Below, one piece after another: positions 1-50,267 of a DNA stretch of 50,267 nucleotides; within the stretch, counting starts at the first letter, position 1; each line of letters begins with the position of its first letter. The position numbers were made by a program, and so were the translations under genes. The notes under the pieces are model-generated. The model saw only the letters and a list, made by a program, of their open reading frames with translations. It did not search any database and was not told where the DNA came from. The DNA lies in NCBI GenBank assembly GCA_018823045.1, contig JAHJIX010000011.1, positions 1 to 50,267 on the forward strand. Direction: 5' to 3'. Source of the stretch: Patescibacteria group bacterium. Lineage in GTDB: Bacteria > Patescibacteriota > Patescibacteriia > Magasanikbacterales > UBA922.

Positions 1-76
1 GAGAGAAAAAATTAAAAAGCTATCAAAAGTAACAACGAAAAAAGTTCTTTTAGATGATGCAAAAAAACAACTTCCG

Positions 77-520
77 TTAAAAGAAAAAAAAGAGACAGAG
101 CTTTATTTCATAGGCAAAAATACTTATACTATAGAAAATAATATCAGCAACAAATTTCCCAACAAAAACTCCTAAGGTATAAAAAGGTATCATAAGAGAA
201 AACCAATACATACAAAAAGGTCTTATAAAGAAACTATCCAAAATTTCAGAAAAACCAAATTCTAAACAAAGATGCTGTATTGTTTTAGAACATACCCACA
301 AAGAACTTCTTTCTTTGTATATTTTTTTTGTTTTTTTATAATCTTGAAAAAAAATAGTTCCATAAAATCCAAAATTTTCTCCCAAAGCTCCTGCGTATGC
401 TGCCAATATTCTATTTTGAGTCAAAAGAAAGAAAAAAGAAGCCGAAAAAACAGCAGCAAAAGTAGCAGCAATTTCTGCAGGAAAATATCGAAGAAACCAT
501 TCTTTTATTTTTTTCTTCAT
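77..520 (-). CDS. Hypothetical membrane protein
   Basis: ORF with several hydrophobic segments; ATG at 520 (MKKKIKEW) preferred over 535. Confidence 0.7.
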   Translation of the reverse strand: MKKKIKEWFLRYFPAEIAATFAAVFSASFFFLLTQNRILAAYAGALGENFGFYGTIFFQDYKKTKKIYKERSSLWVCSKTIQHLCLEFGFSEILDSFFIRPFCMYWFSLMIPFYTLGVFVGKFVADIIFYSISIFAYEIKLCLFFFF

Positions 521-556
521 ATAAATAAACACCAAAAATACTATGATTTTTTAAGG

Positions 557-991
557 CTAATATATCACTCCACTCAAATAATTTTTGATTGTAAGCTCTG
601 TTGCTTCAAATAAATTCTTTGGTATATTATCTAAATCAAACCATTTCCATTCAAAACATTTATGAGGTTCCTTTACCAGAGCTTCTCCGCCTTGATAAAG
701 TCCCTTTACAGCAATATTGAGATAATGCTTTCCATCAGAATCAATATATCTCATTTCATCAGCAACAGAAATAAGTTCAAATGTATCGATATCTAAATCA
801 GTTTCTTCCTTGACTTCCCTTTTTGCGGTTTCAAAGATCTTTTCGCCAAATTCGAGATGTCCTCCAGGGAAAGACCACTCTCCGCTACCATGAGAAGCAG
901 CACGAAGACCAAGAAGTACTTGTCCCTTATCATTCAAAATCATAATTCCTACTCCTACTCGAGGGATTTTTTCTTTTGTATTTTTTTGCAT
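557..991 (-). CDS. NUDIX hydrolase (NUDT15/MTH2-like)
   Basis: Nudix box GGHLEFGEKIFETAKREVKEETDL, N-terminal PRVGVG, and EPHKC...W.WF. Confidence 0.9.
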   Translation of the reverse strand: MQKNTKEKIPRVGVGIMILNDKGQVLLGLRAASHGSGEWSFPGGHLEFGEKIFETAKREVKEETDLDIDTFELISVADEMRYIDSDGKHYLNIAVKGLYQGGEALVKEPHKCFEWKWFDLDNIPKNLFEATELTIKNYLSGVIY

Positions 992-1086
992 AATAAAATT
1001 AGTTAATAAAAATTTCGTTTTTTCAAAAAAATTATTCTTCCTTTAGCAATAATTCGTATTTTGTCTTAAAGTTTGTATTGTGATCT

Positions 1087-1410
1087 TTATTGAAATTTGA
1101 GAAACTTTTTGCCGTCTGTTAATCCAATTCTATTTTTGTAAGCGGTATAACTATTATCCACTTTATTTTCTTCCATAAAAAAGCGAAAATCGTTTATTTT
1201 AAAAACAAAAACATCTTTAATTTTTACAAAAAACTTTTCTCTCAATTCTTTTTCTTGGAGCAACAAATCAATGACTTTTTCATCAATATTTTCTACCAAA
1301 TCCAAAAGAAGAATTTGATTTAACTCTGTTTTATCTTCGTTCCAAAGTCTTTCATCAGATTTTAAGACTTTGAGTATCGATTGTTTTATTTTTGCTTGTT
1401 CCGTAGTGTC
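1087..1410 (-). pseudogene. Truncated N-terminal fragment of a type III restriction-modification Mod (DNA methyltransferase) subunit
   Basis: Open frame reads ..KQSILKVLKSDERLWNEDKTELNQILLLDLVENIDEKVIDLLLQEKELREKFFVKIKDVFVFK..NSYTAYKNRIGLTDG, resembling type III Mod N-termini. No in-frame ATG at the 5' end, and it stops before any MTase motif. Confidence 0.6.
1311..1395. repeat. ~85-bp imperfect direct repeat, copy 1 (copy 2 at 2501-2585)
   Basis: taactctgttttatcttcgttccaaagtctttcatcagattttaagactttgagtatc vs taactctgtgttatcttcattccaaagtctttcatcagcttttaagactttgaatatc. Confidence 0.9.
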
Positions 1411-1454
1411 ATCCTTAAAAGTAAAAGTTTGTATTGAGTATAAAGTATTTCTCT

Positions 1455-2417
1455 TTATTTTTCAAAATTAAGTAAAAGCAAAATAATGCCAATCATTTTG
1501 TCTTTATCTTTTGGATCAGATTCTGCAATAAGTATTGTTAAAGTTGCTAAAGTTTCTGGAGTTATTTTTGATTGAAAGTTAAATCCTGCTTTTTGCAAAA
1601 ACCAGACAAAAGCAAAGGCTCCGCTTCGTTTGTTCCCGTCGTTAAAAGGATGATTTTTTATGATGAAATACAGAAGATGAGCGGATTTTTCTTCTAAAGT
1701 TTCATAAGCATCTTGTCCAAAAATGGTTTGAAAAACATTACCTACAATTCCTGTCAAGCTCCCTTTGTGCTTTTCCTGTGCAAACATTTTTGTTGCTTCT
1801 TTTTTGTCTATCAAATCTTTTTTAAGTTTTTGCAAATCATTTTGCAATTCTTCTGCCGTGATTTGAATTTCCTTTTTTGTTCCTTGCTTTGGAAAACTAG
1901 CTTTATCATAGCTATCGAGCGAAAACCAAGTATAAGAAAAAGATTTTATAAGTTCCAAAATATCACTTGTTTGTACATTTTGATTATTTTGAGCTAATAA
2001 TTTTATATTTTCAACAGCTCTTAAAAATGCTTGATGATTTTTTTCTATTCTGTTTGGATTAATTGTAAAACCTTGAGTAATATGCTCTTTTAAGGTTTTG
2101 GTTGCCCATTTACGAAATTCAACAGCTTTTGACGATTTTGTCCTATACCCAACTGCCAAAATAATATCTAATGAGTAAAATTTTACTGGTTTATCAGAAT
2201 TTGCAATGTGCAAATTTTGCACATTGCTTTTTTCAATAATTTCTTTGGTTTTAAATAAATTATTAATATGTTTTGTTATTACCGATCTTTCAATGCCAAA
2301 AATAAAAGCAATTTGAGCTTGTGTCGCCCAGATAGTTTCATTCTCAAAATCTTGACGAAGCTCTAATGCTCCATCTTTTGTTTGATAAATAGCTAATTTG
2401 TTGTTTTCTTGTTTCAT
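1455..2417 (-). CDS. RhuM-family / Fic (DOC) domain protein
   Basis: N-terminal RhuM-like ETIWATQAQIA..YSLDIILAVGYR..FRKWAT; Fic motif HPFNDGNKRSG. Confidence 0.9.
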   Translation of the reverse strand: MKQENNKLAIYQTKDGALELRQDFENETIWATQAQIAFIFGIERSVITKHINNLFKTKEIIEKSNVQNLHIANSDKPVKFYSLDIILAVGYRTKSSKAVEFRKWATKTLKEHITQGFTINPNRIEKNHQAFLRAVENIKLLAQNNQNVQTSDILELIKSFSYTWFSLDSYDKASFPKQGTKKEIQITAEELQNDLQKLKKDLIDKKEATKMFAQEKHKGSLTGIVGNVFQTIFGQDAYETLEEKSAHLLYFIIKNHPFNDGNKRSGAFAFVWFLQKAGFNFQSKITPETLATLTILIAESDPKDKDKMIGIILLLLNFEK

Positions 2418-2500
2418 AATTATTTCTCACTGTTATAGAACTCATCCGTCAAACTCTAATCTTCTTTTGAAATATTACATTTTGAGTCTGCCATTAAGGA

Positions 2501-2585
2501 GAGTTTGGTTTAACTCTGTGTTATCTTCATTCCAAAGTCTTTCATCAGCTTTTAAGACTTTGAATATCAATTTTTTTCGTTTTGC
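2501..2585. repeat. ~85-bp imperfect direct repeat, copy 2; lies in a 43-aa minus-strand ORF (MVVTINNAKRKKLIFKVLKADERLWNEDNTELNQTLLNGRLKM)
   Basis: Direct alignment to 1311-1395. Confidence 0.9.
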
Positions 2586-2651
2586 ATTGTTTATAGTAAC
2601 CACCATTTATAAATTAAAAGGTTTATTCATATACAATTTATCATTCATCAT

Positions 2652-3674
2652 TTACCTCAAATACCTATTCACATTCCCCAAATGTGCATCATAATTTTTT
2701 GCATAGTAAACAGTCCCTTCCATATCCGTAAGAAAGTAATAATAATCATTTTTATCTGGATAAATAGCCGCTTTAATCGCCTCTATACCCGGATTTGAAA
2801 TAGGACTTGGTGGAAGATCTCTATATTTATAGGTATTCCAAAGTGAATCAACCGCGCGTTGATTTGCATCCGTAAACACATCACCTTTGTCATCAAAAAT
2901 ATAATGCACCGTAGAATCCGCCTGCATTCCCATACCATCATCAAGTCGCTTCCAAAAGATATCAGCAACTTTTGCCATATCAACCTTTGATTGAACCTCA
3001 CGCTGAACAAGACTTGCTACGGTCATTACTTCATGAATTGTTCGTCCTGAATCTTTTATTTCCTCTAACATTTCTATGCTGAGAAGCCCCTCTTGATAAA
3101 CAAGCAGCTTACGAACAATTTCTTCAAGACTTGCATCAGCAAAAACTCGAAAAGTATTCATCGCCAAGTACCCCTCATAAGAAACATTTTTTGGTTTATT
3201 TTTGATAATACTCAAATCATAAAATACTTCACTTCCCCCACCATATTCTGCCGGTTTTCCAAGCAAAGTAAAAACTTCTTCTTCTGTAGCAATTCCTTCT
3301 GCCTCAAAATAACGAGCAATATCCCAAAGATTCCATCCTGGCAGAAGTGTGATCGTACGCTCTTCTTTTGACACCTTCTGAATTATAGCCTCAGCAAGTC
3401 GAGCAATAGTTACGGGAGCCTCTACTCTATGCATTCCAACCTTCACCTGTTTGTCATATTTTTTGAGTGCCATGAATTTGAGAAAAAGTTCCTCTGATTC
3501 AATCACCCCACTTTCTACTAAACGATTCGCCAAATCTGAAAGCCCTGCTTCTGTTACTTCAAAAGTAGCCTCCTCTACAAGCGTTGTTTTGTAAATTTTG
3601 TGATACGTCGAATATCCTGCAAGAATTCCGATAATTACGATAAGTAAAATTACTTTTTTTATTATTTTTTTCAT
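2652..3674 (-). CDS. mltG: Endolytic transglycosylase MltG (YceG family)
   Basis: N-terminal TM helix; ASLVQREV, MQADSTVHY, WNTYKYRDLPPSPISNPG, YYYFL..G..YYAK motifs. Confidence 0.93.
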   Translation of the reverse strand: MKKIIKKVILLIVIIGILAGYSTYHKIYKTTLVEEATFEVTEAGLSDLANRLVESGVIESEELFLKFMALKKYDKQVKVGMHRVEAPVTIARLAEAIIQKVSKEERTITLLPGWNLWDIARYFEAEGIATEEEVFTLLGKPAEYGGGSEVFYDLSIIKNKPKNVSYEGYLAMNTFRVFADASLEEIVRKLLVYQEGLLSIEMLEEIKDSGRTIHEVMTVASLVQREVQSKVDMAKVADIFWKRLDDGMGMQADSTVHYIFDDKGDVFTDANQRAVDSLWNTYKYRDLPPSPISNPGIEAIKAAIYPDKNDYYYFLTDMEGTVYYAKNYDAHLGNVNRYLR

Positions 3675-3677
3675 AGA

Positions 3678-6600
3678 TTAGTTATTATTTAATGCATCAA
3701 CCATTTCTTTTGCGGTTAACATATTTGGAGTAAATTTTTTATATATTTGATTCAATATTTCTTGCAAATCAAGTGACTTGTCTCTCAACATTTTTGCCAA
3801 AATCTTTCTTTGTCCAGCAAAAAATGTATCATTATGAGTAAACTCCGCACTATTTTCTCTATTATGCTGACGCTCATGTGTTAGTATAGAAATAAAATCT
3901 TCCAAAAACTTTTGCACTTTCACATCACTCACAGGTAATTTTTGTTCTATTATGGTCGATAATACTCGTCCTTCACCTTCAACGTAGGGTAAATTAAACC
4001 CAATTGTTTCAGAATTTTGAAAAGCATGTGCAAGAGTTCCATCAAAATTAAAATAAAATTGAAATTGCAATTCATTTGCATCTATAAAAGACTTCAAAGC
4101 TTCTGCTAAATACTGATAAGCATAATATACTGATGCTTTTTCTTCAAGTTCTTGATTTTTTGGCAAAGCTCTATCCAAAAGAATGCTCGTTTCATGTGTT
4201 CCAAAAACACGTTCCGCTTCCCTAAGATTACTTGCCTTTTCTCTTTTTCTTTCTTTTCCTTTTTTTAATCGTTGTTTTAAATCTTCAGACAAGATATCTG
4301 ATTCAAGTAATTCAGGGTGTTTTTCTACATAATCTCCCAAATCAACGAGAGCTAATCTACCTCCCTCTATATTAACAGATGGAATACTTACAAGTAAAGC
4401 TATAAAAGCATTATCATCATACAAATATTTTTCTATATTTGAAATTTTTCCTCCATTGACAATAAAGTCCACATCTCTTTGTATATCTGAAGAGATAGGA
4501 AGCTTTCTCTCAAAAAAATCGTACGGCAAATTTTTTATTGCAACATCTCCACGAAGTACTGATTGCAAGTACGACTCAAAAATAAGTCCACGAACATATT
4601 CTTGCAATATCGGCAAAACCTCTTGTTTTTTTGCAATATCTCCACGAGATTTAATCAACTTAATACTTGCAGGAATATCAAGAACTATACCATTTTCTTC
4701 TACATATTCTTGAAATACTTTTGGTAATTCTCCCAAGATTTCTTTATCAAGTTCTTTTATAAACAATCCATTTTGTGTCAAAGCATTTTCTTTTGCTCCA
4801 AAAAGCTTCATAATACCAAACTCTGGAACCTGTACTTCCGCCAAAAGTGGTCTTTCGCTATTTATTTCTGTTTCCCCAAAATTTAATGCAACGCTCTTTC
4901 TATCAATAAGACTACCATAAGACATACAAGCACTTTTACAAATGGCCGCTTCAATTTCTGGCATATCTGTATCTACTTTTTTTCTTATACATGTGCCGGT
5001 ATAAACTTCCATTTTTTCAGCGATATGCACAGAAAAATCAATAATATTATCTTCAAAATCTTTAACAGGTTCTATTTTAAGATAATACACCGTTCCATTT
5101 CCTTTTGACGTCTTTATAAAGACTTCTTTTGCATTGCCAAAAATAGTAAAAAAACCTTGCCCAAATTTTCCAACCATTGTTTCTGAATCTTTTTTACTAC
5201 TTTCATTAGGGATAAGAAGATAATTAATTATTGTATTTAAATCCATTCCAACAGGATCAGTTGTTTCAATAATCAAATCACTTACCTCATATATTTTTTC
5301 TTCAAAAAGTTTTTGTATCTTTTCTATAGAACTTTCATCAATAACTTGAGATCCATACGTTAAAAATATATCATTTAACACGCTTATTATTTCCTCAAAA
5401 ACTTCCTGTTCAAAAGGTCCATATCCTATTTTTTCTTCCACTTTATCCAATAACCAAGCATCAAAGTTATTTTCTTCAACACGAGAAGAAAGCACTGTTT
5501 TTATCAAAGTAAAAATTTCTTCTTTTGTTAATTCTTTTTTTCCTTTTTCCAAATAAGTTTCAATAGAAACTTTTGGAACCTCGAGCAAAGAATCTTTTAT
5601 ACTCTCTATATCTGATACCGTAAAAAATGATTCTCCATTTTCTTTTTTTAATTCCAGAAGATAGGACAAAAAATCTTGTAATTTCTCATGAGAGATCACA
5701 TCAAAATCATTTAAAAAAGAACTTACTTGTATTTCAAATTGATTATCAACTAATTCACGAAAAGAATACTTTTCTTTTGCAATTACAGATATAGCCTCCC
5801 AAATTTTTCTTTTTGAAATAGAACCTTCTCCTTCTTTCACCGCATCTAAGCTGTTTTGCAAAAGCTCTCGAAGCCAAAGATAATCATCATTGACAATCTG
5901 ATTATTCGTAGAATGCATTATGTCTCGCATCGCTTTACTTGCATCTACTCCTTCTTGAGATTCTTGAGCAAAATCTACAAGTTCCTCACTTGTCCCATTA
6001 TGCCCTGAAAAATAACTTTCATTGTCTTTTTTTGCTTGTACGAGAGTACTCAGCATTATTTGATTGTCATAATTTTCTGGATTGATACTTTCTTCATTTT
6101 CTCTTTCGGAGAGGATTTCTCCTCCTTCTAATATATACATAAGATAGGCTCGAGCATCCTTTGATACGTGAGCATAATTTACGGTTTTTAGAGATTTTTG
6201 AATATGCTCCCCATGTATAAAATGGCCTCCATGATGCTTGCGTATTTCTTTTGCAATTTTTAGAATCTCAGGGATATCTAAATGTATAATCTTTTTAAAG
6301 AAAATTTCATAAATACGAAAAAAAGCTTTTTGATCTATTCCATCTAAAAACGAAGGAATAAACTCATTTGGATTTTCTTGGAGTAAGTCACCACCTAAAT
6401 CAAAAAAAATCCTCAAAAATTTATTAAAAACAAGAAATAGCTTTTTATCATACTTAGCAAAATCTTTCTGTATTTCAGATATGGAACACATATTATTTAA
6501 GTTCATCAAGCTATGATGATATTCATAAACTAATATATATTCAGCAGAACCATAACCCTTAAACAAATCTACATACTCTTCAAGAAAAGAAAACCACTCC

Positions 6601-9146
6601 ACCAAAACCTCCTTATGTTCTAATTCTTTTAAAAAAACATACCACCTCTTTACATCAATTTGAGAGAGATATGGAGTACGACCTAAATTGAAATCCTTGA
6701 GTAAATCGCTTATTTCATCATTTAAATCAAAAATGTTTTCATTTGAAAATATTAAACTTTTTGCCTTCAATACTATTTCTGTTTTCTTTTCTTCAGTTAC
6801 AAACGCATAATCTTTTCTCATCCTCATTCCTTCTCCAAATTCTTTTTCATGTGCTAAATCATGATCTTGTTCTTCTATAATCATATCAAGCATTTCTTCT
6901 ACCCTTTGTAACATTTTCTTTCGAATAATAGTATCCTGTATATGTTCAGGATACTCAAATAATGTTCTAAATTCAAACGTATCTGTATAACCAGAATTTT
7001 TACAAATACTTGCAAACACTCCTTCATCTAGGGGTATTTTTTCAACATCACCAACCTCATAGGTTTCTAAAGCAGTTTCAGCTAATTCTCTAGAGATATG
7101 ATTCTCTTGTTTTTCTATCCTCCCCCAATCTTCATCCTCCCCCATTCCTTCTCCCAAATCACCAAGATAAACATTCAAAATCGCAGGCTGATCCTTATAT
7201 CTCTCAAAAACTTCTTCATCAAAAATAATATTTTTCCCTTCACGAATAAGAACCTCATCAGAACCTTCTTTAAATTTTGCCGTAAATAATGTAAACCCCT
7301 TTTTAGATTTAAAATTCAAAACTTGGGAAATTCCTTCAATTTGCTCCAAACTTCCCTCGATAAGTGAAGGATGGATGTAATGTGCGTTTTCTATATCCAA
7401 ATGCAAAAAGTCTTTTCCGTTTGGTAAAAATATATACTCCTCACCTCCATACTCTTCTGAAAAACTTTTTTTAAAAAAATATACAACATTCTCATCTCGC
7501 TTATTACTTTTATTTCTTTCTTGTAATTTTTGCAAAACAGGTATAAGTGTATTACTTAAAGCCAATCTTTGTTCTATCGTTAAATCAGAAATAAAAATAT
7601 TTTGTATTATTTCTTGTAATGAATCAATGGCTACTTTATCTATTGCCAATTCACTCCGACTTTCTGGCAAAGAACAATCCAAAGGAAAATCCAACACTAA
7701 TTCCTCAAAAATATTTTCTCCTACAACATCAAAACTCTCAATACTAATACCATTTACAAGCAAAGAAACTTTTGATTTATTCGTAATATTTTGATTCCAT
7801 TCTATTTTTGTCCTTTCTCCTGCTAAAGATTCGAAATCTTCTCGCTTATTTATTGTTTCTTCATTCACTACAATATCTCCTTGACTATTATATTTCAAAA
7901 GATCTCTGCACAACTCTTCTGCATTTTTATTATCCAAGCCTTCCGCCTCTACTTCAATTTTTGTCCCCTGTGGAAGTTCATCATTCCTTTCGAAATTTAC
8001 AAAAATATCACCAGTTCTTTCATGAATTCGAAAGGTAAGGATATGTCCTTCTTTTCCATTTGAAGTAGAAACCCGAACAAAATCACTTTCTTTTTTGAGA
8101 TGAGAAAAAACCGTATAAAAACCAACCCCAAATCTTCCAATAGTTTCCTTTCCACTTTTTCCCGAAATTTTTGGAATAATTAATTTTTCCAAAAGAATAT
8201 ATGGATTCATTCCTTGTCCATAATCTTGAACAGAATAACCATTCCCTGAAATACTCACATCCACCGATAATTCTGAATTTCCATTTGCATCAATGGCATT
8301 AGAAATAAGCTCAATAACTGAACGATTTTTTTCTGCTGATTGAGAATGAATATCATGTTCAATATCTGCAGCTTTCCATTTTCTTGTTTTATCACCCAAA
8401 ATACTTCCTAATAACTCCGATTCTTTTTCTTCTCGAAAATACAAATCCCGAATATCTTCATTAACATTCAAATAACGAGCATACTCTGTATATTTTTTTT
8501 GTAAAGGATGATTGATACTTTGAAACAATTCTACCCATTCTTCAATTTCTTCTTTTGGAATAAAGATTTTATTTTTTTCACAAGACAATAAAAGTGTATC
8601 GATAACCTCTTCCTCTGAAAAACCTTGATTCAATTTTTTCATTTCATTCACAATTTGTAAACGAATATGTTCAAAAGGAACACTAAGCTCTACATATTTT
8701 CGTAGCTCTAATAAAAAAGAATCAATCTCTTTATTCAACTGCAAATATGCACTTGCAACAAGTGTTTCAGTATATCCAATCAATTGATTTAAAGGAATCC
8801 ATTTTTTTAATTTTTCATCACCTTCAATACCATCACTATAATTCTCCAAAAAACTTTCTCGAATACTATTTAACTGCTCAGGAGAAAGCGTACTTATTTC
8901 ACGAAAAGAGACTTGAAAATGTTCTTGAAGCGTATCATTAACTCTCTTACGAACATCCTGAATACTTGGCATAAGCTTCCTTAATTCTTCTCGACTTAGT
9001 TTATATATATCAATTCCCTCTACTCTCAAAACATCCATCAAAAAATGATTCGCTTCATGAAGATTCATAACATCAAAAGATTCAGATTGTTCTGAAGACT
9101 TTTTTATTATTTTTTCCTGATGTATTCCTTTAAAATTGACAGTCAT
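3678..9146 (-). CDS. Large protein with two GHKL (Hsp90/MutL-like) ATPase domains and a C-terminal HExxH motif
   Basis: ELISNAIDA..DYGQGM..IGRFGVGFYTVF; RELLQNSLDA..DPVGMD..VGKFGQGFFTIF; LTHERQH..THND near the C-terminus. Confidence 0.8.
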   Translation of the reverse strand: MTVNFKGIHQEKIIKKSSEQSESFDVMNLHEANHFLMDVLRVEGIDIYKLSREELRKLMPSIQDVRKRVNDTLQEHFQVSFREISTLSPEQLNSIRESFLENYSDGIEGDEKLKKWIPLNQLIGYTETLVASAYLQLNKEIDSFLLELRKYVELSVPFEHIRLQIVNEMKKLNQGFSEEEVIDTLLLSCEKNKIFIPKEEIEEWVELFQSINHPLQKKYTEYARYLNVNEDIRDLYFREEKESELLGSILGDKTRKWKAADIEHDIHSQSAEKNRSVIELISNAIDANGNSELSVDVSISGNGYSVQDYGQGMNPYILLEKLIIPKISGKSGKETIGRFGVGFYTVFSHLKKESDFVRVSTSNGKEGHILTFRIHERTGDIFVNFERNDELPQGTKIEVEAEGLDNKNAEELCRDLLKYNSQGDIVVNEETINKREDFESLAGERTKIEWNQNITNKSKVSLLVNGISIESFDVVGENIFEELVLDFPLDCSLPESRSELAIDKVAIDSLQEIIQNIFISDLTIEQRLALSNTLIPVLQKLQERNKSNKRDENVVYFFKKSFSEEYGGEEYIFLPNGKDFLHLDIENAHYIHPSLIEGSLEQIEGISQVLNFKSKKGFTLFTAKFKEGSDEVLIREGKNIIFDEEVFERYKDQPAILNVYLGDLGEGMGEDEDWGRIEKQENHISRELAETALETYEVGDVEKIPLDEGVFASICKNSGYTDTFEFRTLFEYPEHIQDTIIRKKMLQRVEEMLDMIIEEQDHDLAHEKEFGEGMRMRKDYAFVTEEKKTEIVLKAKSLIFSNENIFDLNDEISDLLKDFNLGRTPYLSQIDVKRWYVFLKELEHKEVLVEWFSFLEEYVDLFKGYGSAEYILVYEYHHSLMNLNNMCSISEIQKDFAKYDKKLFLVFNKFLRIFFDLGGDLLQENPNEFIPSFLDGIDQKAFFRIYEIFFKKIIHLDIPEILKIAKEIRKHHGGHFIHGEHIQKSLKTVNYAHVSKDARAYLMYILEGGEILSERENEESINPENYDNQIMLSTLVQAKKDNESYFSGHNGTSEELVDFAQESQEGVDASKAMRDIMHSTNNQIVNDDYLWLRELLQNSLDAVKEGEGSISKRKIWEAISVIAKEKYSFRELVDNQFEIQVSSFLNDFDVISHEKLQDFLSYLLELKKENGESFFTVSDIESIKDSLLEVPKVSIETYLEKGKKELTKEEIFTLIKTVLSSRVEENNFDAWLLDKVEEKIGYGPFEQEVFEEIISVLNDIFLTYGSQVIDESSIEKIQKLFEEKIYEVSDLIIETTDPVGMDLNTIINYLLIPNESSKKDSETMVGKFGQGFFTIFGNAKEVFIKTSKGNGTVYYLKIEPVKDFEDNIIDFSVHIAEKMEVYTGTCIRKKVDTDMPEIEAAICKSACMSYGSLIDRKSVALNFGETEINSERPLLAEVQVPEFGIMKLFGAKENALTQNGLFIKELDKEILGELPKVFQEYVEENGIVLDIPASIKLIKSRGDIAKKQEVLPILQEYVRGLIFESYLQSVLRGDVAIKNLPYDFFERKLPISSDIQRDVDFIVNGGKISNIEKYLYDDNAFIALLVSIPSVNIEGGRLALVDLGDYVEKHPELLESDILSEDLKQRLKKGKERKREKASNLREAERVFGTHETSILLDRALPKNQELEEKASVYYAYQYLAEALKSFIDANELQFQFYFNFDGTLAHAFQNSETIGFNLPYVEGEGRVLSTIIEQKLPVSDVKVQKFLEDFISILTHERQHNRENSAEFTHNDTFFAGQRKILAKMLRDKSLDLQEILNQIYKKFTPNMLTAKEMVDALNNN

Positions 9147-9176
9147 ATGATTGAAATGAAAATTTAAAATTTTTAG

Positions 9177-9863
9177 TTACTTCCCATACTTCACCCTCGC
9201 AGCCTCGAGCCTCTCCGGCTGCCCAACATCAATCCAATCCCTATCAGACTCATAGACAAAAAGATCTTTCATATTTGGGAAAACATCATACTCCATACTA
9301 AAAGCATCGGCGGATGGAAAATATTTTTTCACCTGCGGATTAAAAAGATAGATTCCTCCATTTTGGTATCCCGGTTTATGAATTCCTTCTTTTTCTTTGA
9401 ACTCTTTTAAGTGAAACTCTTCATCGTATTCAAGCGTTCCATATGTAAACACATCTGGCACATAGCTGGCCAAGATAATACCATCACTTGTATCTTTTAG
9501 ATATGAATGCATATCTTTAAATGAAATGGTCGTTAAGATATCTCCATTTAAAATAAAAGTAGGCTCAGTAGGCTGAGAAACAAAACCAAAGGCGAACTTG
9601 ACTGCCCCGCCAGTCCCTAATTTTTTGTCTTCAACAGCATAAATCACTTTTACACCATCAACAGCATCGCCCACAGAGTCCTTTAAAACCTCTGACAAAT
9701 GCCCTGCAGCCAATACTACTTCTGTCACCCCTAATTCCTTTAATTTTTCAATTTGCCACTGTAATATGGTTTTTCCTCCTATTTCAAGTAAAATCTTTGG
9801 AATTGACTTGGTAATATCTCCTAATCGTGTTGATAATCCCCCACATAAAATAATAGCATTCAT
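9177..9863 (-). CDS. Sugar-phosphate nucleotidyltransferase (NTP_transferase family)
   Basis: AIILCGGLSTRL..PKILL, LGTGGA, NGD, WIDVG motifs. Confidence 0.9.
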   Translation of the reverse strand: MNAIILCGGLSTRLGDITKSIPKILLEIGGKTILQWQIEKLKELGVTEVVLAAGHLSEVLKDSVGDAVDGVKVIYAVEDKKLGTGGAVKFAFGFVSQPTEPTFILNGDILTTISFKDMHSYLKDTSDGIILASYVPDVFTYGTLEYDEEFHLKEFKEKEGIHKPGYQNGGIYLFNPQVKKYFPSADAFSMEYDVFPNMKDLFVYESDRDWIDVGQPERLEAARVKYGK

Positions 9864-9864
9864 A

Positions 9865-10386
9865 TTATAAAAACAAAAAAATACTTAAAAAAGACACACA
9901 TACAGCAAAAATAATGCCCCCGAGAATATCTCGAGGATAATGCACTCCTGCCCATACTCGAGCCCCACCAATAAGTAATCCACAGATAGGAAGCAATATA
10001 TAGCTCAATACCCCACCCCAAAAGAATAAAAAGGTCGTAATAAAAACAAATGAGACCAATGTATGATCTGATGGAAAAGACTTCCAATTGCTCATTGGCT
10101 GAATTAATTGCTTGGTTGCTGGAAAATCAATAGCAGGACGACGATGCGGCATCACATAGCCAGTAGCCCAACTCAAAGCTAGACCAAAAAAGATAGAGAT
10201 TGCTGTAATCTTAGCAAAAACAAGAATATCCACCCCTTCAGTTAACGCCCAAATACCAATGCCTGAAATAAAGACAATAATGCCCCAATACCCAATAAAA
10301 AACACTAATTTATCAACAAAAGGCCAATTGCCCACATGGCGATTAATACGTAAAAATAATTTATGACTCCAAGATTTTTGTATCAT
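9865..10386 (-). CDS. PAP2-family phosphatase (undecaprenyl-diphosphatase-like)
   Basis: RRP, SFPSDH, ARVWAGVHYPRDILGG motifs; TM segments. Confidence 0.9.
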   Translation of the reverse strand: MIQKSWSHKLFLRINRHVGNWPFVDKLVFFIGYWGIIVFISGIGIWALTEGVDILVFAKITAISIFFGLALSWATGYVMPHRRPAIDFPATKQLIQPMSNWKSFPSDHTLVSFVFITTFLFFWGGVLSYILLPICGLLIGGARVWAGVHYPRDILGGIIFAVCVSFLSIFLFL

Positions 10387-10510
10387 ACTTCCTATATCAT
10401 ACCGAAATTACACACAAAGAGCAATGCAAGCACTTGATTTTTTTTTACAGATGATGTACACTAAGCATAGTTTCAGATTTGAAATTGTATTTTTATTGTT
10501 AATTGAACGT

Positions 10511-10729
10511 ATGGGACTTCCATCAAAACGAAGAACAAGTACATCAAAAAATAACCGCCGATCACACCATGCATTAAAAGGTATTGTTACCAAAAAATGT
10601 ACTGCTTGTGGTGCTGCTGTATTACCACACAAAGCATGTACTGCTTGTGGTGACTACAAAGGAAAGACAGTTATTGATGTCAAAAAACGGGCAACACGTC
10701 TCGCAAAAAAACAAAAAGCATTATCATAA
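10511..10729 (+). CDS. rpmF: 50S ribosomal protein L32
   Basis: MGLPSKRRTS..RRSHHAL..CTACG...PHKACTACGDYKG; ATG at 10511. Confidence 0.95.
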   Translation: MGLPSKRRTSTSKNNRRSHHALKGIVTKKCTACGAAVLPHKACTACGDYKGKTVIDVKKRATRLAKKQKALS

Positions 10730-10741
10730 TTACTCCATCGT

Positions 10742-11164
10742 ATGTCAAACCGACACCTTGCTAGATCAATTGTTATGCAAATCCTGTATCAATGGGATTT
10801 TCGTGGACGGCCCACTGCGGCACTTCCTGCAATTATTGATCAACATCTAGAAGAATTTGGTGTTGGTCTAACAGATAATAGTGAGTATATTACTGATACT
10901 GTCCATGCAGTTGTTGATGTTATTGATGAACTCGATGCAGACATTGCTGCACACGCAACAAACTGGCCACTTGAGCAAATAACTTCTATTGACAGAAATA
11001 TTTTACGTATTGGTGTTTATGAAATGCGCCAAAATAAAGATATTCCTGCAAAAGTTGCAATTAATGAAGCAATTGAACTTGCCAAAAATTATGGTGGCCC
11101 ATCATCAGGAAAATTTGTAAATGGTATTTTAGGTGCAATGTACAAAGCAACACTTGATGAATAG
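10742..11164 (+). CDS. nusB: Transcription antitermination factor NusB
   Basis: [43 protein letters not shown]. Confidence 0.96.
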
Positions 11165-11294
11165 CATAAGCCTATTTATTTTCACGTAAAAAGCTTATTT
11201 TACGTGAAGAATAAGTATACTTATTCTTGTGTTATTATCTTTCATCATACGAGTATATCGTATGATGAAAGCTGGTAGCTATAATTTCTATTAT

Positions 11295-12056
11295 ATGCCT
11301 ATTACAGCATACACCGAAAAAAGATTTAATATTCTTGAAGAAAAGATTGGTATTCCATTTGTAAATAAAGATCTTATTGTTCAAGCACTGGTACATCGTT
11401 CTTTTTTAAATGAAAATCGTGATTTTCCACTTGCACACAATGAACGACTCGAATTTTTAGGAGATGCTGTTCTTGAGTTAGTGGTTACTGAATCCTTATT
11501 TGAAGGGTATCTTAATCCCGAGGGAGAGCTCACCAACTGGCGTGCAGCACTTGTCAATGCAAAAATGTGTGCTCGCGTTGCAAGAGAAATAGATATGGAA
11601 GAATATCTATTCCTCAGCCACGGTGAATCAAAAGATACCAGTATCAAAGCAAGAGACTATATATTAGCAAATGTAATTGAAGCCATTATTGGTGCAATTT
11701 ATATTGATCAAGGTTGGGACATGGCAAAAAAATTTATTAGCCAATGGATCTTAAGTAAACTCCCTGAAGTACTTGAACAAGGGCTCTGGATGGATCCAAA
11801 ATCCAGATTTCAAGAATCTGCACAAGAAATAGTTGGGACAACTCCAACATACAAAGTGATCAAAGAAGAAGGTCCTGACCATGATAAAACATTTGTCGTT
11901 GGTGTCTATATTGAAAAAGAAAAAATTGCAGAAGGCACAGGCGGCAGCAAACAAGAAGCACAGGTCAATGCAGCAGAACACGCCATTGTTGCAAAAGCAT
12001 GGAAAGGTCCAAAAATTGATATTATCACACGCACACCAACTGATCCAGTTGGTTAA
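11295..12056 (+). CDS. rnc: Ribonuclease III
   Basis: HNERLEFLGDAVL signature, EAIIGAIYID, C-terminal dsRBD; start uncertain, ATG 11295 chosen. Confidence 0.95.
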   Translation: MPITAYTEKRFNILEEKIGIPFVNKDLIVQALVHRSFLNENRDFPLAHNERLEFLGDAVLELVVTESLFEGYLNPEGELTNWRAALVNAKMCARVAREIDMEEYLFLSHGESKDTSIKARDYILANVIEAIIGAIYIDQGWDMAKKFISQWILSKLPEVLEQGLWMDPKSRFQESAQEIVGTTPTYKVIKEEGPDHDKTFVVGVYIEKEKIAEGTGGSKQEAQVNAAEHAIVAKAWKGPKIDIITRTPTDPVG

Positions 12057-12076
12057 GAGAGATTTATCTCTCGCAC

Positions 12077-12149
12077 GCGCCCATAGCTCAGCTGGTAGAG
12101 CAGTTGCCTCTTAAGCAAACGGTCGCAGGTTCAAGTCCTGCTAGGCGCA
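12077..12149 (+). tRNA. tRNA-Lys (CUU)
   Basis: GCGCCCA..TAGCTCAGCTGGTAGAGC, anticodon loop CTCTTAA, T arm GCAGG-TTCAAGT-CCTGC; CCA not encoded. Confidence 0.9.
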
Positions 12150-12221
12150 CTCGTCTCCATCCTGTGCTTCGCCAGGATTACGCCGAGTAAACTAATATAT
12201 TTACTCGAGTTGGATACGCAT

Positions 12222-12293
12222 GCCTTCATGGTGTAATGGATAACACAACGGTCTTCGGAACCGTTGATCTGGGTTCGACTCCTGGTGAAGGCA
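12222..12293 (+). tRNA. tRNA-Arg (UCG)
   Basis: Acceptor GCCTTCA/TGAAGGC, anticodon arm ACGGT-CTTCGGA-ACCGT, GGTTCGACTCC T arm. Confidence 0.9.
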
Positions 12294-12300
12294 CAAATAA

Positions 12301-12333
12301 AAAAAGAAACCCACATTAATTGGGTTTCTTTTT
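12301..12333. terminator. Bidirectional intrinsic terminator
   Basis: AAAAAGAAACCCA-cattaat-TGGGTTTCTTTTT between convergent genes. Confidence 0.85.
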
Positions 12334-12350
12334 ATTTACCTCATAACTAA

Positions 12351-14348
12351 CTATTCATGTAACAACACTTCGTCAGCAACTAAAGTAATTTCTTCTCCAG
12401 TAACCACATCAATTGCACTCCCAATTACTTTAGACATTAAAAATGTTTGAGATGGATTTTTTTCATGACGCTCAACAGCAAAGGATAATGCCAATACATC
12501 TAAACCGTTTGGCATGCTCTCAACTTTCCATGTAATCTTTTTGCTATCCATGTCATATACCGCATCACCTGCAGGAACGGATATTGACCCTTCAAGCAAT
12601 GTCGTGTTGCCAAATAATTCAGCGCTTAACTTAATATCTTTTAATTCATGGAAAGTATTTGTGAGTACCCATGTTACTTCATGTGTATCAAATTCAGCCT
12701 CATCATCGCGTACTTCACTACGCACATCAAGCGCTGTGTCTGAATTCATTATCATAATAATTGGACTTGCAGACAATACTTTTTGTTCTCCATTTTCTGT
12801 ATATTGAATATCTGAAGAATAGGTAATATTTGTTGCAGAAAAATTAGTCAATGTTGTGTCTTGACTATCAAGAATTGGCACCATAACATCAATCGTTACT
12901 TCTTCTCCTGGAGCAATTTCTTCTAATGACTCAATATGCCGTTCATCCCAAGTCATAACCCCCATGCGATATTCATCATTCACTTGCTCTCCAACTAATA
13001 ACCCATCGGCATCATCTTCATAATTTGCCCAATCAAGTAAACTACGATTATTATATGATGGCGCTTGATACATTCCACGTACCCGAACATGTTCTAATGG
13101 ATATTCTCCATTATTGCGAATAACCATACTTGCCAATAAATTTTCTCCTGGATGCACAGAAAAGTCATGCATCGTTCCGTTAATGGCAGTACGTAGTGAT
13201 ATAGCCAAATCCGTTACTAATGATATTGTTACATTTTTTTCAGCATATAAAAATGGATCACTATCACTAGAAAGTAGTCCCTGTAACATAATTGGAAGTA
13301 CCGCCTCTGCGCCATCACCTGACTGAATAAATGATCCATATACCGTCAATGTATATTCATCAACACCTTCAGGGATAGTCCATCTATATGGATAAAACTC
13401 ATTACTTTCAGGGACACTCTTTGTTTTAAGAAATACCCCATCAGGCTGAAGAACAATTTGTACCTTTCCTGTATTTTGTTCAATATATTCTCTTTTTTTC
13501 AAGATAATTTCAATTGGCACTTCCATCCCAGCAACAACATCCTCTGGATAATTCACTTCCATTGTATATGGCGCTTCGCTAATACGAACACTGACAGTTG
13601 CCACTTTTTGAAATTCAGAATAAAAATTATCAGGATAATAATTTAAAAATACACGAAATGATTGTTCTTTTCCAACATCCCCATTCATGACTCCATAAAT
13701 ATCAATATATCCACTATCATACTGATTAATGGTTCCAAGAATCCACTCATCATGCTGTTCATTTGACGGGTCAAAACTACTCTCACTAAAAATAAATCCT
13801 TCAGGATATCGTACTTGCAACACTGCCTGTGATAATAATCGTTCTTGATCATTCCTATACCGAATACGATAACGCACCTTAGACCCCGCTTGCACTTCTT
13901 CATCACCAGAAATAGACAAAACAATCGCATCTTCAGAAAAAGATGCGGGTGGTTGAAACACAAAAAATCCAACCCAAGCAACAACCGCCAAGAAAAACAA
14001 AGATGTTACTAGCACCATAAATGCACGAATCAAACGCCCGTGTTTACGTACTTGAAACTGTGACATGTCTGGCAAAGATCCATCTTTATTTTTATAAATA
14101 TCCATGAGATCTTCACTCATTTTTTCTTTATTATACGTATGCATTTCTACTTCATCTACAACATGTTTCTTTTTGCTTGTTTTTTTCTTCAACTCAGACT
14201 TTTTTTCTTTTTTAGGGGGATCATCTTGCTCAATCACTTCATTGACTACTTTTTCTTGTACAGAATCCTCATCAATTATATTATCAACAAAAACATGTGC
14301 TTTTGCTGTTGTTTCTTCTTCTTTTTTTTGCGTTATTTTTTTAGACAT
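12351..14348 (-). CDS. Membrane-anchored protein with beta-rich (Ig/DUF11-like) extracellular domains
   Basis: Charged N-terminus, one TM helix, then YRIRYRN..L..YPEGF and similar beta-sandwich-like segments. Confidence 0.7.
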   Translation of the reverse strand: MSKKITQKKEEETTAKAHVFVDNIIDEDSVQEKVVNEVIEQDDPPKKEKKSELKKKTSKKKHVVDEVEMHTYNKEKMSEDLMDIYKNKDGSLPDMSQFQVRKHGRLIRAFMVLVTSLFFLAVVAWVGFFVFQPPASFSEDAIVLSISGDEEVQAGSKVRYRIRYRNDQERLLSQAVLQVRYPEGFIFSESSFDPSNEQHDEWILGTINQYDSGYIDIYGVMNGDVGKEQSFRVFLNYYPDNFYSEFQKVATVSVRISEAPYTMEVNYPEDVVAGMEVPIEIILKKREYIEQNTGKVQIVLQPDGVFLKTKSVPESNEFYPYRWTIPEGVDEYTLTVYGSFIQSGDGAEAVLPIMLQGLLSSDSDPFLYAEKNVTISLVTDLAISLRTAINGTMHDFSVHPGENLLASMVIRNNGEYPLEHVRVRGMYQAPSYNNRSLLDWANYEDDADGLLVGEQVNDEYRMGVMTWDERHIESLEEIAPGEEVTIDVMVPILDSQDTTLTNFSATNITYSSDIQYTENGEQKVLSASPIIMIMNSDTALDVRSEVRDDEAEFDTHEVTWVLTNTFHELKDIKLSAELFGNTTLLEGSISVPAGDAVYDMDSKKITWKVESMPNGLDVLALSFAVERHEKNPSQTFLMSKVIGSAIDVVTGEEITLVADEVLLHE

Positions 14349-14359
14349 AGATACAGTAA

Positions 14360-16753
14360 TTATTCTTGTTCAAATACGACCCCAATAAATTGATCTTCTT
14401 TAAATGGGACAAAAAATGTTGCCCCATTTGTTGCTAATTGGATGTCAGATTGAGAGCGCCACACAGGGTGCCAACCATCTGGATAAATAATTGTTGATTC
14501 TATAGTACTTTCTACTCCTGATTGTTTTTGCATAAAAAGTGCATATCGAGATGCGGAAAATGAATGCGCACGAACCAAATCCAACAAAGAATGTTGTGCT
14601 GGCTTTTCAAGTGATACCTTAAATGGAAGTTTATATGTTAAGTATACTATACTTTCTTCTCCAGGAGGAGTGCGCAACCAATTTTCAAATACCGTCTTTC
14701 CAAATGAATCAATAATACGTGTACCACTTTCTGGATGAATATGTTCATTTTTTTCTATCAGCGCAAGCGTTGGATCAATCTCATACCAATCTTCTGGCAC
14801 ATGAAATGCCTTTTCATTTGGAAATACAAACCCCTCAGCCTCAAGAAGCTCAGATCCCTCTGGAACATAAACGCGCATATAATTTACATTATCTACTCCA
14901 TAAAACATTTCTCCTGCTTCGCCAGTATGCTTACGTGTTATAACTAAAGTATCAATGACACTTCCATCGGCCAACACCACAGCTTGATGATCAATTGTTT
15001 GTTTTATTTTTGCATCACTTTTTTGCCCTTGTAAATTTGTATTTACCACCATCAAATAATCTTGTTGTGGTTCTGTTTGTACTATTTCTCCTGACCAACC
15101 AAATGATGAAAATACGTTTTGCACAGCAGGATCAAAAAATGCTACTTGAATTTCTTTTTCTTTTGCCCCTTGATGTAAACCAGATAATAAATGTAACACA
15201 TCTACTTTATCTACAGTCGTTATTGTTTCAAGTAATTCTTCAAGCACATTTCCAATAATTGCTTTTGGTGTATTCGCTTCTTTATCAAAATCAACCTCTA
15301 CTTCATATTGCAAAGTAGTAATTGCATTTTCAGCTTCAAGAACCACATCAAAATCTTCACTTGCAACTGGTCCGATAATTTGCAATAATTTTTCAAGAAC
15401 GGTCGCATTGAGTGCCACAACACCATCAACGGTTGTTCCACGACTATGCTCATAAAACCAAGCAATTTTTTTTGCAGTAGTTGGAAAATCAGCCCACCAA
15501 TTTGCATCATGAAACTCCCATCGGCCATTTACTAACTGCAATGCATCAGGTGCCTCTAAATACGTATCAAGTTGCCCTTTTACCTCATATGTTCCACCTG
15601 CAGGAACATCTATATGCACTATTTTTCCTTTCTGCATATCGACTACCGCAAAACTTCCCATAAATCCTCCACTGGCTCGTATTTCATGTGGGTTTTGAAA
15701 TACCACTATATAGCGCCTAAAATCATCACTACCAAGCACTGTTTCTAATGCTTGTGCAAGCACAACAAACTCATCAAGATCATCAATAAATGTTGCAAAT
15801 AATAATTTTGCTTCTTCAAAATTTTGACGATATTCTTTTGGAACACTGCTTGACTGTACACCTGATAACAATAATAATGCTTCGTTATATTGATCATTTG
15901 CGCTATCTAAATGTCGACGAATAATTTCTAACCGATCAGTCAATAGTAACCCATCTCTTTGTGCCTCTCCAATACCTTTAATAAAATAGGTGTTACCCAA
16001 AGCCATATGCTGCCCTGCTTGCAATATTGACTGACGACTTTGTAATTCACTTCCAACAATAGGAAGAAGAGAAACAACTGATTGTGCAATATGATGCTCT
16101 TCTTCAACAAGTGTATTTGCTGTTGCTAAAGCTGAAAGTGCTTGTTGCAATTGTTTTTTTGCTGTAGATATATCCCCATTTACCGCAGCAATAGTTGACA
16201 CTTGTAATGCTAAAAATCCTTCTGTACTTGCAGTTACAACACGATCACTTGTTTTCTTAACTTGCATGCAATATCCAATCACACCACCGAAACAAGCGAG
16301 CACGGCAAGCACAAGCATACTTTTTACAAAAATATGATACAAAAAAGAGCTATTCCATGATGACGTAGATATTTTAGGAAGTCGAATTATTTTTTTTTCT
16401 TTTTCTACGGTAAAATGACCATAGGATTCTTCTGAAATTCTTGCAGCAACAGCCTGCTCTTTTTGTTTTTTCTGTGAAGCTTCACGTACCACACCACTCA
16501 AATCAATAACCATTCGTTTTTGTTGTTTTTTTTCTTCAACAAAAGGAGAAACTTCCCATACGGCATTATCATTTTTTTCTTTCAAATCAATCAGATGCGG
16601 AGATGTTTTTTGAGTACCAAAAGATCGCACAGTAACCCGTGCTTTTGCTTTTGTCGTTTCTGACACTAGAGATGGGCATGTCCTTTTTGTATGCCCCTTT
16701 TTTTGACAGGCAGAACAACGACGAATTGTTTTTTTTCGCGTTGTCATAAACAA
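14360..16753 (-). CDS. DUF4012-domain membrane protein with N-terminal CCHC zinc knuckle
   Basis: RYIVVFQNPHEIRASGGFMGS, HDANWWADFP, VDGVVA motifs; CSACQKKGHTKRTC at the N-terminus. Confidence 0.85.
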   Translation of the reverse strand: MFMTTRKKTIRRCSACQKKGHTKRTCPSLVSETTKAKARVTVRSFGTQKTSPHLIDLKEKNDNAVWEVSPFVEEKKQQKRMVIDLSGVVREASQKKQKEQAVAARISEESYGHFTVEKEKKIIRLPKISTSSWNSSFLYHIFVKSMLVLAVLACFGGVIGYCMQVKKTSDRVVTASTEGFLALQVSTIAAVNGDISTAKKQLQQALSALATANTLVEEEHHIAQSVVSLLPIVGSELQSRQSILQAGQHMALGNTYFIKGIGEAQRDGLLLTDRLEIIRRHLDSANDQYNEALLLLSGVQSSSVPKEYRQNFEEAKLLFATFIDDLDEFVVLAQALETVLGSDDFRRYIVVFQNPHEIRASGGFMGSFAVVDMQKGKIVHIDVPAGGTYEVKGQLDTYLEAPDALQLVNGRWEFHDANWWADFPTTAKKIAWFYEHSRGTTVDGVVALNATVLEKLLQIIGPVASEDFDVVLEAENAITTLQYEVEVDFDKEANTPKAIIGNVLEELLETITTVDKVDVLHLLSGLHQGAKEKEIQVAFFDPAVQNVFSSFGWSGEIVQTEPQQDYLMVVNTNLQGQKSDAKIKQTIDHQAVVLADGSVIDTLVITRKHTGEAGEMFYGVDNVNYMRVYVPEGSELLEAEGFVFPNEKAFHVPEDWYEIDPTLALIEKNEHIHPESGTRIIDSFGKTVFENWLRTPPGEESIVYLTYKLPFKVSLEKPAQHSLLDLVRAHSFSASRYALFMQKQSGVESTIESTIIYPDGWHPVWRSQSDIQLATNGATFFVPFKEDQFIGVVFEQE

Positions 16754-16775
16754 TAATCTATTATTAGTATACCAT

Positions 16776-16808
16776 AAAAAACGTCCATAAGATATATGGA
16801 CGTTTTTT
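16776..16808. terminator. Intrinsic terminator downstream of nusA
   Basis: AAAAAACGTCCATA-agata-TATGGACGTTTTTT. Confidence 0.85.
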
Positions 16809-16827
16809 ACTTATTGGGATAAACTTT

Positions 16828-18048
16828 TTATTTTTCTGTTTCATGATTAACTTCAACTTTTTCTACAATTTCTTCTTGACTTTCTTCACTACTCACTTCT
16901 TTTCCTTCTCCTAGATCGACAACGTTAATTTGCCATCCAGTAAGTGCTGCTGCTAAGCGAACATTTTGTCCTGCTTTTCCAATAGCTAAAGAAAATTGAT
17001 CTTCTGCTACAGAAGCAACAGCAATTTTTTCTTCTTCATGTAATTCAACACTCGTTACTTTTGCCGGAGACAAGGCTTCTTTAATATATTCTTCACTATT
17101 TTCATTATATTGGATAATATCTACTTTTTCTCCACCAAGCTCTTCAATAATAACAGTAATACGACTTCCACGTTGACCAATACATGAGCCAATTGGATCT
17201 ATACTTTCATCATCAGTAGAAACAGCGACCTTTGAACGAAATCCAGGATCACGAGCAATACCTTTAATGATCACTTCACCATTTGCTATTTCTGGAATTT
17301 CTTGCTCAAATACAGCACGAACCATATCTTCATGAGATCGTGATAATAAAATTTCTGGTCCACGTGGCCCCATACCAACTGATGACACAAAAAATTTCAT
17401 ACGAATACCTGGGCGATAAAATTCTTTTTGAATTTGTTCATTTTGTGGAAGTAGTCCAGTGATTTTTCCTAAATCAACCAAGATATTTCCTTGGCGATCT
17501 TTTCGTTGAATTGTCGCTTGAACAATATGTCCAACTTGATCTTGAAAATCTTCAAACACATTAATTCTTTCTGCTTCACGTAATTTTTGAATAATGACTT
17601 GCTTTGCTGTCTGCGCTGCCATACGACCAAAATCTCCAGGAATTTCTAGTGGAATTTCAAGTGTTTCACCCACAGTAACATCTTTTTTTAATTCTTTAGC
17701 TTCTGTAAGCATCATTTCTACCTTTGGATTAAAACGTGGAAGATCTTCAGTTTCTTCTTCTGTTAATTCACGCCCTTCTTCTGATGCTTTTTCACGACGT
17801 TTTGCTAATTCTTCTTGCGCAGCAAGTAATGCTTCTTCTTCTATATCTTCTACAACAATTTTTACATCCCACATATGCATATCTGCTGTTTCGGGATCAA
17901 ATTTTACTTTAATATTTTGTTGACGATGACCAAAGTCTTTTCGGTATGCAGCACCAAGTGCTGACTCAATGGCTTCCATGACAATATCATAGTCAATTCC
18001 TTTTTCATCACAAATATATTGGATGGATTTTGCTACTTCAGATGACAT
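16828..18048 (-). CDS. nusA: Transcription termination/antitermination factor NusA
   Basis: FGRMAAQTAKQVIIQKLREAER, S1 and KH domains (IARDPGFRSKVAV, AIGKAGQNVRLA). Confidence 0.97.
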   Translation of the reverse strand: MSSEVAKSIQYICDEKGIDYDIVMEAIESALGAAYRKDFGHRQQNIKVKFDPETADMHMWDVKIVVEDIEEEALLAAQEELAKRREKASEEGRELTEEETEDLPRFNPKVEMMLTEAKELKKDVTVGETLEIPLEIPGDFGRMAAQTAKQVIIQKLREAERINVFEDFQDQVGHIVQATIQRKDRQGNILVDLGKITGLLPQNEQIQKEFYRPGIRMKFFVSSVGMGPRGPEILLSRSHEDMVRAVFEQEIPEIANGEVIIKGIARDPGFRSKVAVSTDDESIDPIGSCIGQRGSRITVIIEELGGEKVDIIQYNENSEEYIKEALSPAKVTSVELHEEEKIAVASVAEDQFSLAIGKAGQNVRLAAALTGWQINVVDLGEGKEVSSEESQEEIVEKVEVNHETEK

Positions 18049-18108
18049 AATACTTTTATAAAAATAAAAAAAGCAGCTTTATTGTCAAGCTACTATCAAT
18101 CTATTGTT

Positions 18109-18137
18109 ACTATAACATACTTCATTACTTTTGTCAA
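18109..18137 (-). promoter_or_regulatory. sigma70-type promoter for nusA
   Basis: TTGACA-17-TATAGT on the minus strand. Confidence 0.7.
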
Positions 18138-18235
18138 GGTAGCGTTCTCTTTCATGTCAAATGCGACATAGCAGCGTGAGCTGCAGCAAACTCCTGTGGA
18201 GTTTGCATATTTTTGTTTTGATTATACAACGTACA

Positions 18236-18616
18236 CTACATTTCAATCACAAAGTGCTTTATTTCTTTTACTCCTCGCTCAGGACTTCCATATACACTCA
18301 CATGCTCAAATTGAATAGCGGTTATTTCTCGATCAATTTTTTTTCTTTGACAATACCAAATTGCCGTCTTTTGTATCCGCTGAATCTTTTTATAATTTGT
18401 TGCTCTTGCTGCACTTCCCTGTCCATATCCCCGTGTTTTGACTTCAATGAAGCATAATGTTCGTCCGTAATGTGGCAATTCTCTATATGCAATAATATCT
18501 ATTTCACCCATACGACAAGAAATATTTTTATCAACAATTTCATACCCTTCTCCTCCTAAAAAAGACGCAGCTTTCGCTTCGCCCCAGGCACCAATCACTT
18601 GTGTCTTTCCACTCAT
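18236..18616 (-). CDS. YraN family (UPF0102) endonuclease-like protein
   Basis: GAWGEAKAASFL..GEIDIIA..LCFIEVKTR; ATG at 18616. Confidence 0.9.
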   Translation of the reverse strand: MSGKTQVIGAWGEAKAASFLGGEGYEIVDKNISCRMGEIDIIAYRELPHYGRTLCFIEVKTRGYGQGSAARATNYKKIQRIQKTAIWYCQRKKIDREITAIQFEHVSVYGSPERGVKEIKHFVIEM

Positions 18617-18626
18617 ATATACTATC

Positions 18627-18747
18627 TGCCATCCTGGGCATAATCCCAACAAAGTACGGAATGGAATCGAAGGATCCCCTGTTTATATCGTACTAAGAAG
18701 GGGATCCTTCGATCCCTTACGCTCTACTTCATTCACTCAGAATGACA
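18627..18747. repeat. REP-like palindromic element, inverted pair
   Basis: tgccatcctgggc..TCGAAGGATCCCCT-spacer-AGGGGATCCTTCGA..CACTCAGAATGACA; related half-copies at 34597-34648 and 42034-42094. Confidence 0.75.
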
Positions 18748-18762
18748 ATTTTTATTTATAAA

Positions 18763-19317
18763 CTAAATATGTTGATACAAGACAAGGCCCTTATGATATT
18801 TTCCAGCAATAAATTCTTCTTGTACAGAAAACCCATGCATGCGTGCCCAACGCATAATATCAATAAAATCAACAAAACGCTCATCAGCAGGGCTAAATGA
18901 CAAGCCCGTTTTTATCCAATCAACAATAACAATTCTTCCTTTTGCTTTTAACACTCTTCTTGCTTCTTCAAGTGCTCCATGACGATTATTTACATGAGTC
19001 AAAGTATTTACAAACAACACAACATCTACACTATCAGAAGCAATCGCCGTTCCCCCAACACATTCAATATCTGCCCAAATAGTATGTACTTGCAAAAAAG
19101 ATTCTAATTTTGCACGTTTTTCAATAGTAGCAAGAACCGGTTTTAAAATATCAATTGCATAAATAATACTATCTTCTCCGATCATTTTTGCCAAAGGGAA
19201 AATCATGTGTCCTGTTCTCCCACAACCAAAATCAGCAACATGCATTCCAGGCTGTACATGCGCTTTTTTAAAAATGAGATAAGGATCAATTAATTGATTC
19301 CCATTATGAAAACCCAT
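18763..19317 (-). CDS. Class I SAM-dependent methyltransferase
   Basis: VADFGCGRTG, IYAIDI, RVLKAKGRIVIVDW. Confidence 0.88.
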   Translation of the reverse strand: MGFHNGNQLIDPYLIFKKAHVQPGMHVADFGCGRTGHMIFPLAKMIGEDSIIYAIDILKPVLATIEKRAKLESFLQVHTIWADIECVGGTAIASDSVDVVLFVNTLTHVNNRHGALEEARRVLKAKGRIVIVDWIKTGLSFSPADERFVDFIDIMRWARMHGFSVQEEFIAGKYHKGLVLYQHI

Positions 19318-19318
19318 A

Positions 19319-19564
19319 TTATAAACCAAATAAATTACCAAAAAATCCTAATAATATTCCTTGCAATAACCCCGTCATCCACATAAGAGATAAAAAAATC
19401 ATCGCAAGCCCAACTAATTTATAGAGCATACGTGAACCACCACTTAATGCAAATTTTGCTTCAGCCCATTCGCTACGTCCAAAATTTTCAATAAACCATT
19501 CGGTATAAATAATCAGTACGGCTCCCATTGCAATGGCGAGCACTCCAAAAAAATATGTTGCCAT
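19319..19564 (-). CDS. Small membrane protein
   Basis: Two hydrophobic segments; abuts the downstream gene. Confidence 0.75.
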   Translation of the reverse strand: MATYFFGVLAIAMGAVLIIYTEWFIENFGRSEWAEAKFALSGGSRMLYKLVGLAMIFLSLMWMTGLLQGILLGFFGNLFGL

Positions 19565-19645
19565 AAAATAAACTAAAGATATATTACTAGTATAACATAA
19601 GAAATAGCATCTCTCAACGCCATCTCTTTTATCTGTATAAAATAG

Positions 19646-20629
19646 TTATCTCAAACCAATCATTTCTTTTACTACATCCATTGTTTTTTGTGCAGTAGCT
19701 TGTGCACGCTCGGCTCCCGCAAATAACTGTTCTGCAATCACATCATGATTTGATAACAAAGCTTCTCTTTTTTCTCTAAAAGAAGAAAATTTATTTGCTA
19801 ATGCTTCGGCCAAATCACTCTTTAAATCACCATAGCGAACAGTACCATCTGCTACCGCCTTTGTATATAAAGCAAACTGATCTTCTGTCGCAAAATGTTT
19901 CATCAATAACAGTAAATTATCTACACCTGGAGCACTCGCATCTCCTTCACTCGCGGTCACCGCCTTTTTTAATTTCTTTTCAATAATTTCAGGAGAATCA
20001 GCAAGCTCAATGACATGACCTGCACCTAAACTTTTACTCATTTTTTTTATCGGCTCAAGTAAACTTTTTATTCGTGGCGTTTCTGTAATCATTAACTCTG
20101 GCTCTGTAAAATAATCACCATATTTATTATTAAACCAACGTGCCGTACTACGTGTTAATTCTACATGTTGAATTTGATCTTCACCCACAGGAATGTGCGT
20201 TCCATGATAAAGTAAAATATCAGCAGACATAAGTGATGGATAAGTAAACAGACCTACATTAATATTTTTTTCTTGTCGTGCTGATTTATCTTTAAACTGT
20301 GTCATACGCTCAAGCTCTGCCATCGGCGTAATACAATTAAAAATCCACGCAAGCTCAGCATGTGCTGACACCTGAGATTGGATGAAGAGCGTTGATTTTT
20401 CTGGATCAATTCCTGCCGCAATTAACTCTACTGCTGTACGCACAATTTGGTCATGACGATCTTGCGGCTTCATGTCTCCTGTTAAACTATGATAATCTAC
20501 CACCGCAAAATAACAATCGTATTCTCCACTATTTTGAAGTGCCACCCAATTTTTTACTGCACCTAAATAATTACCAATATGTAAATTCCCTGTTGGTTGA
20601 ATCCCTGAAAAAATCACTTTTTTTTTCAT
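19646..20629 (-). CDS. trpS: Tryptophanyl-tRNA synthetase
   Basis: SGIQPTG.LHIGNYLG, VGEDQIQH, KMSKS. Confidence 0.97.
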   Translation of the reverse strand: MKKKVIFSGIQPTGNLHIGNYLGAVKNWVALQNSGEYDCYFAVVDYHSLTGDMKPQDRHDQIVRTAVELIAAGIDPEKSTLFIQSQVSAHAELAWIFNCITPMAELERMTQFKDKSARQEKNINVGLFTYPSLMSADILLYHGTHIPVGEDQIQHVELTRSTARWFNNKYGDYFTEPELMITETPRIKSLLEPIKKMSKSLGAGHVIELADSPEIIEKKLKKAVTASEGDASAPGVDNLLLLMKHFATEDQFALYTKAVADGTVRYGDLKSDLAEALANKFSSFREKREALLSNHDVIAEQLFAGAERAQATAQKTMDVVKEMIGLR

Positions 20630-20686
20630 ACACAGAAGTTAAAAACAATATAATCTATCATAGCAGTAATTGAGCAAGAAGGCAAT

Positions 20687-20711
20687 AAAAAACAGACCCG
20701 ATCATGGCCTG
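20687..20711 (-). terminator. Attenuator terminator upstream of trpS
   Basis: Minus strand CAGGCC-atgatcg-GGTCTG-TTTTTT. Confidence 0.7.
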
Positions 20712-20738
20712 AAGTATATACATACAAAAAACAGAACA

Positions 20739-20792
20739 TCATCGCCAAGATACTGTCCACCACCAAAATTGTACTGTTTGATTATTTTTCAT
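20739..20792 (-). CDS. Trp-rich leader peptide MKNNQTVQFWWWTVSWR (TrpL-like)
   Basis: 17-codon ORF with TGGTGGTGG plus a fourth TGG, between trpR and a terminator preceding trpS. Confidence 0.85.
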   Translation of the reverse strand: MKNNQTVQFWWWTVSWR

Positions 20793-20795
20793 ATA

Positions 20796-21038
20796 TTATA
20801 CATTTTTTGATTCTTTCAGCATGTTTGACCCACGGGTAACCGTTGCAATAGCCACACCTAATTCTTTTGCAATTTTTCTTTGTGAAATGCCCGCTTTTAA
20901 CATCTTGGTAATTTGCAAACGTATAACAACATCTTCGTACTCTGAAATAGTTAATATATCTTGCAAAAATAAATCCATTTCTTGTGGATCATTTATCTTG
21001 CAAAGCAATGCTAAAAATTCTTTTTTTTTCTTTTTCAT
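20796..21038 (-). CDS. trpR: TrpR-family repressor
   Basis: FLQDILTISE...RLQITKML.AG.SQRKIAKELGVAIATVTRGSNML, a TrpR/YerC-type HTH. Confidence 0.85.
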   Translation of the reverse strand: MKKKKKEFLALLCKINDPQEMDLFLQDILTISEYEDVVIRLQITKMLKAGISQRKIAKELGVAIATVTRGSNMLKESKNV

Positions 21039-21039
21039 A

Positions 21040-21087
21040 AAGGTACTTTTATACTAGTACCTTAGCCCAAAGACGATAATCTGTCAA
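21040..21087 (-). promoter_or_regulatory. TrpR operator overlapping the trpR promoter
   Basis: AAGGTACTTTTATACTAGTACCTT (21040-21063) fits GTACT-N8-AGTAC; minus-strand TTGACA(21087-82)-17-TAAGGT. Confidence 0.75.
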
Positions 21088-21117
21088 AGACATCTGTGCA
21101 TAATCCATATTGCGCAC

Positions 21118-21151
21118 AAAAAAACTGCCCGAAATTCCGAGCAGTTTTTTT
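21118..21151. terminator. Intrinsic terminator after pnp
   Basis: AAAAAAACTGCCCG-aaattc-CGAGCAGTTTTTTT. Confidence 0.8.
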
Positions 21152-21168
21152 AATATCTTTGTAAATGA

Positions 21169-23487
21169 TTATTCAGATTTTTTTCTTCCAAATAATCCTC
21201 GTTTTGGTTTTTCTTCTGCTGATGCTGTTTCAACAGGTGGCATAACAGCTGGTTTTGCTGCCGGTTGCGGTGCCATTGCTGCTTTATGCGCATCAACATG
21301 CACTGGTCTTGCCGGTGCTTTTGGTCTCTCTGCACGCTCTGGTCGTGGAAGTAAGGTTTTGATAGACAAATTTACTCGTCCTAAATTATCAATTTCTTTT
21401 ACTTTCACTTTTACTACATCACCTAATTTTAAGACATCTCCTGGTTTATTGGTTCTTTCCCATGCAATTTCACTTACATGCACTAAACCATCTTTTCCTG
21501 GAATCAAATTAACAAAGGCACCAAAGTCTTCTAAACGAACAACTTTTCCTTCATAAATTTCTCCCACTTCAATTTCTTTTACCAATTGTAAAATAATTTC
21601 TTTTGCTTGTTCCATTGCAGGGCCTGCTGTTGCGGTAATGAGTACTCGACCATCTTGTTCGATATCAATATCAACTCCTGTTTCTTCAATAATTTTCTTA
21701 ATTGTTTTTCCACCTGGCCCAATAACATCACCAATTTTTTCTGGATCAATTTTGATTGTTTCAATACGTGGTGCATGCTCAGAAAGATCTGCACGAGGAG
21801 AAGCAATGGCACTCTCCATAACAGATAAAATTTGCATACGTGCCTCTTTTGATTGTTTAACGGTTTGCTCTAAAATATCCATCGTCAATCCAAGTGTTTT
21901 CGTATCCATTTGCACAGCAGTCACACCATCTCGTGTTCCTGTAATTTTGAAATCCATTCCACCAGGACCATCTTCCACATCTTGTAAATCTGTTAAGACT
22001 TTCCAAGCTCCTGTTCCTTCTAAATCTGACGCAAGTCCCATTGCGATACCACACACTGGTTTTTTAAGTGGAACACCTGCTGCCATAAGAGACAAACTTG
22101 ATCCACAAGTTGACGCCATAGAGCTAGATCCATTTGATCCAAGCACTTCTGACACCACACGAATTGCATATGGAAAATCTTCTTCTGCAGGAAGCACAGG
22201 TTCTAGTGCTTTTTCTGCAAGTGCACCATGCCCAATAGCACGTCGTCCTGGTCCACGCATCCATCCTGTTTCACCATAAGTGTATGGTGCATCATTGTAA
22301 TGGTGCATGTAGCGTTTTATTCCATCTTCTTCCATGGTATCAAGTGTTTGTACATCTCCAGGTGCCCCTAAAGTAACAACTGACAATACTTGTGTATCTC
22401 CACGCATAAACATCGCTGAACCATGCACTCGTGGGAGTAAGTCTACATCTGCAAGTAACTCTCTAATCTCAGTAAGACTACGACCATCCAAACGCTGATC
22501 TTTTTCTAAAATACGTTTTGTAATTTCTTTTGATACATATAATTTGATATTTTTAAGGCCTGCATCATGCAATTCTTCATCAAATCCTTTTTCTGTTAAA
22601 TGCGCAGATGCTGCTTCTTTAATTGCATCAACCATAGCACTTCTTTCTGCACGTGAAATTTTTACTGCGTTAAAAATCATGTCATTGGCAACTGAAGAAA
22701 CAAATGCTTCTGTTGCTGCAACAACTGCTTCTTTTTGTACTTGCTCTTCTGTTTTATCTTCATCTTTTACTGCTGAAACACTTTTTTCTTTTCCAATGTC
22801 CGCACGTACTTTTTCCATTAAATCAAGTGCTGGTTGTAATTGTTCGGCTCCCCATTTCATTGCATCAAATAAAATCTCTTCTGGAACTTCTTTTGCTCCA
22901 GCTTCTACCATGATAATTTTTTCTGGAGTTCCTGAAACAACAAGATCAAGATCACTTGTTTCTGCAAGTTCTGTTCTTGTGACATTTAAAATAAATTCTC
23001 CTGTTTCTTTATTGCGTCCAATACGTGCTCCTGCAATTGGCCCTTTCCATTCAATATCTGAAATGAAGAGCGCTGTGCTCGCTGCAACGAGGGCCGTAAT
23101 AGTTGCATCATTTTCTCCGTCAATGGCCAACACAGTTAACACAATTTGAATTTCATTACGCACACTATCATCAAACAATGGACGAATAGAACGATCAATC
23201 AGGCGACCAGAAAGGATTGATTCATCTGTTGGACGACCTTCGCGTTTCATAAAACGGCTGCCTTTTATTTTTCCAGCCGCATATAGTTTTTCCTCAAAAT
23301 TAATTGATAACGGAAAATAGTCAATACTATCATTGACGCGTTTACTTTCTACTACTGTTGCAAGAATAACGGTTTCACCGTATTGTACAGTAACAGTTGC
23401 ATTCGTGAGCAGTGCATAACGACCAGTCTCGATCGTTAGTTCTCGGCCACCCCACTCGGTTGACCATTTTTTAATGTCTAAGGGCAT
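21169..23487 (-). CDS. pnp: Polyribonucleotide nucleotidyltransferase (PNPase)
   Basis: RLIDRSIRPLF, RAIGHGALA, SNGSSSMAS, DFKITGT, KH and S1 domains. Confidence 0.98.
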   Translation of the reverse strand: MPLDIKKWSTEWGGRELTIETGRYALLTNATVTVQYGETVILATVVESKRVNDSIDYFPLSINFEEKLYAAGKIKGSRFMKREGRPTDESILSGRLIDRSIRPLFDDSVRNEIQIVLTVLAIDGENDATITALVAASTALFISDIEWKGPIAGARIGRNKETGEFILNVTRTELAETSDLDLVVSGTPEKIIMVEAGAKEVPEEILFDAMKWGAEQLQPALDLMEKVRADIGKEKSVSAVKDEDKTEEQVQKEAVVAATEAFVSSVANDMIFNAVKISRAERSAMVDAIKEAASAHLTEKGFDEELHDAGLKNIKLYVSKEITKRILEKDQRLDGRSLTEIRELLADVDLLPRVHGSAMFMRGDTQVLSVVTLGAPGDVQTLDTMEEDGIKRYMHHYNDAPYTYGETGWMRGPGRRAIGHGALAEKALEPVLPAEEDFPYAIRVVSEVLGSNGSSSMASTCGSSLSLMAAGVPLKKPVCGIAMGLASDLEGTGAWKVLTDLQDVEDGPGGMDFKITGTRDGVTAVQMDTKTLGLTMDILEQTVKQSKEARMQILSVMESAIASPRADLSEHAPRIETIKIDPEKIGDVIGPGGKTIKKIIEETGVDIDIEQDGRVLITATAGPAMEQAKEIILQLVKEIEVGEIYEGKVVRLEDFGAFVNLIPGKDGLVHVSEIAWERTNKPGDVLKLGDVVKVKVKEIDNLGRVNLSIKTLLPRPERAERPKAPARPVHVDAHKAAMAPQPAAKPAVMPPVETASAEEKPKRGLFGRKKSE

Positions 23488-23528
23488 ATGTATACCTTGT
23501 TATAGAGTCTATTTATAATTAGACTCTC

Positions 23529-23598
23529 AGACTGGTCTAGAAGCGCTAGATCCTCTCACTCATTTATAGAGCGGATCTATATGTCTCTAGCCCAATCT
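23529..23598 (-). promoter_or_regulatory. Long hairpin in the pnp leader (candidate RNase III site)
   Basis: AGACTGGTCTAGA/TCTAGCCCAATCT outer stem and TAGATCC/GGATCTA inner stem. Confidence 0.55.
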
Positions 23599-23685
23599 TC
23601 TTATAAATAAAGAGATACCAACAATACATCAGTATTATTGAATACTATTTATTTACAAAGACTTGCTGCATAATAAGTCTGCAGA

Positions 23686-24258
23686 CTATGCTTGGTGTCT
23701 TTTTACTGCAGGAGCACGTTTTGTCTTTTTTCGTGCATCTGCAATTAAAAACTTTGCTTTGTTTTGACTCAAATCAATAAAGTCATCGACTTCTTCAATA
23801 AGACGGCTTGATGTTGTTTCACCAAATGCTACAACTTCTACTTGCTTTCCACTACTTTTTTGTAGATATTCAACCAATGGAAGATAATCTCCATCACCAG
23901 AGACAAGGATAATAGCATCTAAACTTTGTGCTAAACGAATAGCATCAACAGTTAAACCAACGTCCCAGTCAGCTTTTTTTAGCCCACTATTAAAAATTTG
24001 TAAGTCTTTTTCTCGTGTTTCAATTCCCAATTTATAGAGTGCCTCAAAAAAAGGAGTCTCATCTTGAGATTCTGTTCGTACCACATAGGCAATTGAACGA
24101 ATCAATTTTCTTCCAGCAACAGCTTCTTCAACGATATTACCAAAATTTACTTTACGACCAAATAAATTTTTTGCACTATAATATAAATTTTGAACATCAA
24201 TAAACACCCCAACGCGTTGTTCGGGGTGTTTTAAAGGATTTTTAACATTATTTTTCAT
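23686..24258 (-). CDS. NYN domain (LabA/DUF88) protein
   Basis: VFIDVQNLY, KADWDVGL, LVSGDGDY, DDFID. Confidence 0.92.
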   Translation of the reverse strand: MKNNVKNPLKHPEQRVGVFIDVQNLYYSAKNLFGRKVNFGNIVEEAVAGRKLIRSIAYVVRTESQDETPFFEALYKLGIETREKDLQIFNSGLKKADWDVGLTVDAIRLAQSLDAIILVSGDGDYLPLVEYLQKSSGKQVEVVAFGETTSSRLIEEVDDFIDLSQNKAKFLIADARKKTKRAPAVKRHQA

Positions 24259-24262
24259 TTTT

Positions 24263-24592
24263 TTATATTTCTGTTGCGTCTTCTTCAACAATTTTTTTTG
24301 TTTCTCCCTTTTTCAAAAATTGTTTTGCTTGTTTTAATTTCAATTTCTTCACTAATTCTTCGTATGATGCTGCATTTTCTTTTTGCAAGTAACGAAGTAA
24401 TCGACGACGTTGCCCTACTTTACGTAAGAGCCCACGACGTGATGAGTGATCTTTATGATGTGCTTTTAAATGTCCTGCTAATTCATCAATTTCTGTAGAT
24501 AAAATTGCAATTTGTACTTCTGTTGATCCAGTATCACCTTTATGTGTTTGATACTTTTTGATGACCTTATCTTTTTTATCTTTTGACAACAT
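24263..24592 (-). CDS. rpsO: 30S ribosomal protein S15
   Basis: HKGDTGSTEVQIAILS..HHKDHSSRRGLLRKVGQRRRLLRYL; start MLSKDKK. Confidence 0.96.
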   Translation of the reverse strand: MLSKDKKDKVIKKYQTHKGDTGSTEVQIAILSTEIDELAGHLKAHHKDHSSRRGLLRKVGQRRRLLRYLQKENAASYEELVKKLKLKQAKQFLKKGETKKIVEEDATEI

Positions 24593-24610
24593 ATCATGCA
24601 TCATGTTAAC

Positions 24611-24706
24611 AGGCACACAGTGGGCATGGCTACCGTGGTCTGCGCCCGAATAAACGGGACGATTTAAATATGTATATACTATAACAGACAATTGAGATAT
24701 TGTCAA
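24611..24706 (-). promoter_or_regulatory. rpsO promoter and structured 5' leader
   Basis: TTGACA(24706-01)-17-TATAGT; GC-rich stem GGGCGCAG...CTGTGTGCCT at 24647-24611. Confidence 0.6.
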
Positions 24707-24958
24707 TGTTTTTCTACCAAAATCAGCTTATTTAAGGCAAATTGACTGAATTACGCATTCTAGATATACTATGACTAATATAAACAAACAATTATGGATT
24801 CAAACACAAACTGTTTAGACAAAAAGATACAATTAATCAAACAAAACACGCCTAATCATACCAAAAAATTGAAGTGGATTGAAAAAAACATGGCTACCAA
24901 AAAAGACTTCCATACTATTCAGATAAAACTCAACAAAATAGCTCATCTATTACACCAA

Positions 24959-25072
24959 CGTCATTGCGAGGAGGCACGACGAAGCAATCCCATACATAAA
25001 TACATTAAACAATAGGTTAAGGAAACAAACGAAGAGATTGCCGCGGTGTGCTAACGCCACCTCGCAATGACG
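24959..25072. repeat. RPE/REP-like palindromic element (GTCATTGCG...CGCAATGAC type)
   Basis: CGTCATTGCGAGG..GAAGCAATC..GATTGC..CCTCGCAATGACG; related copy at 35606-35790. Confidence 0.8.
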
Positions 25073-25080
25073 TATATATA

Positions 25081-25593
25081 CTACTTAGTTGTCTTTTGTA
25101 TATACGCTAATTGTCCACTGACATACAATGCGGCTCCTAAAGCATCTGCAGCATCATCTTGCAAGCGTGTTTCTGGAAGTTTTAGCAACTTGGCCACCAT
25201 ATATTGCACTTGCTCTTTATGTGCCTGACCATATCCAGTTATCGCCTGTTTTATCTCTAAAGGGGTCGCTTCGTGTATATCAATACCTGCCTGATGTAAA
25301 GTTAGCAAAATAACTCCCCTCGCATGGCTCACATTCATCCCAGTTGTGACATTTTTTAAAAAAAATAATTCTTCAACACAAGCAATGCTTGGCTGATACA
25401 TATCTATAATCGTTTGCAAATCAGTTTGCACTTCTACTAAACGATCAACAAAAGAATTCTCTTTTGCCGTTTCAATACAGCCATGGGTCACATGCGTCCA
25501 CTGACTTCCAGATCCCTCAATAATGCCATAGCCCACCCGACCGAAACCAGGATCAATCCCTAAAATACGTTGTATTTTTTTTGTTTGTTTCAT
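25081..25593 (-). CDS. ruvC: Holliday junction resolvase RuvC
   Basis: ILGIDPG, VEELFF, ARGVI, IKQAITGYG.A.K.QV, DDAADAL. Confidence 0.96.
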   Translation of the reverse strand: MKQTKKIQRILGIDPGFGRVGYGIIEGSGSQWTHVTHGCIETAKENSFVDRLVEVQTDLQTIIDMYQPSIACVEELFFLKNVTTGMNVSHARGVILLTLHQAGIDIHEATPLEIKQAITGYGQAHKEQVQYMVAKLLKLPETRLQDDAADALGAALYVSGQLAYIQKTTK

Positions 25594-25603
25594 GAGATGA
25601 TGA

Positions 25604-26335
25604 CTAGATATTGGTATACATCTCTTTTACATCATCATTTTCATCAAAGGCTTCTTCTAGTTTATCAATTTTTTCTCTCACAACATCGTCTACATCCAGC
25701 AATTCTTTTGGCATCCATTCAAGTCCAGATTCCTCTGGTTCAATTCCCGCTTCCATCACCGCATCAAGCACCGTTTTGAGTGACTCTTTTGCCGTTAAAA
25801 TTTGCACAAATTCTCCATGATCTTTTACATCAGCCGCCCCTGCATCAATAAGCGCTAAGCTGAGTTCATCCAAATCTAATCCTTTTTCTTTCAGCATGTC
25901 TTTTGAAAATAAGATAGATCCTACATGGTCAAACTGCCATTGAACGGCTCCCGGACCACCCATAGAACCACCATATTTTGACAACAGATGTTTTACTTCA
26001 GACACTGTTCTATTTTTATTATCAGTGACGGTTTCAATCAATATTGCCACTCCATTTGGACCAAACCCTTCATACACGATTTCTTCAAAAATAACACCCT
26101 CTTTATCTTCACCAGTTCCACGTTTAATCGCGCGCTCAATATTATCTTTTGGCATGTTTGCTGCCTTTGCTCTCTCTACCGCTAGACGTAAGGAAAAATT
26201 CATATCAATATCCCCCCCACCTTGTTGTGCGGCAAGGGTGATTGCACGTAACATCTTTGTAAATAGACTACTGCGCGCTTTATCTGCTTTTCCTTTTTTA
26301 TGTTGAATTTTACTCCATTTATTATGTCCACTCAT
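25604..26335 (-). CDS. yebC: YebC/PmpR family protein
   Basis: MSGHNKWSKIQHKKG, NMPKDNIERAI, YEGFGP.G, TDNKNRT. Confidence 0.95.
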   Translation of the reverse strand: MSGHNKWSKIQHKKGKADKARSSLFTKMLRAITLAAQQGGGDIDMNFSLRLAVERAKAANMPKDNIERAIKRGTGEDKEGVIFEEIVYEGFGPNGVAILIETVTDNKNRTVSEVKHLLSKYGGSMGGPGAVQWQFDHVGSILFSKDMLKEKGLDLDELSLALIDAGAADVKDHGEFVQILTAKESLKTVLDAVMEAGIEPEESGLEWMPKELLDVDDVVREKIDKLEEAFDENDDVKEMYTNI

Positions 26336-26663
26336 AAGATAATCCCATATTAAGTATATACTCTTCTTTGAGTATAACGAGATTTATAGAATATTTCAAG
26401 GATTGTTTTTCTCACACAATTATGCTATAGTACATATATTCTTATTCTCTTCTCGATAGTCCTTACCCTTAGTACTCAGAATCTTTAAAGTATACACCCC
26501 CTAACTCAAAGTAAAGGGGAAAATCCAGAACCTCCATAGTGCGTCAAAGCCTCAACTGCCGACCAAAGCAGCAAAGACGAGTTTTTGTTTTTGGATTCCT
26601 GTGGCAACACACAGCACACAGGACTCCTCTAAGTATATTCCAAACAAAATCGAATGAAACATA

Positions 26664-26716
26664 CTATAAAGGATCCATCACGATCAAGTACAAATCACGT
26701 GATGGAAGCCGAGTTG
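26664..26716 (-). repeat. Spacer motif B: terminator-like hairpin with TGATTTGTACTTGAT apex
   Basis: Minus CAACTCGGCTTCCATCACGTGATTTGTACTTGATCGTGATGGATCCTTTATAG aligns with 31801-31853. Confidence 0.8.
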
Positions 26717-26881
26717 CTGTATTCCCTACAGCGGGGAGAAAGCTCGAATGATACCGATTACGTATGATACCCGCTTTCCTTTAAAGAACAATGCTCTGGA
26801 TTGACCTCCATCATGAGCAGTAAGGAAACTTCTTTTTATCTTGTGAAAGATTGGTAAAAGTTAGAAAACCATTTTGGAGAC

Positions 26882-27790
26882 TTAAAGTCTCCGTGCGATG
26901 GCAGCCTCCCGAACGGCCATCGCGTTTGAGCTGCTGGTGACATTGGCGATTTCCATCACCTGATCCACCAGCTCCTCAGCTCGGTCGCGGGACAAGTGAG
27001 GGCTCATCCCTTGTCCCTCGCGCAGATACCACTGCTTGGGGGAAAGGAGGGAGAACCCCTCATCCGCGACATTCTCCCGCCAACCGTCCTCGGGAAGGAC
27101 TTCCTCGTCCTCGCGACCAAGGTAGAGCTGGCGGGAGGCCTCCGGCATCCACGAGCGCATGCGCGCGTCGCAGTACCGGAGGCCCTTGACACTGATCTCA
27201 TCGTAGCCGAGCCGCCGAAGCTCGGGCAGGAATGAGAGATCGCTCACTCCTGCTATGTACGGGTGCGCGATCGGGAGCGCGCGCACACCGTACTCACGGG
27301 CCAGCTCGAGGGTCTTCAAGTGCTGCTGCACCGAAACACCCTCAACGTCGCCGTTACCAGAAATCCCAACAACCAAAAAGAGGTTAGGGATCTCGGCCAG
27401 GCGACGCATTTGCTGGCGGGAGACAGCCCACTTTGTGCAACAGGTCACGAGCTTGGCCCGACTCGCAACCTGCCCCAAGAAGTGCCAGAGCCACTTGTCA
27501 AGCTTTGGCCATAACGGATCTGTTATAGCCGTAAACCCGACAAAGTCGCCTTCAAGCACTCCCCAGGGGAATCGCAGGAATCGGTCCTGCGCCGCCGGGT
27601 CTTCCCCGATCCAAGGCGGCACGTTCACGTACGTGCACGCCTTGTTGATGCCCGCCACGGGATTGGCGTTCCATGTCCCGCGACGAGCATCGTGCTCGGT
27701 TATGAAGCAGTACTTGCATGCCACGGGGCACGCAGGCTTTCCTGCTTCAAATTTGAAGGCCGCCGAGCGGGCCTCCGTGATCTGAATCAC
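26882..27790 (-). CDS. Radical SAM protein (SPL-like fold), GC-rich
   Basis: CPVACKYC (CX3CX2C), TDP, TK, ISG, PYIAG strand motifs; SD AGGAGG before GTG start. Confidence 0.8.
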   Translation of the reverse strand: MIQITEARSAAFKFEAGKPACPVACKYCFITEHDARRGTWNANPVAGINKACTYVNVPPWIGEDPAAQDRFLRFPWGVLEGDFVGFTAITDPLWPKLDKWLWHFLGQVASRAKLVTCCTKWAVSRQQMRRLAEIPNLFLVVGISGNGDVEGVSVQQHLKTLELAREYGVRALPIAHPYIAGVSDLSFLPELRRLGYDEISVKGLRYCDARMRSWMPEASRQLYLGREDEEVLPEDGWRENVADEGFSLLSPKQWYLREGQGMSPHLSRDRAEELVDQVMEIANVTSSSNAMAVREAAIARRL

Positions 27791-27906
27791 TCTGACCTCC
27801 TGGCGGGGACTCCCCCGCCTTTTTTTTATTTTTTTGTTTTAAATTTGTCAGCACGACCGCGACGGACAATGTGGTGTCAGACGTCACGGCCGTGCTGAGA
27901 TGGCCC

Positions 27907-29082
27907 TCAGCGCTGGAGCATGTGCTCCAGGTCGGCGGGCGCGCAACCCACCGACGACCGGTCGGTGTAATGGTGCAGGATACAATACCTACACCCAAAA
28001 CACTTTTCGAGCTGGGCCGACCAAGGCCACCAGCTGTTGAGGCAGTGGAGGTTCGCACCCCCGACAGCCTCTTGGAGGACCTTAACGTGGCCCACGTCAA
28101 GCCCCCCTTCGTCAATCATCCCCGGCTTGACACACAAGGTGCCACCGAGGACGAACCGGCAGAAGGTGAGGTCCCCGAGGGTGCGCGCGTTGCGCACCAC
28201 GACGCGGGGCTGCCGCTCGACGTAACACGTCGTGCAGCAACTCTTGCAGTTCAGCCGCGTATCGCTGCTGAAGCTGCACGCCTTCTGCGGGGCAGGTTGG
28301 TACTCGAGATCGTAGCCCACCTGCCGGAGCCACGCGAGAATCTCAGGGTTGGGCTCGGTAGGACCACAGGTACCCCGAAGGGGACACTCGATCGCATCGC
28401 ATCGAACCAACTGAGGCGAACCCCAGTAGGGGTTGAAGGGCGAAGGACGCCCCGTGAGATAGCTCACGGCACAGTTCACTCGCGTGAACAAACGGATCCC
28501 ATTCTCACGGGCACACTCCATGACGAGGTCGAACCCCGTCATCTGCTTCACCCTCAAGACCCACTCAGTCCCTTCCTCAGGAGACATCTCCTCGATCAAG
28601 GAGGCATCCCCCCGGAACCCGCTCACGCAAGCGACCTCACACCCAGCCGCCTGGAGATTTTGAAAAATCTCCGTCAACACCTCCCTCGAGGTGTTGTAGG
28701 GCGGGGTTAAGGGACGGACGGCCGCAAAGGCCTTCACCCCCGCTTCCCGAAGGTTGCGGAGGGTAGTATAGCGGTGGGCGTGACCCACCTCCTCGAACGC
28801 CCGGCCGAGGCCGGAAACGCTCACCATCACAACCAGCCCGGGCAGGACCAACCTGGCCAAATCTGCGGCCCGCTGGGGACCGATGGCCCCCTTCGTGATG
28901 ATGCTCACCGGCCCGGTATGCCCGGTCTCGGCGAGCCGCTCGAGCTTCTCCATGGTATCACCCCACTGGAGGGTGGGGTCACCGTAGTAACAGTTGACGG
29001 AGACAGGCAGGGCCCGGAGGGCCTGCCCGACGATGGAGGTGGTGAGGTTGCGGGCGGAGTTGATGTTCTTGCTGTTGCTCAT
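27907..29082 (-). CDS. Cys-rich radical-SAM-like protein with the cluster motif at the C-terminus, GC-rich
   Basis: GDP, IITKG, VSVSG, RPLTP, VSGFRG strands; CKSCCTTC and C-terminal CFGCRYC; SD GAAAGGAG before ATG 29082. Confidence 0.75.
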   Translation of the reverse strand: MSNSKNINSARNLTTSIVGQALRALPVSVNCYYGDPTLQWGDTMEKLERLAETGHTGPVSIITKGAIGPQRAADLARLVLPGLVVMVSVSGLGRAFEEVGHAHRYTTLRNLREAGVKAFAAVRPLTPPYNTSREVLTEIFQNLQAAGCEVACVSGFRGDASLIEEMSPEEGTEWVLRVKQMTGFDLVMECARENGIRLFTRVNCAVSYLTGRPSPFNPYWGSPQLVRCDAIECPLRGTCGPTEPNPEILAWLRQVGYDLEYQPAPQKACSFSSDTRLNCKSCCTTCYVERQPRVVVRNARTLGDLTFCRFVLGGTLCVKPGMIDEGGLDVGHVKVLQEAVGGANLHCLNSWWPWSAQLEKCFGCRYCILHHYTDRSSVGCAPADLEHMLQR

Positions 29083-29213
29083 GATATCTCCTTTCAAGAG
29101 AATTGAGCGTACTAAACGCATCCACAACGGATACGTTCATATATACTTTTTTTTAAAAATATACATAAACGTATCAGGATAGTGTCCTTTTGACACTATC
29201 CTTGAGATACAAT

Positions 29214-30557
29214 TTATTTTGTTATTTCTTCCATGGCTTCGATAAAGCGATCCACATCTTCCTGCGTATTACACAAGGCAAATGATGCTCGAATAAATCC
29301 AGGAACAGCATCCTCTTTGCCTGCTTTTACATCTTCAATAATCTTTGTTTCATCTTGAATATCGAGCACCTGACGAATCACATTATATACACAAAAACTT
29401 CCAGCACGCACCCCAATGCCAAATCGACTATTGAGTTCTTCTGCCACGTCTGTAAAGTTTATTCCCTTTACATTAAATGGCACAACTGTGCTCAAATGAT
29501 TATCATTTACATAGAGCTCAATCTTTGAATTATTTTTCAAATAATCATATACCTGCTTTGCAAGTCCATGTTCATATGCTTCAACCTGCTCAATTCCAAT
29601 GTCTTCCAATGCTTCAAATGCTGATGCCATAGAAATGGCCCCAATCGCATTTGGTGTACCTGGATCATGTGCGAGTTGATTAGTATAACGTAAAAATTCA
29701 CCGTCTTTTGTAATATATGGTAAATTTCCACCGCCAATTTCATAAGATAAAAAGTTATCAAAAAACTTTTTTGGACCGATCAAAAATCCTCCACCATATG
29801 GCGCATAAAATTTATGACCAGATGCAGCAAGAAAATCAATTCCAAGCTCTTGCATGTCCATTGTATGATGTTGTACAAACTGACAAGCATCAACAATAAA
29901 ATATGCTCCGTATTTATGAACCAATTGTCCAATTGCTTTGATATCTGGACAATATCCTGTTGCATTTGATGATGCAGTAAGTACAAACGCTTTAATATCA
30001 TGTTCTTTTAATAATTTTTCAATATCTGCTAAATCAAATTCAAAATTTTCATTCACAGAATATTGTAATACTTGTTTTCTCCCTGCAAGCTGAATATGTT
30101 CATTTACGCTTTCCATATCGTCAAGCGCAACTTGCTCACTTCCTAATGCTTTAATTCCTTCTGTTTTAACCCAAGGAAGCCAAGAAGAACTATGTTCAAT
30201 ACTAGATACGGCAACTTTTCCAGAAAGAAAAGAAAAATAATACGCTACAGTATTCATAGCACCTGTAGTATTACCAGTAAACAAAACATATGCATCTTCT
30301 GGAGCGTTTACAAAACGTTTAATCGTATCTCTACTTGCTTCGTATACATCTGTCGATACTTTAGATTTTACTCCAGCACCACGATGAACAGAACCATAGC
30401 TTGCAATATATTCTTGTACAGCTTGCTCAACTGAAGCAAGAGCTGGAGTTGTCGCTGCATTATCTAAATTAACATAGCGAACAAGACCACGATCAGTGGT
30501 TTTTACTTGATAATTCTGAATTGCTTCAGAAAATAAATTGTTTGTTTGAATTGTCAT
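29214..30557 (-). CDS. Class V PLP aminotransferase / cysteine desulfurase (SufS-like)
   Basis: NLDNAATTP, DACQ, ASGHKFYAPYG, GVRAGSFC. Confidence 0.9.
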   Translation of the reverse strand: MTIQTNNLFSEAIQNYQVKTTDRGLVRYVNLDNAATTPALASVEQAVQEYIASYGSVHRGAGVKSKVSTDVYEASRDTIKRFVNAPEDAYVLFTGNTTGAMNTVAYYFSFLSGKVAVSSIEHSSSWLPWVKTEGIKALGSEQVALDDMESVNEHIQLAGRKQVLQYSVNENFEFDLADIEKLLKEHDIKAFVLTASSNATGYCPDIKAIGQLVHKYGAYFIVDACQFVQHHTMDMQELGIDFLAASGHKFYAPYGGGFLIGPKKFFDNFLSYEIGGGNLPYITKDGEFLRYTNQLAHDPGTPNAIGAISMASAFEALEDIGIEQVEAYEHGLAKQVYDYLKNNSKIELYVNDNHLSTVVPFNVKGINFTDVAEELNSRFGIGVRAGSFCVYNVIRQVLDIQDETKIIEDVKAGKEDAVPGFIRASFALCNTQEDVDRFIEAMEEITK

Positions 30558-30616
30558 ATTGTTTTTTATAAAAATCTTCTCAACCAACTCTATTCTTAAA
30601 AAATAAAGTAAGTAAT

Positions 30617-30847
30617 CAAAGGGATAAGGTGCTACTTATCCTGGTTTGAGTGCTGATACAGGCAGAATTACCCATATCACTGTTTCTTCTCATGAAGTCT
30701 CATTGCAAGGTCGCTTGCAACTCCTTCTTTAGCCGTGAGAATGCGCACTACGATAGTGACGCGCGGCAAGCTCGGTAGGAAGATAGATATTCACCTATCT
30801 ATGAGCTATTCCCAGTTTACTGCTGGTTCAGTTTCTGGCTGGACCAC
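30617..30847 (-). other. Hairpin-dense structured spacer ending in GGATAAG-TAGCAC-CTTATCC-CTTT
   Basis: At least five local inverted repeats visible in 230 nt. Confidence 0.65.
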
Positions 30848-31141
30848 CTAACGGGTGGGACGTTGCCCAAGCTTCGCTTCGATAGAAGCAAAAGCCTGGT
30901 GGGCCTCCGCAGTCCAAGGCTTCTCCTTGAAACTACGGTAGCCCATACAACACGCGAAAAACTCCGCATCCATCCCCGTCAAGAGGACAGAAAGAGATTT
31001 CCGCATCCCCGTCTCAGGCGGATCCATCCGGAGAGCAGCATTCTGCCGCCCATCCTGGAGAATCCACCGGATAGGAGTCCACCCCTCCAAAACTGCAGCC
31101 GCCATGACGCGGGCAGCCCTGAAGGTCTGATGATGGCTCAT
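30848..31141 (-). CDS. Hypothetical protein (97 aa), GC-rich
   Basis: Co-oriented ORF whose GC-rich block matches the ORF limits. Confidence 0.6.
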   Translation of the reverse strand: MSHHQTFRAARVMAAAVLEGWTPIRWILQDGRQNAALRMDPPETGMRKSLSVLLTGMDAEFFACCMGYRSFKEKPWTAEAHQAFASIEAKLGQRPTR

Positions 31142-31470
31142 CAATTTTCCACCACGCCTTGTCTCCTCGCGCTCCCGCAAGGTCTTTCGGGGTGGTGGCA
31201 ACTAAGAGTCACTGACCCAATATGGGTTATCCTTTGCGCATCAATATGACTTGCAAAACCAGTGTGATACACATTGCATGTATCTAATACAAAAAGAATT
31301 ATTCTTTTCGAAACCATCATGCAGATGGATCTTCCCGTACATCTAACAGCACGGGCTTTGATATGACTTGGTATTTGGGGTCCTAGCCCTTTAGGCAATA
31401 CCTTGCCATGCACCCCGACTGAGTCGGGGCACTCCCGGACATGCCGGTCCAGTGAATCCACCGTCAGACG

Positions 31471-31701
31471 CTAGGTCAACTCGGTGAACCGAGGTCCACC
31501 GAACCGAACGTCAAAGGCATCCGACGTAGGCGCGCAAGAAGCAAAAGCCTCTCGCAACGCCTGTCGGTTACCACGACGGTGGAGGCGCCGAGCCAAAACA
31601 GCAAAGCTGCTGTTTTGCACACCCTTACGCAGGTGTGCACTCCGCGCAGCCCCTTTCGAGACTGCACGAGCTGGCTGGCGCCCGCCATTTTGACGAGACA
31701 T
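31471..31701 (-). CDS. Small Arg-rich basic protein (76 aa)
   Basis: SD-like AAAGGA next to the ATG; ARRLHRRGNRQALRE segment. Confidence 0.5.
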   Translation of the reverse strand: MSRQNGGRQPARAVSKGAARSAHLRKGVQNSSFAVLARRLHRRGNRQALREAFASCAPTSDAFDVRFGGPRFTELT

Positions 31702-31770
31702 TCCTTTTATATATAAATACACTCTATACAAAAGCGATGCCTCGTCTGTTATTTATTTTGTAAAAAACTT

Positions 31771-31853
31771 CTTCTAAGAAACATCTATACATAGATACTT
31801 CTATAAAAGTCCCATTCCAATCAAGTGCAAATCATGAAATGGGAGTCGAGTTG
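31771..31853 (-). repeat. Spacer motif B: TTGCAC-loop hairpin, CTTTTATAG and a downstream small hairpin
   Basis: Near-identical flank to 32964-33038 (CTTCTAAGAAACATCTA..ATAGATACTTCTATAAAAGTCCCAT..GTGCAA..ATGGGA on +). Confidence 0.9.
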
Positions 31854-32008
31854 TGTATACGTTTTGCGGGTCGTATACTACCCCGTTTGATTCGCATTGC
31901 ACGAATCGTTTATGCGTCCAGACAGAAGATTCTGGGCGACTTTCCTTGCCGTGGTGTAAGATCAGGCAAGGACATTTGGAAAAAGACCAGCAGAGTCAGC
32001 GAGTCAGT

Positions 32009-32596
32009 TTAATCAGCGACGACACACCAGGTGTCATCGTATGACTTTACTTCCACAGCCTTCTCACGGATCTCCTCGACGGTCCACGTCGCCGCCTCAT
32101 TGTTTCCGCCCGCTAAGTTATGCACAAAGCGAACAGGACTCAGAGGAGCCTTCGGGCCGGCAAAGGCGAGGATGGCAACCAGCACATGCGTGCAGTCACT
32201 CTCCTCGATCCGTTGCTGCTCTTTGGCGTCAGCCTGGACGTCGGGGTCAGCCAGGTAGGCCTCGCGGGTATAAACCACGAGAGCACACCCGTCAACCGCC
32301 GCCGCACAGGATCGCTTCAGGAAAAGCTCGACTCGTCCACGGTAAAGTACCGCGTGAAAGTCAGAAGCATTCTCCGTACGACGACCAACGCCAGCAGAGA
32401 CGAACGGAACTGCATCCGGAACAAAGATAAAACCTTGCCCCGGAACGTCCTGTCCCTCGAAGTCAAACGCAGCAATAGCTTTTTGAGCCACCTCTGTGAA
32501 TTTCTCTGAGTTAAGAACCTTCGTTCCAATCGCCTCCACGTTGAAAGCAGAAACGATGCTCGCATGGGTCACACGAACATCAGGAGTATTATTCAA
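32009..32596 (-). CDS. Hypothetical protein, DUF3228-like
   Basis: SD AAGGAGG; VVYTREAY..LVAILA..PLSPVRFVHNLAGGN..W pattern recalls DUF3228 (family call tentative). Confidence 0.7.
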   Translation of the reverse strand: MNNTPDVRVTHASIVSAFNVEAIGTKVLNSEKFTEVAQKAIAAFDFEGQDVPGQGFIFVPDAVPFVSAGVGRRTENASDFHAVLYRGRVELFLKRSCAAAVDGCALVVYTREAYLADPDVQADAKEQQRIEESDCTHVLVAILAFAGPKAPLSPVRFVHNLAGGNNEAATWTVEEIREKAVEVKSYDDTWCVVAD

Positions 32597-32963
32597 TCAT
32601 TTCCTCCTTTCTCACCGCAGCTCTCGCTTTGGCGACCCAGGCTCTTATGGCATTGCACCATAAGTCCCTGCTGCTTAAATATCATCTTGTATTGAGTGTT
32701 GTTCCCCTGTTGACCTCAGGGGTGAGCGGGAATGCTCTCTCAATCTCTCTATTCTAAACGATATTGTTAGAACAGAATTTTACAAGGCAAGCAGTAGCTG
32801 ATAACGGAGCTTATGCGAATACGTAACATGTATTAAACGCCTGTGCATTGCGCGCAGGTCTCTCATCGGGAGACGAGAGATCATGAAATTTCTTTCATCT
32901 AAGATATCTAGAGAAAGATACACTACATGAAAGAAACTTCTATATATTTTTTAATGAACTGGT

Positions 32964-33076
32964 CTTCTAAGAAACATCTAAAATATAGATACTTCTATAA
33001 AAGTCCCATCAAATTCACGTGCAATGAATCAGATGGGAATAGACTTTCGCAGTCAAGTGCTTATCGTGCGAAAGTC
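32964..33076 (-). repeat. Spacer motif B, tandem pair of GCAC-loop hairpins
   Basis: Minus GACTTTCGCA-cgatAAGCACttgac-TGCGAAAGTC, then TCCCATCTGATTCA-TTGCACG-TGAATTTGATGGGA-CTTTTATAG. Confidence 0.85.
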
Positions 33077-33350
33077 ATGTGTAATATTTAACCCAATATT
33101 CTAGGGGAAACCTCGATTGATACCTTCTATGTGTACCCGGTTTCTTTTTTACTCATTTTCGGCGAGTAACCTATTCTGGATTCATGCCTTCACCAGAAAT
33201 GGCGGAATGTTTTCTTCTTGCTTTGTGTAAGTTTCTCCGACGTAGGAGAGCAAGAACCGTCAACAGACAACGGTGGTTTTTAAGCATCCTAGGATCAACC
33301 AATACCTAGGCCCACTCTTATGTTACCCTTCAGAGTGATTAGGGGGGCTC

Positions 33351-34385
33351 TTAACCCAAGCGCGCCTTGAGCGCCGGCAGCACCGTCTCGTTCCAGACCA
33401 CCTCGCTCACGTGGAGGAGGAAGGTCGTGTTGGAGATGATGCCCGCGGCGGGCGAGGACTCGAAGTCGTCGGGGAGGAGCGACTGCAGGTTGATGTCCTG
33501 CTGGTGCCGCTTGCTCACCGCGAGCGAGTACTGCGCGCCGTGCTGCGCCGCGATCGGGCCGAACGCCTTCACGACGACGGTCACCTTGGCGCCCTTGGTC
33601 TCGAGCGCCCGCGTGAGCGTGTTCAGCTCGAAGCGTGGGGCCTCTCGCGAGTCCACGAGCCACGTGGACGGGGCCACCTCGGTCGCGGTCTCGGCGAGCG
33701 CCTTGGCGGCTCCGACCTGCTCCTCGTACTGCGCCACCTTCTGGCGCAGGCCGTCGAGCGCGGTCTCGTCGCCCTGCGACGCGTCGACGAAGCTCTGGAA
33801 GAACTCCGCCTTGGCGTCCTCGGAGCGCTGCGGCGCCTTCGGGTTGAAGGGCGGCAGCGTGCCGAGCGCACGGCAGGCGAGCCAGCCGAGCTCCGAGAGG
33901 GTCTCGGCGCTCTGCTTCGGCCGCTCGTCGAAGACGGCGGCGTCGGCGTCGATCTGCTCGTAGGTCACGCCCAGCGCCTTCATGGCACCCGTGAGACCGT
34001 CCAAGTCGCTGTCCGCGACGATGACGGTCCCCTCGGCGTTGAACTCCCCGCTCGTGATGAGCGTGGAGCACGCGGGGTGCTCGGCGCGGCTGGAGATGAT
34101 CGCGTCGGACGCGACCTCACGGAGGCGGGACGCGGCGTCGGCGATCGACTGCGCACGCGGGTTCGAGGGGGCGAGCTCGTCGTGGTGGTCGCGGACGACC
34201 ACGTTCACACCGTCGGCCACGAGGGCCTCGGCCGTGGCGACGAGCTGCTCGGTGGCGGGGGTGTCGATGAACACGACCTGCCGCGCCTCGAGGGCGGCGA
34301 GCTCGGTCAGGACAGTCTCGCGGTCGCTGGGGCTGAAGAACTTCGAGAACAGAACGTTGGAGTCGCTGATCTTGATCTGGAACAT
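33351..34385 (-). CDS. DHH-like phosphoesterase, very GC-rich
   Basis: FIDTP, VRDHHD, DSDLDG motifs; SD GAGGAG before ATG 34385. Confidence 0.7.
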   Translation of the reverse strand: MFQIKISDSNVLFSKFFSPSDRETVLTELAALEARQVVFIDTPATEQLVATAEALVADGVNVVVRDHHDELAPSNPRAQSIADAASRLREVASDAIISSRAEHPACSTLITSGEFNAEGTVIVADSDLDGLTGAMKALGVTYEQIDADAAVFDERPKQSAETLSELGWLACRALGTLPPFNPKAPQRSEDAKAEFFQSFVDASQGDETALDGLRQKVAQYEEQVGAAKALAETATEVAPSTWLVDSREAPRFELNTLTRALETKGAKVTVVVKAFGPIAAQHGAQYSLAVSKRHQQDINLQSLLPDDFESSPAAGIISNTTFLLHVSEVVWNETVLPALKARLG

Positions 34386-34596
34386 GTTTATCTCCTCAGA
34401 GACTACCTGGTATGTCAAACCAGGGGAATCTCAGATAGCTTATGCCAATCCTTGATCCCAAATTATTATTTCTACAGATATTGACAACGCCTCTGTATGG
34501 CGCGCTTGGGAGCTTCCCCCAAGTATTACATATCAGTTTTACACCCGATACTACGGTGTGAGATAAATCTCAATGTATGTACCTGCCTTGCTAACA

Positions 34597-34648
34597 GGGG
34601 ATCCTTCGATTACTCCCGTACTTCGTCAGGATCCACTCAGGATGACAG
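34597..34648. repeat. REP-like half element
   Basis: GGGGATCCTTCGA..CACTCAGGATGACA, same family as 18627-18747. Confidence 0.75.
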
Positions 34649-34927
34649 TGATATACACACATTGAGAATCATCTCAAATTATTTTTTCTTTTAAAGATCA
34701 GTACCTGTTCCCTATTACTTGTTACAAGTTATACGATACAGGTTACACGTTTAGTCGTAATACCGACTGTTCCTGCTCCCATCTCTTCTTGCGAATTAAT
34801 GAGGGCGGAACGCACTCGGTACTATCCATGTCTCACAACATGTATAGGAAGCTCGCGAGTGGGAAGCTTCGATCTTTCGATCAAATCTATCCACAATCTC
34901 CAGCTTCTCTCTCAGTTTCCTGAGAGC

Positions 34928-35030
34928 GATGTACTCACATTGCCGGAAGAAATCTCTCTCCTTCCTTTACTCGGGCAATATGGGTAAGCATCTAAGTGAT
35001 ATAAGTGTATAAAACACAAACGCATTGTCA
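34928..35030 (-). ncRNA. Leader motif A, copy 1 (putative structured RNA)
   Basis: TGACAATGCGTTTGTGTTTTATACACTTATATCA then a long stem enclosing TAAAGGAAGGAGAGAG; homologous to 39971-40064. Confidence 0.6.
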
Positions 35031-35264
35031 GTTATCTGCTATGATATCTTTTTCTTCCGCTCATCCCCCGACAAGTTATGTTGGCCTCAGAATGAAAAAA
35101 CACTCCTTTGAGGGAGCGCGCTATAGTGACTGGCATACAGAGATACTCTCTATATACTAGCCCTATCTCGCTCTCTCTTTCGATCTAGGTTGCTTGATTT
35201 GTAAGGTTACTTGTCTTGATTGACTTGTGGCTGTTTTTCTTGCCCTTTGTCATCATGACGTCAT

Positions 35265-35293
35265 ACTATAATACAAAATAGAGAAAATGTCAA
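35265..35293 (-). promoter_or_regulatory. sigma70-type promoter P1 driving the leftward array
   Basis: TTGACA-17-TATAGT. Confidence 0.75.
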
Positions 35294-35364
35294 GACCTCG
35301 TTGTTTATGTTGTCTTTTTAAAATATAATTTAGCTTATTTTAGCTAAATTTATGTATAGTAAAT

Positions 35365-35386
35365 ATGTCCAGTGCCTACTAGACAT
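35365..35386. promoter_or_regulatory. Putative operator (ATGTCTA-N8-TAGACAT family)
   Basis: ATGTCCA-gtgcctac-TAGACAT. Confidence 0.6.
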
Positions 35387-35605
35387 ATTTAAGTTAGAGA
35401 ACAAAAAAAGCCCTAAAATAAGGCAAAAAATACGTTCTGTTCTACTGAACTCGTTATGAACAAAATACAATTTCTTGGCTAATATAAGGTAAAAAATAGA
35501 TGTGGAAATCAAAAAACAATACTCCCCTGCCCCCAAAATATCTAAAAAAGAAGAAAAATCAAGGTATTTCTCCAAAAAATATTGATATCAACGAACAAAT
35601 AACCC

Positions 35606-35790
35606 CGTCATTGCGCCGCGTGCCGTTTATCGGTGAGCCATAGCGAAGCAATCCCCTCGCCAGCTCCATAGTCTGAAGAGCAACGGAAGCTGTGGAGCTT
35701 CTATGCTCTTGCACTATGGCTCCACAGCCCTAGCGGGACTATGGAGCCAGCTTATGAGGCTCCCTCCAGAGGCGGGCAAGCGCAATGACG
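35606..35790. repeat. RPE/REP-like palindromic element with nested internal hairpins
   Basis: CGTCATTGCG..GAAGCAATCCC..GCTCCATAGTC/GACTATGGAGC..CGCAATGACG. Confidence 0.75.
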
Positions 35791-35998
35791 TGATAAAAGA
35801 GCCAAAAAACACCCTTGTCAATAGAAAAAGAGCTTGACAAAGCAAAAAAATAAGCAAATTTTGCTTATTTTAGTGTAAAAATGAATGATTGACAATTGCC
35901 CTATTTTATGCTATATTATATCTATCAAGACGAAAAGGGTCCCTGATATTCAAATTATTTGGATGGATGGCCCCCTTTTTTATTTTACTTCAACAGAT

Positions 35999-36047
35999 AA
36001 AACATGTCTACACTCACTAAGACATGTTTTTTCTTTTATGCTATAAT
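35999..36047 (+). promoter_or_regulatory. Palindromic operator overlapping the -35 of the regulator's own promoter
   Basis: AAAACATGTCTA-cactcact-AAGACATGTTTT; extended -10 TGCTATAAT at 36039-36047. Confidence 0.7.
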
Positions 36048-36079
36048 AAAGCAAATAACAACCCTCTAATACCTCTACT

Positions 36080-36859
36080 ATGCAAGAAACAATTATTACC
36101 AACCTCATGGAAGCAGGGCTTGACCCAAGTACTGCTGAAATTTATATGATGCTCATTGAACGTGGTGAAATGTCTCCAAAAAACATGTTCCCTCATACGG
36201 AACTCTCTCGTGCGACCGTGCATGATGCATTATCTGAACTCTTAGCCTATGATTTTGTAGAATACCGCAAAGAAGGCCGCCAAGCATATTATATGCCAGT
36301 CCACCCAAATAAACTTCATAATTTGATTGAAGACAAAAAACGAGAGACAAAACAGTTTGAGCAAAACATGCAAGAAACCATCCGCTCACTAAGCGGTACA
36401 TTTAACTTGAGCCAACACAAACCAGGGGTCCGATTTTTTGAAGGAAAAGAAGGATTGAGAGTAGCACTTGGAGATACATTAACATCCCAAGGAACGATCT
36501 ATGCATATATAGATGTTGATTCTGTGGTAGATAAAAATATTGATGAAATGAACCAAGCCTATGTCAAAAAAAGAAAAGAATTAGGCAAAGATAAACAACT
36601 ACTGATTAATAATAGTGCCAGTGCTCAGGAATACATGAAAAAACTTGGACCAAAAAATACAGATACGCGCATGTTACCCACATATATAGACGCTTTCCAT
36701 ACGAGTCTACAAATTTATGACAATAAAGTACTCTATGTAACCCTACGAAAAAAAAATATTATTTCTATTATTATAGAAGATAAAGATATTTATAAACTCC
36801 AAAAAGATTTATTTCACTTTCTGTGGGATATGTCAAAAGATTCAATGATCCAACATTAA
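36080..36859 (+). CDS. TrmB-family transcriptional regulator
   Basis: N-terminal wHTH (GL...AEIY..L...SRATVHDALSEL), coiled linker, PGVRFFEGKEG, C-terminal IYDNKV..IIED..F..LW effector domain. Confidence 0.88.
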   Translation: MQETIITNLMEAGLDPSTAEIYMMLIERGEMSPKNMFPHTELSRATVHDALSELLAYDFVEYRKEGRQAYYMPVHPNKLHNLIEDKKRETKQFEQNMQETIRSLSGTFNLSQHKPGVRFFEGKEGLRVALGDTLTSQGTIYAYIDVDSVVDKNIDEMNQAYVKKRKELGKDKQLLINNSASAQEYMKKLGPKNTDTRMLPTYIDAFHTSLQIYDNKVLYVTLRKKNIISIIIEDKDIYKLQKDLFHFLWDMSKDSMIQH

Positions 36860-39294
36860 TTACTTTTTTCCTCAACCTGCTCAAAAACAAATACGCGTTG
36901 TTTCCCATCTGGATGATCAAAATACCGATGGACATCATACCCCTCTTTTGTGAGTCTTTCAACGGTATCAAGTGCAACCTGCCAATGATCTTCAGCAGAA
37001 AAAGCACGGACAATCAATCCTTTTGGATTATCATCTTGATCAATAAACGCAAGTAAATCTTCTTCTGTCATATAACGAGATATAGCGTCTGCATTCTGCT
37101 TCACATCAGCAACCATGGTATAAAACCATATATCCTTTTTTATTTCTTCAATCCCTGTAATTCTAAATCCAATATCTTCTACATACCTTATTCCCACAGA
37201 GATCGCTGGAGAAGCTGTAATATGAAAAGGAGACTCTTCTACAACTTTTGTGAGGGAACCCAACATCATTACTTCTCCAATTCCAGCACCCCGATAGTTA
37301 GAATTGACATTAAACCACTGACCATATAATTCATCTGGTTTTTCTGGTATTGGTGTAAAACCAAAAAAACCAAGAATATTATTTGCATATTCATTTTCAG
37401 TATCTACTTGAAGACCCTTTGCTTCAGAAAGATCTTCAATCCTCAATATAAAAAATTCTGTTTCTTTCTGAGAAAATGCACCTTCTAGCCCACGAACAAC
37501 TTCCTCAACAATTGCAGATTCTTGTGTAGACCAATTTTTAAATACAATTTCTTTCATTCTCTCTTGATCAATAGGTGAAATTTTTATTGCCCGCTCTCTA
37601 TTCAAAGATAAATTATTAACAACAGAAATATCTACACGCTCTGCTCCCTTAAACTTCTCCCGAAAAATAGCCGAAAAAGCCACAACTTCTCGATTTACCC
37701 CTTCTAATAATGTAATTAACTGAGCCATTTTTTCATCATCCCGCATCACAGTATGATATTTTTTTAGTAAACCGGTTGCTTTATTTAAAATACTGGTACT
37801 GATTCTCGTTGTGGATAATCCTTCTGCATAATTATGTTCAGTAAAAAAATCTTCTATATGAATATCTAATTCTTCTGCTGCCCGAATAATTTCACTAAAT
37901 TGATGAAAAACATCCTGGGCTATTTCTTTTTTTTCTCTTGCTTCAAAATACTTTGCCATAGAAATAATACGGCCAGAAGATTTCTCATCAGCTTCAGTCG
38001 CCAACAAACAACGTATTCCCTCTATCCCATATTTTTCTTTTAATTCTATTAAAACCTGAGCTTTATGTTGTGCTTCTTTACTCTCAAATTCTTCACCAAT
38101 AAATTGATACACCCAAAAGATTTCTCGGACACTTAAATTACCAATTAAATTTCGATAATGAATATGAAAATCTGGTAAATCTATTAAAAAACGATTTCTC
38201 TTTTCTTCTGGGTAACCCCCTTCATGCGAAAAAAGTAAATTATATCCTAAATTTTCATTTATCGTAGCTGTAATAGTCTCTCCATACCCACTTCTATCCA
38301 TCTGACGTGATTTGACTTGTATATAACCGATTGGGCCCAACCTCCCAAAAATACTAATTGTTTCTGCTGAATCTAATTGTTGCACATATATTGCATCCTT
38401 AGGGATATGTCCTTCTATAATAAAATGCTTATCTAATATATCAAAAGTATTTCCTTGTATTGAGACGGGTCCAACATCAACGTTTTTTAAAATCCAATCA
38501 TAAGTATCAGCTAATCCAACTTTTTTCTCAATTCTTGCTTTCTTTCTTTTTGCAAGGAGATATTGTGCTTGTTCTTCATCGACAAGTTCAAATATATCAC
38601 AGATTGCACGAGTAAATTTATATGGATATGGATGATCAATCCATGCATCTAAATCTGCTTTAAATCTATCTGGATCTATAAGAGATTGTAAAGACATAAC
38701 TTTCTGTGCATTTGTAAAGTTTGCTCGATTTGATGATGAATAAGATTCTTCATCTAAACGCCACTTTAAATCAGCATTATAAGGTGCATTATGCTCTGCA
38801 TATTGATGAGATCGATCATATTCACCATTATACGGAACTCCACCCCCAGCTGTGATTTTTTTCATTAATGCATTCCTGATATCTTCTGCTAAGATATTAA
38901 TAATAGCTGCTACAGACTCAACACCTGCTTCAAGTGATTTAAATACATACTTTTTTAACATTGTTAATAACTCCGCATAAACAATTTCATCAAATCCAAA
39001 TTGATCTTCTGTTCCTTCATTAATCCCTGCGTAAGGAATATCTTTACGCTCATCACCACGCAGTGGCAAATCAGATTCTTCTTTTCCTCGTATCTGATCA
39101 AGTAATCCATCATCTTCAATTAAAAAATGCAATTCATCTTCTATCAATTCATGATCTTTTAATTCTCGTAACATATCAATATATGCTTCTACGGTATCCG
39201 CTGATTCAAATCGTTTTTTCCAATAAAAAAAAGACTCATGTTCTTTATGAGTTTCTTCTTCACTACGGGGATATCTTCGCTCTGATCTATTCAT
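36856..39294 (-). CDS. Large acidic protein with C-terminal GNAT acetyltransferase domain
   Basis: FNVNSNYRGAGIG acetyl-CoA motif A and YVEDIGF motif B. Confidence 0.75.
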   Translation of the reverse strand: MNRSERRYPRSEEETHKEHESFFYWKKRFESADTVEAYIDMLRELKDHELIEDELHFLIEDDGLLDQIRGKEESDLPLRGDERKDIPYAGINEGTEDQFGFDEIVYAELLTMLKKYVFKSLEAGVESVAAIINILAEDIRNALMKKITAGGGVPYNGEYDRSHQYAEHNAPYNADLKWRLDEESYSSSNRANFTNAQKVMSLQSLIDPDRFKADLDAWIDHPYPYKFTRAICDIFELVDEEQAQYLLAKRKKARIEKKVGLADTYDWILKNVDVGPVSIQGNTFDILDKHFIIEGHIPKDAIYVQQLDSAETISIFGRLGPIGYIQVKSRQMDRSGYGETITATINENLGYNLLFSHEGGYPEEKRNRFLIDLPDFHIHYRNLIGNLSVREIFWVYQFIGEEFESKEAQHKAQVLIELKEKYGIEGIRCLLATEADEKSSGRIISMAKYFEAREKKEIAQDVFHQFSEIIRAAEELDIHIEDFFTEHNYAEGLSTTRISTSILNKATGLLKKYHTVMRDDEKMAQLITLLEGVNREVVAFSAIFREKFKGAERVDISVVNNLSLNRERAIKISPIDQERMKEIVFKNWSTQESAIVEEVVRGLEGAFSQKETEFFILRIEDLSEAKGLQVDTENEYANNILGFFGFTPIPEKPDELYGQWFNVNSNYRGAGIGEVMMLGSLTKVVEESPFHITASPAISVGIRYVEDIGFRITGIEEIKKDIWFYTMVADVKQNADAISRYMTEEDLLAFIDQDDNPKGLIVRAFSAEDHWQVALDTVERLTKEGYDVHRYFDHPDGKQRVFVFEQVEEKSN

Positions 39295-39326
39295 ATGAGT
39301 TATTATATCACAGATTGTCTCTTTTT

Positions 39327-39548
39327 TTATATATCAAAAGAGAAGGCGGTGCAGGCCTTCTCCGAGTGGTGATATATTGTTTCGTCTCTTTTAGCAGCGT
39401 CGCTACCATGGACAAGATATATCAACTCGCCCATTCCCCATGTGTACTCTTCAGCGGTAGCCTCCGAATACCACTCTAGCCAAGGGTATGGCATGCAGTT
39501 TGCTTCACAGCAATCCACTCCCGGTTTACTGCCGGTGCAGTGAGCCAA
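39327..39548 (-). CDS. Small Cys-containing hypothetical protein
   Basis: 73-aa ORF directly after 39556-39750 in a GC-richer block; TTG start uncertain. Confidence 0.45.
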   Translation of the reverse strand: MAHCTGSKPGVDCCEANCMPYPWLEWYSEATAEEYTWGMGELIYLVHGSDAAKRDETIYHHSEKACTAFSFDI

Positions 39549-39555
39549 GCAGAGG

Positions 39556-39750
39556 CTAGGCGGCTACTGACCGCCGCCGCTCAGATTGGAGTTCATCATA
39601 AACTCCAATGAGGATCCAGTGATCCCCAGAGCAACGGAGGCAATAGCAAGCAGCCTCAAAGCAGTGCTGGCAAAACCATGAATGGCTTTCCAGCGTGGCA
39701 CCCGCGCGAAAATACGCGCGGACAGCTTCTGCTTTCTGTCTACTTGACAT
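39556..39750 (-). CDS. Small Cys-rich (Zn-finger-like) protein
   Basis: CQHC..CYCLRC; first ORF after promoter P2 and its leader. Confidence 0.55.
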   Translation of the reverse strand: MSSRQKAEAVRAYFRAGATLESHSWFCQHCFEAACYCLRCSGDHWILIGVYDELQSERRRSVAA

Positions 39751-39970
39751 GAAGATCTCTTTTCATGAAATCTCACCCCACTCCTTGCTCCCCTGATGCT
39801 ACCGTGCAATATCAGGGGTATTCGGAGTGGGGCCTTTCTTTTCTTGTGAAACAACTTGCTGGACTATCCAGTTACCCACCCCAACACATGCTACGGTGAC
39901 AAGTTGGATTTTTCCTCCTCCACTTTCCTATATAAAAAATCTCTGCACAAAAAAGTAAAGAAAGAAAAAA

Positions 39971-40064
39971 TGCTGATACTCGTCAAAAGGCTCTCTCTTC
40001 CCTTTAAGCAATATCAGCAATGCTTTTCTTGATACAAGTGTATAACACACAAACGCTATTGTCA
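39971..40064 (-). ncRNA. Leader motif A, copy 2
   Basis: TGACAATAGCGTTTGTGTGTTATACACTTGTATCA then a TGCTGATA/TATCAGCA stem enclosing TAAAGGGAAGAGAGAG. Confidence 0.6.
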
Positions 40065-40079
40065 CTTTGACAACGTCGA

Positions 40080-40108
40080 AGTATAGCATAGAAAAATGAA
40101 TATGTCAA
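40080..40108 (-). promoter_or_regulatory. sigma70-type promoter P2
   Basis: TTGACA-17-TATACT with extended TG. Confidence 0.8.
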
Positions 40109-40168
40109 GCTGCACAAATTCACAATTATGTTTATTGCCTACACTAAGCTAATTTATATCCTTAATAT

Positions 40169-40190
40169 ATGTAAAGTGGTGATTAGACAT
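40169..40190. promoter_or_regulatory. Putative operator (ATGTCTA-N8-TAGACAT family)
   Basis: ATGTAAA-gtggtgat-TAGACAT, with flanks similar to 35342-35395. Confidence 0.55.
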
Positions 40191-40371
40191 ATTTATGTCA
40201 AAACATAAAAAAATAACTAAAATAACACAAAAAACAGCTCTTTATATAAAAAACTGTTCTTTTAGGGGTATATGTGATGAAATACGTCTAGTTCACTAGA
40301 GGTATTTACATAAATGTGTACACTACTCAACACAACTACCTTGATTTTATTTCTTAGTTGACAAGTTACAT

Positions 40372-41367
40372 TTATTCCACCCAATCATCCTCTGCCTCAT
40401 ACACAGACGCAGGTGCATAGCGAAAATAAAAATTTCCTGGTCCCATCTGCTGATAGAGCCAATCAGCAACATCTTGCACATCTTCTAAATTTGCAGGGAT
40501 CAACTTTCTCTGCTGTAATTCTTTTACATATTGTTCTGCCACCTTTGCACCAATTTCTGCTGCTTTATCCAAATTAAGTGCTAACCAAAATACACGAATC
40601 CCATATTCCTCTATTGTTTGCTCAGCGTCATCATCTAATGTTAACTCCATACCACGACTGAGTGCCTCTGCATAAAATCGCAGCATCTTAGCAAGCATCT
40701 TTGGCCCAATTTGATCATGATATTGTTTATACTCATAATCACTTTGCCTTACTATCCCTCGAATAATATCTCGCAAACATGCATCCGTTGCTACAACATA
40801 CTCATCAGTCGCATACAGCTCATTCATTGTTAAATCTCGTGTATTAAGATATTCTCCAATATTTTCCAAGACTTCCACACCATCTCCTTGTTTAAAATCA
40901 TCTGGCATATACTCTTGAGCGAGTTCATTATCCATTCCAGGCTCTGGTTCATCTTCTGTCAAACGCACGATATCTATATCACGAGGTAATGATGTCGGAT
41001 CAATCCCTAAATTTCTCAGTAATAAAGAGCGAGCAGCTCCTCCTTTATATCCATACCCCTCTGGCAAGCGTTTCTCCATAAAATGCTCTGTCACAGGCAA
41101 ACGATAACTCCATTCATCTATCTGCTCTAATCCAACAAGATGTAATTCTTCTGCTGTCAGATCTGACAACTCTTTTTCTCGTGCAATATGCTCAATAATA
41201 GCTAAACGTTGTTCGCGTTTTACTGTCTCATCTACGGTCTCTTGTTCTGCCTTTTTTAGTAGTTCTACCGCCTCTGGGAACTCTTTTTGTGCATATTTAA
41301 GCAAAGAATCCTTAAAAGACCCTGCCTGAGGTGTCTTAATTTCTAGAGAAAACCTTTTTTTACTCAT
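40372..41367 (-). CDS. Class II nucleotidyltransferase-like protein (CCA/poly(A) polymerase head domain)
   Basis: KGGAARS..RDIDI and RDLTMNE resemble GGxVRD..DxD and RDFTIN. Confidence 0.7.
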   Translation of the reverse strand: MSKKRFSLEIKTPQAGSFKDSLLKYAQKEFPEAVELLKKAEQETVDETVKREQRLAIIEHIAREKELSDLTAEELHLVGLEQIDEWSYRLPVTEHFMEKRLPEGYGYKGGAARSLLLRNLGIDPTSLPRDIDIVRLTEDEPEPGMDNELAQEYMPDDFKQGDGVEVLENIGEYLNTRDLTMNELYATDEYVVATDACLRDIIRGIVRQSDYEYKQYHDQIGPKMLAKMLRFYAEALSRGMELTLDDDAEQTIEEYGIRVFWLALNLDKAAEIGAKVAEQYVKELQQRKLIPANLEDVQDVADWLYQQMGPGNFYFRYAPASVYEAEDDWVE

Positions 41368-41627
41368 ATCAATAATATAAAAATATCTATATATGTATTA
41401 TAGCAAATATACCACTCATTTGCACAAAAACACAAAATACCCATTTTTATGCTTAAATAAGCCAAAAGAAGAAATTTGCGTTCAACGAGAAATCTTTGAC
41501 TGGTCTGTTTTGCCTAGTGGCAAACAGGGATAACCCATTTCGGGCCAGTACACCCAAAAAAAGGAGAAACCCTATCACAGATAGGGCCTATCGCTCCGAG
41601 TTGAACCCCGACCAATTGGTCGGTGAC

Positions 41628-41783
41628 ATGCTCGACGAGCTCCTCCGTGAAGAGTGCCCAGGCGAGAACGTCTGGGTGCCGGGGATCATGAACGGGGCCA
41701 TGGGCGCAACTTTGCGTCTTATGGCCGCCGCTGATCTCCTCACGGAGGCCGCCAAAGAAAAGCTCGGCCTCAAAGAAGGCTGA
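41628..41783 (+). CDS. Small hypothetical protein in a GC-rich patch (start uncertain; frame open from 41496)
   Basis: GC-rich ORF flanked by the same spacer motifs as the main array. Confidence 0.5.
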   Translation: MLDELLREECPGENVWVPGIMNGAMGATLRLMAAADLLTEAAKEKLGLKEG

Positions 41784-41950
41784 GCCATAATTGGCTAGTC
41801 GGACCCAGCTGTGCCCGACGATAAAGAAACTGGGAAAGCCACAACAGAGATCCAGGAGAAGTTGTGGCGGCGGATCTGTTCCGTCGGTCTAAAGTAACCA
41901 CATTCGTGGAAACGATAGATCTCAAGACAACCCGACACACTCGGGACCCC

Positions 41951-41987
41951 AAAGGCATCTCTTGCACCAGAGACGCCTTTTATTTTA
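41951..41987 (+). terminator. Terminator-like hairpin with TTGCAC loop
   Basis: AAAGGCATCTC-TTGCACCA-GAGACGCCTTT-TATTTT. Confidence 0.7.
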
Positions 41988-41990
41988 CAA

Positions 41991-42018
41991 AAAAACACCG
42001 TCAACAGACGGTGTTTTT
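41991..42018. terminator. Bidirectional terminator after rpoC
   Basis: AAAAACACCGTC-aaca-GACGGTGTTTTT. Confidence 0.85.
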
Positions 42019-42033
42019 ATGTTTCTTATGTAT

Positions 42034-42094
42034 GGGATCCTTCGACTCGTTTCACTCACTCCACGTAAAAAACACGTGGCACAGCAGAATGACA
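42034..42094. repeat. REP-like half element
   Basis: GGGATCCTTCGA...CAGAATGACA. Confidence 0.65.
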
Positions 42095-42102
42095 AGCAAA
42101 AT

Positions 42103-45100
42103 CTATTTATCTTCCTTAAACCCAGTTCCTACAGGAATGAGTCGTCCGATAATCACGTTTTCTTTTAGCCCATCTAAGTAATCGATCTTTCCAGTAATTG
42201 CTGCATTGATCAATACTTTTGAAGTTTCTTGGAAAGATGCAGAAGAAAGGAAACTTTGGGTAGACAATGCTACTTTACTAATCCCCAAGAACATTTCACG
42301 TCCTTTTGCTTCTTTTTTACCATCTTTTCTTGCGTGCGCGTTTGCAATCAACAATTGTGATTTTTCTACGACTTCACCCGGAAGAAGATCCGTATCTCCT
42401 GACTCTTGAACATACACACGTGAGAACATTTGTTTAATAATAATTTCAATATGTTTATCATTTAAACTTTGTCCTTGTGCAGAATAAATTTGTTGAATTT
42501 CTTCTAAGATATAGCGTTGTACAGCATCACGTCCTTTAAGTTCAAACAATTCTTTTAAATCAATCGATCCTTCAGTGAGCTGATCACCTTTTTCAATTAC
42601 ATCACCATCTTTTACCCAAAGTTTATATCCCATTGGAATAACATATTCTTTAGTATGACGCCCTTCGTAGCGGAGAGTAATTTTTCTTTTTTCAATTGAA
42701 ATTGCTCCGCCATACTCTGCTTTAATTTTTTCACCAGAGTCACCACGAACAACAAGGACATCACCTTTCTTTACTTTTTGTCCTTCTTCTACACGGACAT
42801 CATCTGTTTTTTTAAATGTAAGAACAAGCTCCTCCATTCCTTCAAAATGAACTTTAACAATCTTTTGTCCACGACGACCTTCAAAAATTTTACGTCCAGT
42901 TGGACTCGTAATAATCTTTCCATCGGCATCCTCAACTTCAACAGATCCAGCAACTTCAGATAGTGTCGCTTTTCTTTTTGGTTTACGAGATTCGAGCAAT
43001 TCTTCAACACGTGGAAGACCTTGTGTAATATCTCCGCCACCAGCAATACCACCCAAATGGAAGGTTCTCATTGTTAACTGTGTACCAGGCTCACCAATAG
43101 ATTGTGCAGCAATAGTTCCTGCAGCTAATCCTTTTTCTGCTGGTTCATTATCACTCAAATCAGTTCCATAACACTTTGCACAAATTCCTTTTGGTAAGGT
43201 ACATTGTAATACACTGCGTACATGTACTGACTCTACTCCTGCTTTATGCACTTCTCGTGCAACTGGCGCAGTAATAAGTCCACCTTTTTTAAGAACAACT
43301 GATCCATCAGCACCTAATACATCTGCGAGTACGTAGCGACCAGCAACACGATCTGATAATTTTTTATTCATGTTTTCTGACACCTCTTTTGTAATGATTT
43401 CTCCAGTTGTATCACCACAATCTTCTTCTTTAACCACCACATCTTGAGCAACATCAACTAAACGACGGGTCAAGTACCCAGCATTTGCTGTACGAAGCGC
43501 CATATCTGAAAGTCCTTTACGGGTTCCATGAGATGAAATAAAAAACTCAATCGCCTCAAATCCTTCTTTAAAGTTTCCTTTTACGGGCAACTCAATAATA
43601 TCTCCAGATGGAGAAGCCACCAGCCCTTTCATACCAATAACTTGCCCTAATTGTCCCCAACTTCCACGCGCGCCAGAATCAATCATAGCAAACACAGGAC
43701 CATCTTTATCAAGAGCTTGTTTATTATGTGAAACAACTTTTTCTTTTACCTCTGTCCAAATTTCAAGAACCTTTGCATGACGCTCGCTATCTGTTAGTAA
43801 TCCTTCTTGATATTGTCCTTCTACTTCTTGTACATCAATATCACCTTGTTCTAAAATCGCTGCTTTTTCTTTAATATCTCCAAAGTCACTCATTCCAAGT
43901 GAATACCCCGATTTTGTTGCATATTTAAATCCAAGCTCTTTCATACTATCAAGCACAGCTGCAGTTGGTGCTTGTCCATAAAACTCAAGAAGCATTTGAA
44001 TAATTTGTCCTAAATGTTTTTTAGTTACCGATTCATTATAATATGGTAACTTATTTGGAAGTACTTCATTAAATAAAATACGTCCAATACTCGTTTCTAC
44101 TAAATGAGATTGTCCTTCTTCAAATTTTGACATATCATCAAAACGAACAACTACACGCTCTTTTAAGCTAATTTGACGAATACTGTATGCATGCTTTACT
44201 TCTTTAATACTTGAGAAGTATCGGCTTACTTTTCCGGTATCGTTTTCTGCATATTTTGTTAAATAATATGAACCAAGTGCAATATCTTGCTGTGGAGTAA
44301 CCACAGGACTTCCTGTTGCCGGTTTTAAAATATTATTTTCTGATGCCATTAAATTTTCTGCTTCCCATTTTGCTTCTTCAGTCAATGGAAGATGAACAGC
44401 CATCTGATCTCCATCAAAATCGGCATTAAACGCAGGAGTCACTAACGGATGCAAACGAATTGCCTTTCCTTCAACTAACCGTGGACGAAACGCTTGAATA
44501 CCCAAACGATGCAATGTCGGTGCACGATTTAAGAGTACCCGTGTTTTTGTTGTTAGTTCTTCTAAAATATCCCACACTTCAGGAGCATTCGTTTCAATAA
44601 AACGAGAAGCACTTCGTACATTATGTGCTAACTCACGTTTAATAATTTCTGACATAACAAATGGCTTGAATAACTCAAGAGCCATGCGTTTTGGTAATCC
44701 ACACTCATCAATATGCAAATGTGGACCAACTACAATCACAGAACGACCAGAATAATCTACACGTTTTCCAAGCAAATTCTGACGAAAACGCCCTTGTTTT
44801 CCTTTTAAAATATCTGCAAGAGAACGAAGTTGTCGTTTTTGCCCAGTTGAGGCTGTTACTGTTTTTGATGCACGTGCATTGTTGTCAATCAAGGCATCGA
44901 TTGCTTCCTGCAACATGCGTTTTTCATTACGACAAATAACTTCTGGCGCATTTAAACTCATCAAGCGCTTTAATCGATTATTTCGATTAATAACCCGACG
45001 ATATAAATCATTTAAATCAGATGTTGCAAATCGTCCACCATCAAGTGCCACCATTGGTCGAAGATCTGGTGGAATAATAGGGATAGCCGTCAAAATCATC

Positions 45101-45978
45101 CACTCTGGACGAATGTTATTTTTATAAAAACTCTTTAATAGTTTCATGCGACGAATAATCCGTTCACGTTTTGCTCCTTTACTCTTTGTCATTTCTGTTT
45201 GAAGATTTTTAAGTGTTTCCTCAAAATCTAATTTTTCAAGTAATTCACGAATAGCTCCGGCACCAATCCCCGCCTCAAACAAATGACCATAGCGCAGAGC
45301 AAGCTCTTGATATCTATTTTCTGAAATAATAGAAAGCATATTGATTTCTTTCAATTCTGCTTCTGCTGAAGAAAAATCTTCATCAAGTGCCTCATGCTTT
45401 TCTGCATATGTTTTTTCAACATCTGCTTTTGTCATTCCTGACCCAGCTTCAATTAATTCCAATGCTTTTTTTGCTTCTTGTTCTAGTTGTTTTTTCTTTT
45501 GTTTATATTCATCTTTTAGCAATTGTACTGTTTCTGCTTTTGCGTCTTCATCAATAGACATAATAATAAATGACGCAAAATACACCACTTTTTCAAGTGC
45601 TTGAATTGACAAATCTAAAATCAACCCAACTTTAGATGGAATAGAACGTAAAAACCAAATGTGTGTTACCGGAGTTGCAAGCTCAATATGCCCCATACGT
45701 TCACGACGTACCAATGAATTGGTTACCTCTACACCACACTTATCACACACAATTCCTTTATATCTAATTTTTTTATATTTTCCACAATAACATTCCCAAT
45801 CTTTGGTTGGTCCAAAAATTTCTTCTGCAAACAAACCACTTTTTTCTGGTTTTTGCGTTCGATAATTAATGGTTTCAGGTTTTACTACTTCTCCATAAGA
45901 CCATTGATGAATGACCTCTGGTGATGCAAGACGCAAAGCAAGTGCGTCAAAGTCTTTTGAAATATATTCGCGAGTCAT
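42103..45978 (-). CDS. rpoC: DNA-directed RNA polymerase beta' subunit
   Basis: NADFDGD active site, CYCGKY..CDKC zinc finger, GEPGTQLTMRTFH; ATG 45978. Confidence 0.99.
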   Translation of the reverse strand: MTREYISKDFDALALRLASPEVIHQWSYGEVVKPETINYRTQKPEKSGLFAEEIFGPTKDWECYCGKYKKIRYKGIVCDKCGVEVTNSLVRRERMGHIELATPVTHIWFLRSIPSKVGLILDLSIQALEKVVYFASFIIMSIDEDAKAETVQLLKDEYKQKKKQLEQEAKKALELIEAGSGMTKADVEKTYAEKHEALDEDFSSAEAELKEINMLSIISENRYQELALRYGHLFEAGIGAGAIRELLEKLDFEETLKNLQTEMTKSKGAKRERIIRRMKLLKSFYKNNIRPEWMILTAIPIIPPDLRPMVALDGGRFATSDLNDLYRRVINRNNRLKRLMSLNAPEVICRNEKRMLQEAIDALIDNNARASKTVTASTGQKRQLRSLADILKGKQGRFRQNLLGKRVDYSGRSVIVVGPHLHIDECGLPKRMALELFKPFVMSEIIKRELAHNVRSASRFIETNAPEVWDILEELTTKTRVLLNRAPTLHRLGIQAFRPRLVEGKAIRLHPLVTPAFNADFDGDQMAVHLPLTEEAKWEAENLMASENNILKPATGSPVVTPQQDIALGSYYLTKYAENDTGKVSRYFSSIKEVKHAYSIRQISLKERVVVRFDDMSKFEEGQSHLVETSIGRILFNEVLPNKLPYYNESVTKKHLGQIIQMLLEFYGQAPTAAVLDSMKELGFKYATKSGYSLGMSDFGDIKEKAAILEQGDIDVQEVEGQYQEGLLTDSERHAKVLEIWTEVKEKVVSHNKQALDKDGPVFAMIDSGARGSWGQLGQVIGMKGLVASPSGDIIELPVKGNFKEGFEAIEFFISSHGTRKGLSDMALRTANAGYLTRRLVDVAQDVVVKEEDCGDTTGEIITKEVSENMNKKLSDRVAGRYVLADVLGADGSVVLKKGGLITAPVAREVHKAGVESVHVRSVLQCTLPKGICAKCYGTDLSDNEPAEKGLAAGTIAAQSIGEPGTQLTMRTFHLGGIAGGGDITQGLPRVEELLESRKPKRKATLSEVAGSVEVEDADGKIITSPTGRKIFEGRRGQKIVKVHFEGMEELVLTFKKTDDVRVEEGQKVKKGDVLVVRGDSGEKIKAEYGGAISIEKRKITLRYEGRHTKEYVIPMGYKLWVKDGDVIEKGDQLTEGSIDLKELFELKGRDAVQRYILEEIQQIYSAQGQSLNDKHIEIIIKQMFSRVYVQESGDTDLLPGEVVEKSQLLIANAHARKDGKKEAKGREMFLGISKVALSTQSFLSSASFQETSKVLINAAITGKIDYLDGLKENVIIGRLIPVGTGFKEDK

Positions 45979-46080
45979 AAAAGCGAGGATCAACTTCTTT
46001 GTCACCTACCGCATGAAGGCTGAGCAACAAAGTATATAAATAAGGGATATTCGTAGCAAGCTACAAGAAATTATTTATGC

Positions 46081-49000
46081 TTATTCAACATCAGTAGTAA
46101 AATCACTATCTGTTGATTGTTTTCTATCTTGTTTTATCTTTTGTAATACTTCTTCTGCAGGATGTAATTCACCACTTGCATCTCTTTTTAATGGTTGCAT
46201 ATCAAGACACAACCCTTTCATTTCTCGGACAAGAACATTAAATGACTCTGGTAAATTCACCCGAGTAATTGGTTCATTTTTAATAATAGCCTCATACGCT
46301 TTTGAACGCCCTGGCACATCATCTGATTTAATGGTCAAAATTTCTTGCAATGTATGCGCTGCTCCATATGCTTGAAGCGCCCATACTTCCATTTCTCCAA
46401 ACCGTTGTCCACCAAACTGCGCTTTACCACCTAATGGTTGTTGCGTAATTAAACTATATGGCCCAATTGATCGTTGATGGATTTTATCTTCTACCATGTG
46501 ATTAAGCTTCAACATATAACTGTACCCAACTGTTGTCTTATGATCAAAAGCTTCTCCTGTTCTTCCATCAAACAACTGCAATTGTCCATCACGAGGAAAT
46601 CCAGCTCGCTCTAATTCATCTTGAATTGTTTTTTCATCAATACCATTTAATGGCAATGTTGCTGCAGTATAACCAAGCGCATTTGCCGCAAGACCCAAAT
46701 GAGTTTCAAGTAATTGACCCAAATTCATACGAGAAATAACACCGAGTGGTGACAAGATAATGTCAACTGGCGTGCCATCTTCTAAAAATGGCATGTCTTC
46801 TACTGGGACCACACGAGAAATAACACCTTTATTTCCGTGACGTCCAGCCATTTTATCCCCTACTTGAATTTTACGCATGTCAGCAACGGTCACTTGTACT
46901 TGTTTAATAACTCCTGGTTGTAATTTATCTCCTTCATCAGCAGAAAATACACGAACATCAGTAATTTTCCCGTGTTCACCATGCTCTAAATAAAGTGATG
47001 AATCACGTACATCACGTGCTTTTTCTCCAAAGATTGCACGAAGTAATCGCTCTTCTGGAGTAAGCTCTGTTTCTCCTTTTGGAGTAATTTTTCCAACAAG
47101 GATATCCCCAGATTGTGCTTCAGCACCAATACGAATAATTCCTTCTGCATCAAGATTTTTTAATTTTTCTTCACTTACATTTGGAATATCACTTGTTACA
47201 AGCTCTGGTCCTAATTTTGTTTCACGCACATCATTTGCATAATCATCAATATGTACTGATGTATAACGATCACGTTGAACAAGACGCTCTGAAATGATAA
47301 TTGCATCTTCATAATTATATCCATCCCATGCCATATACGCTACCAAGACATTTTGTCCAAGCGCTAATTCACCATCTTTAATTGATGGACCATCACATAA
47401 TCGATCACCTTTTTTTACTTTGTCGCCAACATCAACAACTGAACGTTGATTAATAGAACTTGAAGCATTTGATCGTAAAAATTTATTTAAACGATAGTTA
47501 TATACTTTTCCTTTTGCCGTTAACTCAATCCGATCACCATCAATTGCGGTAATCACACCATCTTCATCAGCAAAAAGAACGTGTCCACTATTTTCTGCTG
47601 CAGCGCGCTCAATACCAGTACCCACAAGTGGCGCATCTGGTGTAATACATGGAACAGACTGTCGTTGCATGTTTGTTCCCATCAAAGCACGAGTCGCATC
47701 ATCATGTTCCAAAAACGGAATCATACTTGTCGCAATACTCAAAAGTTGATTTGATGCAACATCTAAAAATTCAATATTATCAACGTCGACAGTAGACGCT
47801 TCTCCATGCACACGAGCAGGAACACGTTTATCTAAAAAATATCCATTTTCATCAGTATCAAGTGTAGCACTTGCCGTTGTATATCTTTCTTCTTCAATCG
47901 CATTAAGATACAAAATAGTATTAGTTAATCGTGCTTTAACTTTAATGTCTTTAATGTCTTTTTTTGCTGCTAATTTTTTAGCAATTTCTGTTGTAATTTT
48001 TTCACCCTCTTTTACTACATCTTTAATCGTTTCTCTACTAATTTCACCTTCGGTGAGTGATGCATCATTAGCTACTTTATTAATAACACGACGATACGGG
48101 GTCTCCAAAAAGCCAAAACTATTAATTTTTGCATAACTTGCTAAATGGCCAACTAACCCAATATTTGGTCCCTCAGGGGTAGCAATCGGACAAATTCTTC
48201 CGTAATGAGTTGTATGCACATCACGCACCTCAAATCCAGCACGATCACGAGAAAGTCCACCAGGCCCAAGTGCAGAAACACGACGTTTATGTTCAAGCTC
48301 TGCCAATGGATTAATTTGATCCATGAATTGAGATAACTGTGAACTCATAAAAAATTCACGAATAGCACCGATCACTGGACGAGCATTAATCAATTTATTT
48401 GGAAGTAAACCTTCAAGCTCATAAGTACTCATTCTGTCTTTAATAATACGCTCCATACGAGCAATACCAATACGGAAACGATCTTGTACTAATTCACCAA
48501 TTGCACGAATACGACGATTTCCTAAATGGTCAATATCATCAGGAAGCTCTTGGCTTACATTTAAGCGAATGATTTCTTTTAATACTAATACCAATTTTTC
48601 AGGAGAAAGCACTCGTTGTTCTTTTTTATCAAATTCGTCTTCTTCTAATCCTAAAGCAAATTTAGCATCAAATTTATACATACCAACTCGCCCAAGATCA
48701 TATCGATCAAAGTTAAAAAACATGGCATGGATAAGCCCTTTTGCATTGTCAGCCGTTGCTAAATCACCTGGTCGAATACGTTTATATACCTCAATTAACC
48801 CTTCATCTTCTGTCGTTGCAGCATCTTTTGCAAGCGTATTTTCAATAAAACTAATGTTTGGGTGAGTATCAACATCTTTAAATAATTCAATAAGTTCTTC
48901 ATTTGTTTGTGAACCAAAAGCACGTAGTAATGAAGTTGCTGCCACCTTTCTTTTTCGATCTACTTTAATCCAGAGTACATTATTTGTATCTGTTTCAATT

Positions 49001-49512
49001 TCAATCCAGGCTCCACGATTTGGAATAATTTTTGCTCCATAATAATTACGACCGCGTAAATTATTTGCAGTAAAGTAAGCACCAGGACTACGAATCAACT
49101 GTGAAATAATAACACGCTCAATACCATTAATAATAAAGGTACCGCGATCAGTCATCACTGGCACGTCTCCCAAATAAATTTCTTGCGCATGCTCTTGCCC
49201 TGTACGACGATTAAGTAACCGTGTTTTTACGCGAAGCGGTGCATCAAATGAAATATTTTTTTCACGACTTGTTACCTCGTCAAACTTTGGCTCATCAATA
49301 CTGTAATCCTCGAGATAAAGCTCCAAATCACGTCCGGTAAAGTCCGTAATTGGTGAGGCTTCTTCAAATAAATCCTTAATCCCTTGATCTAAAAACCATG
49401 CATATGATGATTTTTGTGTTGCAATTAAATCTGGAAGGGGCATGGCTTCCCGTTTTTCCGTAAAAAATCGGCGTTCACTGGCTTTTACCCTCTTTCGTTT
49501 ATAAATTGGCAT
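46081..49512 (-). CDS. rpoB: DNA-directed RNA polymerase beta subunit
   Basis: RDVHTTHYGRICP, GDKMAGRHGNKG, GQRFGEMEVWAL. Confidence 0.99.
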   Translation of the reverse strand: MPIYKRKRVKASERRFFTEKREAMPLPDLIATQKSSYAWFLDQGIKDLFEEASPITDFTGRDLELYLEDYSIDEPKFDEVTSREKNISFDAPLRVKTRLLNRRTGQEHAQEIYLGDVPVMTDRGTFIINGIERVIISQLIRSPGAYFTANNLRGRNYYGAKIIPNRGAWIEIETDTNNVLWIKVDRKRKVAATSLLRAFGSQTNEELIELFKDVDTHPNISFIENTLAKDAATTEDEGLIEVYKRIRPGDLATADNAKGLIHAMFFNFDRYDLGRVGMYKFDAKFALGLEEDEFDKKEQRVLSPEKLVLVLKEIIRLNVSQELPDDIDHLGNRRIRAIGELVQDRFRIGIARMERIIKDRMSTYELEGLLPNKLINARPVIGAIREFFMSSQLSQFMDQINPLAELEHKRRVSALGPGGLSRDRAGFEVRDVHTTHYGRICPIATPEGPNIGLVGHLASYAKINSFGFLETPYRRVINKVANDASLTEGEISRETIKDVVKEGEKITTEIAKKLAAKKDIKDIKVKARLTNTILYLNAIEEERYTTASATLDTDENGYFLDKRVPARVHGEASTVDVDNIEFLDVASNQLLSIATSMIPFLEHDDATRALMGTNMQRQSVPCITPDAPLVGTGIERAAAENSGHVLFADEDGVITAIDGDRIELTAKGKVYNYRLNKFLRSNASSSINQRSVVDVGDKVKKGDRLCDGPSIKDGELALGQNVLVAYMAWDGYNYEDAIIISERLVQRDRYTSVHIDDYANDVRETKLGPELVTSDIPNVSEEKLKNLDAEGIIRIGAEAQSGDILVGKITPKGETELTPEERLLRAIFGEKARDVRDSSLYLEHGEHGKITDVRVFSADEGDKLQPGVIKQVQVTVADMRKIQVGDKMAGRHGNKGVISRVVPVEDMPFLEDGTPVDIILSPLGVISRMNLGQLLETHLGLAANALGYTAATLPLNGIDEKTIQDELERAGFPRDGQLQLFDGRTGEAFDHKTTVGYSYMLKLNHMVEDKIHQRSIGPYSLITQQPLGGKAQFGGQRFGEMEVWALQAYGAAHTLQEILTIKSDDVPGRSKAYEAIIKNEPITRVNLPESFNVLVREMKGLCLDMQPLKRDASGELHPAEEVLQKIKQDRKQSTDSDFTTDVE

Positions 49513-49538
49513 ACGCGTTATAAGGAAAAATTAGTAGA

Positions 49539-49584
49539 AATAGAAAAGAAATATGTGTGACATCACATGTATTTCTTTTCTATT
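49539..49584. promoter_or_regulatory. 22-bp inverted repeat in the rpoB leader
   Basis: AATAGAAAAGAAATATGTGTGA-ca-TCACATGTATTTCTTTTCTATT, 20 of 22 positions complementary. Confidence 0.7.
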
Positions 49585-50066
49585 CCTGAGAATCTGTCTC
49601 TATATCCCCTTGTACAGGATATTGAAATAGTTTCTTAATTAATAAAAGGTCAAAATACAAAAAATTGGCTAATTGTTACACCGCCATTATGATTTAAATT
49701 AAGATATCAATAGAAAAAGAATCTGTTCGCATAGATTTTTATGGTCTTTTTTGGAAAAAGAGCACGCGTGTTCACCGTTCTTTTTTAGCTTATTTTAGCC
49801 AAAACCCATGAAAAATGAACCTTTTTACTAGCTGATATATCATACCTAAAAAAACAGAGTTTGTCAACTCATGCATGTGTATAAGTTTCTGTTGTTATAC
49901 ATCCCAATTTGCATAGGGCATATACAGTATATCATATTTTATAAAAACATGTAAATTTTCCCGAATTCAATGAATTAGAGCCCAGGTCTAGAGTTGTTAT
50001 TAGATAAAAAGCGTTGAATAATTTCGTTAGGTGTTAAATAATTGAGAGATTTTCTAGGTCTATTAT

Positions 50067-50267
50067 TTAATTGTTCTTGTATATCATATATTTCTCTATC
50101 TGTAATGGTATCAAGATTTGTTTTTCTTGGTAAGTATTGTCTAATAAGACCATTAATATTTTCAACCCCACCTTTTTGCCAACTTTTGTAGGAGTCACAG
50201 AAGAATGTAAGTATACCATATATATCTCGGAGTTGTGTATGTCTTGCGGCTTCCCCTCCGTTGTCAA
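50067..50267 (-). CDS. Probable 3' end of a gene running off the window
   Basis: Open frame to the window edge; no recognisable motif. Confidence 0.45.
   Translation of the reverse strand: MTTEGKPQDIHNSEIYMVYLHSSVTPTKVGKKVGLKILMVLLDNTYQEKQILIPLQIEKYMIYKNN

Follow-up and report, generated by a model that had tools for sequence, protein, structure and literature searches.

On balance, we interpret the genes found in this window (the whole stretch of 50,267 nucleotides that was analysed) as a chromosomal, locally regulated cluster, of a type with patchy recurrence across CPR/Patescibacteria and with no device for cassette capture. The host genome, of 1.16 Mb and 35.7% GC, has the size and composition of a CPR-type genome. 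The initial annotation had described a regulator-controlled cluster with GC jumps and hairpin-dense spacers, which proved real for the most part, and had taken it for a gene-capture platform; the regulator, the structured RNA and the varying cargo stand, while the gene capture does not.

Five supported genes, all on the minus strand, follow the promoter P1, rather than the seven co-oriented ORFs first annotated, as orf117, orf106 and orf86 have the flat GC1=GC2=GC3 signature of non-coding DNA. For orf117, rejected as a gene, a search of 5.8 billion proteins also returned zero homologues except the self-match. With these ORFs set aside, about 1.4 kb of non-coding DNA separates the second gene from the third. 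The first gene, DHH355 (33351..34418; GC 0.69), likely starts at M12 (34385) and encodes a predicted DHH/DHHA1-fold phosphoesterase with 232 homologues, in which the DHH motif and the acidic motifs, RDHH and DxDG among them, are invariant. Its AF2 model (pLDDT 94.5) resembles PAP phosphatase (8a8k), PggH (7d62), NrnA, GdpP and RecJ with Foldseek probabilities of 0.97-1.00. However, it differs from the solved members by an identity of only 10-15%, a Pfam DHH score under threshold and low TM-scores (0.26-0.38), perhaps owing to a different domain orientation. The conserved protein p195 (32009..32596; GC 0.55) has 448 cluster representatives at E<=1e-3, and its AF2 model (pLDDT 96) finds as sole fold matches the uncharacterised apicomplexan proteins 4fbd and 2pd0. 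The third gene (29214..30587; GC 0.35) encodes a SufS/CsdA-like cysteine desulfurase (Pfam Aminotran_5, 2e-79), whose match to TIGR01979 sufS, at 6e-72, is under that model's cut-off. p406 (27907..29127), which probably starts near 29082-29097, has a weak likeness to radical SAM proteins of the Rv2578c/PA0069 type (NCBIfam E 0.004-0.005, far under the cut-offs); it has 71 homologues and every named one is from Patescibacteria, so the family is CPR-restricted. The last gene, rSAM302 (26882..27790; GC 0.61), is radical-SAM-like and has a CxxxCxxC motif, with a Pfam Radical_SAM match under the cut-off (E 0.0076).

The claim of one TrmB-type regulator sharing an operator with both leftward promoters was borne out, and a third operator copy was found at the regulator's own promoter. 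The winged-helix gene trmB lies on the plus strand (36080..36859; its Pfam TrmB match, at 31.6 bits, passes the cut-off of 25.6). It is convergent with p812 (36856..39294, minus strand), whose large product is GNAT-like at the C-terminus (Pfam Acetyltransf_1 20.0 bits, cut-off 20.7; the Atlas also gave GNAT leads). Within 26000-42500, the two top sigma-70-like sites are P1 (TTGACA-17-TATAGT, 35265..35293, with 11 of 12 consensus matches) and P2 (TTGACA-17-TATACT, 40080..40108), both on the minus strand. The candidate operators O1 (35361..35390) and O2 (40167..40196) are palindromes whose 9-nt arms flank a spacer of 12 nt; O1 belongs to P1 and O2 to P2, each standing some 70-100 nt upstream of its promoter's -35 hexamer. 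Two trmB promoters were detected on the plus strand (35889-35917 and 36019-36047), and O3 (36000-36029) overlaps the proximal one, which suggests autoregulation. The operator pattern has 5 matches in the genome, three of them intergenic in the locus and two inside recG and a sugar-nucleotide-type gene, against 0 for the reversed control. TrmB would bind the palindromes, and a single regulator with shared operators appears to govern the cluster. The N-terminal winged-helix domain and the palindromic operators, including one over the regulator's own promoter, are as in the TrmB family, although the search found no C-terminal sugar-binding domain of the TrmB kind, genes other than sugar genes are regulated, and the operators of the target promoters stand at the distance given above from the -35 hexamer.

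Related loci recur in other genomes. A trmB homologue was found by tblastn 5' of DHH355 in eight loci (L007, L014, L022, L023, L028, L038, L064 and L066) and by ORF position in L086. A p812 homologue adjoins trmB in three of those eight by tblastn (L014, L022 and L066), and members of the p812 protein cluster also lie beside it in L028 and L038. In L075, DHH355, the desulfurase (72% identical), p406 and rSAM302 keep the order of the window. The last three genes also form a triad in L113, L117 and L118, and L114 has the p406-rSAM302 pair; in all five of these loci the rSAM302 homologues are 41-53% identical to ours. Judged by gene order, there are two conserved modules, p812+trmB+leader+DHH355 and the desulfurase+p406+rSAM302 triad. 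The cargo that lies 3' of the regulator and leader varies from genome to genome, a point that the initial annotation had proposed to test: L006 and L007 have only DHH355, L075 has the triad as well, and L022, L028, L038 and L066 have other GC-rich ORFs, which match no Pfam family. The distribution is very patchy, with DHH355 in 0 of 40 same-order relatives, p406 in 10 of 401 genomes of the phylum and in 3 of 401 of the class, and p195 in 3 of 401 genomes. This fits mobility and counts against our preferred explanation.

The GC differences from gene to gene, including a host-like desulfurase, were confirmed by windows and by GC3. Windows of 500 nt reach GC 0.58-0.71 at 27001-29000 and 33501-34500 and stay at about 0.30-0.40 elsewhere (genome mean 0.357). 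Genuine genes of 55-69% GC, with GC3 of 0.95 (DHH355), 0.79 (p406), 0.73 (rSAM302) and 0.56 (p195), surround a desulfurase of 35% GC with a GC3 of 0.19; together, the desulfurase, trmB, p812, rpoC and yebC span a GC3 of 0.19-0.30. As first described, the shifts in GC lie close to start and stop codons, at no more than about 30 nt from those of DHH355, p406 and rSAM302. L075 has the same mosaic, with GC of 0.69 (DHH355), 0.37 (desulfurase), 0.63 (p406) and 0.61 (rSAM302). When conserved four-fold sites of the two loci are compared, DHH355 has 65 same-GC, 45 G<->C, 10 S<->W and 0 AT sites; p406 has 51 same-GC, 44 G<->C and 30 S<->W; and the desulfurase has 33 same-AT, 32 A<->T, 51 S<->W and 2 same-GC. 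Synonymous sites are saturated in all four genes, and the mosaic is older than that saturation, an observation that is new in this analysis.

These data bear on the possibility of repeated recent horizontal import, in which GC-rich lineages (high-GC CPR, for example) would have been the donors, composition would not yet have drifted, and insertions around a native desulfurase would have made the mosaic. Besides the patchy distribution, this is favoured by DHH355 in the genomes L009 and L033 (0.64-0.66 GC), by L086, which is 84% identical to the window over 1015 nt of the DHH355 CDS with only two short matches in the flanks, and by the triad in four other genomes without GC excess (GC3 0.29-0.50). 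The latter makes the GC bias of p406 and rSAM302 lineage-specific, and replacement by GC-rich xenologues could be its source. We nevertheless consider recent import of DHH355, p406 and rSAM302 unlikely, given the L075 mosaic, AT-rich desulfurase included, at saturated synonymous sites. High GC3 is found in all CPR subclades, with GC3 >= 0.74 in 24 of 31 CPR-clade DHH355 genes (16 of these within flanks <= 0.47 GC), and the high-GC hosts are nested, not basal. In one syntenic group GC3 stays at about 0.8 (0.74-0.85) while the neighbours diverge in step to 47-90% identity. No relative was found in viral contigs, the locus proteins had no match in phage families, and the defence library gave only generic matches, for the desulfurase (SspA/DndA) and TrmB (Csa3). 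The cluster resembles horizontally acquired islands in its atypical GC, patchy spread and genes without known function, but it is a GC-rich, gene-limited anomaly in an AT-rich host, with an AT-rich gene inside and without mobility genes, and it persists past synonymous saturation rather than ameliorating (Lawrence and Ochman 1997, as cited in PMC12455944). Freshly captured foreign DNA was rejected as a description of these genes, which belong to conserved CPR families and modules.

On the minus strand, the leader of DHH355 (34419..35264, about 850 nt; fold z -10.5) contains a REP-like repeat (34590-34653), the element R1 (34744-34867), a GAGAGA-loop hairpin (about 34930-34990), a D5 block (34975-35023) and a terminator-like hairpin (35119-35100). 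The R1 model matches six loci (the window, L006, L086, L066, L014 and L007), in all of them 5' of DHH355 on the same strand; the first four match by construction, as the model was built from them, so that L014 and L007 are the independent detections. A seventh, weak match (L024, E 0.046) was left out, not being upstream of DHH355. Over these six sequences, aligned with fitting to a related model, pairing reaches 87% across the 27 pairs, of which 15 vary on both sides; none of 500 shuffles equalled this, and slid controls paired at 31-50%. R1 (125 nt) is a conserved, covarying RNA element, apparently undescribed so far, to which we would attribute a cis-regulatory role. It resembles cis-regulatory leader RNAs, known from AT-rich bacteria as long GC-rich intergenic regions, in its structure conserved 5' of one gene family (all 6 of the 6 loci in which it occurs), and the terminator-like hairpins within the leaders recall riboswitches and attenuators; GC-elevated intergenic regions are given as the search criterion of GC-IGR pipelines in PMC8723152, PMC11109978 and PMC6429828. 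On the other hand, the leaders here, at 800-870 nt, are several times the usual aptamer plus expression platform, R1 was absent from 150 other phylum genomes (0/150), and Rfam gave no family at E<=1 for the RNAs of the locus, the only exception being a 27-bit IS128 fragment elsewhere. Similarly, the p812 leader (39295..40079, minus strand, about 800 nt; z -10.8) has a D5-like block (40008-40056), the second of two D5 copies, as well as a terminator-like hairpin (39363-39339), which 45 nt separate from the start codon. It had been taken for a separate satellite unit but is transcribed from P2. The second satellite (41496..42018, plus strand; z -5.4 to -5.9) is structured RNA with the motif GGATAACCCAT (41528-41538), a candidate small GC-rich ORF ending at 41783 (51-95 aa depending on the start) and a terminator (41991-42018).

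The remaining spacers, read on the minus strand, also fold strongly. They comprise the DHH355-p195 spacer (32597..33350; z -10.0), the GC-elevated p195-desulfurase stretch (30588..32008; z -9.9 at 30848-31201 and -16.6 at 31202-32008; no Rfam match at E<=1), an AT-rich desulfurase-p406 spacer of 86 nt with two hairpins (29128..29213; z -13.9; inverted repeats I1 and I7), a p406-rSAM302 hairpin spacer of 116 nt (27791..27906; z -9.2; I2 and I3) and a trailer after rSAM302 (26340..26881; z -5.3). A GC-rich hairpin block also lies at 35600..35800 (z -7.7). Against shuffles, spacers score from -2.7 to -16.6 and AT-rich genes from 0.3 to -1.2; in a 200-nt scan, z <= -4.0 is reached in 23 of 46 windows of 26601-35800 and in 7 of the 198 that overlap neither the locus nor the two satellites. 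The description of the spacers as built of hairpins thus holds as a strong folding excess, but the excess is also found in the coding regions of rSAM302 (-11.9) and p406 (z -4 to -12 for the two). The motif GGATAACCCAT has exactly two genomic copies, the other at 31222-31232 on the minus strand in the p195-desulfurase stretch, and both lie on the sense strand of the unit that contains them, in agreement with the initial annotation.

REP/MITE-like palindromes account for part of the excess in folding, and the spacers might be mostly debris, that is, decayed genes and such palindromes whose hairpins have no RNA function, promoters and terminators being the sole parts that matter. A 60-nt palindromic element of the DHH355 leader with 4 further copies in the genome agrees with this, as does the high-copy community repeat at 35711-35752 (depth up to 985 against 58, with clustered contig ends). 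The antisense strands fold almost as strongly, so the z-scores alone cannot assign the functional strand, and apart from R1 and one hairpin no spacer has detectable relatives. We find this reading quite improbable, however, as R1 and the hairpin upstream of it keep compensatory changes across loci whose proteins are just 44-55% identical, long, folded, GC-elevated leaders recur 5' of DHH355 or the triad (L066, L014, L007, L008 and L113), and tblastx found no trace of decayed genes.

More doubtful still is a modular gene-capture or expression platform, with cassettes bounded by the repeat D1 and other motifs behind a regulated promoter. The varying cargo would fit it, as would the position of p195 between two D1 copies, a (about 32941-33046) and b (about 31750-31858), that are 79% identical over 106 nt; copy c lies at about 26654-26722, all on the minus strand. 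Integron cassette arrays likewise have co-oriented genes behind one promoter, and here a repeat follows three genes. Nonetheless, no integrase (IntI-type or other), transposase or reverse transcriptase was found among the 10 ORFs scanned in Pfam, the modules are old and conserved in order between genomes, and D1 was not found elsewhere in the genome nor in related loci. D1 was rejected as a recombination site: its copies, just three in number, are simple hairpins trailed by a U-tract and lie 160-305 nt past the stop codons of three genes, so that a terminator role is probable. Least credible, and suggested by composition alone, is an assembly chimera fusing reads of a GC-rich organism onto a CPR contig: the whole of 26000-35746 is found, without a single difference and at a uniform depth of 58, in one Logan contig of 10.7 kb, independent-study contigs (30465-30940, 33081-33518 and 35293-35748) traverse three AT/GC junctions with 0 differences each, the GC shifts match codon boundaries four times, and L075 carries the same mosaic. 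Contigs from RNA libraries are limited to rSAM302, p195 and a single spacer, and DNA carry-over could explain them.

In the locally regulated cluster that we favour, the TrmB-type protein, as repressor or activator, would recognise one palindrome at P1, P2 and its own promoter. Transcription from P2 would pass through the folded leader into p812, and that from P1 through the leader with R1 and the GAGAGA-loop hairpin into DHH355 and p195, and then, beyond the structured non-coding stretch, into the desulfurase and the two radical-SAM-like genes, these P1 genes being presumably co-transcribed. D1 would close each sub-unit as a leaky terminator or a 3'-end stabiliser. In DHH355, p406 and rSAM302, the extreme GC is a property of synonymous sites held gene by gene, and since this composition outlives synonymous saturation, its cause would be a persistent force on the genes or their mRNAs; selection might act on the choice of codons or on properties of the transcript, or biased conversion might be confined to these genes.

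The locus is real and unusual, and we read it best as conserved CPR modules that have long folded leaders and one demonstrably conserved leader RNA. The window, contig C9 in a 24-contig genome of 1,161,138 bases with 35.7% GC, carries rpoB, rpoC, pnp, ruvC and yebC; all of these except pnp are neighbors of the cluster. Homologues of the unusual genes, where named, are labelled Patescibacteria, Uhrbacteria or Parcubacteria, and on this basis the organism is taken as a CPR bacterium. Seven ORFs had been proposed leftward from P1, the minus-strand promoter before the leader of DHH355, but we count five genes instead (DHH355, p195, the desulfurase, p406 and rSAM302, at 26882-34418). The small orf117 (30848-31201) is an orphan, with only a self-hit among 5.8 billion proteins, and in orf117, orf106 and orf86 the GC content is equal over all three codon positions, so the region 30588-32008 corresponds to ~1.4 kb of non-coding DNA. 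The satellite unit proposed leftward from 40108 does have structured RNA behind a promoter, but it is not a separate unit. It is the leader of p812 (36856-39294, minus strand), transcribed from the promoter P2: ~800 nt of RNA that is folded, with a terminator-like hairpin (39363-39339) shortly before p812 starts at 39294. In the second satellite (41496-42018, plus strand), a putative small ORF (51-95 aa) is GC-rich, has GC1/GC2/GC3 values like those of coding sequence and is followed by a bidirectional terminator common to the end of rpoC.

The predicted structure of DHH355 has a pLDDT of 94.5, and its best 20 PDB matches by Foldseek are all DHH/DHHA1 phosphoesterases (pAp phosphatase, PggH, GdpP, RecJ), with E from 8e-8 to 7e-4. 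No variation is seen over 28 sequences in the RDHH and DxDG motifs, at residues R76, D77, H78, H79, D138, D140 and G141. Fold and motifs together identify DHH355 as a phosphoesterase of the DHH/DHHA1 fold. Pfam assigns it no family, the gathering score of PF01368 not being reached, and 5 of the 120 DHH355 homologues listed have a precomputed PF01368 hit. Among the matches listed, the closest homologues are at 82% for DHH355, on a contig of 12 kb, and 79% for p406, on one of 32.9 kb. The desulfurase, of 457 aa, is of the SufS/CsdA type. rSAM302 has a C-x3-C-x2-C (CxxxCxxC) motif near residue 22 and scores 16.9 bits with Pfam PF04055, against a cut-off of 29.5, while for p406 Pfam gives no hit, and only a faint likeness to radical SAM proteins of the Rv2578c/PA0069 type is seen (E 0.004-0.005, with model cut-offs of 360-430 bits). 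The p195 family comprises 448 cluster representatives, and the predicted fold of p195 is confident and matches only two uncharacterised apicomplexan structures. In p812, a C-terminal GNAT-like domain is a lead only. The regulator encoded by trmB (36080-36859, plus strand) contains a TrmB winged-helix domain (31.6 bits, against a Pfam threshold of 25.6). No Pfam family was found in 10 GC-rich ORFs of the related loci.

The DHH355 leader of the window could be aligned with that of L006, a related locus whose protein is 55% identical, showing conserved blocks in the same order, and the same blocks are present in the leaders of the loci L086 and L066. The conserved region measures ~330 nt in all. 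For its 3' domain, R1 (125 nt, 34744-34867 in the window), a covariance model was seeded with these four sequences, which match by construction. At E <= 6e-6 it detects six loci, always 5' of DHH355 and on its strand, four of the six matches being the model seeds and only two (L014 and L007) independent detections. A seventh match, weak and not upstream of DHH355, was dropped. R1 lies ~100-800 nt from DHH355, with 3 kb in L066, and no match was found in 150 other genomes of the phylum. In its hairpin and long helix (27 pairs), 87% of the cells are paired and 15 pairs have both sides changed; none of 500 shuffles reaches the observed covariation and slid partners pair in 31-50%, for an alignment of six sequences, four of them seeds, fitted to a related model. 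These compensatory changes argue for a conserved secondary structure. An upstream leader hairpin that keeps a GAGAGA loop also covaries in four sequences, in an alignment that is unreliable, and a similar block occurs in the p812 leader. The possibility that the spacers belong to a known Rfam family found no match: at gathering thresholds the whole window has only 2 tRNAs (12077-12293), and at E<=1 the region 26000-42500 yields a single IS128 fragment of 27 bits, where the gathering score is 80. Another terminator-like hairpin lies in the P1 leader (35119-35100) and is predicted to compete with helix B of R1 for a common UAG. In structure and position R1 resembles riboswitch-like cis-regulatory leader RNAs, and ligand-controlled switching would be a putative property here.

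Leaders of a different DHH355 subgroup, at ~9640-9740 of the locus L013 and also in L016 and L017, contain a mimic of a tRNA-like T-arm and acceptor. The identification as tRNA was rejected, since ARAGORN makes no call; the only credible match in Rfam is a 17-nt tmRNA-like fragment (E 0.0013), and one more, weak and with E 0.52, was disregarded. A block conserved at the nucleotide level in these three leaders reads as a short ORF.

The folding energy of the DHH355 leader is -299 kcal/mol and that of its shuffles -218 ± 7.7 (z -10.5), and the spacers have z from -2.7 to -16.6, with AT-rich genes at 0.3 to -1.2. In a 200-nt scan, z <= -4.0 was found in 23 of 46 windows at 26601-35800, in 4 of 7 in the two satellites and in 7 of 198 elsewhere. 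The initial annotation described spacers made of hairpins, and they do fold strongly, but the excess extends into the coding sequences of rSAM302 and p406 (z -4 to -12 per 200 nt). This is not a trivial effect of GC, since in a uniformly GC-rich genome the mean z of genes is -0.5. For the DHH355 leader, the antisense strand folds nearly equally (z -10.0), so the strand is not shown by folding alone. REP/MITE-like palindromes supply part of the spacer folding; one of ~60 nt at 34590-34653, in the P1 leader, has other copies on contigs C9 (~18643), C15 (~40947), C17 (~70338) and C4 (~8034). A GC-rich hairpin block was also observed between P1 and trmB (35600-35800), whose core at 35711-35752 reaches a depth of 985 in the source-type run, compared with 58, and is a place where many contigs end, indicating a multi-copy community repeat.

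The repeated motifs are real but few in number: the hairpin repeat D1 (62-106 nt, three copies), a block upstream of the promoters (84 nt, two copies), a leader block (49 nt, two copies) and GGATAACCCAT, with exactly two occurrences in the genome, the second preceding the small ORF of the rightward satellite. The D1 copies are located 305, 160 and 160 nt past the stop codons of DHH355, p195 and rSAM302, respectively, and in each of them the stem differs in a compensating manner, the loop is conserved and the tail is of CUUUUAU type; no copy was found in the rest of the genome or in the related loci. We suggest that D1 acts as a leaky terminator or a 3'-end stabiliser. Excepting the leader blocks, the spacers have only short and weak blastn matches with 83 related loci, and nothing was found by tblastx.

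As had been proposed, P1 (35293) and the site at 40108 are promoter candidates, being the two best sigma-70-like sites within 26000-42500; a third good site faces trmB. The shared operator also stands: a palindrome (arms of 9 nt, spacer of 12 nt) is found upstream of P1 (35361-35390), upstream of P2 (40167-40196) and over the proximal promoter of trmB (36000-36029). The pattern occurs in five places in the genome and the reversed control in none; the two extra matches fall within genes and were taken as chance hits. We infer that the TrmB-type protein binds these palindromes, regulating itself and co-controlling the two leftward units, positively or negatively, as both signs are compatible with their position upstream of P1 and P2. 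In other loci, a search upstream of DHH355 did not find the operator pattern, a lack of sequence conservation expected for diverged regulators.

The cluster genes constitute a conserved kind of locus with patchy distribution. By tblastn, a trmB homologue is upstream of DHH355 in 8 of the 80 fetched loci with DHH355 homologues, and a ninth case, L086, came from a metagenome scan and was recognized by ORF position. p812 is convergent with trmB, as in the window, in 3 of the 8 loci (tblastn) and in 2 further loci (protein clustering). In the locus L075, from another genome, DHH355, desulfurase, p406 and rSAM302 follow the order of the window, where p195 and the structured stretches around it are extra. 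Three more genomes have the triad of desulfurase, p406 and rSAM302 and a fourth has p406 and rSAM302, with a TrmB-like gene nearby in two of these. Regulator and cargo are separated in the related loci by long, GC-elevated and folded non-coding stretches, with mean z of -2 to -5 and peaks to -13 in L066. DHH355 was found in 0 of 40 relatives of the same order, p406 in 10 and p195 in 3 of 401 genomes of the phylum, and genomes of the class, when searched for a p406 locus nearer to this one, returned only 46%-identical loci. Several MAG records of 'uncultured Gammaproteobacteria' (L007, L009, L012-L014, L017, L022, L026 and L075) are placed with Patescibacteria in the DHH355 tree, and these labels look wrong for CPR-type loci.

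The GC mosaic was confirmed, with 500-nt windows of 0.58-0.63 at 27001-29000 and 0.62-0.71 at 33501-34500, and 0.30-0.40 elsewhere, as was the coincidence of its shifts with codon boundaries, the change falling within ~30 nt of start and stop codons. GC3 is 0.95 in DHH355 (33351-34418), 0.79 in p406, 0.73 in rSAM302 and 0.56 in p195; the desulfurase, trmB, p812, rpoC and yebC have 0.19-0.30. The GC excess sits at synonymous sites. In a recently acquired genomic island, decay towards the host composition would be expected. Within the DHH355 tree, 24 of the 31 genes of the CPR clade have GC3 of at least 0.74, 16 of those 24 flanked by sequences of at most 0.47 GC, and the high-GC hosts are nested, not basal; the 50-odd Melainabacteria-type homologues have the composition of their own genomes. 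In a syntenic group (L008, L013, L015, L016, L017, L021), GC3 of DHH355 is 0.74-0.85, with neighbor proteins 47-90% identical. The four-fold sites conserved between the window and L075, which has the same GC mosaic, are saturated in every gene, each gene staying in its own class: 65 same-GC, 45 G<->C, 10 mixed and 0 AT among 120 sites in DHH355; 51 same-GC, 7 same-AT, 44 G<->C, 30 mixed and 3 A<->T among 135 in p406; and 33 same-AT, 32 A<->T, 51 mixed, 2 same-GC and 4 G<->C among 122 in the desulfurase. Since each gene keeps its class despite this saturation, the pattern is not predicted by recent import with slow amelioration, and a recent island is unlikely: the decay is not seen, and GC was kept past synonymous saturation, as L075 and the syntenic group show. 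Certain genes of the cluster have a synonymous-site GC lock that is maintained long-term.

The ordinary GC3 of the triad in four other genomes (0.29-0.50) speaks against a universal GC rule, and some DHH355 genes are AT-rich (GC3 0.12 in L011 and 0.36 in L064). Structure alone fails as the cause of the lock, because the DHH355 coding region is unstructured here, without folding excess (z -0.7 to -2.9 in 200-nt windows). The genome has 38 tRNAs found, with only UGC for Ala and only UGG for Pro, so that GC-ending codons are not matched to the tRNA set; speculatively, this mismatch would fit a throttled or conditional translation.

Only about ten genes with GC3 of about 0.8 were observed genome-wide, antisense or overlapping frames over them excluded. 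Two more isolated ORFs with GC3 ~0.8 occur in the same 36% GC genome (G000) on contigs C17 (81115-81645) and C14 (8476-8886). A second GC-rich island lies on contig C15 (65100-69400; 5100-9400 of locus L001), with a gene for a 639-aa Asp-rich, thrombospondin-type-3-repeat-like secreted protein (GC3 0.75) and further ORFs of 264 and 333 aa of unknown function. Antisense ORFs, such as that of 357 aa over DHH355 (33411-34484, plus strand), cluster even across genomes; the long ones are by-products of GC3-rich genes and able to mislead gene callers.

A gene-capture platform had been suggested for the array. An integron cassette array would have an IntI-type tyrosine recombinase beside it, but none is present among the 10 ORFs scanned. 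In such an array attC-type sites would bound each cassette; D1 forms a hairpin with a U-tract in its three copies, and no copy was found elsewhere in the genome. The reported absence of recombinases agrees with the Pfam results for the 10 ORFs of 26.8-41.8 kb. No PHROG family was found for 6 locus proteins, and no DHH355 relatives in viral contigs. The only PADLOC matches, of the desulfurase with SspA/DndA and of the TrmB protein with a weak Csa3/CasR-like HTH, are read as generic family likeness. We prefer, over a capture platform, the reading of conserved CPR modules clustered under the control of TrmB.

Chimeric mis-assembly of the GC-rich genes is contradicted by contigs that cross the AT/GC junctions in separate studies. 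The support for the assembly that the initial annotation called for is given by a 10,703-nt Logan contig, from the likely source sample, spanning 26000-35746 with even depth and 0 differences; short contigs from a run of a different study cover 30465-30940, 33081-33518 and 35293-35748, crossing AT/GC junctions, also with 0 differences. A junction omitting 30026-38179 (runs X3 and X8), with a short side of only 21 letters, was disregarded as likely from another organism. In the RNA library X4, contigs cover only rSAM302, p195 and the spacer 32534-32814; DNA carry-over is possible, and they are only a hint of transcription.

A joint reading, to which we give rather little credence, is that the locus is a small CPR regulon in which genes GC-locked at nearly every synonymous site and transcripts wrapped in long hairpin-dense leaders and spacers form a dedicated transcript class, the gene-by-gene lock within one operon being a selected expression code and not a foreign trace. 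Such transcripts might behave unlike the AU-rich bulk mRNA, for example by surviving AU-directed RNases in dormancy or host detachment, or might need a certain tRNA or modification state for translation. The switch would be made by the TrmB-type regulator together with the new leader RNA, which would sense the substrate of the DHH phosphoesterase. Searches of literature abstracts and passages of PMC12455944 gave no published description of the locus or the phenomenon.

To our knowledge, almost no RNA regulation is known in this uncultured phylum. If true, R1, as a structured leader linked to a phosphoesterase of the DHH family, would be a candidate for a new class of RNA. The reading of atypical GC as recent transfer would be challenged, since adjacent genes would have kept opposite compositions (GC3 0.95 and 0.19) beyond synonymous saturation, offering a clean natural case to measure selection or conversion at synonymous sites. 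With p195, p406, p812 and DHH355 under one local regulator, the locus would also be an entry point to the functions of these dark-matter families.

Follow-up and report, generated by a model that had tools for sequence, protein, structure and literature searches.

Homologous stem-loops with a conserved apex at gene junctions in the rpoC–yebC interval of a Magasanikbacteria-type genome

The window analysed here is the whole of a 50,267-nt stretch from a Magasanikbacteria-type (CPR) genome of 1.16 Mb, and it contains the interval between rpoC and yebC. This interval, a variable hotspot, measures 15.8 kb here against 5.4 kb in the congener G001 and 1.9 kb in G002, and hairpins are found in it after high-GC, highly structured, foreign-looking genes. 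The gene strand of the island has an excess of structure, with z-scores down to about −9 compared with about 0 in native genes. A gene of 344 aa in this region was found in none of the 30 relatives searched; a TrmB-family gene is situated 2–10 kb away from the hairpins and is paired with the 344-aa gene on the metagenomic contig L028 as well. A promoter scan of the gene strand found only one near-consensus promoter upstream of the island and its array (35293–35265), which could drive the whole co-directional array, and a single upstream promoter of this kind fits intercistronic elements. A separate REP-like repeat family is represented at 35659–35757 and by copies on three other contigs, adjoining a Y1 transposase (G000:C15). 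Coordinates of the hairpins and associated features are given in Table 1.

Table 1. Hairpins and associated features of the window; z, fold z-score; R1, covariance model of the family.
Feature	Position	Strand	Description	Basis
H1	26674..26706	-	9-bp stem UCCAUCACG / CGUGAUGGA, 15-nt apex UGAU-UUGUACU-UGAU; 176 nt 3′ of stop of 302-aa high-GC ORF	Fold (−15.3 kcal/mol, z −2.3); R1 49.0 bits; motif match
5′ flank of H1	26707..26716	-	CAACTCGGCU	
Small G-rich-loop hairpin	26716..26732	-	Just before H1; GCUGUA-GGGAA-UACAGC	Read from sequence
E1 block of H1 unit	26738..26778	-	Stem GAAAGC/GCUUUC around GGGUA..GGUAUCAUUCGA	Alignments
H2, non-member	30622..30641	-	Ordinary 7-bp hairpin, hexaloop UAGCAC, before SufS-like gene	Fold (−10.3 kcal/mol, z −3.7); called terminator-like in scan
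3′ tail of H3	31770..31810	-	ACUUUUAUAGAAGUAUCUAU..UAGAUGUUUCUUAGAAGA; short palindromes inside; repeated after H4	
H3	31810..31844	-	10-bp stem including one U-G pair, apex UGAU-UUGCACU-UGAU; 165 nt 3′ of stop of 195-aa ORF	Fold (−12.5 kcal/mol, z −2.4); R1 54.9 bits
5′ flank of H3	31844..31853	-	CAACUCGACU	
3′ tail of H4	32963..33004	-	Homologous to H3 tail	
H4, family variant	33004..33038	-	CCCAU/AUGGG base kept	Joint fold with H5 (−31.0 kcal/mol, z −5.8); R1 51.1 bits
H5, more distant member	33042..33076	-	10-bp stem of unrelated sequence, apex CGAU-AAGCACU-UGAC; 275 nt 3′ of stop of 344-aa ORF	Joint fold with H4; R1; motif match
E1 block of H5/H4 unit	33107..33144	-	Stem GAAACC/GGUUUC; homologous to 26738..26778 block	
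Sigma-70-type promoter	35265..35293	-	TTGACA, 17 nt, TATAGT; 11/12 matches	Aligns with L028 promoter
H6, non-member	39776..39832	-	Inner helix of GC-rich RNA unit of ~735 nt with own promoter and terminator	Fold (−37.9 kcal/mol, z −6.6)
H7, non-member	41951..41980	+	Canonical intrinsic terminator, then UUUUAUUUU; 168 nt 3′ of stop of 95-aa plus-strand ORF	Fold (−13.9 kcal/mol, z −2.8)

All seven hairpins (H1–H7) picked out by a sequence-only reading of the window are present and fold, but they do not constitute the single class that it proposed. Scores with covariance model R1 identify H1, H3, H4 and H5 as homologous stem-loops, all on the minus strand (26–55 bits), whereas H2, H6 and H7, with noise-level matches or none, are by the same measure unrelated hairpins with four letters (GCAC) in common by chance. 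H5, which belonged to the R1 training set, scores 26.4 bits (E 1e-5, model positions 10–38) with filters off. Even at an E threshold of 10 and with filters off, H2 remains unmatched by R1, H6 is matched on the opposite strand only (8.9 bits, E 2.4), and H7 scores 8.1 bits (E 4.1). The motif GATwwGyACTTGA, reported as common to three hairpins, does occur three times in the window, where 0.02 occurrences are expected; none of 100 shuffles reaches three, and the rest of the genome has no further match; GATWWGYACTTGA has three copies in the genome, all on one strand and within 6.4 kb of window sequence, against 0.02 expected per window. The flank CAACTCGRCT, said to accompany the copies at 26.7 and 31.8 kb, likewise proves correct, with three occurrences in the genome of which two are here.

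The wider proposal that a (U/A)(U/A)GCAC apex defines a class of hairpins fails, since such loops are not above chance, an outcome that the sequence-only reading had itself named as refuting the idea. There are 124 instances of WWGCAC in the window, and simple hairpins of its minus strand have GCAC in the loop 21 times compared with 17.2 expected. Genome-wide, GCAC is found in the loops of 210 of 15,841 hairpins (rank 177 of 256 four-mers) and in those of 15 of 996 terminator-like hairpins, with 15.9 expected. Between 26.3 and 42.1 kb on the minus strand there are nine GCAC loops versus 3.5 expected, a post hoc and uncorrected excess (P about 0.01) of which family members make up two. An apical hexaloop describes H2; in H1, H3 and H5, however, the supposed loop is a 15-nt unpaired apex. 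The UUGCAC of H6 lies within a 13-nt loop that folds further, the scan placing the promoter of its RNA unit at 40108–40080 and the terminator at 39363–39339, and the predicted loop of H7 is UGCACC.

Within the family, H4 has Watson-Crick pairs in place of the UGAU/UGAU part and a loop UUGCACG (pentaloop UGCAC by fold), and H5 stands in tandem with it, 3 nt before it. The spacing of TTGCAC, 19 nt and TATAG is identical in the alignment of H1, H3, H4 and G001a, one of two further copies (G001a and G001b) in G001, the sole congeneric genome searched. The U-rich runs noted behind five hairpins are weak: CUUUUAUAG (CUUUUAU) follows H3 and H4, UCCUUUAUAG (UCCUUUAU) H1, CUUUGAUUAC H2 and UUUUAUUUU H7, with none at H5 or H6. 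The U-tracts of the family are short and interrupted, with none at H5, although G001b carries a full U7 tract. A simple terminator scan left H1, H3, H4 and H5 all uncalled, in part because it admits only loops of 3–8 nt. No Rfam family has a covariance-model match to the family hairpins. Only two tRNAs reach an Rfam gathering score in the window, and at E up to 5 the region 26.0–42.5 kb has five weak matches, none on H1–H6 and two at H7, far below gathering.

Across 107 genomes of the bacterial family, high R1 scores (45–55 bits) are found for three matches in this genome, two in G001 and no others, and the distribution of the hairpins is, by this search, limited to one genus of ultra-small bacteria. 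A probable orthologue, whose apex is UUAGCACUCG, lies behind the same gene on L028, where that gene is 82% identical. All six copies lie 24–275 nt 3′ of a co-oriented ORF, their orientation constant relative to the genes. ORFs of at least 100 aa at 24–47 kb of the window have no match at the G001 locus; the cargo genes thus differ between the two genomes, which indicates that the module belongs to the lineage and not to a particular gene.

Comparison of H1, H3 and G001a shows 41/45 identities (91%) in the 15-nt apex and 30/36 (83%) in the stem base, and 5/24 (21%) in the mid-stem, where pairing is nonetheless retained. Over the family comparisons the ranges are 77–91%, 83–88% and 21–29%, respectively. 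Pairing is kept in 77% of cells and double changes are seen in 11 of 14 pairs, a covariation count inflated because H5 and G001b were chosen for their apex; the family numbers only 6–7 members in 2–3 organisms. Since the mid-stem is nearly random in sequence yet still paired through double changes, the unconstrained positions are saturated, with the apex and base under selection. Family copies fold at −9 to −29 kcal/mol, and the gene-strand folds of H1, H3 and the H5/H4 pair lie between −12.5 and −31 kcal/mol; the sense strand folds better than the antisense in five of six copies (for H3, −12.5 vs −7.7 kcal/mol), and it alone shows G-U pairs. A conserved loop on a covarying stem is therefore real for H1, H3, H4, H5 and their relatives and not, as had been suggested, for H2, H6 and H7; for this family alone it may fairly be inferred from the sequences that the apex is recognised by a protein or RNA.

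Comparison with known systems reveals partial likenesses. Intrinsic terminators have loops that normally drift freely; the family resembles them in its position 3′ of co-oriented genes, its stable gene-strand fold and, at H1, H3 and H4, a U-rich run, but it keeps a 15-nt apex, stem base and 3′ UAUAG around a saturated mid-stem, and its U-tracts are short or absent. REP/BIME elements, which stabilise upstream mRNA, are likewise imperfect palindromes that recur within 3′ untranslated regions and share the direction of transcription. REPs, however, conserve their stems. Here there are four copies in one island, not dispersed, and it is the 35.7-kb repeat family that flanks the Y1_Tnp at G000:C15, so membership of the REP/RAYT group was rejected. 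Integron attC sites, among them the homogeneous chromosomal arrays of Vibrio VCRs, have R″/R′ inverted cores of the RYYYAAC/GTTRRRY type. They too are lineage-specific repeats that form hairpins and lie behind co-oriented but unrelated cargo ORFs within a variable region; the present hairpins lack such cores and a linked integrase, conserve the apex rather than the foot, and fold better on the gene strand. Their flanks CAACUCGRCU (5′) and ACUUUUAUAG (3′) are not complementary and no integrase lies beside the array, and attC membership was likewise rejected.

The lambda nut boxB with N and the dual hexaloops targeted by ANTAR proteins are protein-recognised regulatory hairpins, to which the family is similar in its conserved loop, free stems, location at terminators and H5/H4 tandem, recognition by a protein being putative here. 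The loops differ from these in sequence and size, and the only tandem pair is H5 plus H4, with loops of 15/7 and 5–7 nt. A search of the genome for ANTAR (PF03861) gave no match, the control genomes being silent too, and one NusG was found, with no second. The Arg-rich ORF put forward as a candidate factor (76 aa, 31474–31701) probably encodes no protein: a homologue search returned nothing but itself, and the RNA in which it sits folds at −170 kcal/mol (z −12.3). A lambda nut/N-type system was set aside, as this N-like ORF is probably structured RNA.

We tentatively propose, with slightly less than even confidence, that H1, H3, H4 and H5 are copies of an RNA hairpin module, specific to the lineage, which sits at the 3′ ends of independently acquired co-directional genes and at the junctions between them, and whose apex is read by a putative factor. 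The stem-loop would form in the gene-strand transcript and, with its short U-run CUUUUAU, would most likely serve as a leaky intrinsic terminator and 3′ protective stem-loop, the upstream message thereby being insulated and stabilised. A trans-acting factor, probably a protein, would modulate termination, processing or decay at the junctions. Its contact surface would most likely comprise the invariant parts—the YCCAU/AUGGR base, the 15-nt apex UGAU-UUGYACU-UGAU and the 3′ UAUAG—and the tandem G-A/A-G juxtaposition in the apex could form sheared pairs. Counting against this reading are the short, interrupted or missing U-tracts, the small size of the family and the ANTAR (controls silent) and NusG searches, which gave no candidate factor. 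The hairpins could equally well be assigned, as part of their 5′ regions, to the genes that follow them.

An unlikely but credible version of the latter is that they are conditional attenuators (the "switchable terminators" of the sequence-only reading), in which hairpin and conserved 3′ tail begin the next regulatory leader, and a factor or alternative fold sets read-through into the 195-aa ORF, the structured RNA at 31.4–31.7 kb and yebC. The same 41-nt tail with palindromes is present on H3 and H4 ahead of two different downstream units, G001 likewise has two similar tails, of which one stands after a different terminator (read from sequence), and the tails give way to long leaders with a high degree of structure (z −9.3 at 32840 and −8.2 at 32960); the H5/H4 tandem would suit such a role. 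The downstream genes are unrelated, however, and so share no ligand or pathway; the H1 tail diverges past UAUAG, and neither an alternative anti-terminator pairing nor, in the ANTAR search with its silent controls and with a single NusG, a regulator was found. That these are ordinary terminators related through recent duplication or gene conversion, their apex conserved through youth and not recognition, we consider improbable. H3 and H4 do lie within a 106-nt direct repeat (31750–31852 and 32941–33046, 79% identity), their 3′ tails are closer than their upper stems, so that simple duplication accounts for some of the likeness, the copies are few and local, and a second terminator in the region is duplicated (that of rpoC, 41995–42014, resembles 33256–33274). 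Youth, however, would not leave the mid-stem about random beside a conserved apex and base, the pattern is shared by two species between which the surrounding intergenic DNA can no longer be aligned, and the compensated changes point to long-standing selection for pairing.

Two DNA-level explanations both seem to us very unlikely. Single-strand recombination or insertion sites (attC-like, or HUH hairpin ends) bordering captured cassettes would be consistent with hairpins at junctions of unrelated cargo in two genomes, with a 195-aa ORF unit (1,194 nt) bracketed by direct copies of hairpin and tail, with the variability of the hotspot and the failure to find the 344-aa gene in 30 relatives, and with the pattern of conserved loop and covarying stems that is found at rolling-circle origins. 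No inverted cores of the attC kind can be read at the hairpin feet, though, and the gap between H3 and H1 is 5.1 kb with several genes, which does not suit one-ORF cassettes. All four G000 matches to tyrosine recombinases (PF00589) are on C6, C7, C15 and C17, with none on this contig or G001:C6; searches for Y2 transposase and Rep_1 (controls silent) and for reverse transcriptase gave no match, a different repeat family surrounds the only Y1 transposase, and it is the gene (top) strand that folds better. As remote, in our view, is a double-strand promoter or operator overlying a terminator, with TTGCAC-19 nt-TATAG and the AUGGGACUUUUAUAG block read by RNA polymerase or a TrmB-type regulator. 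The identical spacing, the position of the longest conserved run of the family in the 3′ arm plus tail, and the nearby TrmB-family gene, paired with the 344-aa gene on L028 as well, would favour it. A duplex site, however, would need no mid-stem complementarity, yet double changes maintain pairing; the G-U pairs are confined to the sense strand, and the 19-nt spacer with TATAG(A/G) fits sigma-70 poorly and was uncalled by the promoter scan.

Upstream of the hairpins lie the E1 blocks, whose stems, as read from sequence, differ by a compensated C-G to G-C change. In a contig from a sediment RNA library, 33066–33158 is present with seven differences, and the sequence upstream of it is not that of the window. 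An RNA-library contig that ends at 33066, within H5 (depth 2.9, one study), is not evidence for an RNA 3′ end. The small G-rich-loop hairpin was not recovered by RNAalifold from a four-sequence alignment; counterparts are seen at 33083–33100 (AAUAUU-GGGUUA-AAUAUU) and in the congener (AUGCA-GGUUU-UGCAU).

Four of the hairpins belong to a small, genus-restricted family, with few members and an unusual conservation pattern, in a gene-accretion hotspot. The sequence-only reading had placed seven hairpins with a common GCAC-type loop in a single class. All seven are present and all fold, but only H1, H3, H4 and H5 are homologous, H2, H6 and H7 being unrelated. A covariance model of the family (R1) was built from these four together with two hairpins (G001a and G001b) of a congener genome, G001, and every position of 26.0-42.3 kb was scored with it. 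H3, H4, H1 and H5 score 54.9, 51.1, 49.0 and 26.4 bits, respectively, whereas H6 and H7 score at the noise level of 8-9 bits and H2 gives no match at E-values up to 10. The core GATWWGYACTTGA is present in H1, H3 and H5, its sole three matches in the genome (0.02 expected in the window); H1 and H3 also share the flank CAACTCGRCT, as had been noted, and H3 and H4 sit in a 106-nt direct repeat with 79% identity. Rfam returned nothing on H1-H6 at the gathering score or at E-values up to 5, and on H7 two weak matches far short of the gathering score. Coordinates are collected in the table.

Features of the rpoC-yebC hotspot and related loci
Feature	Position	Strand	Remark
yebC-ruvC	25081-26335
H1	26674-26706	-	family member
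Upstream block, H1 unit	26738-26778
302- and 406-aa ORFs	26882-29127	-
Hairpin, then T9	27802-27819	+	perfect 7 bp, all GC; between 406- and 302-aa ORFs
H2	30622-30641	-	ordinary small terminator-like hairpin
Hairpin CCRGCAGUAAACYGG	30810-30832		covarying
76-aa Arg-rich ORF	31474-31701		within structured stretch
Structured stretch	31440-31745	-	306 nt, after H3 tail
H3	31810-31844	-	family member
UGCAAUG-loop hairpins	31889-31907; 32644-32664	-
H4	33004-33038	-	family member
H5	33042-33076	-	family member
Upstream block, H5 unit	33107-33144
Copy of rpoC terminator	33256-33274		diverged, U-tract decayed; about 75 nt past stop of 344-aa gene
tRNA-Ile call (ARAGORN)	33455-33534	+	within, antisense to, the 344-aa ORF (70% G+C)
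Conserved gene order	34386-36859		L028 880-4633
Leader hairpin of 344-aa gene	34807-34859		conserved, covarying
Terminator-like hairpin and U-run	35119-35100		in leader of 344-aa gene
Near-consensus promoter	35293-35265	-
Blocks shared with 735-nt RNA unit	34975-35033; 35347-35430
REP-like repeat	35659-35757
RNA unit of about 735 nt	39339-40108	-	promoter 40108-40080 (near-consensus, TG extension); terminator 39363-39339
H6	39776-39832	-	inner helix within larger RNA unit
H7	41951-41980	+	canonical terminator
rpoC terminator	41995-42014	-
rpoC	42103-46005
Dispersed repeat of about 60 nt	18643-18683; 34591-34654; 42030-42075
REP-like pair on contig C15	C15:147040-147718		flanks Y1 ORF C15:147329-147553

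GCAC loops as such are close to expectation. WWGCAC occurs 124 times in the window, and the loops of simple hairpins on its minus strand contain GCAC 21 times against 17.2 expected; genome-wide, GCAC is found in 210 of 15,841 hairpin loops, ranking 177th of 256 four-mers, and in 15 of 996 terminator-like hairpins (15.9 expected). Since these counts lie near expectation in the window and across the genome, the proposed loop class falls as a generic motif, by the refuting condition that the sequence-only reading itself had set, and stands as the longer core. The minus strand of 26.3-42.1 kb has nine GCAC loops versus 3.5 expected (P about 0.01), a post hoc comparison to which the family members themselves contribute. 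A looser motif, WWGYAC[TG]YG, is flanked by stems of at least 6 in 56 of its 437 genome matches, and by stems of at least 8 in about 14 versus about 8 by our own rough estimate; two terminator-like matches with stems of at least 8 (C10:40696 and C15:146164) were judged to be chance matches. Picking out four shared loop letters among terminators by eye yields no evidence, and the longer homologous core is the sole survivor of the statistics.

On the gene strand, in 5'-to-3' order, the module comprises an A/C-rich flank, a stem with five or six outer pairs of the form YCCAU(Y)/(R)AUGGR, three or four variable pairs, a 15-nt apex UGAU-UUGYACU-UGAU (CGAU-AAGCACU-UGAC in H5), the 3' arm, and YUUUAUAG. 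H4 and G001b have Watson-Crick pairs instead of UGAU/UGAU, and the loop UUGCACG. Conservation along this structure is strikingly uneven: identity among H1, H3 and G001a is 41/45 in the apex, 30/36 in the stem base and 5/24 in the mid-stem, and 69/90, 63/72 and 14/48, respectively, when H4 is added. The mid-stem nevertheless pairs: in the alignment of six sequences, standard pairs make up 77% of cells and double changes are seen in 11 of 14 pairs, values that 500 shuffles and six slid registers all failed to reach, with the qualification that the 'compensation' of H5 and G001b is partly built in because both were chosen by apex. The units of H1 and H5 also share an upstream block, the closing stem of which differs by a compensated pair, and a small hairpin with a G-rich loop; RNAalifold, run on an extended alignment of four sequences, recovered the main hairpin only and missed both.

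Two other minus-strand hairpins near H3 and H4 have unlike stems and the same loop, UGCAAUG, which with its closing pairs reads GUGCAAUG; this is exactly complementary to CAUUGCAC, found at the tip of H4 and G001b. The 8-mer occurs 46 times in the genome on both strands, three of them within a 1.2-kb stretch at this place, and these hairpins could be either the same motif on the opposite strand or a kissing partner. A kissing interaction between loops by way of the self-complementary UGCA was rejected, as the loops of H5 and H1 do not fit, and readings as tRNA anticodon-loop or T-loop mimicry and as K-turns were dropped on geometry.

The host genome spans 1.16 Mb in 24 contigs at about 35% G+C, the window being contig C9. 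Accessory DNA of 15.8 kb separates rpoC from yebC-ruvC; this interval measures 5.4 kb in G001 and 1.9 kb in another relative, G002, where it also holds a GC-rich ORF. G+C content reaches 45-55% over 26.4-36 kb (2-kb windows) and 60-75% within some ORFs. The minus strand carries every gene of this stretch; minus-strand genes here are a high-GC 302-aa ORF with a CX3CX2C motif, a high-GC 406-aa ORF, a low-GC SufS-type cysteine desulfurase, ORFs of 97/117 and 195 aa, and a high-GC, DHH-like ORF of 344 aa. The 344-aa protein has more than 200 homologues with 50-82% identity, the few with a source name being Uhrbacteria, Parcubacteria or Patescibacteria; the gene was not found in any of the 30 relatives searched and has no paralogue in its own genome. 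PHROGs and PADLOC gave no match among the eight window proteins and one G001 protein scanned, and the 195-aa ORF falls, at 0.92, in unnamed phage-rich Atlas clusters, no more than a lead.

The island did not arise through misassembly. A separate assembly, from what is probably the source sample, covers 25044-35746 with zero differences and at a depth equal to that of the flanks, and identical pieces along the island occur in a groundwater run of another study; RNA contigs over the island are too few and shallow to bear on ends or expression, and the joints at 25075/36560 and 30026/38179, with sides of 21 letters, are unreliable. In the hotspot a streamlined, AT-rich genome gathers high-GC genes that are highly structured and look foreign, and the shared junction element may tell how such genes are insulated or captured. 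The tRNA-Ile call antisense to the 344-aa ORF is probably a false positive, since Rfam gives no confirmation. The plus-strand hairpin between the 406- and 302-aa ORFs would terminate antisense transcription; seen from the gene strand, it immediately precedes the ribosome-binding site of the 302-aa ORF.

The family is narrowly distributed. When 60 relatives were searched with the module by BLAST, G001 was the sole credible match; both G001 copies follow small ORFs upstream of ftsH, and none of the ORFs of at least 100 aa from 24-47 kb of the window matched that locus. Among 107 genomes of the taxonomic family, R1 gives high scores in two, the host genome and G001. It also gives six weaker matches, of 19-23 bits and E 0.006-0.08 per genome, which is the number expected by chance; two of these (G116 and G006) contain a UUGCAC(U/G)UGA-like centre. 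The pattern CCAT..TGATWTGYACTTGAT..ATGG was found at one locus in genome_contigs (L021, titled as a Candidatus Magasanikbacteria MAG) and at none in viral_contigs or metagenome_contigs; TGCAC-N9-ATGGGAYTTYTATAG was also not found in viral_contigs. Across 400 further genomes of the class, a 14-nt apex pattern gives 31 scattered single matches, in 30 genomes, and its reversed control about threefold fewer (about 10, our own count); R1 scores at most 15.5 bits on 11 fetched loci, from 34 matches, one of which (L042, 14 bits) has the apex inside a hairpin.

A database locus, L028, carries an orthologue of the 344-aa gene with 82% identity, of 64-68% G+C between flanks of about 30%, likewise divergent from a TrmB-type gene and behind a matching promoter and conserved leader hairpin. 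A hairpin with apex UUAGCACUCG follows it and is likely the H5 orthologue. The order of TrmB-type regulator (divergent), strong promoter, long leader (about 880 nt in the window) and 344-aa gene is conserved between the two loci. The first results of a full-text literature search on Patescibacteria terminator hairpins contained no such element.

Several observations speak for folding of the gene strand in single-stranded form, the simplest case being the transcript. Double changes keep the pairing, which a protein site on duplex DNA does not need, so that a promoter or operator read as duplex is contradicted; U-G pairs lie on the sense strand, the sense fold is stabler in five of the six copies, and all six share the orientation of neighbouring genes. 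In a sliding z-score scan the minus strand is over-structured along the island, with strong sense-strand structure throughout the coding sequence of the 302- and 406-aa ORFs (z -3 to -7), a weaker excess in the 344-aa ORF (z to about -3), and values near zero in the native SufS, TrmB, 812-aa and 331-aa genes. Because the promoter at the head of the 344-aa leader is the sole near-consensus one upstream on the gene strand, the array may largely be one transcription unit with hairpins between its cistrons. Neutral recent duplication of terminators is contradicted by the saturated mid-stem.

The best-supported reading, which we advance tentatively and at slightly less than even probability, takes the family as a hairpin module of RNA 3' ends or intercistronic junctions, specific to the lineage. 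Each copy would act as a leaky terminator and a 3' protective stem-loop, and its apex and foot would be kept constant by a factor that reads them. The data show structure, homology, the pattern of selection, strand and orientation; termination, stabilisation and the factor are inferred. In working it is closest to an intrinsic terminator or a REP-type 3' stabiliser, and it has the 'conserved loop, free stem' logic in common with boxB and ANTAR targets; by the membership criteria tested it belongs with none of attC, REP/RAYT, lambda nut/N and the Rfam families. Its nearest rival is the conditional attenuator for a downstream gene put forward in the sequence-only reading. The Arg-rich ORF suggested there as a candidate factor has no homologue but itself and lies within a 306-nt stretch with a folding energy of -170 kcal/mol (z -12.3); this stretch is probably an uncatalogued structured RNA, and an N-like protein is far less likely. 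A search for ANTAR domains gave none, control genomes being equally silent, and there is a single NusG per genome and no second one. A very improbable alternative takes the apex and foot as the recognition site of cassette capture in Patescibacteria, working like an integron attC or a rolling-circle end with a putative enzyme. It would explain why unrelated high-GC genes pile up in the rpoC-yebC hotspot, each with the same lineage-specific stem-loop behind it, but core sites are lacking and searches produced no enzyme: reverse transcriptase (RVT_1) was not found, its control being positive, nor were Y2_Tnp and Rep_1, whose controls were silent; tyrosine recombinases are confined to other contigs, and the repeat family flanking the one Y1 transposase differs from the hairpins. 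To return to the hairpin module, if its apex is a recognition site it would open a way into the control of termination or of later steps, after transcription, in CPR/Patescibacteria, where to our knowledge almost nothing is known of regulatory RNA-protein pairs.

The repeat flanking that Y1 (IS200/RAYT-type) transposase ORF is REP-like, with copies in the window and on contigs C7, C15 and C20, and the arrangement on C15 has the look of a REP/RAYT pair within a CPR genome. Other RNAs and repeats occur in the region. The GC-rich unit of about 735 nt appears to stand alone, without a convincing ORF; it has blocks in common with two other stretches of the window, and the covarying hairpin CCRGCAGUAAACYGG recurs close to H2. 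The rpoC terminator has a diverged copy in the island, and thus a second terminator family has been duplicated within the hotspot. The genome also holds a dispersed repeat, about 60 nt long (GUCAUCCUGAG..GUACGGGAG..AUCGAAGGAUCC), in at least six copies, in the window and on contigs C4, C15 and C17, one of them within the rpoC 3' region.

Follow-up and report, generated by a model that had tools for sequence, protein, structure and literature searches.

Why does the same short sequence recur behind two leftward promoters of this Patescibacteria genome, and does it act as RNA? The window (the whole stretch of DNA analyzed, 50,267 nt) holds exactly two matches to the degenerate 27-nt core GCGTTTGKGTKTTATACMCTTRTATCA of this sequence, here called motif A. 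Both lie on the minus strand (35023-34997 and 40056-40030), and none of 100 dinucleotide shuffles yielded two core matches (mean, 0.00). On that strand, copy 1 reads TGACAAT-GCGTTTGTGTTTTATACACTTATATCA (35030-34997) and copy 2 reads TGACAATAGCGTTTGTGTGTTATACACTTGTATCA (40064-40030). Re-reading of the minus strand gave the 2 mismatches and 1 gap reported in a first-pass annotation, and a repeat search listed the pair as family D4. The annotation had also linked the motif to promoters. Indeed, both window copies lie downstream of sigma-70-like promoters scoring 11/12, and GACGT follows two bases past the -10 box in each case (35262-35258 and 40077-40073), as had been noted. Folding likewise recovered, 15 nt after both motifs, the ATATTGC and the hairpin with the purine-rich stretch TAAAGG(G)AAG(G)AGAGAG described there. 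Local alignment of the 72 nt downstream of the motifs scored 22, compared to 12.7 +/- 2.1 for shuffled sequences, 5 of 2,000 of which reached 22.

The surroundings of copy 1 were resolved into the following features, given in leftward order.

36080-36859, plus strand: gene for a TrmB-like HTH regulator, transcribed away from the leader (PF01978, E 1.5e-7).
35363-35388, palindromic: 26-bp palindrome ATATGTC-N12-GACATAT, upstream of promoter P1 and inside an 84-nt repeat (D1) common to copy 2.
35265-35293, minus strand: promoter P1, TTGACA-17-TATAGT, then GACGT (sigma-70-like).
35157-35208, minus strand: leader module 1, a AACCTTACAAA box and first purine-loop hairpin (..GAAAGAGAGAGCGAG..), from the sequence.
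35094-35119, minus strand: intrinsic-terminator-like hairpin GCGCTCCCTCAAAGGAGTGT plus T6, a putative attenuator within the leader (terminator scan).
35024-35076, minus strand: ACTTGTCG loop region (the GCTTGTYG hairpin of the family), followed by ATCATAGC and by TGACAAT, with which the linker starts (linker alignment).
34997-35023, minus strand: motif A core, copy 1, GCGTTTGTGTTTTATACACTTATATCA (minus-strand text, shuffle test, genome scan).
34925-34992, minus strand: purine-loop hairpin 2 (ATATTGCC..GGAAGGAGAGAGATTTCTTCC..GGCAAT), conserved in the family (fold; model R2).
34755-34860, minus strand: 3' domain with CTCGCG, a CCTA hairpin with UGUGAGA loop, TAGTACCGAGTGCG and a closing helix ..GTCGGTATTA (covariation).
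34689-34699, minus strand: boxA-like GATCTTTAAAA, 1 mismatch to GYTCTTTAANA (consensus as given in an excerpt of PMC5725501).
34559-34676, minus strand: long-range 23-bp helix, 87% complementary, enclosing 72 nt (inverted repeat I4), between the boxA-like site and the gene.
33351-34418, minus strand: first cargo gene, encoding a divergent DHH/DHHA1-like protein of 344 aa (counted from ATG 34385; GC3 0.95).

The leader thus defined spans ~870 nt from P1 to the start codon at 34385, and it is this leader, shared by many genera, that is conserved as RNA; the ~100-nt motif that the first-pass annotation took as the conserved unit gave way to a linker element within it. The leader was found by blastn in 24 of the 107 genomes of the family, and a model of its 3' domain (R1) matched 27 of the 107 (21 of 56 genera), in single copy except for one genome with two. 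In the 3' domain, 90.1% of cells were paired and 14 of the 27 pairs changed on both sides, a result reached by 0 of 500 shuffles; slid controls gave 38 to 50% paired. Module 1 corresponds to ACCTTACAA..GGAAGGAGAGAGCC in the family, and a hairpin model built from 12 other genera, with this genus left out (R2), matched hairpin 2 of copy 1 at 66 bits (E 2.3e-16). The leader usually lies between a divergent TrmB-like gene, which adjoins it in 18 of 21 loci, and its cargo, a downstream run of extremely GC-rich genes (GC3 up to 0.95). Among 80 loci holding a homologue of the cargo gene, 4 had an R1 match upstream on the same strand. Searching Rfam over the leader returned no family at the gathering score or at E<=1, in agreement with the earlier statement that no known riboswitch was recognized; over 26000-42500, nothing but one weak, unrelated IS128 match appeared at E<=1. 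The leader appears to be a very long, folded, previously uncatalogued RNA of ultra-small (CPR) bacteria, whose conservation within this Patescibacteria family, and in a few relatives, is patchy.

Signals related to transcription termination were found within the leader. An intrinsic terminator is located ~140 to 160 nt into it, and a strict scan detected an equivalent in 11 of 16 leaders. Six of these 11 have, upstream, a GGAGAGAG(C) that complements the 5' arm of the terminator; this complement is imperfect in the window leader. Moreover, 7 of 16 leaders carry, 79 to 143 nt past the 3'-domain core, a boxA-like site that departs from GYTCTTTAANA at no more than one position, over a background of 0.155 per kb per strand; the match is perfect in some genera. 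The genome encodes NusB. No Rho orthologue in it passes the cut-off, and boxA may therefore not have its classical anti-Rho role here. Together, the intrinsic terminator and the boxA-like site make an antiterminator- or attenuator-type leader a reasonable reading. That part of the earlier proposal stands, although for the ~870-nt leader and not for a ~100-nt unit.

We then considered motif A itself. In the linker alignment, it aligns with the TTGACR plus TTCTTTAC-type box of other genera. As a boxA it fits poorly: by our comparison it has 4 mismatches to GYTCTTTAANA, one of them a T at position 4, a position that is also altered in the inactive C4T/T6C double mutant described in the excerpt of PMC5725501. 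The genome has a third core copy on another contig (C3, 6520-6546, minus strand) and, with up to 5 mismatches allowed, none beyond these three. Two orthologous copies are present in the one sister species searched; a scan of 99 further relatives, tolerating up to 3 mismatches, returned none. At all three loci the motif is on the sense strand of the downstream genes. The five-copy alignment has 20 invariant columns out of 37 and contains a short dyad in the core, GKGT-N5-ACMC, corresponding to a 4-bp hairpin with one covarying pair (UA in three copies, GC in two). This covariation was not significant (50 of 500 shuffles equaled it), and it represents one evolutionary event, since the orthologues share the state. 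Minimum-energy folds of the five copies did not agree outside this hairpin, and motif A showed no pairing with downstream RNA above shuffled controls. The motif's own hairpin is thus weakly supported, and the earlier idea of a novel cis-acting RNA is supported for the covarying, structured leader that follows the promoter at copy 1 and has no Rfam family, but not for motif A taken alone. We favor, at a probability of roughly 45%, the reading that motif A is a factor site acting at the RNA level, specific to this genus and placed inside an attenuation/antitermination leader.

The pattern of conservation bears on whether motif A has a function at all. Its loop is KTTAT in the three copies of this genome and TATGT in the two of the sister species, a concerted change that fits either a shared trans-acting partner or gene conversion. 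Motif A could then lack any function of its own, as a remnant of segmental duplication or as a small dispersed repeat whose copies gene conversion keeps similar. A species-specific loop in unlinked copies is what conversion would produce, and other small dispersed repeats are present in these leaders. Copy 2 has the palindrome, promoter, GACGT, motif and hairpin of copy 1 in the same order and is clearly a duplicate of part of that region. We nevertheless consider this unlikely. Between the window copies there are 2 substitutions and 1 gap in 35 nt, against 71% identity across the 84-nt paralogous flank (mean column identity of the whole aligned pair, 65%), so the motif is kept far better than its flanks. 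Copies 1 and 3 are orthologously placed in two species with flanks 68 to 86% identical, which indicates that motif A is old and retained. There are just three copies in the genome and none in the 99 other relatives, and a 27-nt conversion tract between unlinked sites would be unusually short.

At the second locus, the following features were identified.

40167-40192, palindromic: 26-bp palindrome, paralogue of 35363-35388 (repeat search).
40080-40108, minus strand: promoter P2, TTGACA-17-TATACT with TG in front, then GACGT (sigma-70-like).
40030-40064, minus strand: copy 2, TGACAATA plus motif A core GCGTTTGTGTGTTATACACTTGTATCA (minus-strand text, shuffle test).
39940-40025, minus strand: hairpin TGCTGATATTGC..AAAGGGAAGAGAGAGCCTTT..TATCAGCA, then a T-rich run, terminator-like (fold).
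39327-39900, minus strand: downstream part, a GC-rich folded stretch with inverted repeat 39776-39832 (I15), then the two small ORFs listed next (repeat search).
39750-39556, minus strand: small ORF of 64 aa (ORF list).
39548-39327, minus strand: small ORF of 73 aa (ORF list).
39294-36856, minus strand: 812-aa ORF following the two small ORFs (ORF list).

Model R2 scored the copy 2 hairpin at 15.2 bits (E 0.087), which is the best same-strand match in the window after copy 1 and is not significant at genome scale; a relation of this stem to the family hairpin is weakly suggested. Searches for homologues of the copy 2 leader in the 106 other genomes of the family returned only short low-complexity matches and the motif itself. 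Copy 2 is a recent, lineage-specific partial duplicate comprising the promoter and the front part of the leader. Copy 3 immediately follows a terminator-like hairpin and is separated by 8 nt from a conserved TATAAT downstream. It may lie outside any transcript, and its position suits a DNA site as well as an RNA site.

Indeed, motif A might be a double-stranded DNA operator for the TrmB-like neighbor or another local regulator, controlling three promoters in the genus, with the RNA context of copies 1 and 2 being incidental. We regard this as possible, nearly as likely as the RNA-level site. The core is conserved as sequence rather than structure, as the invariant columns illustrate, and it contains the short dyad; the place of copy 3, between terminator and TATAAT, is that expected of a promoter-proximal site. 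Copy 3 has a partial, inverted counterpart (TGATACAAGGG) 133 nt upstream, and its orthologue has TGATACAAG at -131; paired operators can look so. A TrmB-like regulator is always near copy 1, and three sites per genome suit a local regulator; however, no TrmB-like gene was noted in the ORF list near copy 3. The distances fit an operator less well: copy 1 is ~230 nt downstream of the only strong promoter there and copy 2 begins ~15 nt after P2 (~+17 to +43), and neither position is typical. A better operator candidate is the 26-bp palindrome upstream of both promoters, of which the genome has six. Moreover, a DNA site does not need a dyad position to change on both sides, and all copies have a single orientation relative to the downstream genes.

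The TGACAAT prefix raises the further, quite improbable reading that motif A is part of an internal sigma-70-type promoter, which would start a shorter leader transcript just before the purine-loop hairpin and bypass the early terminator. Candidate elements, CTGACA-16-TACACT (35031-35004) and GTGACA-17-TACACT (40065-40037), each scored 9/12 in a consensus scan, and many genera conserve the TTGACR word at this point of the linker. However, matches of 9/12 readily arise by chance (shuffled sequence gives 5.0 +/- 2.6 promoter-like sites per 1.9 kb), copy 3 is without a -35 element, copy 1 of the sister species has TCGACA ~20 nt from TACACT, and other genera are without a conserved -10 at the right distance. 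Coding of part of a short hydrophobic peptide, AF[VG]xxTL[VI]S, is more improbable by far. One and the same frame stays open through the core in all five copies, with no net length change, and ORFs of 53 and 60 aa overlap copies 2 and 3, respectively, but the copies have no common start codon or ribosome-binding site. In copy 1 this frame lacks a start and meets a stop a few codons upstream, the copy 2 ORF has its ATG, in our reading, within the -10 box, and, by our count, 6 of the 7 codon-position differences among copies alter the amino acid, one being silent.

For the favored RNA-level site, we propose the following model. The ~100-nt unit would be the front part of a cis-acting 5' leader RNA rather than a free-standing RNA. 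Once transcribed, the leader would present, in order, a purine-loop hairpin, the intrinsic terminator serving as attenuator, a small hairpin, the linker, a second purine-loop hairpin, the 3' domain, the boxA-like site and the long helix, and it would control read-through into the cargo. The decision could be taken at the early terminator, with Nus-type (boxA) processivity or folding help afterwards. Motif A would fill the linker place held in other genera by the boxA-like TTCTTTAC box and would be this genus's own short RNA site, made of a 4-bp hairpin, a pentaloop and fixed flanks, to which a trans factor binds. We infer transcription, this RNA-level action, the partner factor and the direction of regulation from sequence. 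Copy 2 would stem from a partial duplication that took in the palindrome, promoter, GACGT, motif A and hairpin and so placed a second operon (the two small ORFs and the 812-aa protein) under the same control.

Several known systems offer comparisons. The TrmB-family operator of Thermococcales, the TGM motif, is TATCAC-N5-GTGATA. The (T/G)TATCA(C) end of motif A may resemble a half-site, and a TrmB-like gene is a conserved neighbor; however, there is no second half-site in that arrangement, and TATCAA stands at the end of copy 2 and of copy 1 in the sister species. The first-pass annotation had invoked the put RNA of phage HK022 and EAR (eps-associated RNA), which make RNA polymerase resistant to terminators. 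Like the leader, both are structured, cis-acting RNAs that open long operons, with a terminator within or after the element. Unlike put, which consists of two stem-loops of ~70 nt, the leader has several domains across hundreds of nucleotides, and it had no Rfam match at E<=1, a negative that covers the families in the searched library. Attenuators and riboswitch expression platforms share the classical read-through layout of an early terminator and an upstream GGAGAGAG(C) complement (6 of 11 leaders), but no known aptamer was found with Rfam, and the ~700 nt of further conserved structure after the terminator is far beyond any platform.

Leaders of the rRNA-operon and lambda nut type (boxB hairpin, boxA, boxC; NusB-NusE/S10, NusA, NusG) resemble this one in that it is long and untranslated, with a strong promoter, boxA-like sites with hairpins nearby, NusB and a long co-directional gene run. 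The small pentaloop hairpin of motif A beside a conserved single-stranded stretch recalls a boxB/boxA pair. Differences are the 4 boxA mismatches of motif A, the lack of a Rho orthologue passing the cut-off, the absence of leader-trailer pairing of motif A above shuffled controls, and an intervening RNA that is a distinct covarying domain, not rRNA, ahead of protein-coding cargo. We know of no N-like protein here. The GU-rich 5' half of motif A loosely resembles boxC, UCUGUGUGGG, as given in an excerpt of PMC10250234.

With GOLLD, ROOL, OLE and raiA, the leader shares a length of several hundred nucleotides, multiple domains, strong covariation and patchy spread. Such large ornate RNAs often occur in variable or mobile regions. 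None of them matches the RNA described here, which is always upstream of genes and co-oriented with them; together with its promoter-proximal terminator and its boxA-like signals, this position favors a leader over a free RNA.

The first-pass annotation had described a short element, motif A, repeated downstream of two leftward promoters, P1 (copy 1) and P2 (copy 2). Both stretches read on the minus strand as it had claimed, copy 1 being TGACAAT-GCGTTTGTGTTTTATACACTTATATCA at 35030-34997 and copy 2 TGACAATAGCGTTTGTGTGTTATACACTTGTATCA at 40064-40030, and they indeed differ by two substitutions and one gap over 35 nt. The duplication is not random: the degenerate 27-nt core (35023-34997 and 40056-40030) had exactly two matches in the window, a number that was not reached in any of 100 shuffles. 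Each copy is preceded by a sigma-70-like promoter with 11 of 12 matches, GACGT stands two bases past the -10 box in both cases, and ATATTGC with a hairpin showing TAAAGG(G)AAG(G)AGAGAG in the predicted fold follows 15 nt past either core. Similarity 3' of the cores was modest but real (local score, 22 vs 12.7 ± 2.1 for shuffled sequences; 5 of 2,000 shuffles were equal). One correction concerns the distance from promoter to motif, which is about 15 nt in copy 2 and about 230 nt in copy 1.

A third copy of the core, GCGTTTGGGTGTTATACCCTTGTATCA, was found on contig C3 of the genome (1.16 Mb in 24 contigs), and no further copy was detected there at up to 5 mismatches. Among 100 relatives, motif A occurred only in the single other species of the genus, which has two copies, both orthologous (one in the same leader as copy 1, one at the C3 locus); no counterpart of copy 2 was found in this sister species. 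The distribution and orthology of the copies indicate that motif A is restricted to the genus and older than the split of its two species. Moreover, motif A is kept better than its surroundings: the paralogous flank, a block of 84 nt with a 26-bp palindrome upstream of both promoters, is 71% identical.

With 346 nt around copy 1 as the query, blastn gave matches in 24 of the 107 genomes of the family, and alignment of these homologues revealed a modular leader with the following elements, in order:

Elements of the leader
1: ACCTTACAA box
2: hairpin presenting GGAAGGAGAGAGCC
3: intrinsic terminator of the type GCTCTCTCC-loop-GAGAGC-T5
4: long stem ending in GTCGACGCAAGTT, in most genera
5: hairpin with a GCTTGTYG loop
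6: linker ATCATAGC..TTGACR..TTCTTTAC
7: second purine-loop hairpin, ATCGCCCGAGAAAGGAAGGAGAGAGAYTYC..GGCGAT
8: 3' domain, with CTCGCG and CCTAC-hairpin-GTAGTACCGAGTGCG-hairpin-ACTCTGTATTAC

In the window, the untranslated leader measures about 870 nt from P1 to the start codon at 34385, and the following features were located in it:

35119-35094, minus strand: intrinsic terminator, in the leader with copy 1
34699-34689, minus strand: boxA-like GATCTTTAAAA, with 1 mismatch to the gamma-proteobacterial GYTCTTTAANA
34676-34654 with 34581-34559: 23-bp long-range helix, between the boxA-like site and the start codon

Compensatory change of the kind that marks a structured RNA was found in the 3' domain of the leader and not in motif A. 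Across 15 sequences of this domain, both sides had changed in 14 of 27 predicted pairs, and paired cells made up 90.1%; none of 500 shuffles equaled this result, and slid alignments were 38-50% paired. R1, a covariance model of the 3' domain, matched 27 of 107 family genomes in 21 of 56 genera, with a single copy in each except one genome with two, and 1 of 150 genomes sampled across the phylum outside the family. R2, a model of the second purine-loop hairpin built from 12 genera with the source genus left out, gave 66 bits on 34992-34925. Its second-best same-strand match in the window was the hairpin directly past copy 2 (15.2 bits; E, ~0.09), which was not significant on the whole genome, where only copy 1 was matched at an E value of ≤1.

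The initial impression that no known riboswitch was involved was borne out, since Rfam 15 at gathering score returned only two tRNAs from the whole window. At an E value of ≤1, the sole match in 26000-42500 was a weak one to IS128 (41949-42021), and nothing relevant was obtained at the copy 3 loci. Among the papers listed by full-text literature searches, none describes this leader RNA or GC-rich leader cassettes in Patescibacteria, which is not proof of absence. The earlier suggestion of a cis-acting RNA stands for a covarying leader with attenuation- and antitermination-type signals, the truly conserved, covarying object being the large leader. The best-supported reading is that the repeat marks part of such a cis-acting leader RNA and that a short paralogous copy of it would drive another operon. 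As a separate observation, 34715-34753 (minus strand, just past the 3' domain; ..GTAACCTGTATCGTATAACTTGTAACAAG..) matches short multicopy repeats in several family genomes, with 7 matches in one of them and 4 in the sister species. Small insertions (ACCCGTCTYC..CGCCGGGCAAG) also interrupt the leader of the sister species and another homologous leader (L009 and L015), at a place that differs by genome, and may be a dispersed hairpin repeat.

Motif A itself can form a 4-bp stem (GKGT/ACMC) with a 5-nt loop in five of five copies, 20 of 20 cells being paired. One pair covaries, being U-A three times and G-C twice; as much is reached by 50 of 500 shuffles, and because orthologues share the state, the covariation amounts to a single evolutionary event. 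The minimum-energy folds of the five copies had nothing in common besides the stem. The loop reads KTTAT throughout the source genome (three copies) and TATGT throughout the sister species (two copies). Unlinked sites have changed in concert, which suggests a trans-acting partner common to them or else gene conversion. In the linker alignment, motif A comes after the conserved ATCATAGC..TGACA words and before the second hairpin, and at this place other genera have a TTCTTTAC-type box, such as GTTTGGTTCTTTACC or CATTCTTTACATC. Judged by its position in the alignment, motif A looks like the genus's replacement, or a strongly diverged form, of that box. We put the probability that motif A acts as RNA at roughly 0.45, a little short of an even chance.

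A role of motif A at the DNA level, as an operator, is a somewhat less probable reading, kept mainly on account of copy 3. The core on C3 lies directly after a terminator-like hairpin and 8 nt before a conserved TATAAT, at a locus flanked by topA and small membrane ORFs. A partner of 11 nt in inverted orientation, TGATACAAGGG, is found 133 nt upstream, and the orthologue has 9 nt of it at -131. The region upstream of copy 3 itself resembles a further structured leader, again with a terminator. TrmB-family operators (TGM-like) are inverted repeats of TATCAC half-sites to which the regulator binds, and motif A may resemble one half-site.

Several further readings of motif A found no support or were rejected. 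The boxA consensus of gamma-proteobacteria is given as GYTCTTTAANA by Baniulyte et al. (PMC5725501), where a C4T/T6C double mutant is described as inactive; the best register of motif A, GTGTTTTATAC in copy 1, has 4 mismatches to it, including T at position 4. A sigma-70 promoter would show -35 and -10 hexamers at a spacing of 16-18 nt, conserved among copies. Copies 1 and 2 reached 9 of 12 matches, copy 3 had no -35, and the spacing was wrong in copy 1 of the sister species. For a boxC-like pairing of leader and trailer, a scan of 3.3-3.4 kb of downstream RNA gave best duplexes of -23.5 and -24.8 kcal/mol versus shuffled-query means of -24.0 and -24.9. As a peptide-coding segment, motif A lacks a start codon and a ribosome-binding site, and the differences between copies mostly change amino acids.

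BoxA-like sites were found elsewhere in the leaders. Seven of 16 leaders have one with at most one mismatch, several of them perfect, 79-143 nt past the 3'-domain core; for the genome, the background is 0.155 per kb and strand. At the same threshold, no site was found past the 3' domain in the other nine, and two further leaders have one in the linker region. Over the whole window, the boxA-like word was not enriched (22 vs 14.2 ± 4.2 in shuffled sequence). No clear boxA was seen by eye in the 16S leader of this genome, so the boxA assignment rests on the gamma-proteobacterial consensus. Further minus-strand words with 1 mismatch lie at 32949-32959, in the gap after a 355-aa gene, and at 26779-26789, after a 302-aa gene; given their place in gaps, the GC-rich run may hold several leader units in succession. 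We also observed a TGACAA(T) word 14-25 nt past the -10 box both at the 16S promoter and at the two leftward promoters (35245 and 40064), and the 16S leader (C10:21340-21400) carries CGAGCAAGTT, resembling GTCGACGCAAGTT of the family leader.

The gene divergent from the leader encodes a putative regulator:

36080-36859, plus strand: TrmB-like helix-turn-helix regulator, divergent from the leader

A TrmB-like homologue adjoins the leader, in divergent orientation, in 18 of 21 loci examined, distant ones included. The protein of the window also gave a weak PADLOC match of the Csa3/CasR type (E, 2.9e-6). The genome contains six copies of the 26-bp palindrome, ATATGTM..AGT..TAGACATAT, two of which lie upstream of the leftward promoters, and the palindrome is likely the operator of some regulon:

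35363-35388 and 40167-40192 in the window: 26-bp palindromes
C6:10077, C7:8341, C20:16979 and C24:1466 in the genome: 26-bp palindromes

After the palindrome, copies 1 and 2 share the order promoter, GACGT, TGACAA word, motif A and hairpin. In copy 1, a TGACAA word is also present directly past the promoter (GACGTCATGATGACAAAGG), and we infer that the layout of copy 2 would result if a duplicated copy 1 lost the segment between two such words. In an alternative alignment, by MAFFT, the copy 2 hairpin falls opposite copy 1's first purine-loop hairpin, and the copy 2 loop, AAGGGAAGAGAGAGCC, is closest to the first-module loop of the family. Under either view copy 2 is a shortened paralogue of the leader front. 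A T-rich run closes its leader, and beyond this lie a folded, GC-rich stretch that is unrelated, then two small ORFs and the ORF of 812 aa. In the other 106 genomes of the family, searches for homologues of the copy 2 leader returned only short T-rich matches and the motif itself. The GC-rich stretch (39327-39900, minus strand) holds an inverted repeat, 39776-39797/39811-39832, before the small ORFs, whose products of 64 aa (cysteine containing) and 73 aa are encoded by sequence more GC rich than the genome.

The cargo 3' of the leader differs between genomes and is regularly GC rich. In the window it comprises the following:

26882-27790, minus strand: GC-rich gene
27907-29127, minus strand: GC-rich gene
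32009-32596, minus strand: GC-rich gene
33351-34418, minus strand: GC-rich gene, the first of the cargo

The GC content at third codon positions (GC3) of these genes ranges from 0.56 to 0.95, being 0.95 in the first gene and 0.79, 0.73 and 0.56 in those of 406, 302 and 195 aa, versus about 0.2 in rpoC and other native genes. This GC-rich stretch is not an assembly artifact and chimerism is unlikely, since 26000-35746 is covered, at even depth, by a single DNA contig from the likely source run and an independent groundwater run contains short identical pieces, e.g., 33081-33518 across an AT/GC boundary. Among the public runs listed, no RNA run contained the sequence. For the cargo proteins of the window, no informative family was found in PHROGs, NCBIfam or PADLOC; the exception was a neighboring low-GC gene, with generic matches to class-V aminotransferases/cysteine desulfurases. 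As leads, the Atlas suggests a divergent DHH/DHHA1-like fold for the 344-aa first cargo protein and places the 195-aa protein mostly among viral unnamed clusters.

Relatives of the first cargo protein show 50-60% identity in many Patescibacteria and about 40% in Melainabacteria. An alignment-based scan recovered related cargo loci where a single-protein scan had found nothing, and R1 lay upstream on the same strand in 4 of 80 cargo-gene loci. Composition was examined in 31 of these 80. In the Patescibacteria-type loci among them, the cargo gene was mostly at 0.54-0.70 GC and the flanks mostly lower, by up to ~0.3, the exceptions being one AT-rich lineage (0.34 GC; GC3, 0.12) and a locus labeled Peregrinibacteria (0.46). 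In Melainabacteria-type loci, the GC content of the cargo gene matches that of its flanks. Separately, a second GC-rich island (C15:65187-69327; 0.5-0.69 GC) contains minus-strand ORFs of 646, 271 and 333 aa and was matched by neither R1 nor R2. In the segment 30750-31750 (GC, ~0.54), the ORFs of both strands are all short and overlap one another, with no family match, and the segment may be noncoding or a decayed gene. A tRNA-Ile called by ARAGORN inside a GC-rich ORF (33455-33534, plus strand) was not confirmed by the Rfam tRNA model and is probably a false positive.

A more speculative interpretation, which we regard as unlikely as a whole, would join these observations into one family cassette in which a TrmB-type regulator is coupled to an ornate, pre-rRNA-like leader of ~0.9 kb. 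Through its early terminator switch, its boxA-like sites and its large covarying domains, the leader would enable the transcription of genes with silent sites of up to 95% G+C in a genome with a GC3 of about 20%. In this cassette, motif A would serve as a nut-like loading site and would have evolved together with an RNA-binding factor specific to the genus, which would account for unlinked copies having changed their loop in concert; when motif A was duplicated, a second operon would have joined the circuit.

How genes are regulated in Patescibacteria, which are ultra-small and uncultured, is almost wholly unexplored, and the locus offers a concrete regulatory module in which a regulator gene is combined with a promoter, with an early terminator and boxA-like sites, and with a large, strongly covarying RNA. 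This module is tied to an unexplained trait, namely native, widely conserved genes with nearly all third positions G or C in AT-rich chromosomes. Should the leader permit transcription or RNA folding of such genes, transcription complexes of the rRNA style would be tied to genes for proteins, and the large RNAs would gain a new class. Motif A, being duplicated, is moreover a natural experiment, with one front end before two different operons.

A lambda-type nut site combines boxA, an adjacent boxB pentaloop hairpin and an N-like protein; motif A has a stem with a 5-nt loop in all five copies, and no candidate for a cognate RNA-binding protein was identified. Antitermination of the boxA type involves a Rho factor whose termination is suppressed. 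NusB, which with NusE binds boxA, is encoded in the window (10742-11164; PF01029 match at 10760-11146, 120.8 bits), but no Rho orthologue in the genome exceeded the cutoff of TIGR00767 (best match, 43 bits vs 509; next, 29 bits), the two weak matches being presumably subunits of ATP synthase. An attenuator is laid out as a terminator with an upstream complement. A strict scan found terminators in 11 of 16 leaders, and 6 of these 11 have this layout, with an upstream GGAGAGAG(C) that is an exact complement of at least 7 nt of the terminator 5' arm; the leader of the window stands outside those six, its AGAGAGAGCG pairing only imperfectly with the terminator 5' arm.
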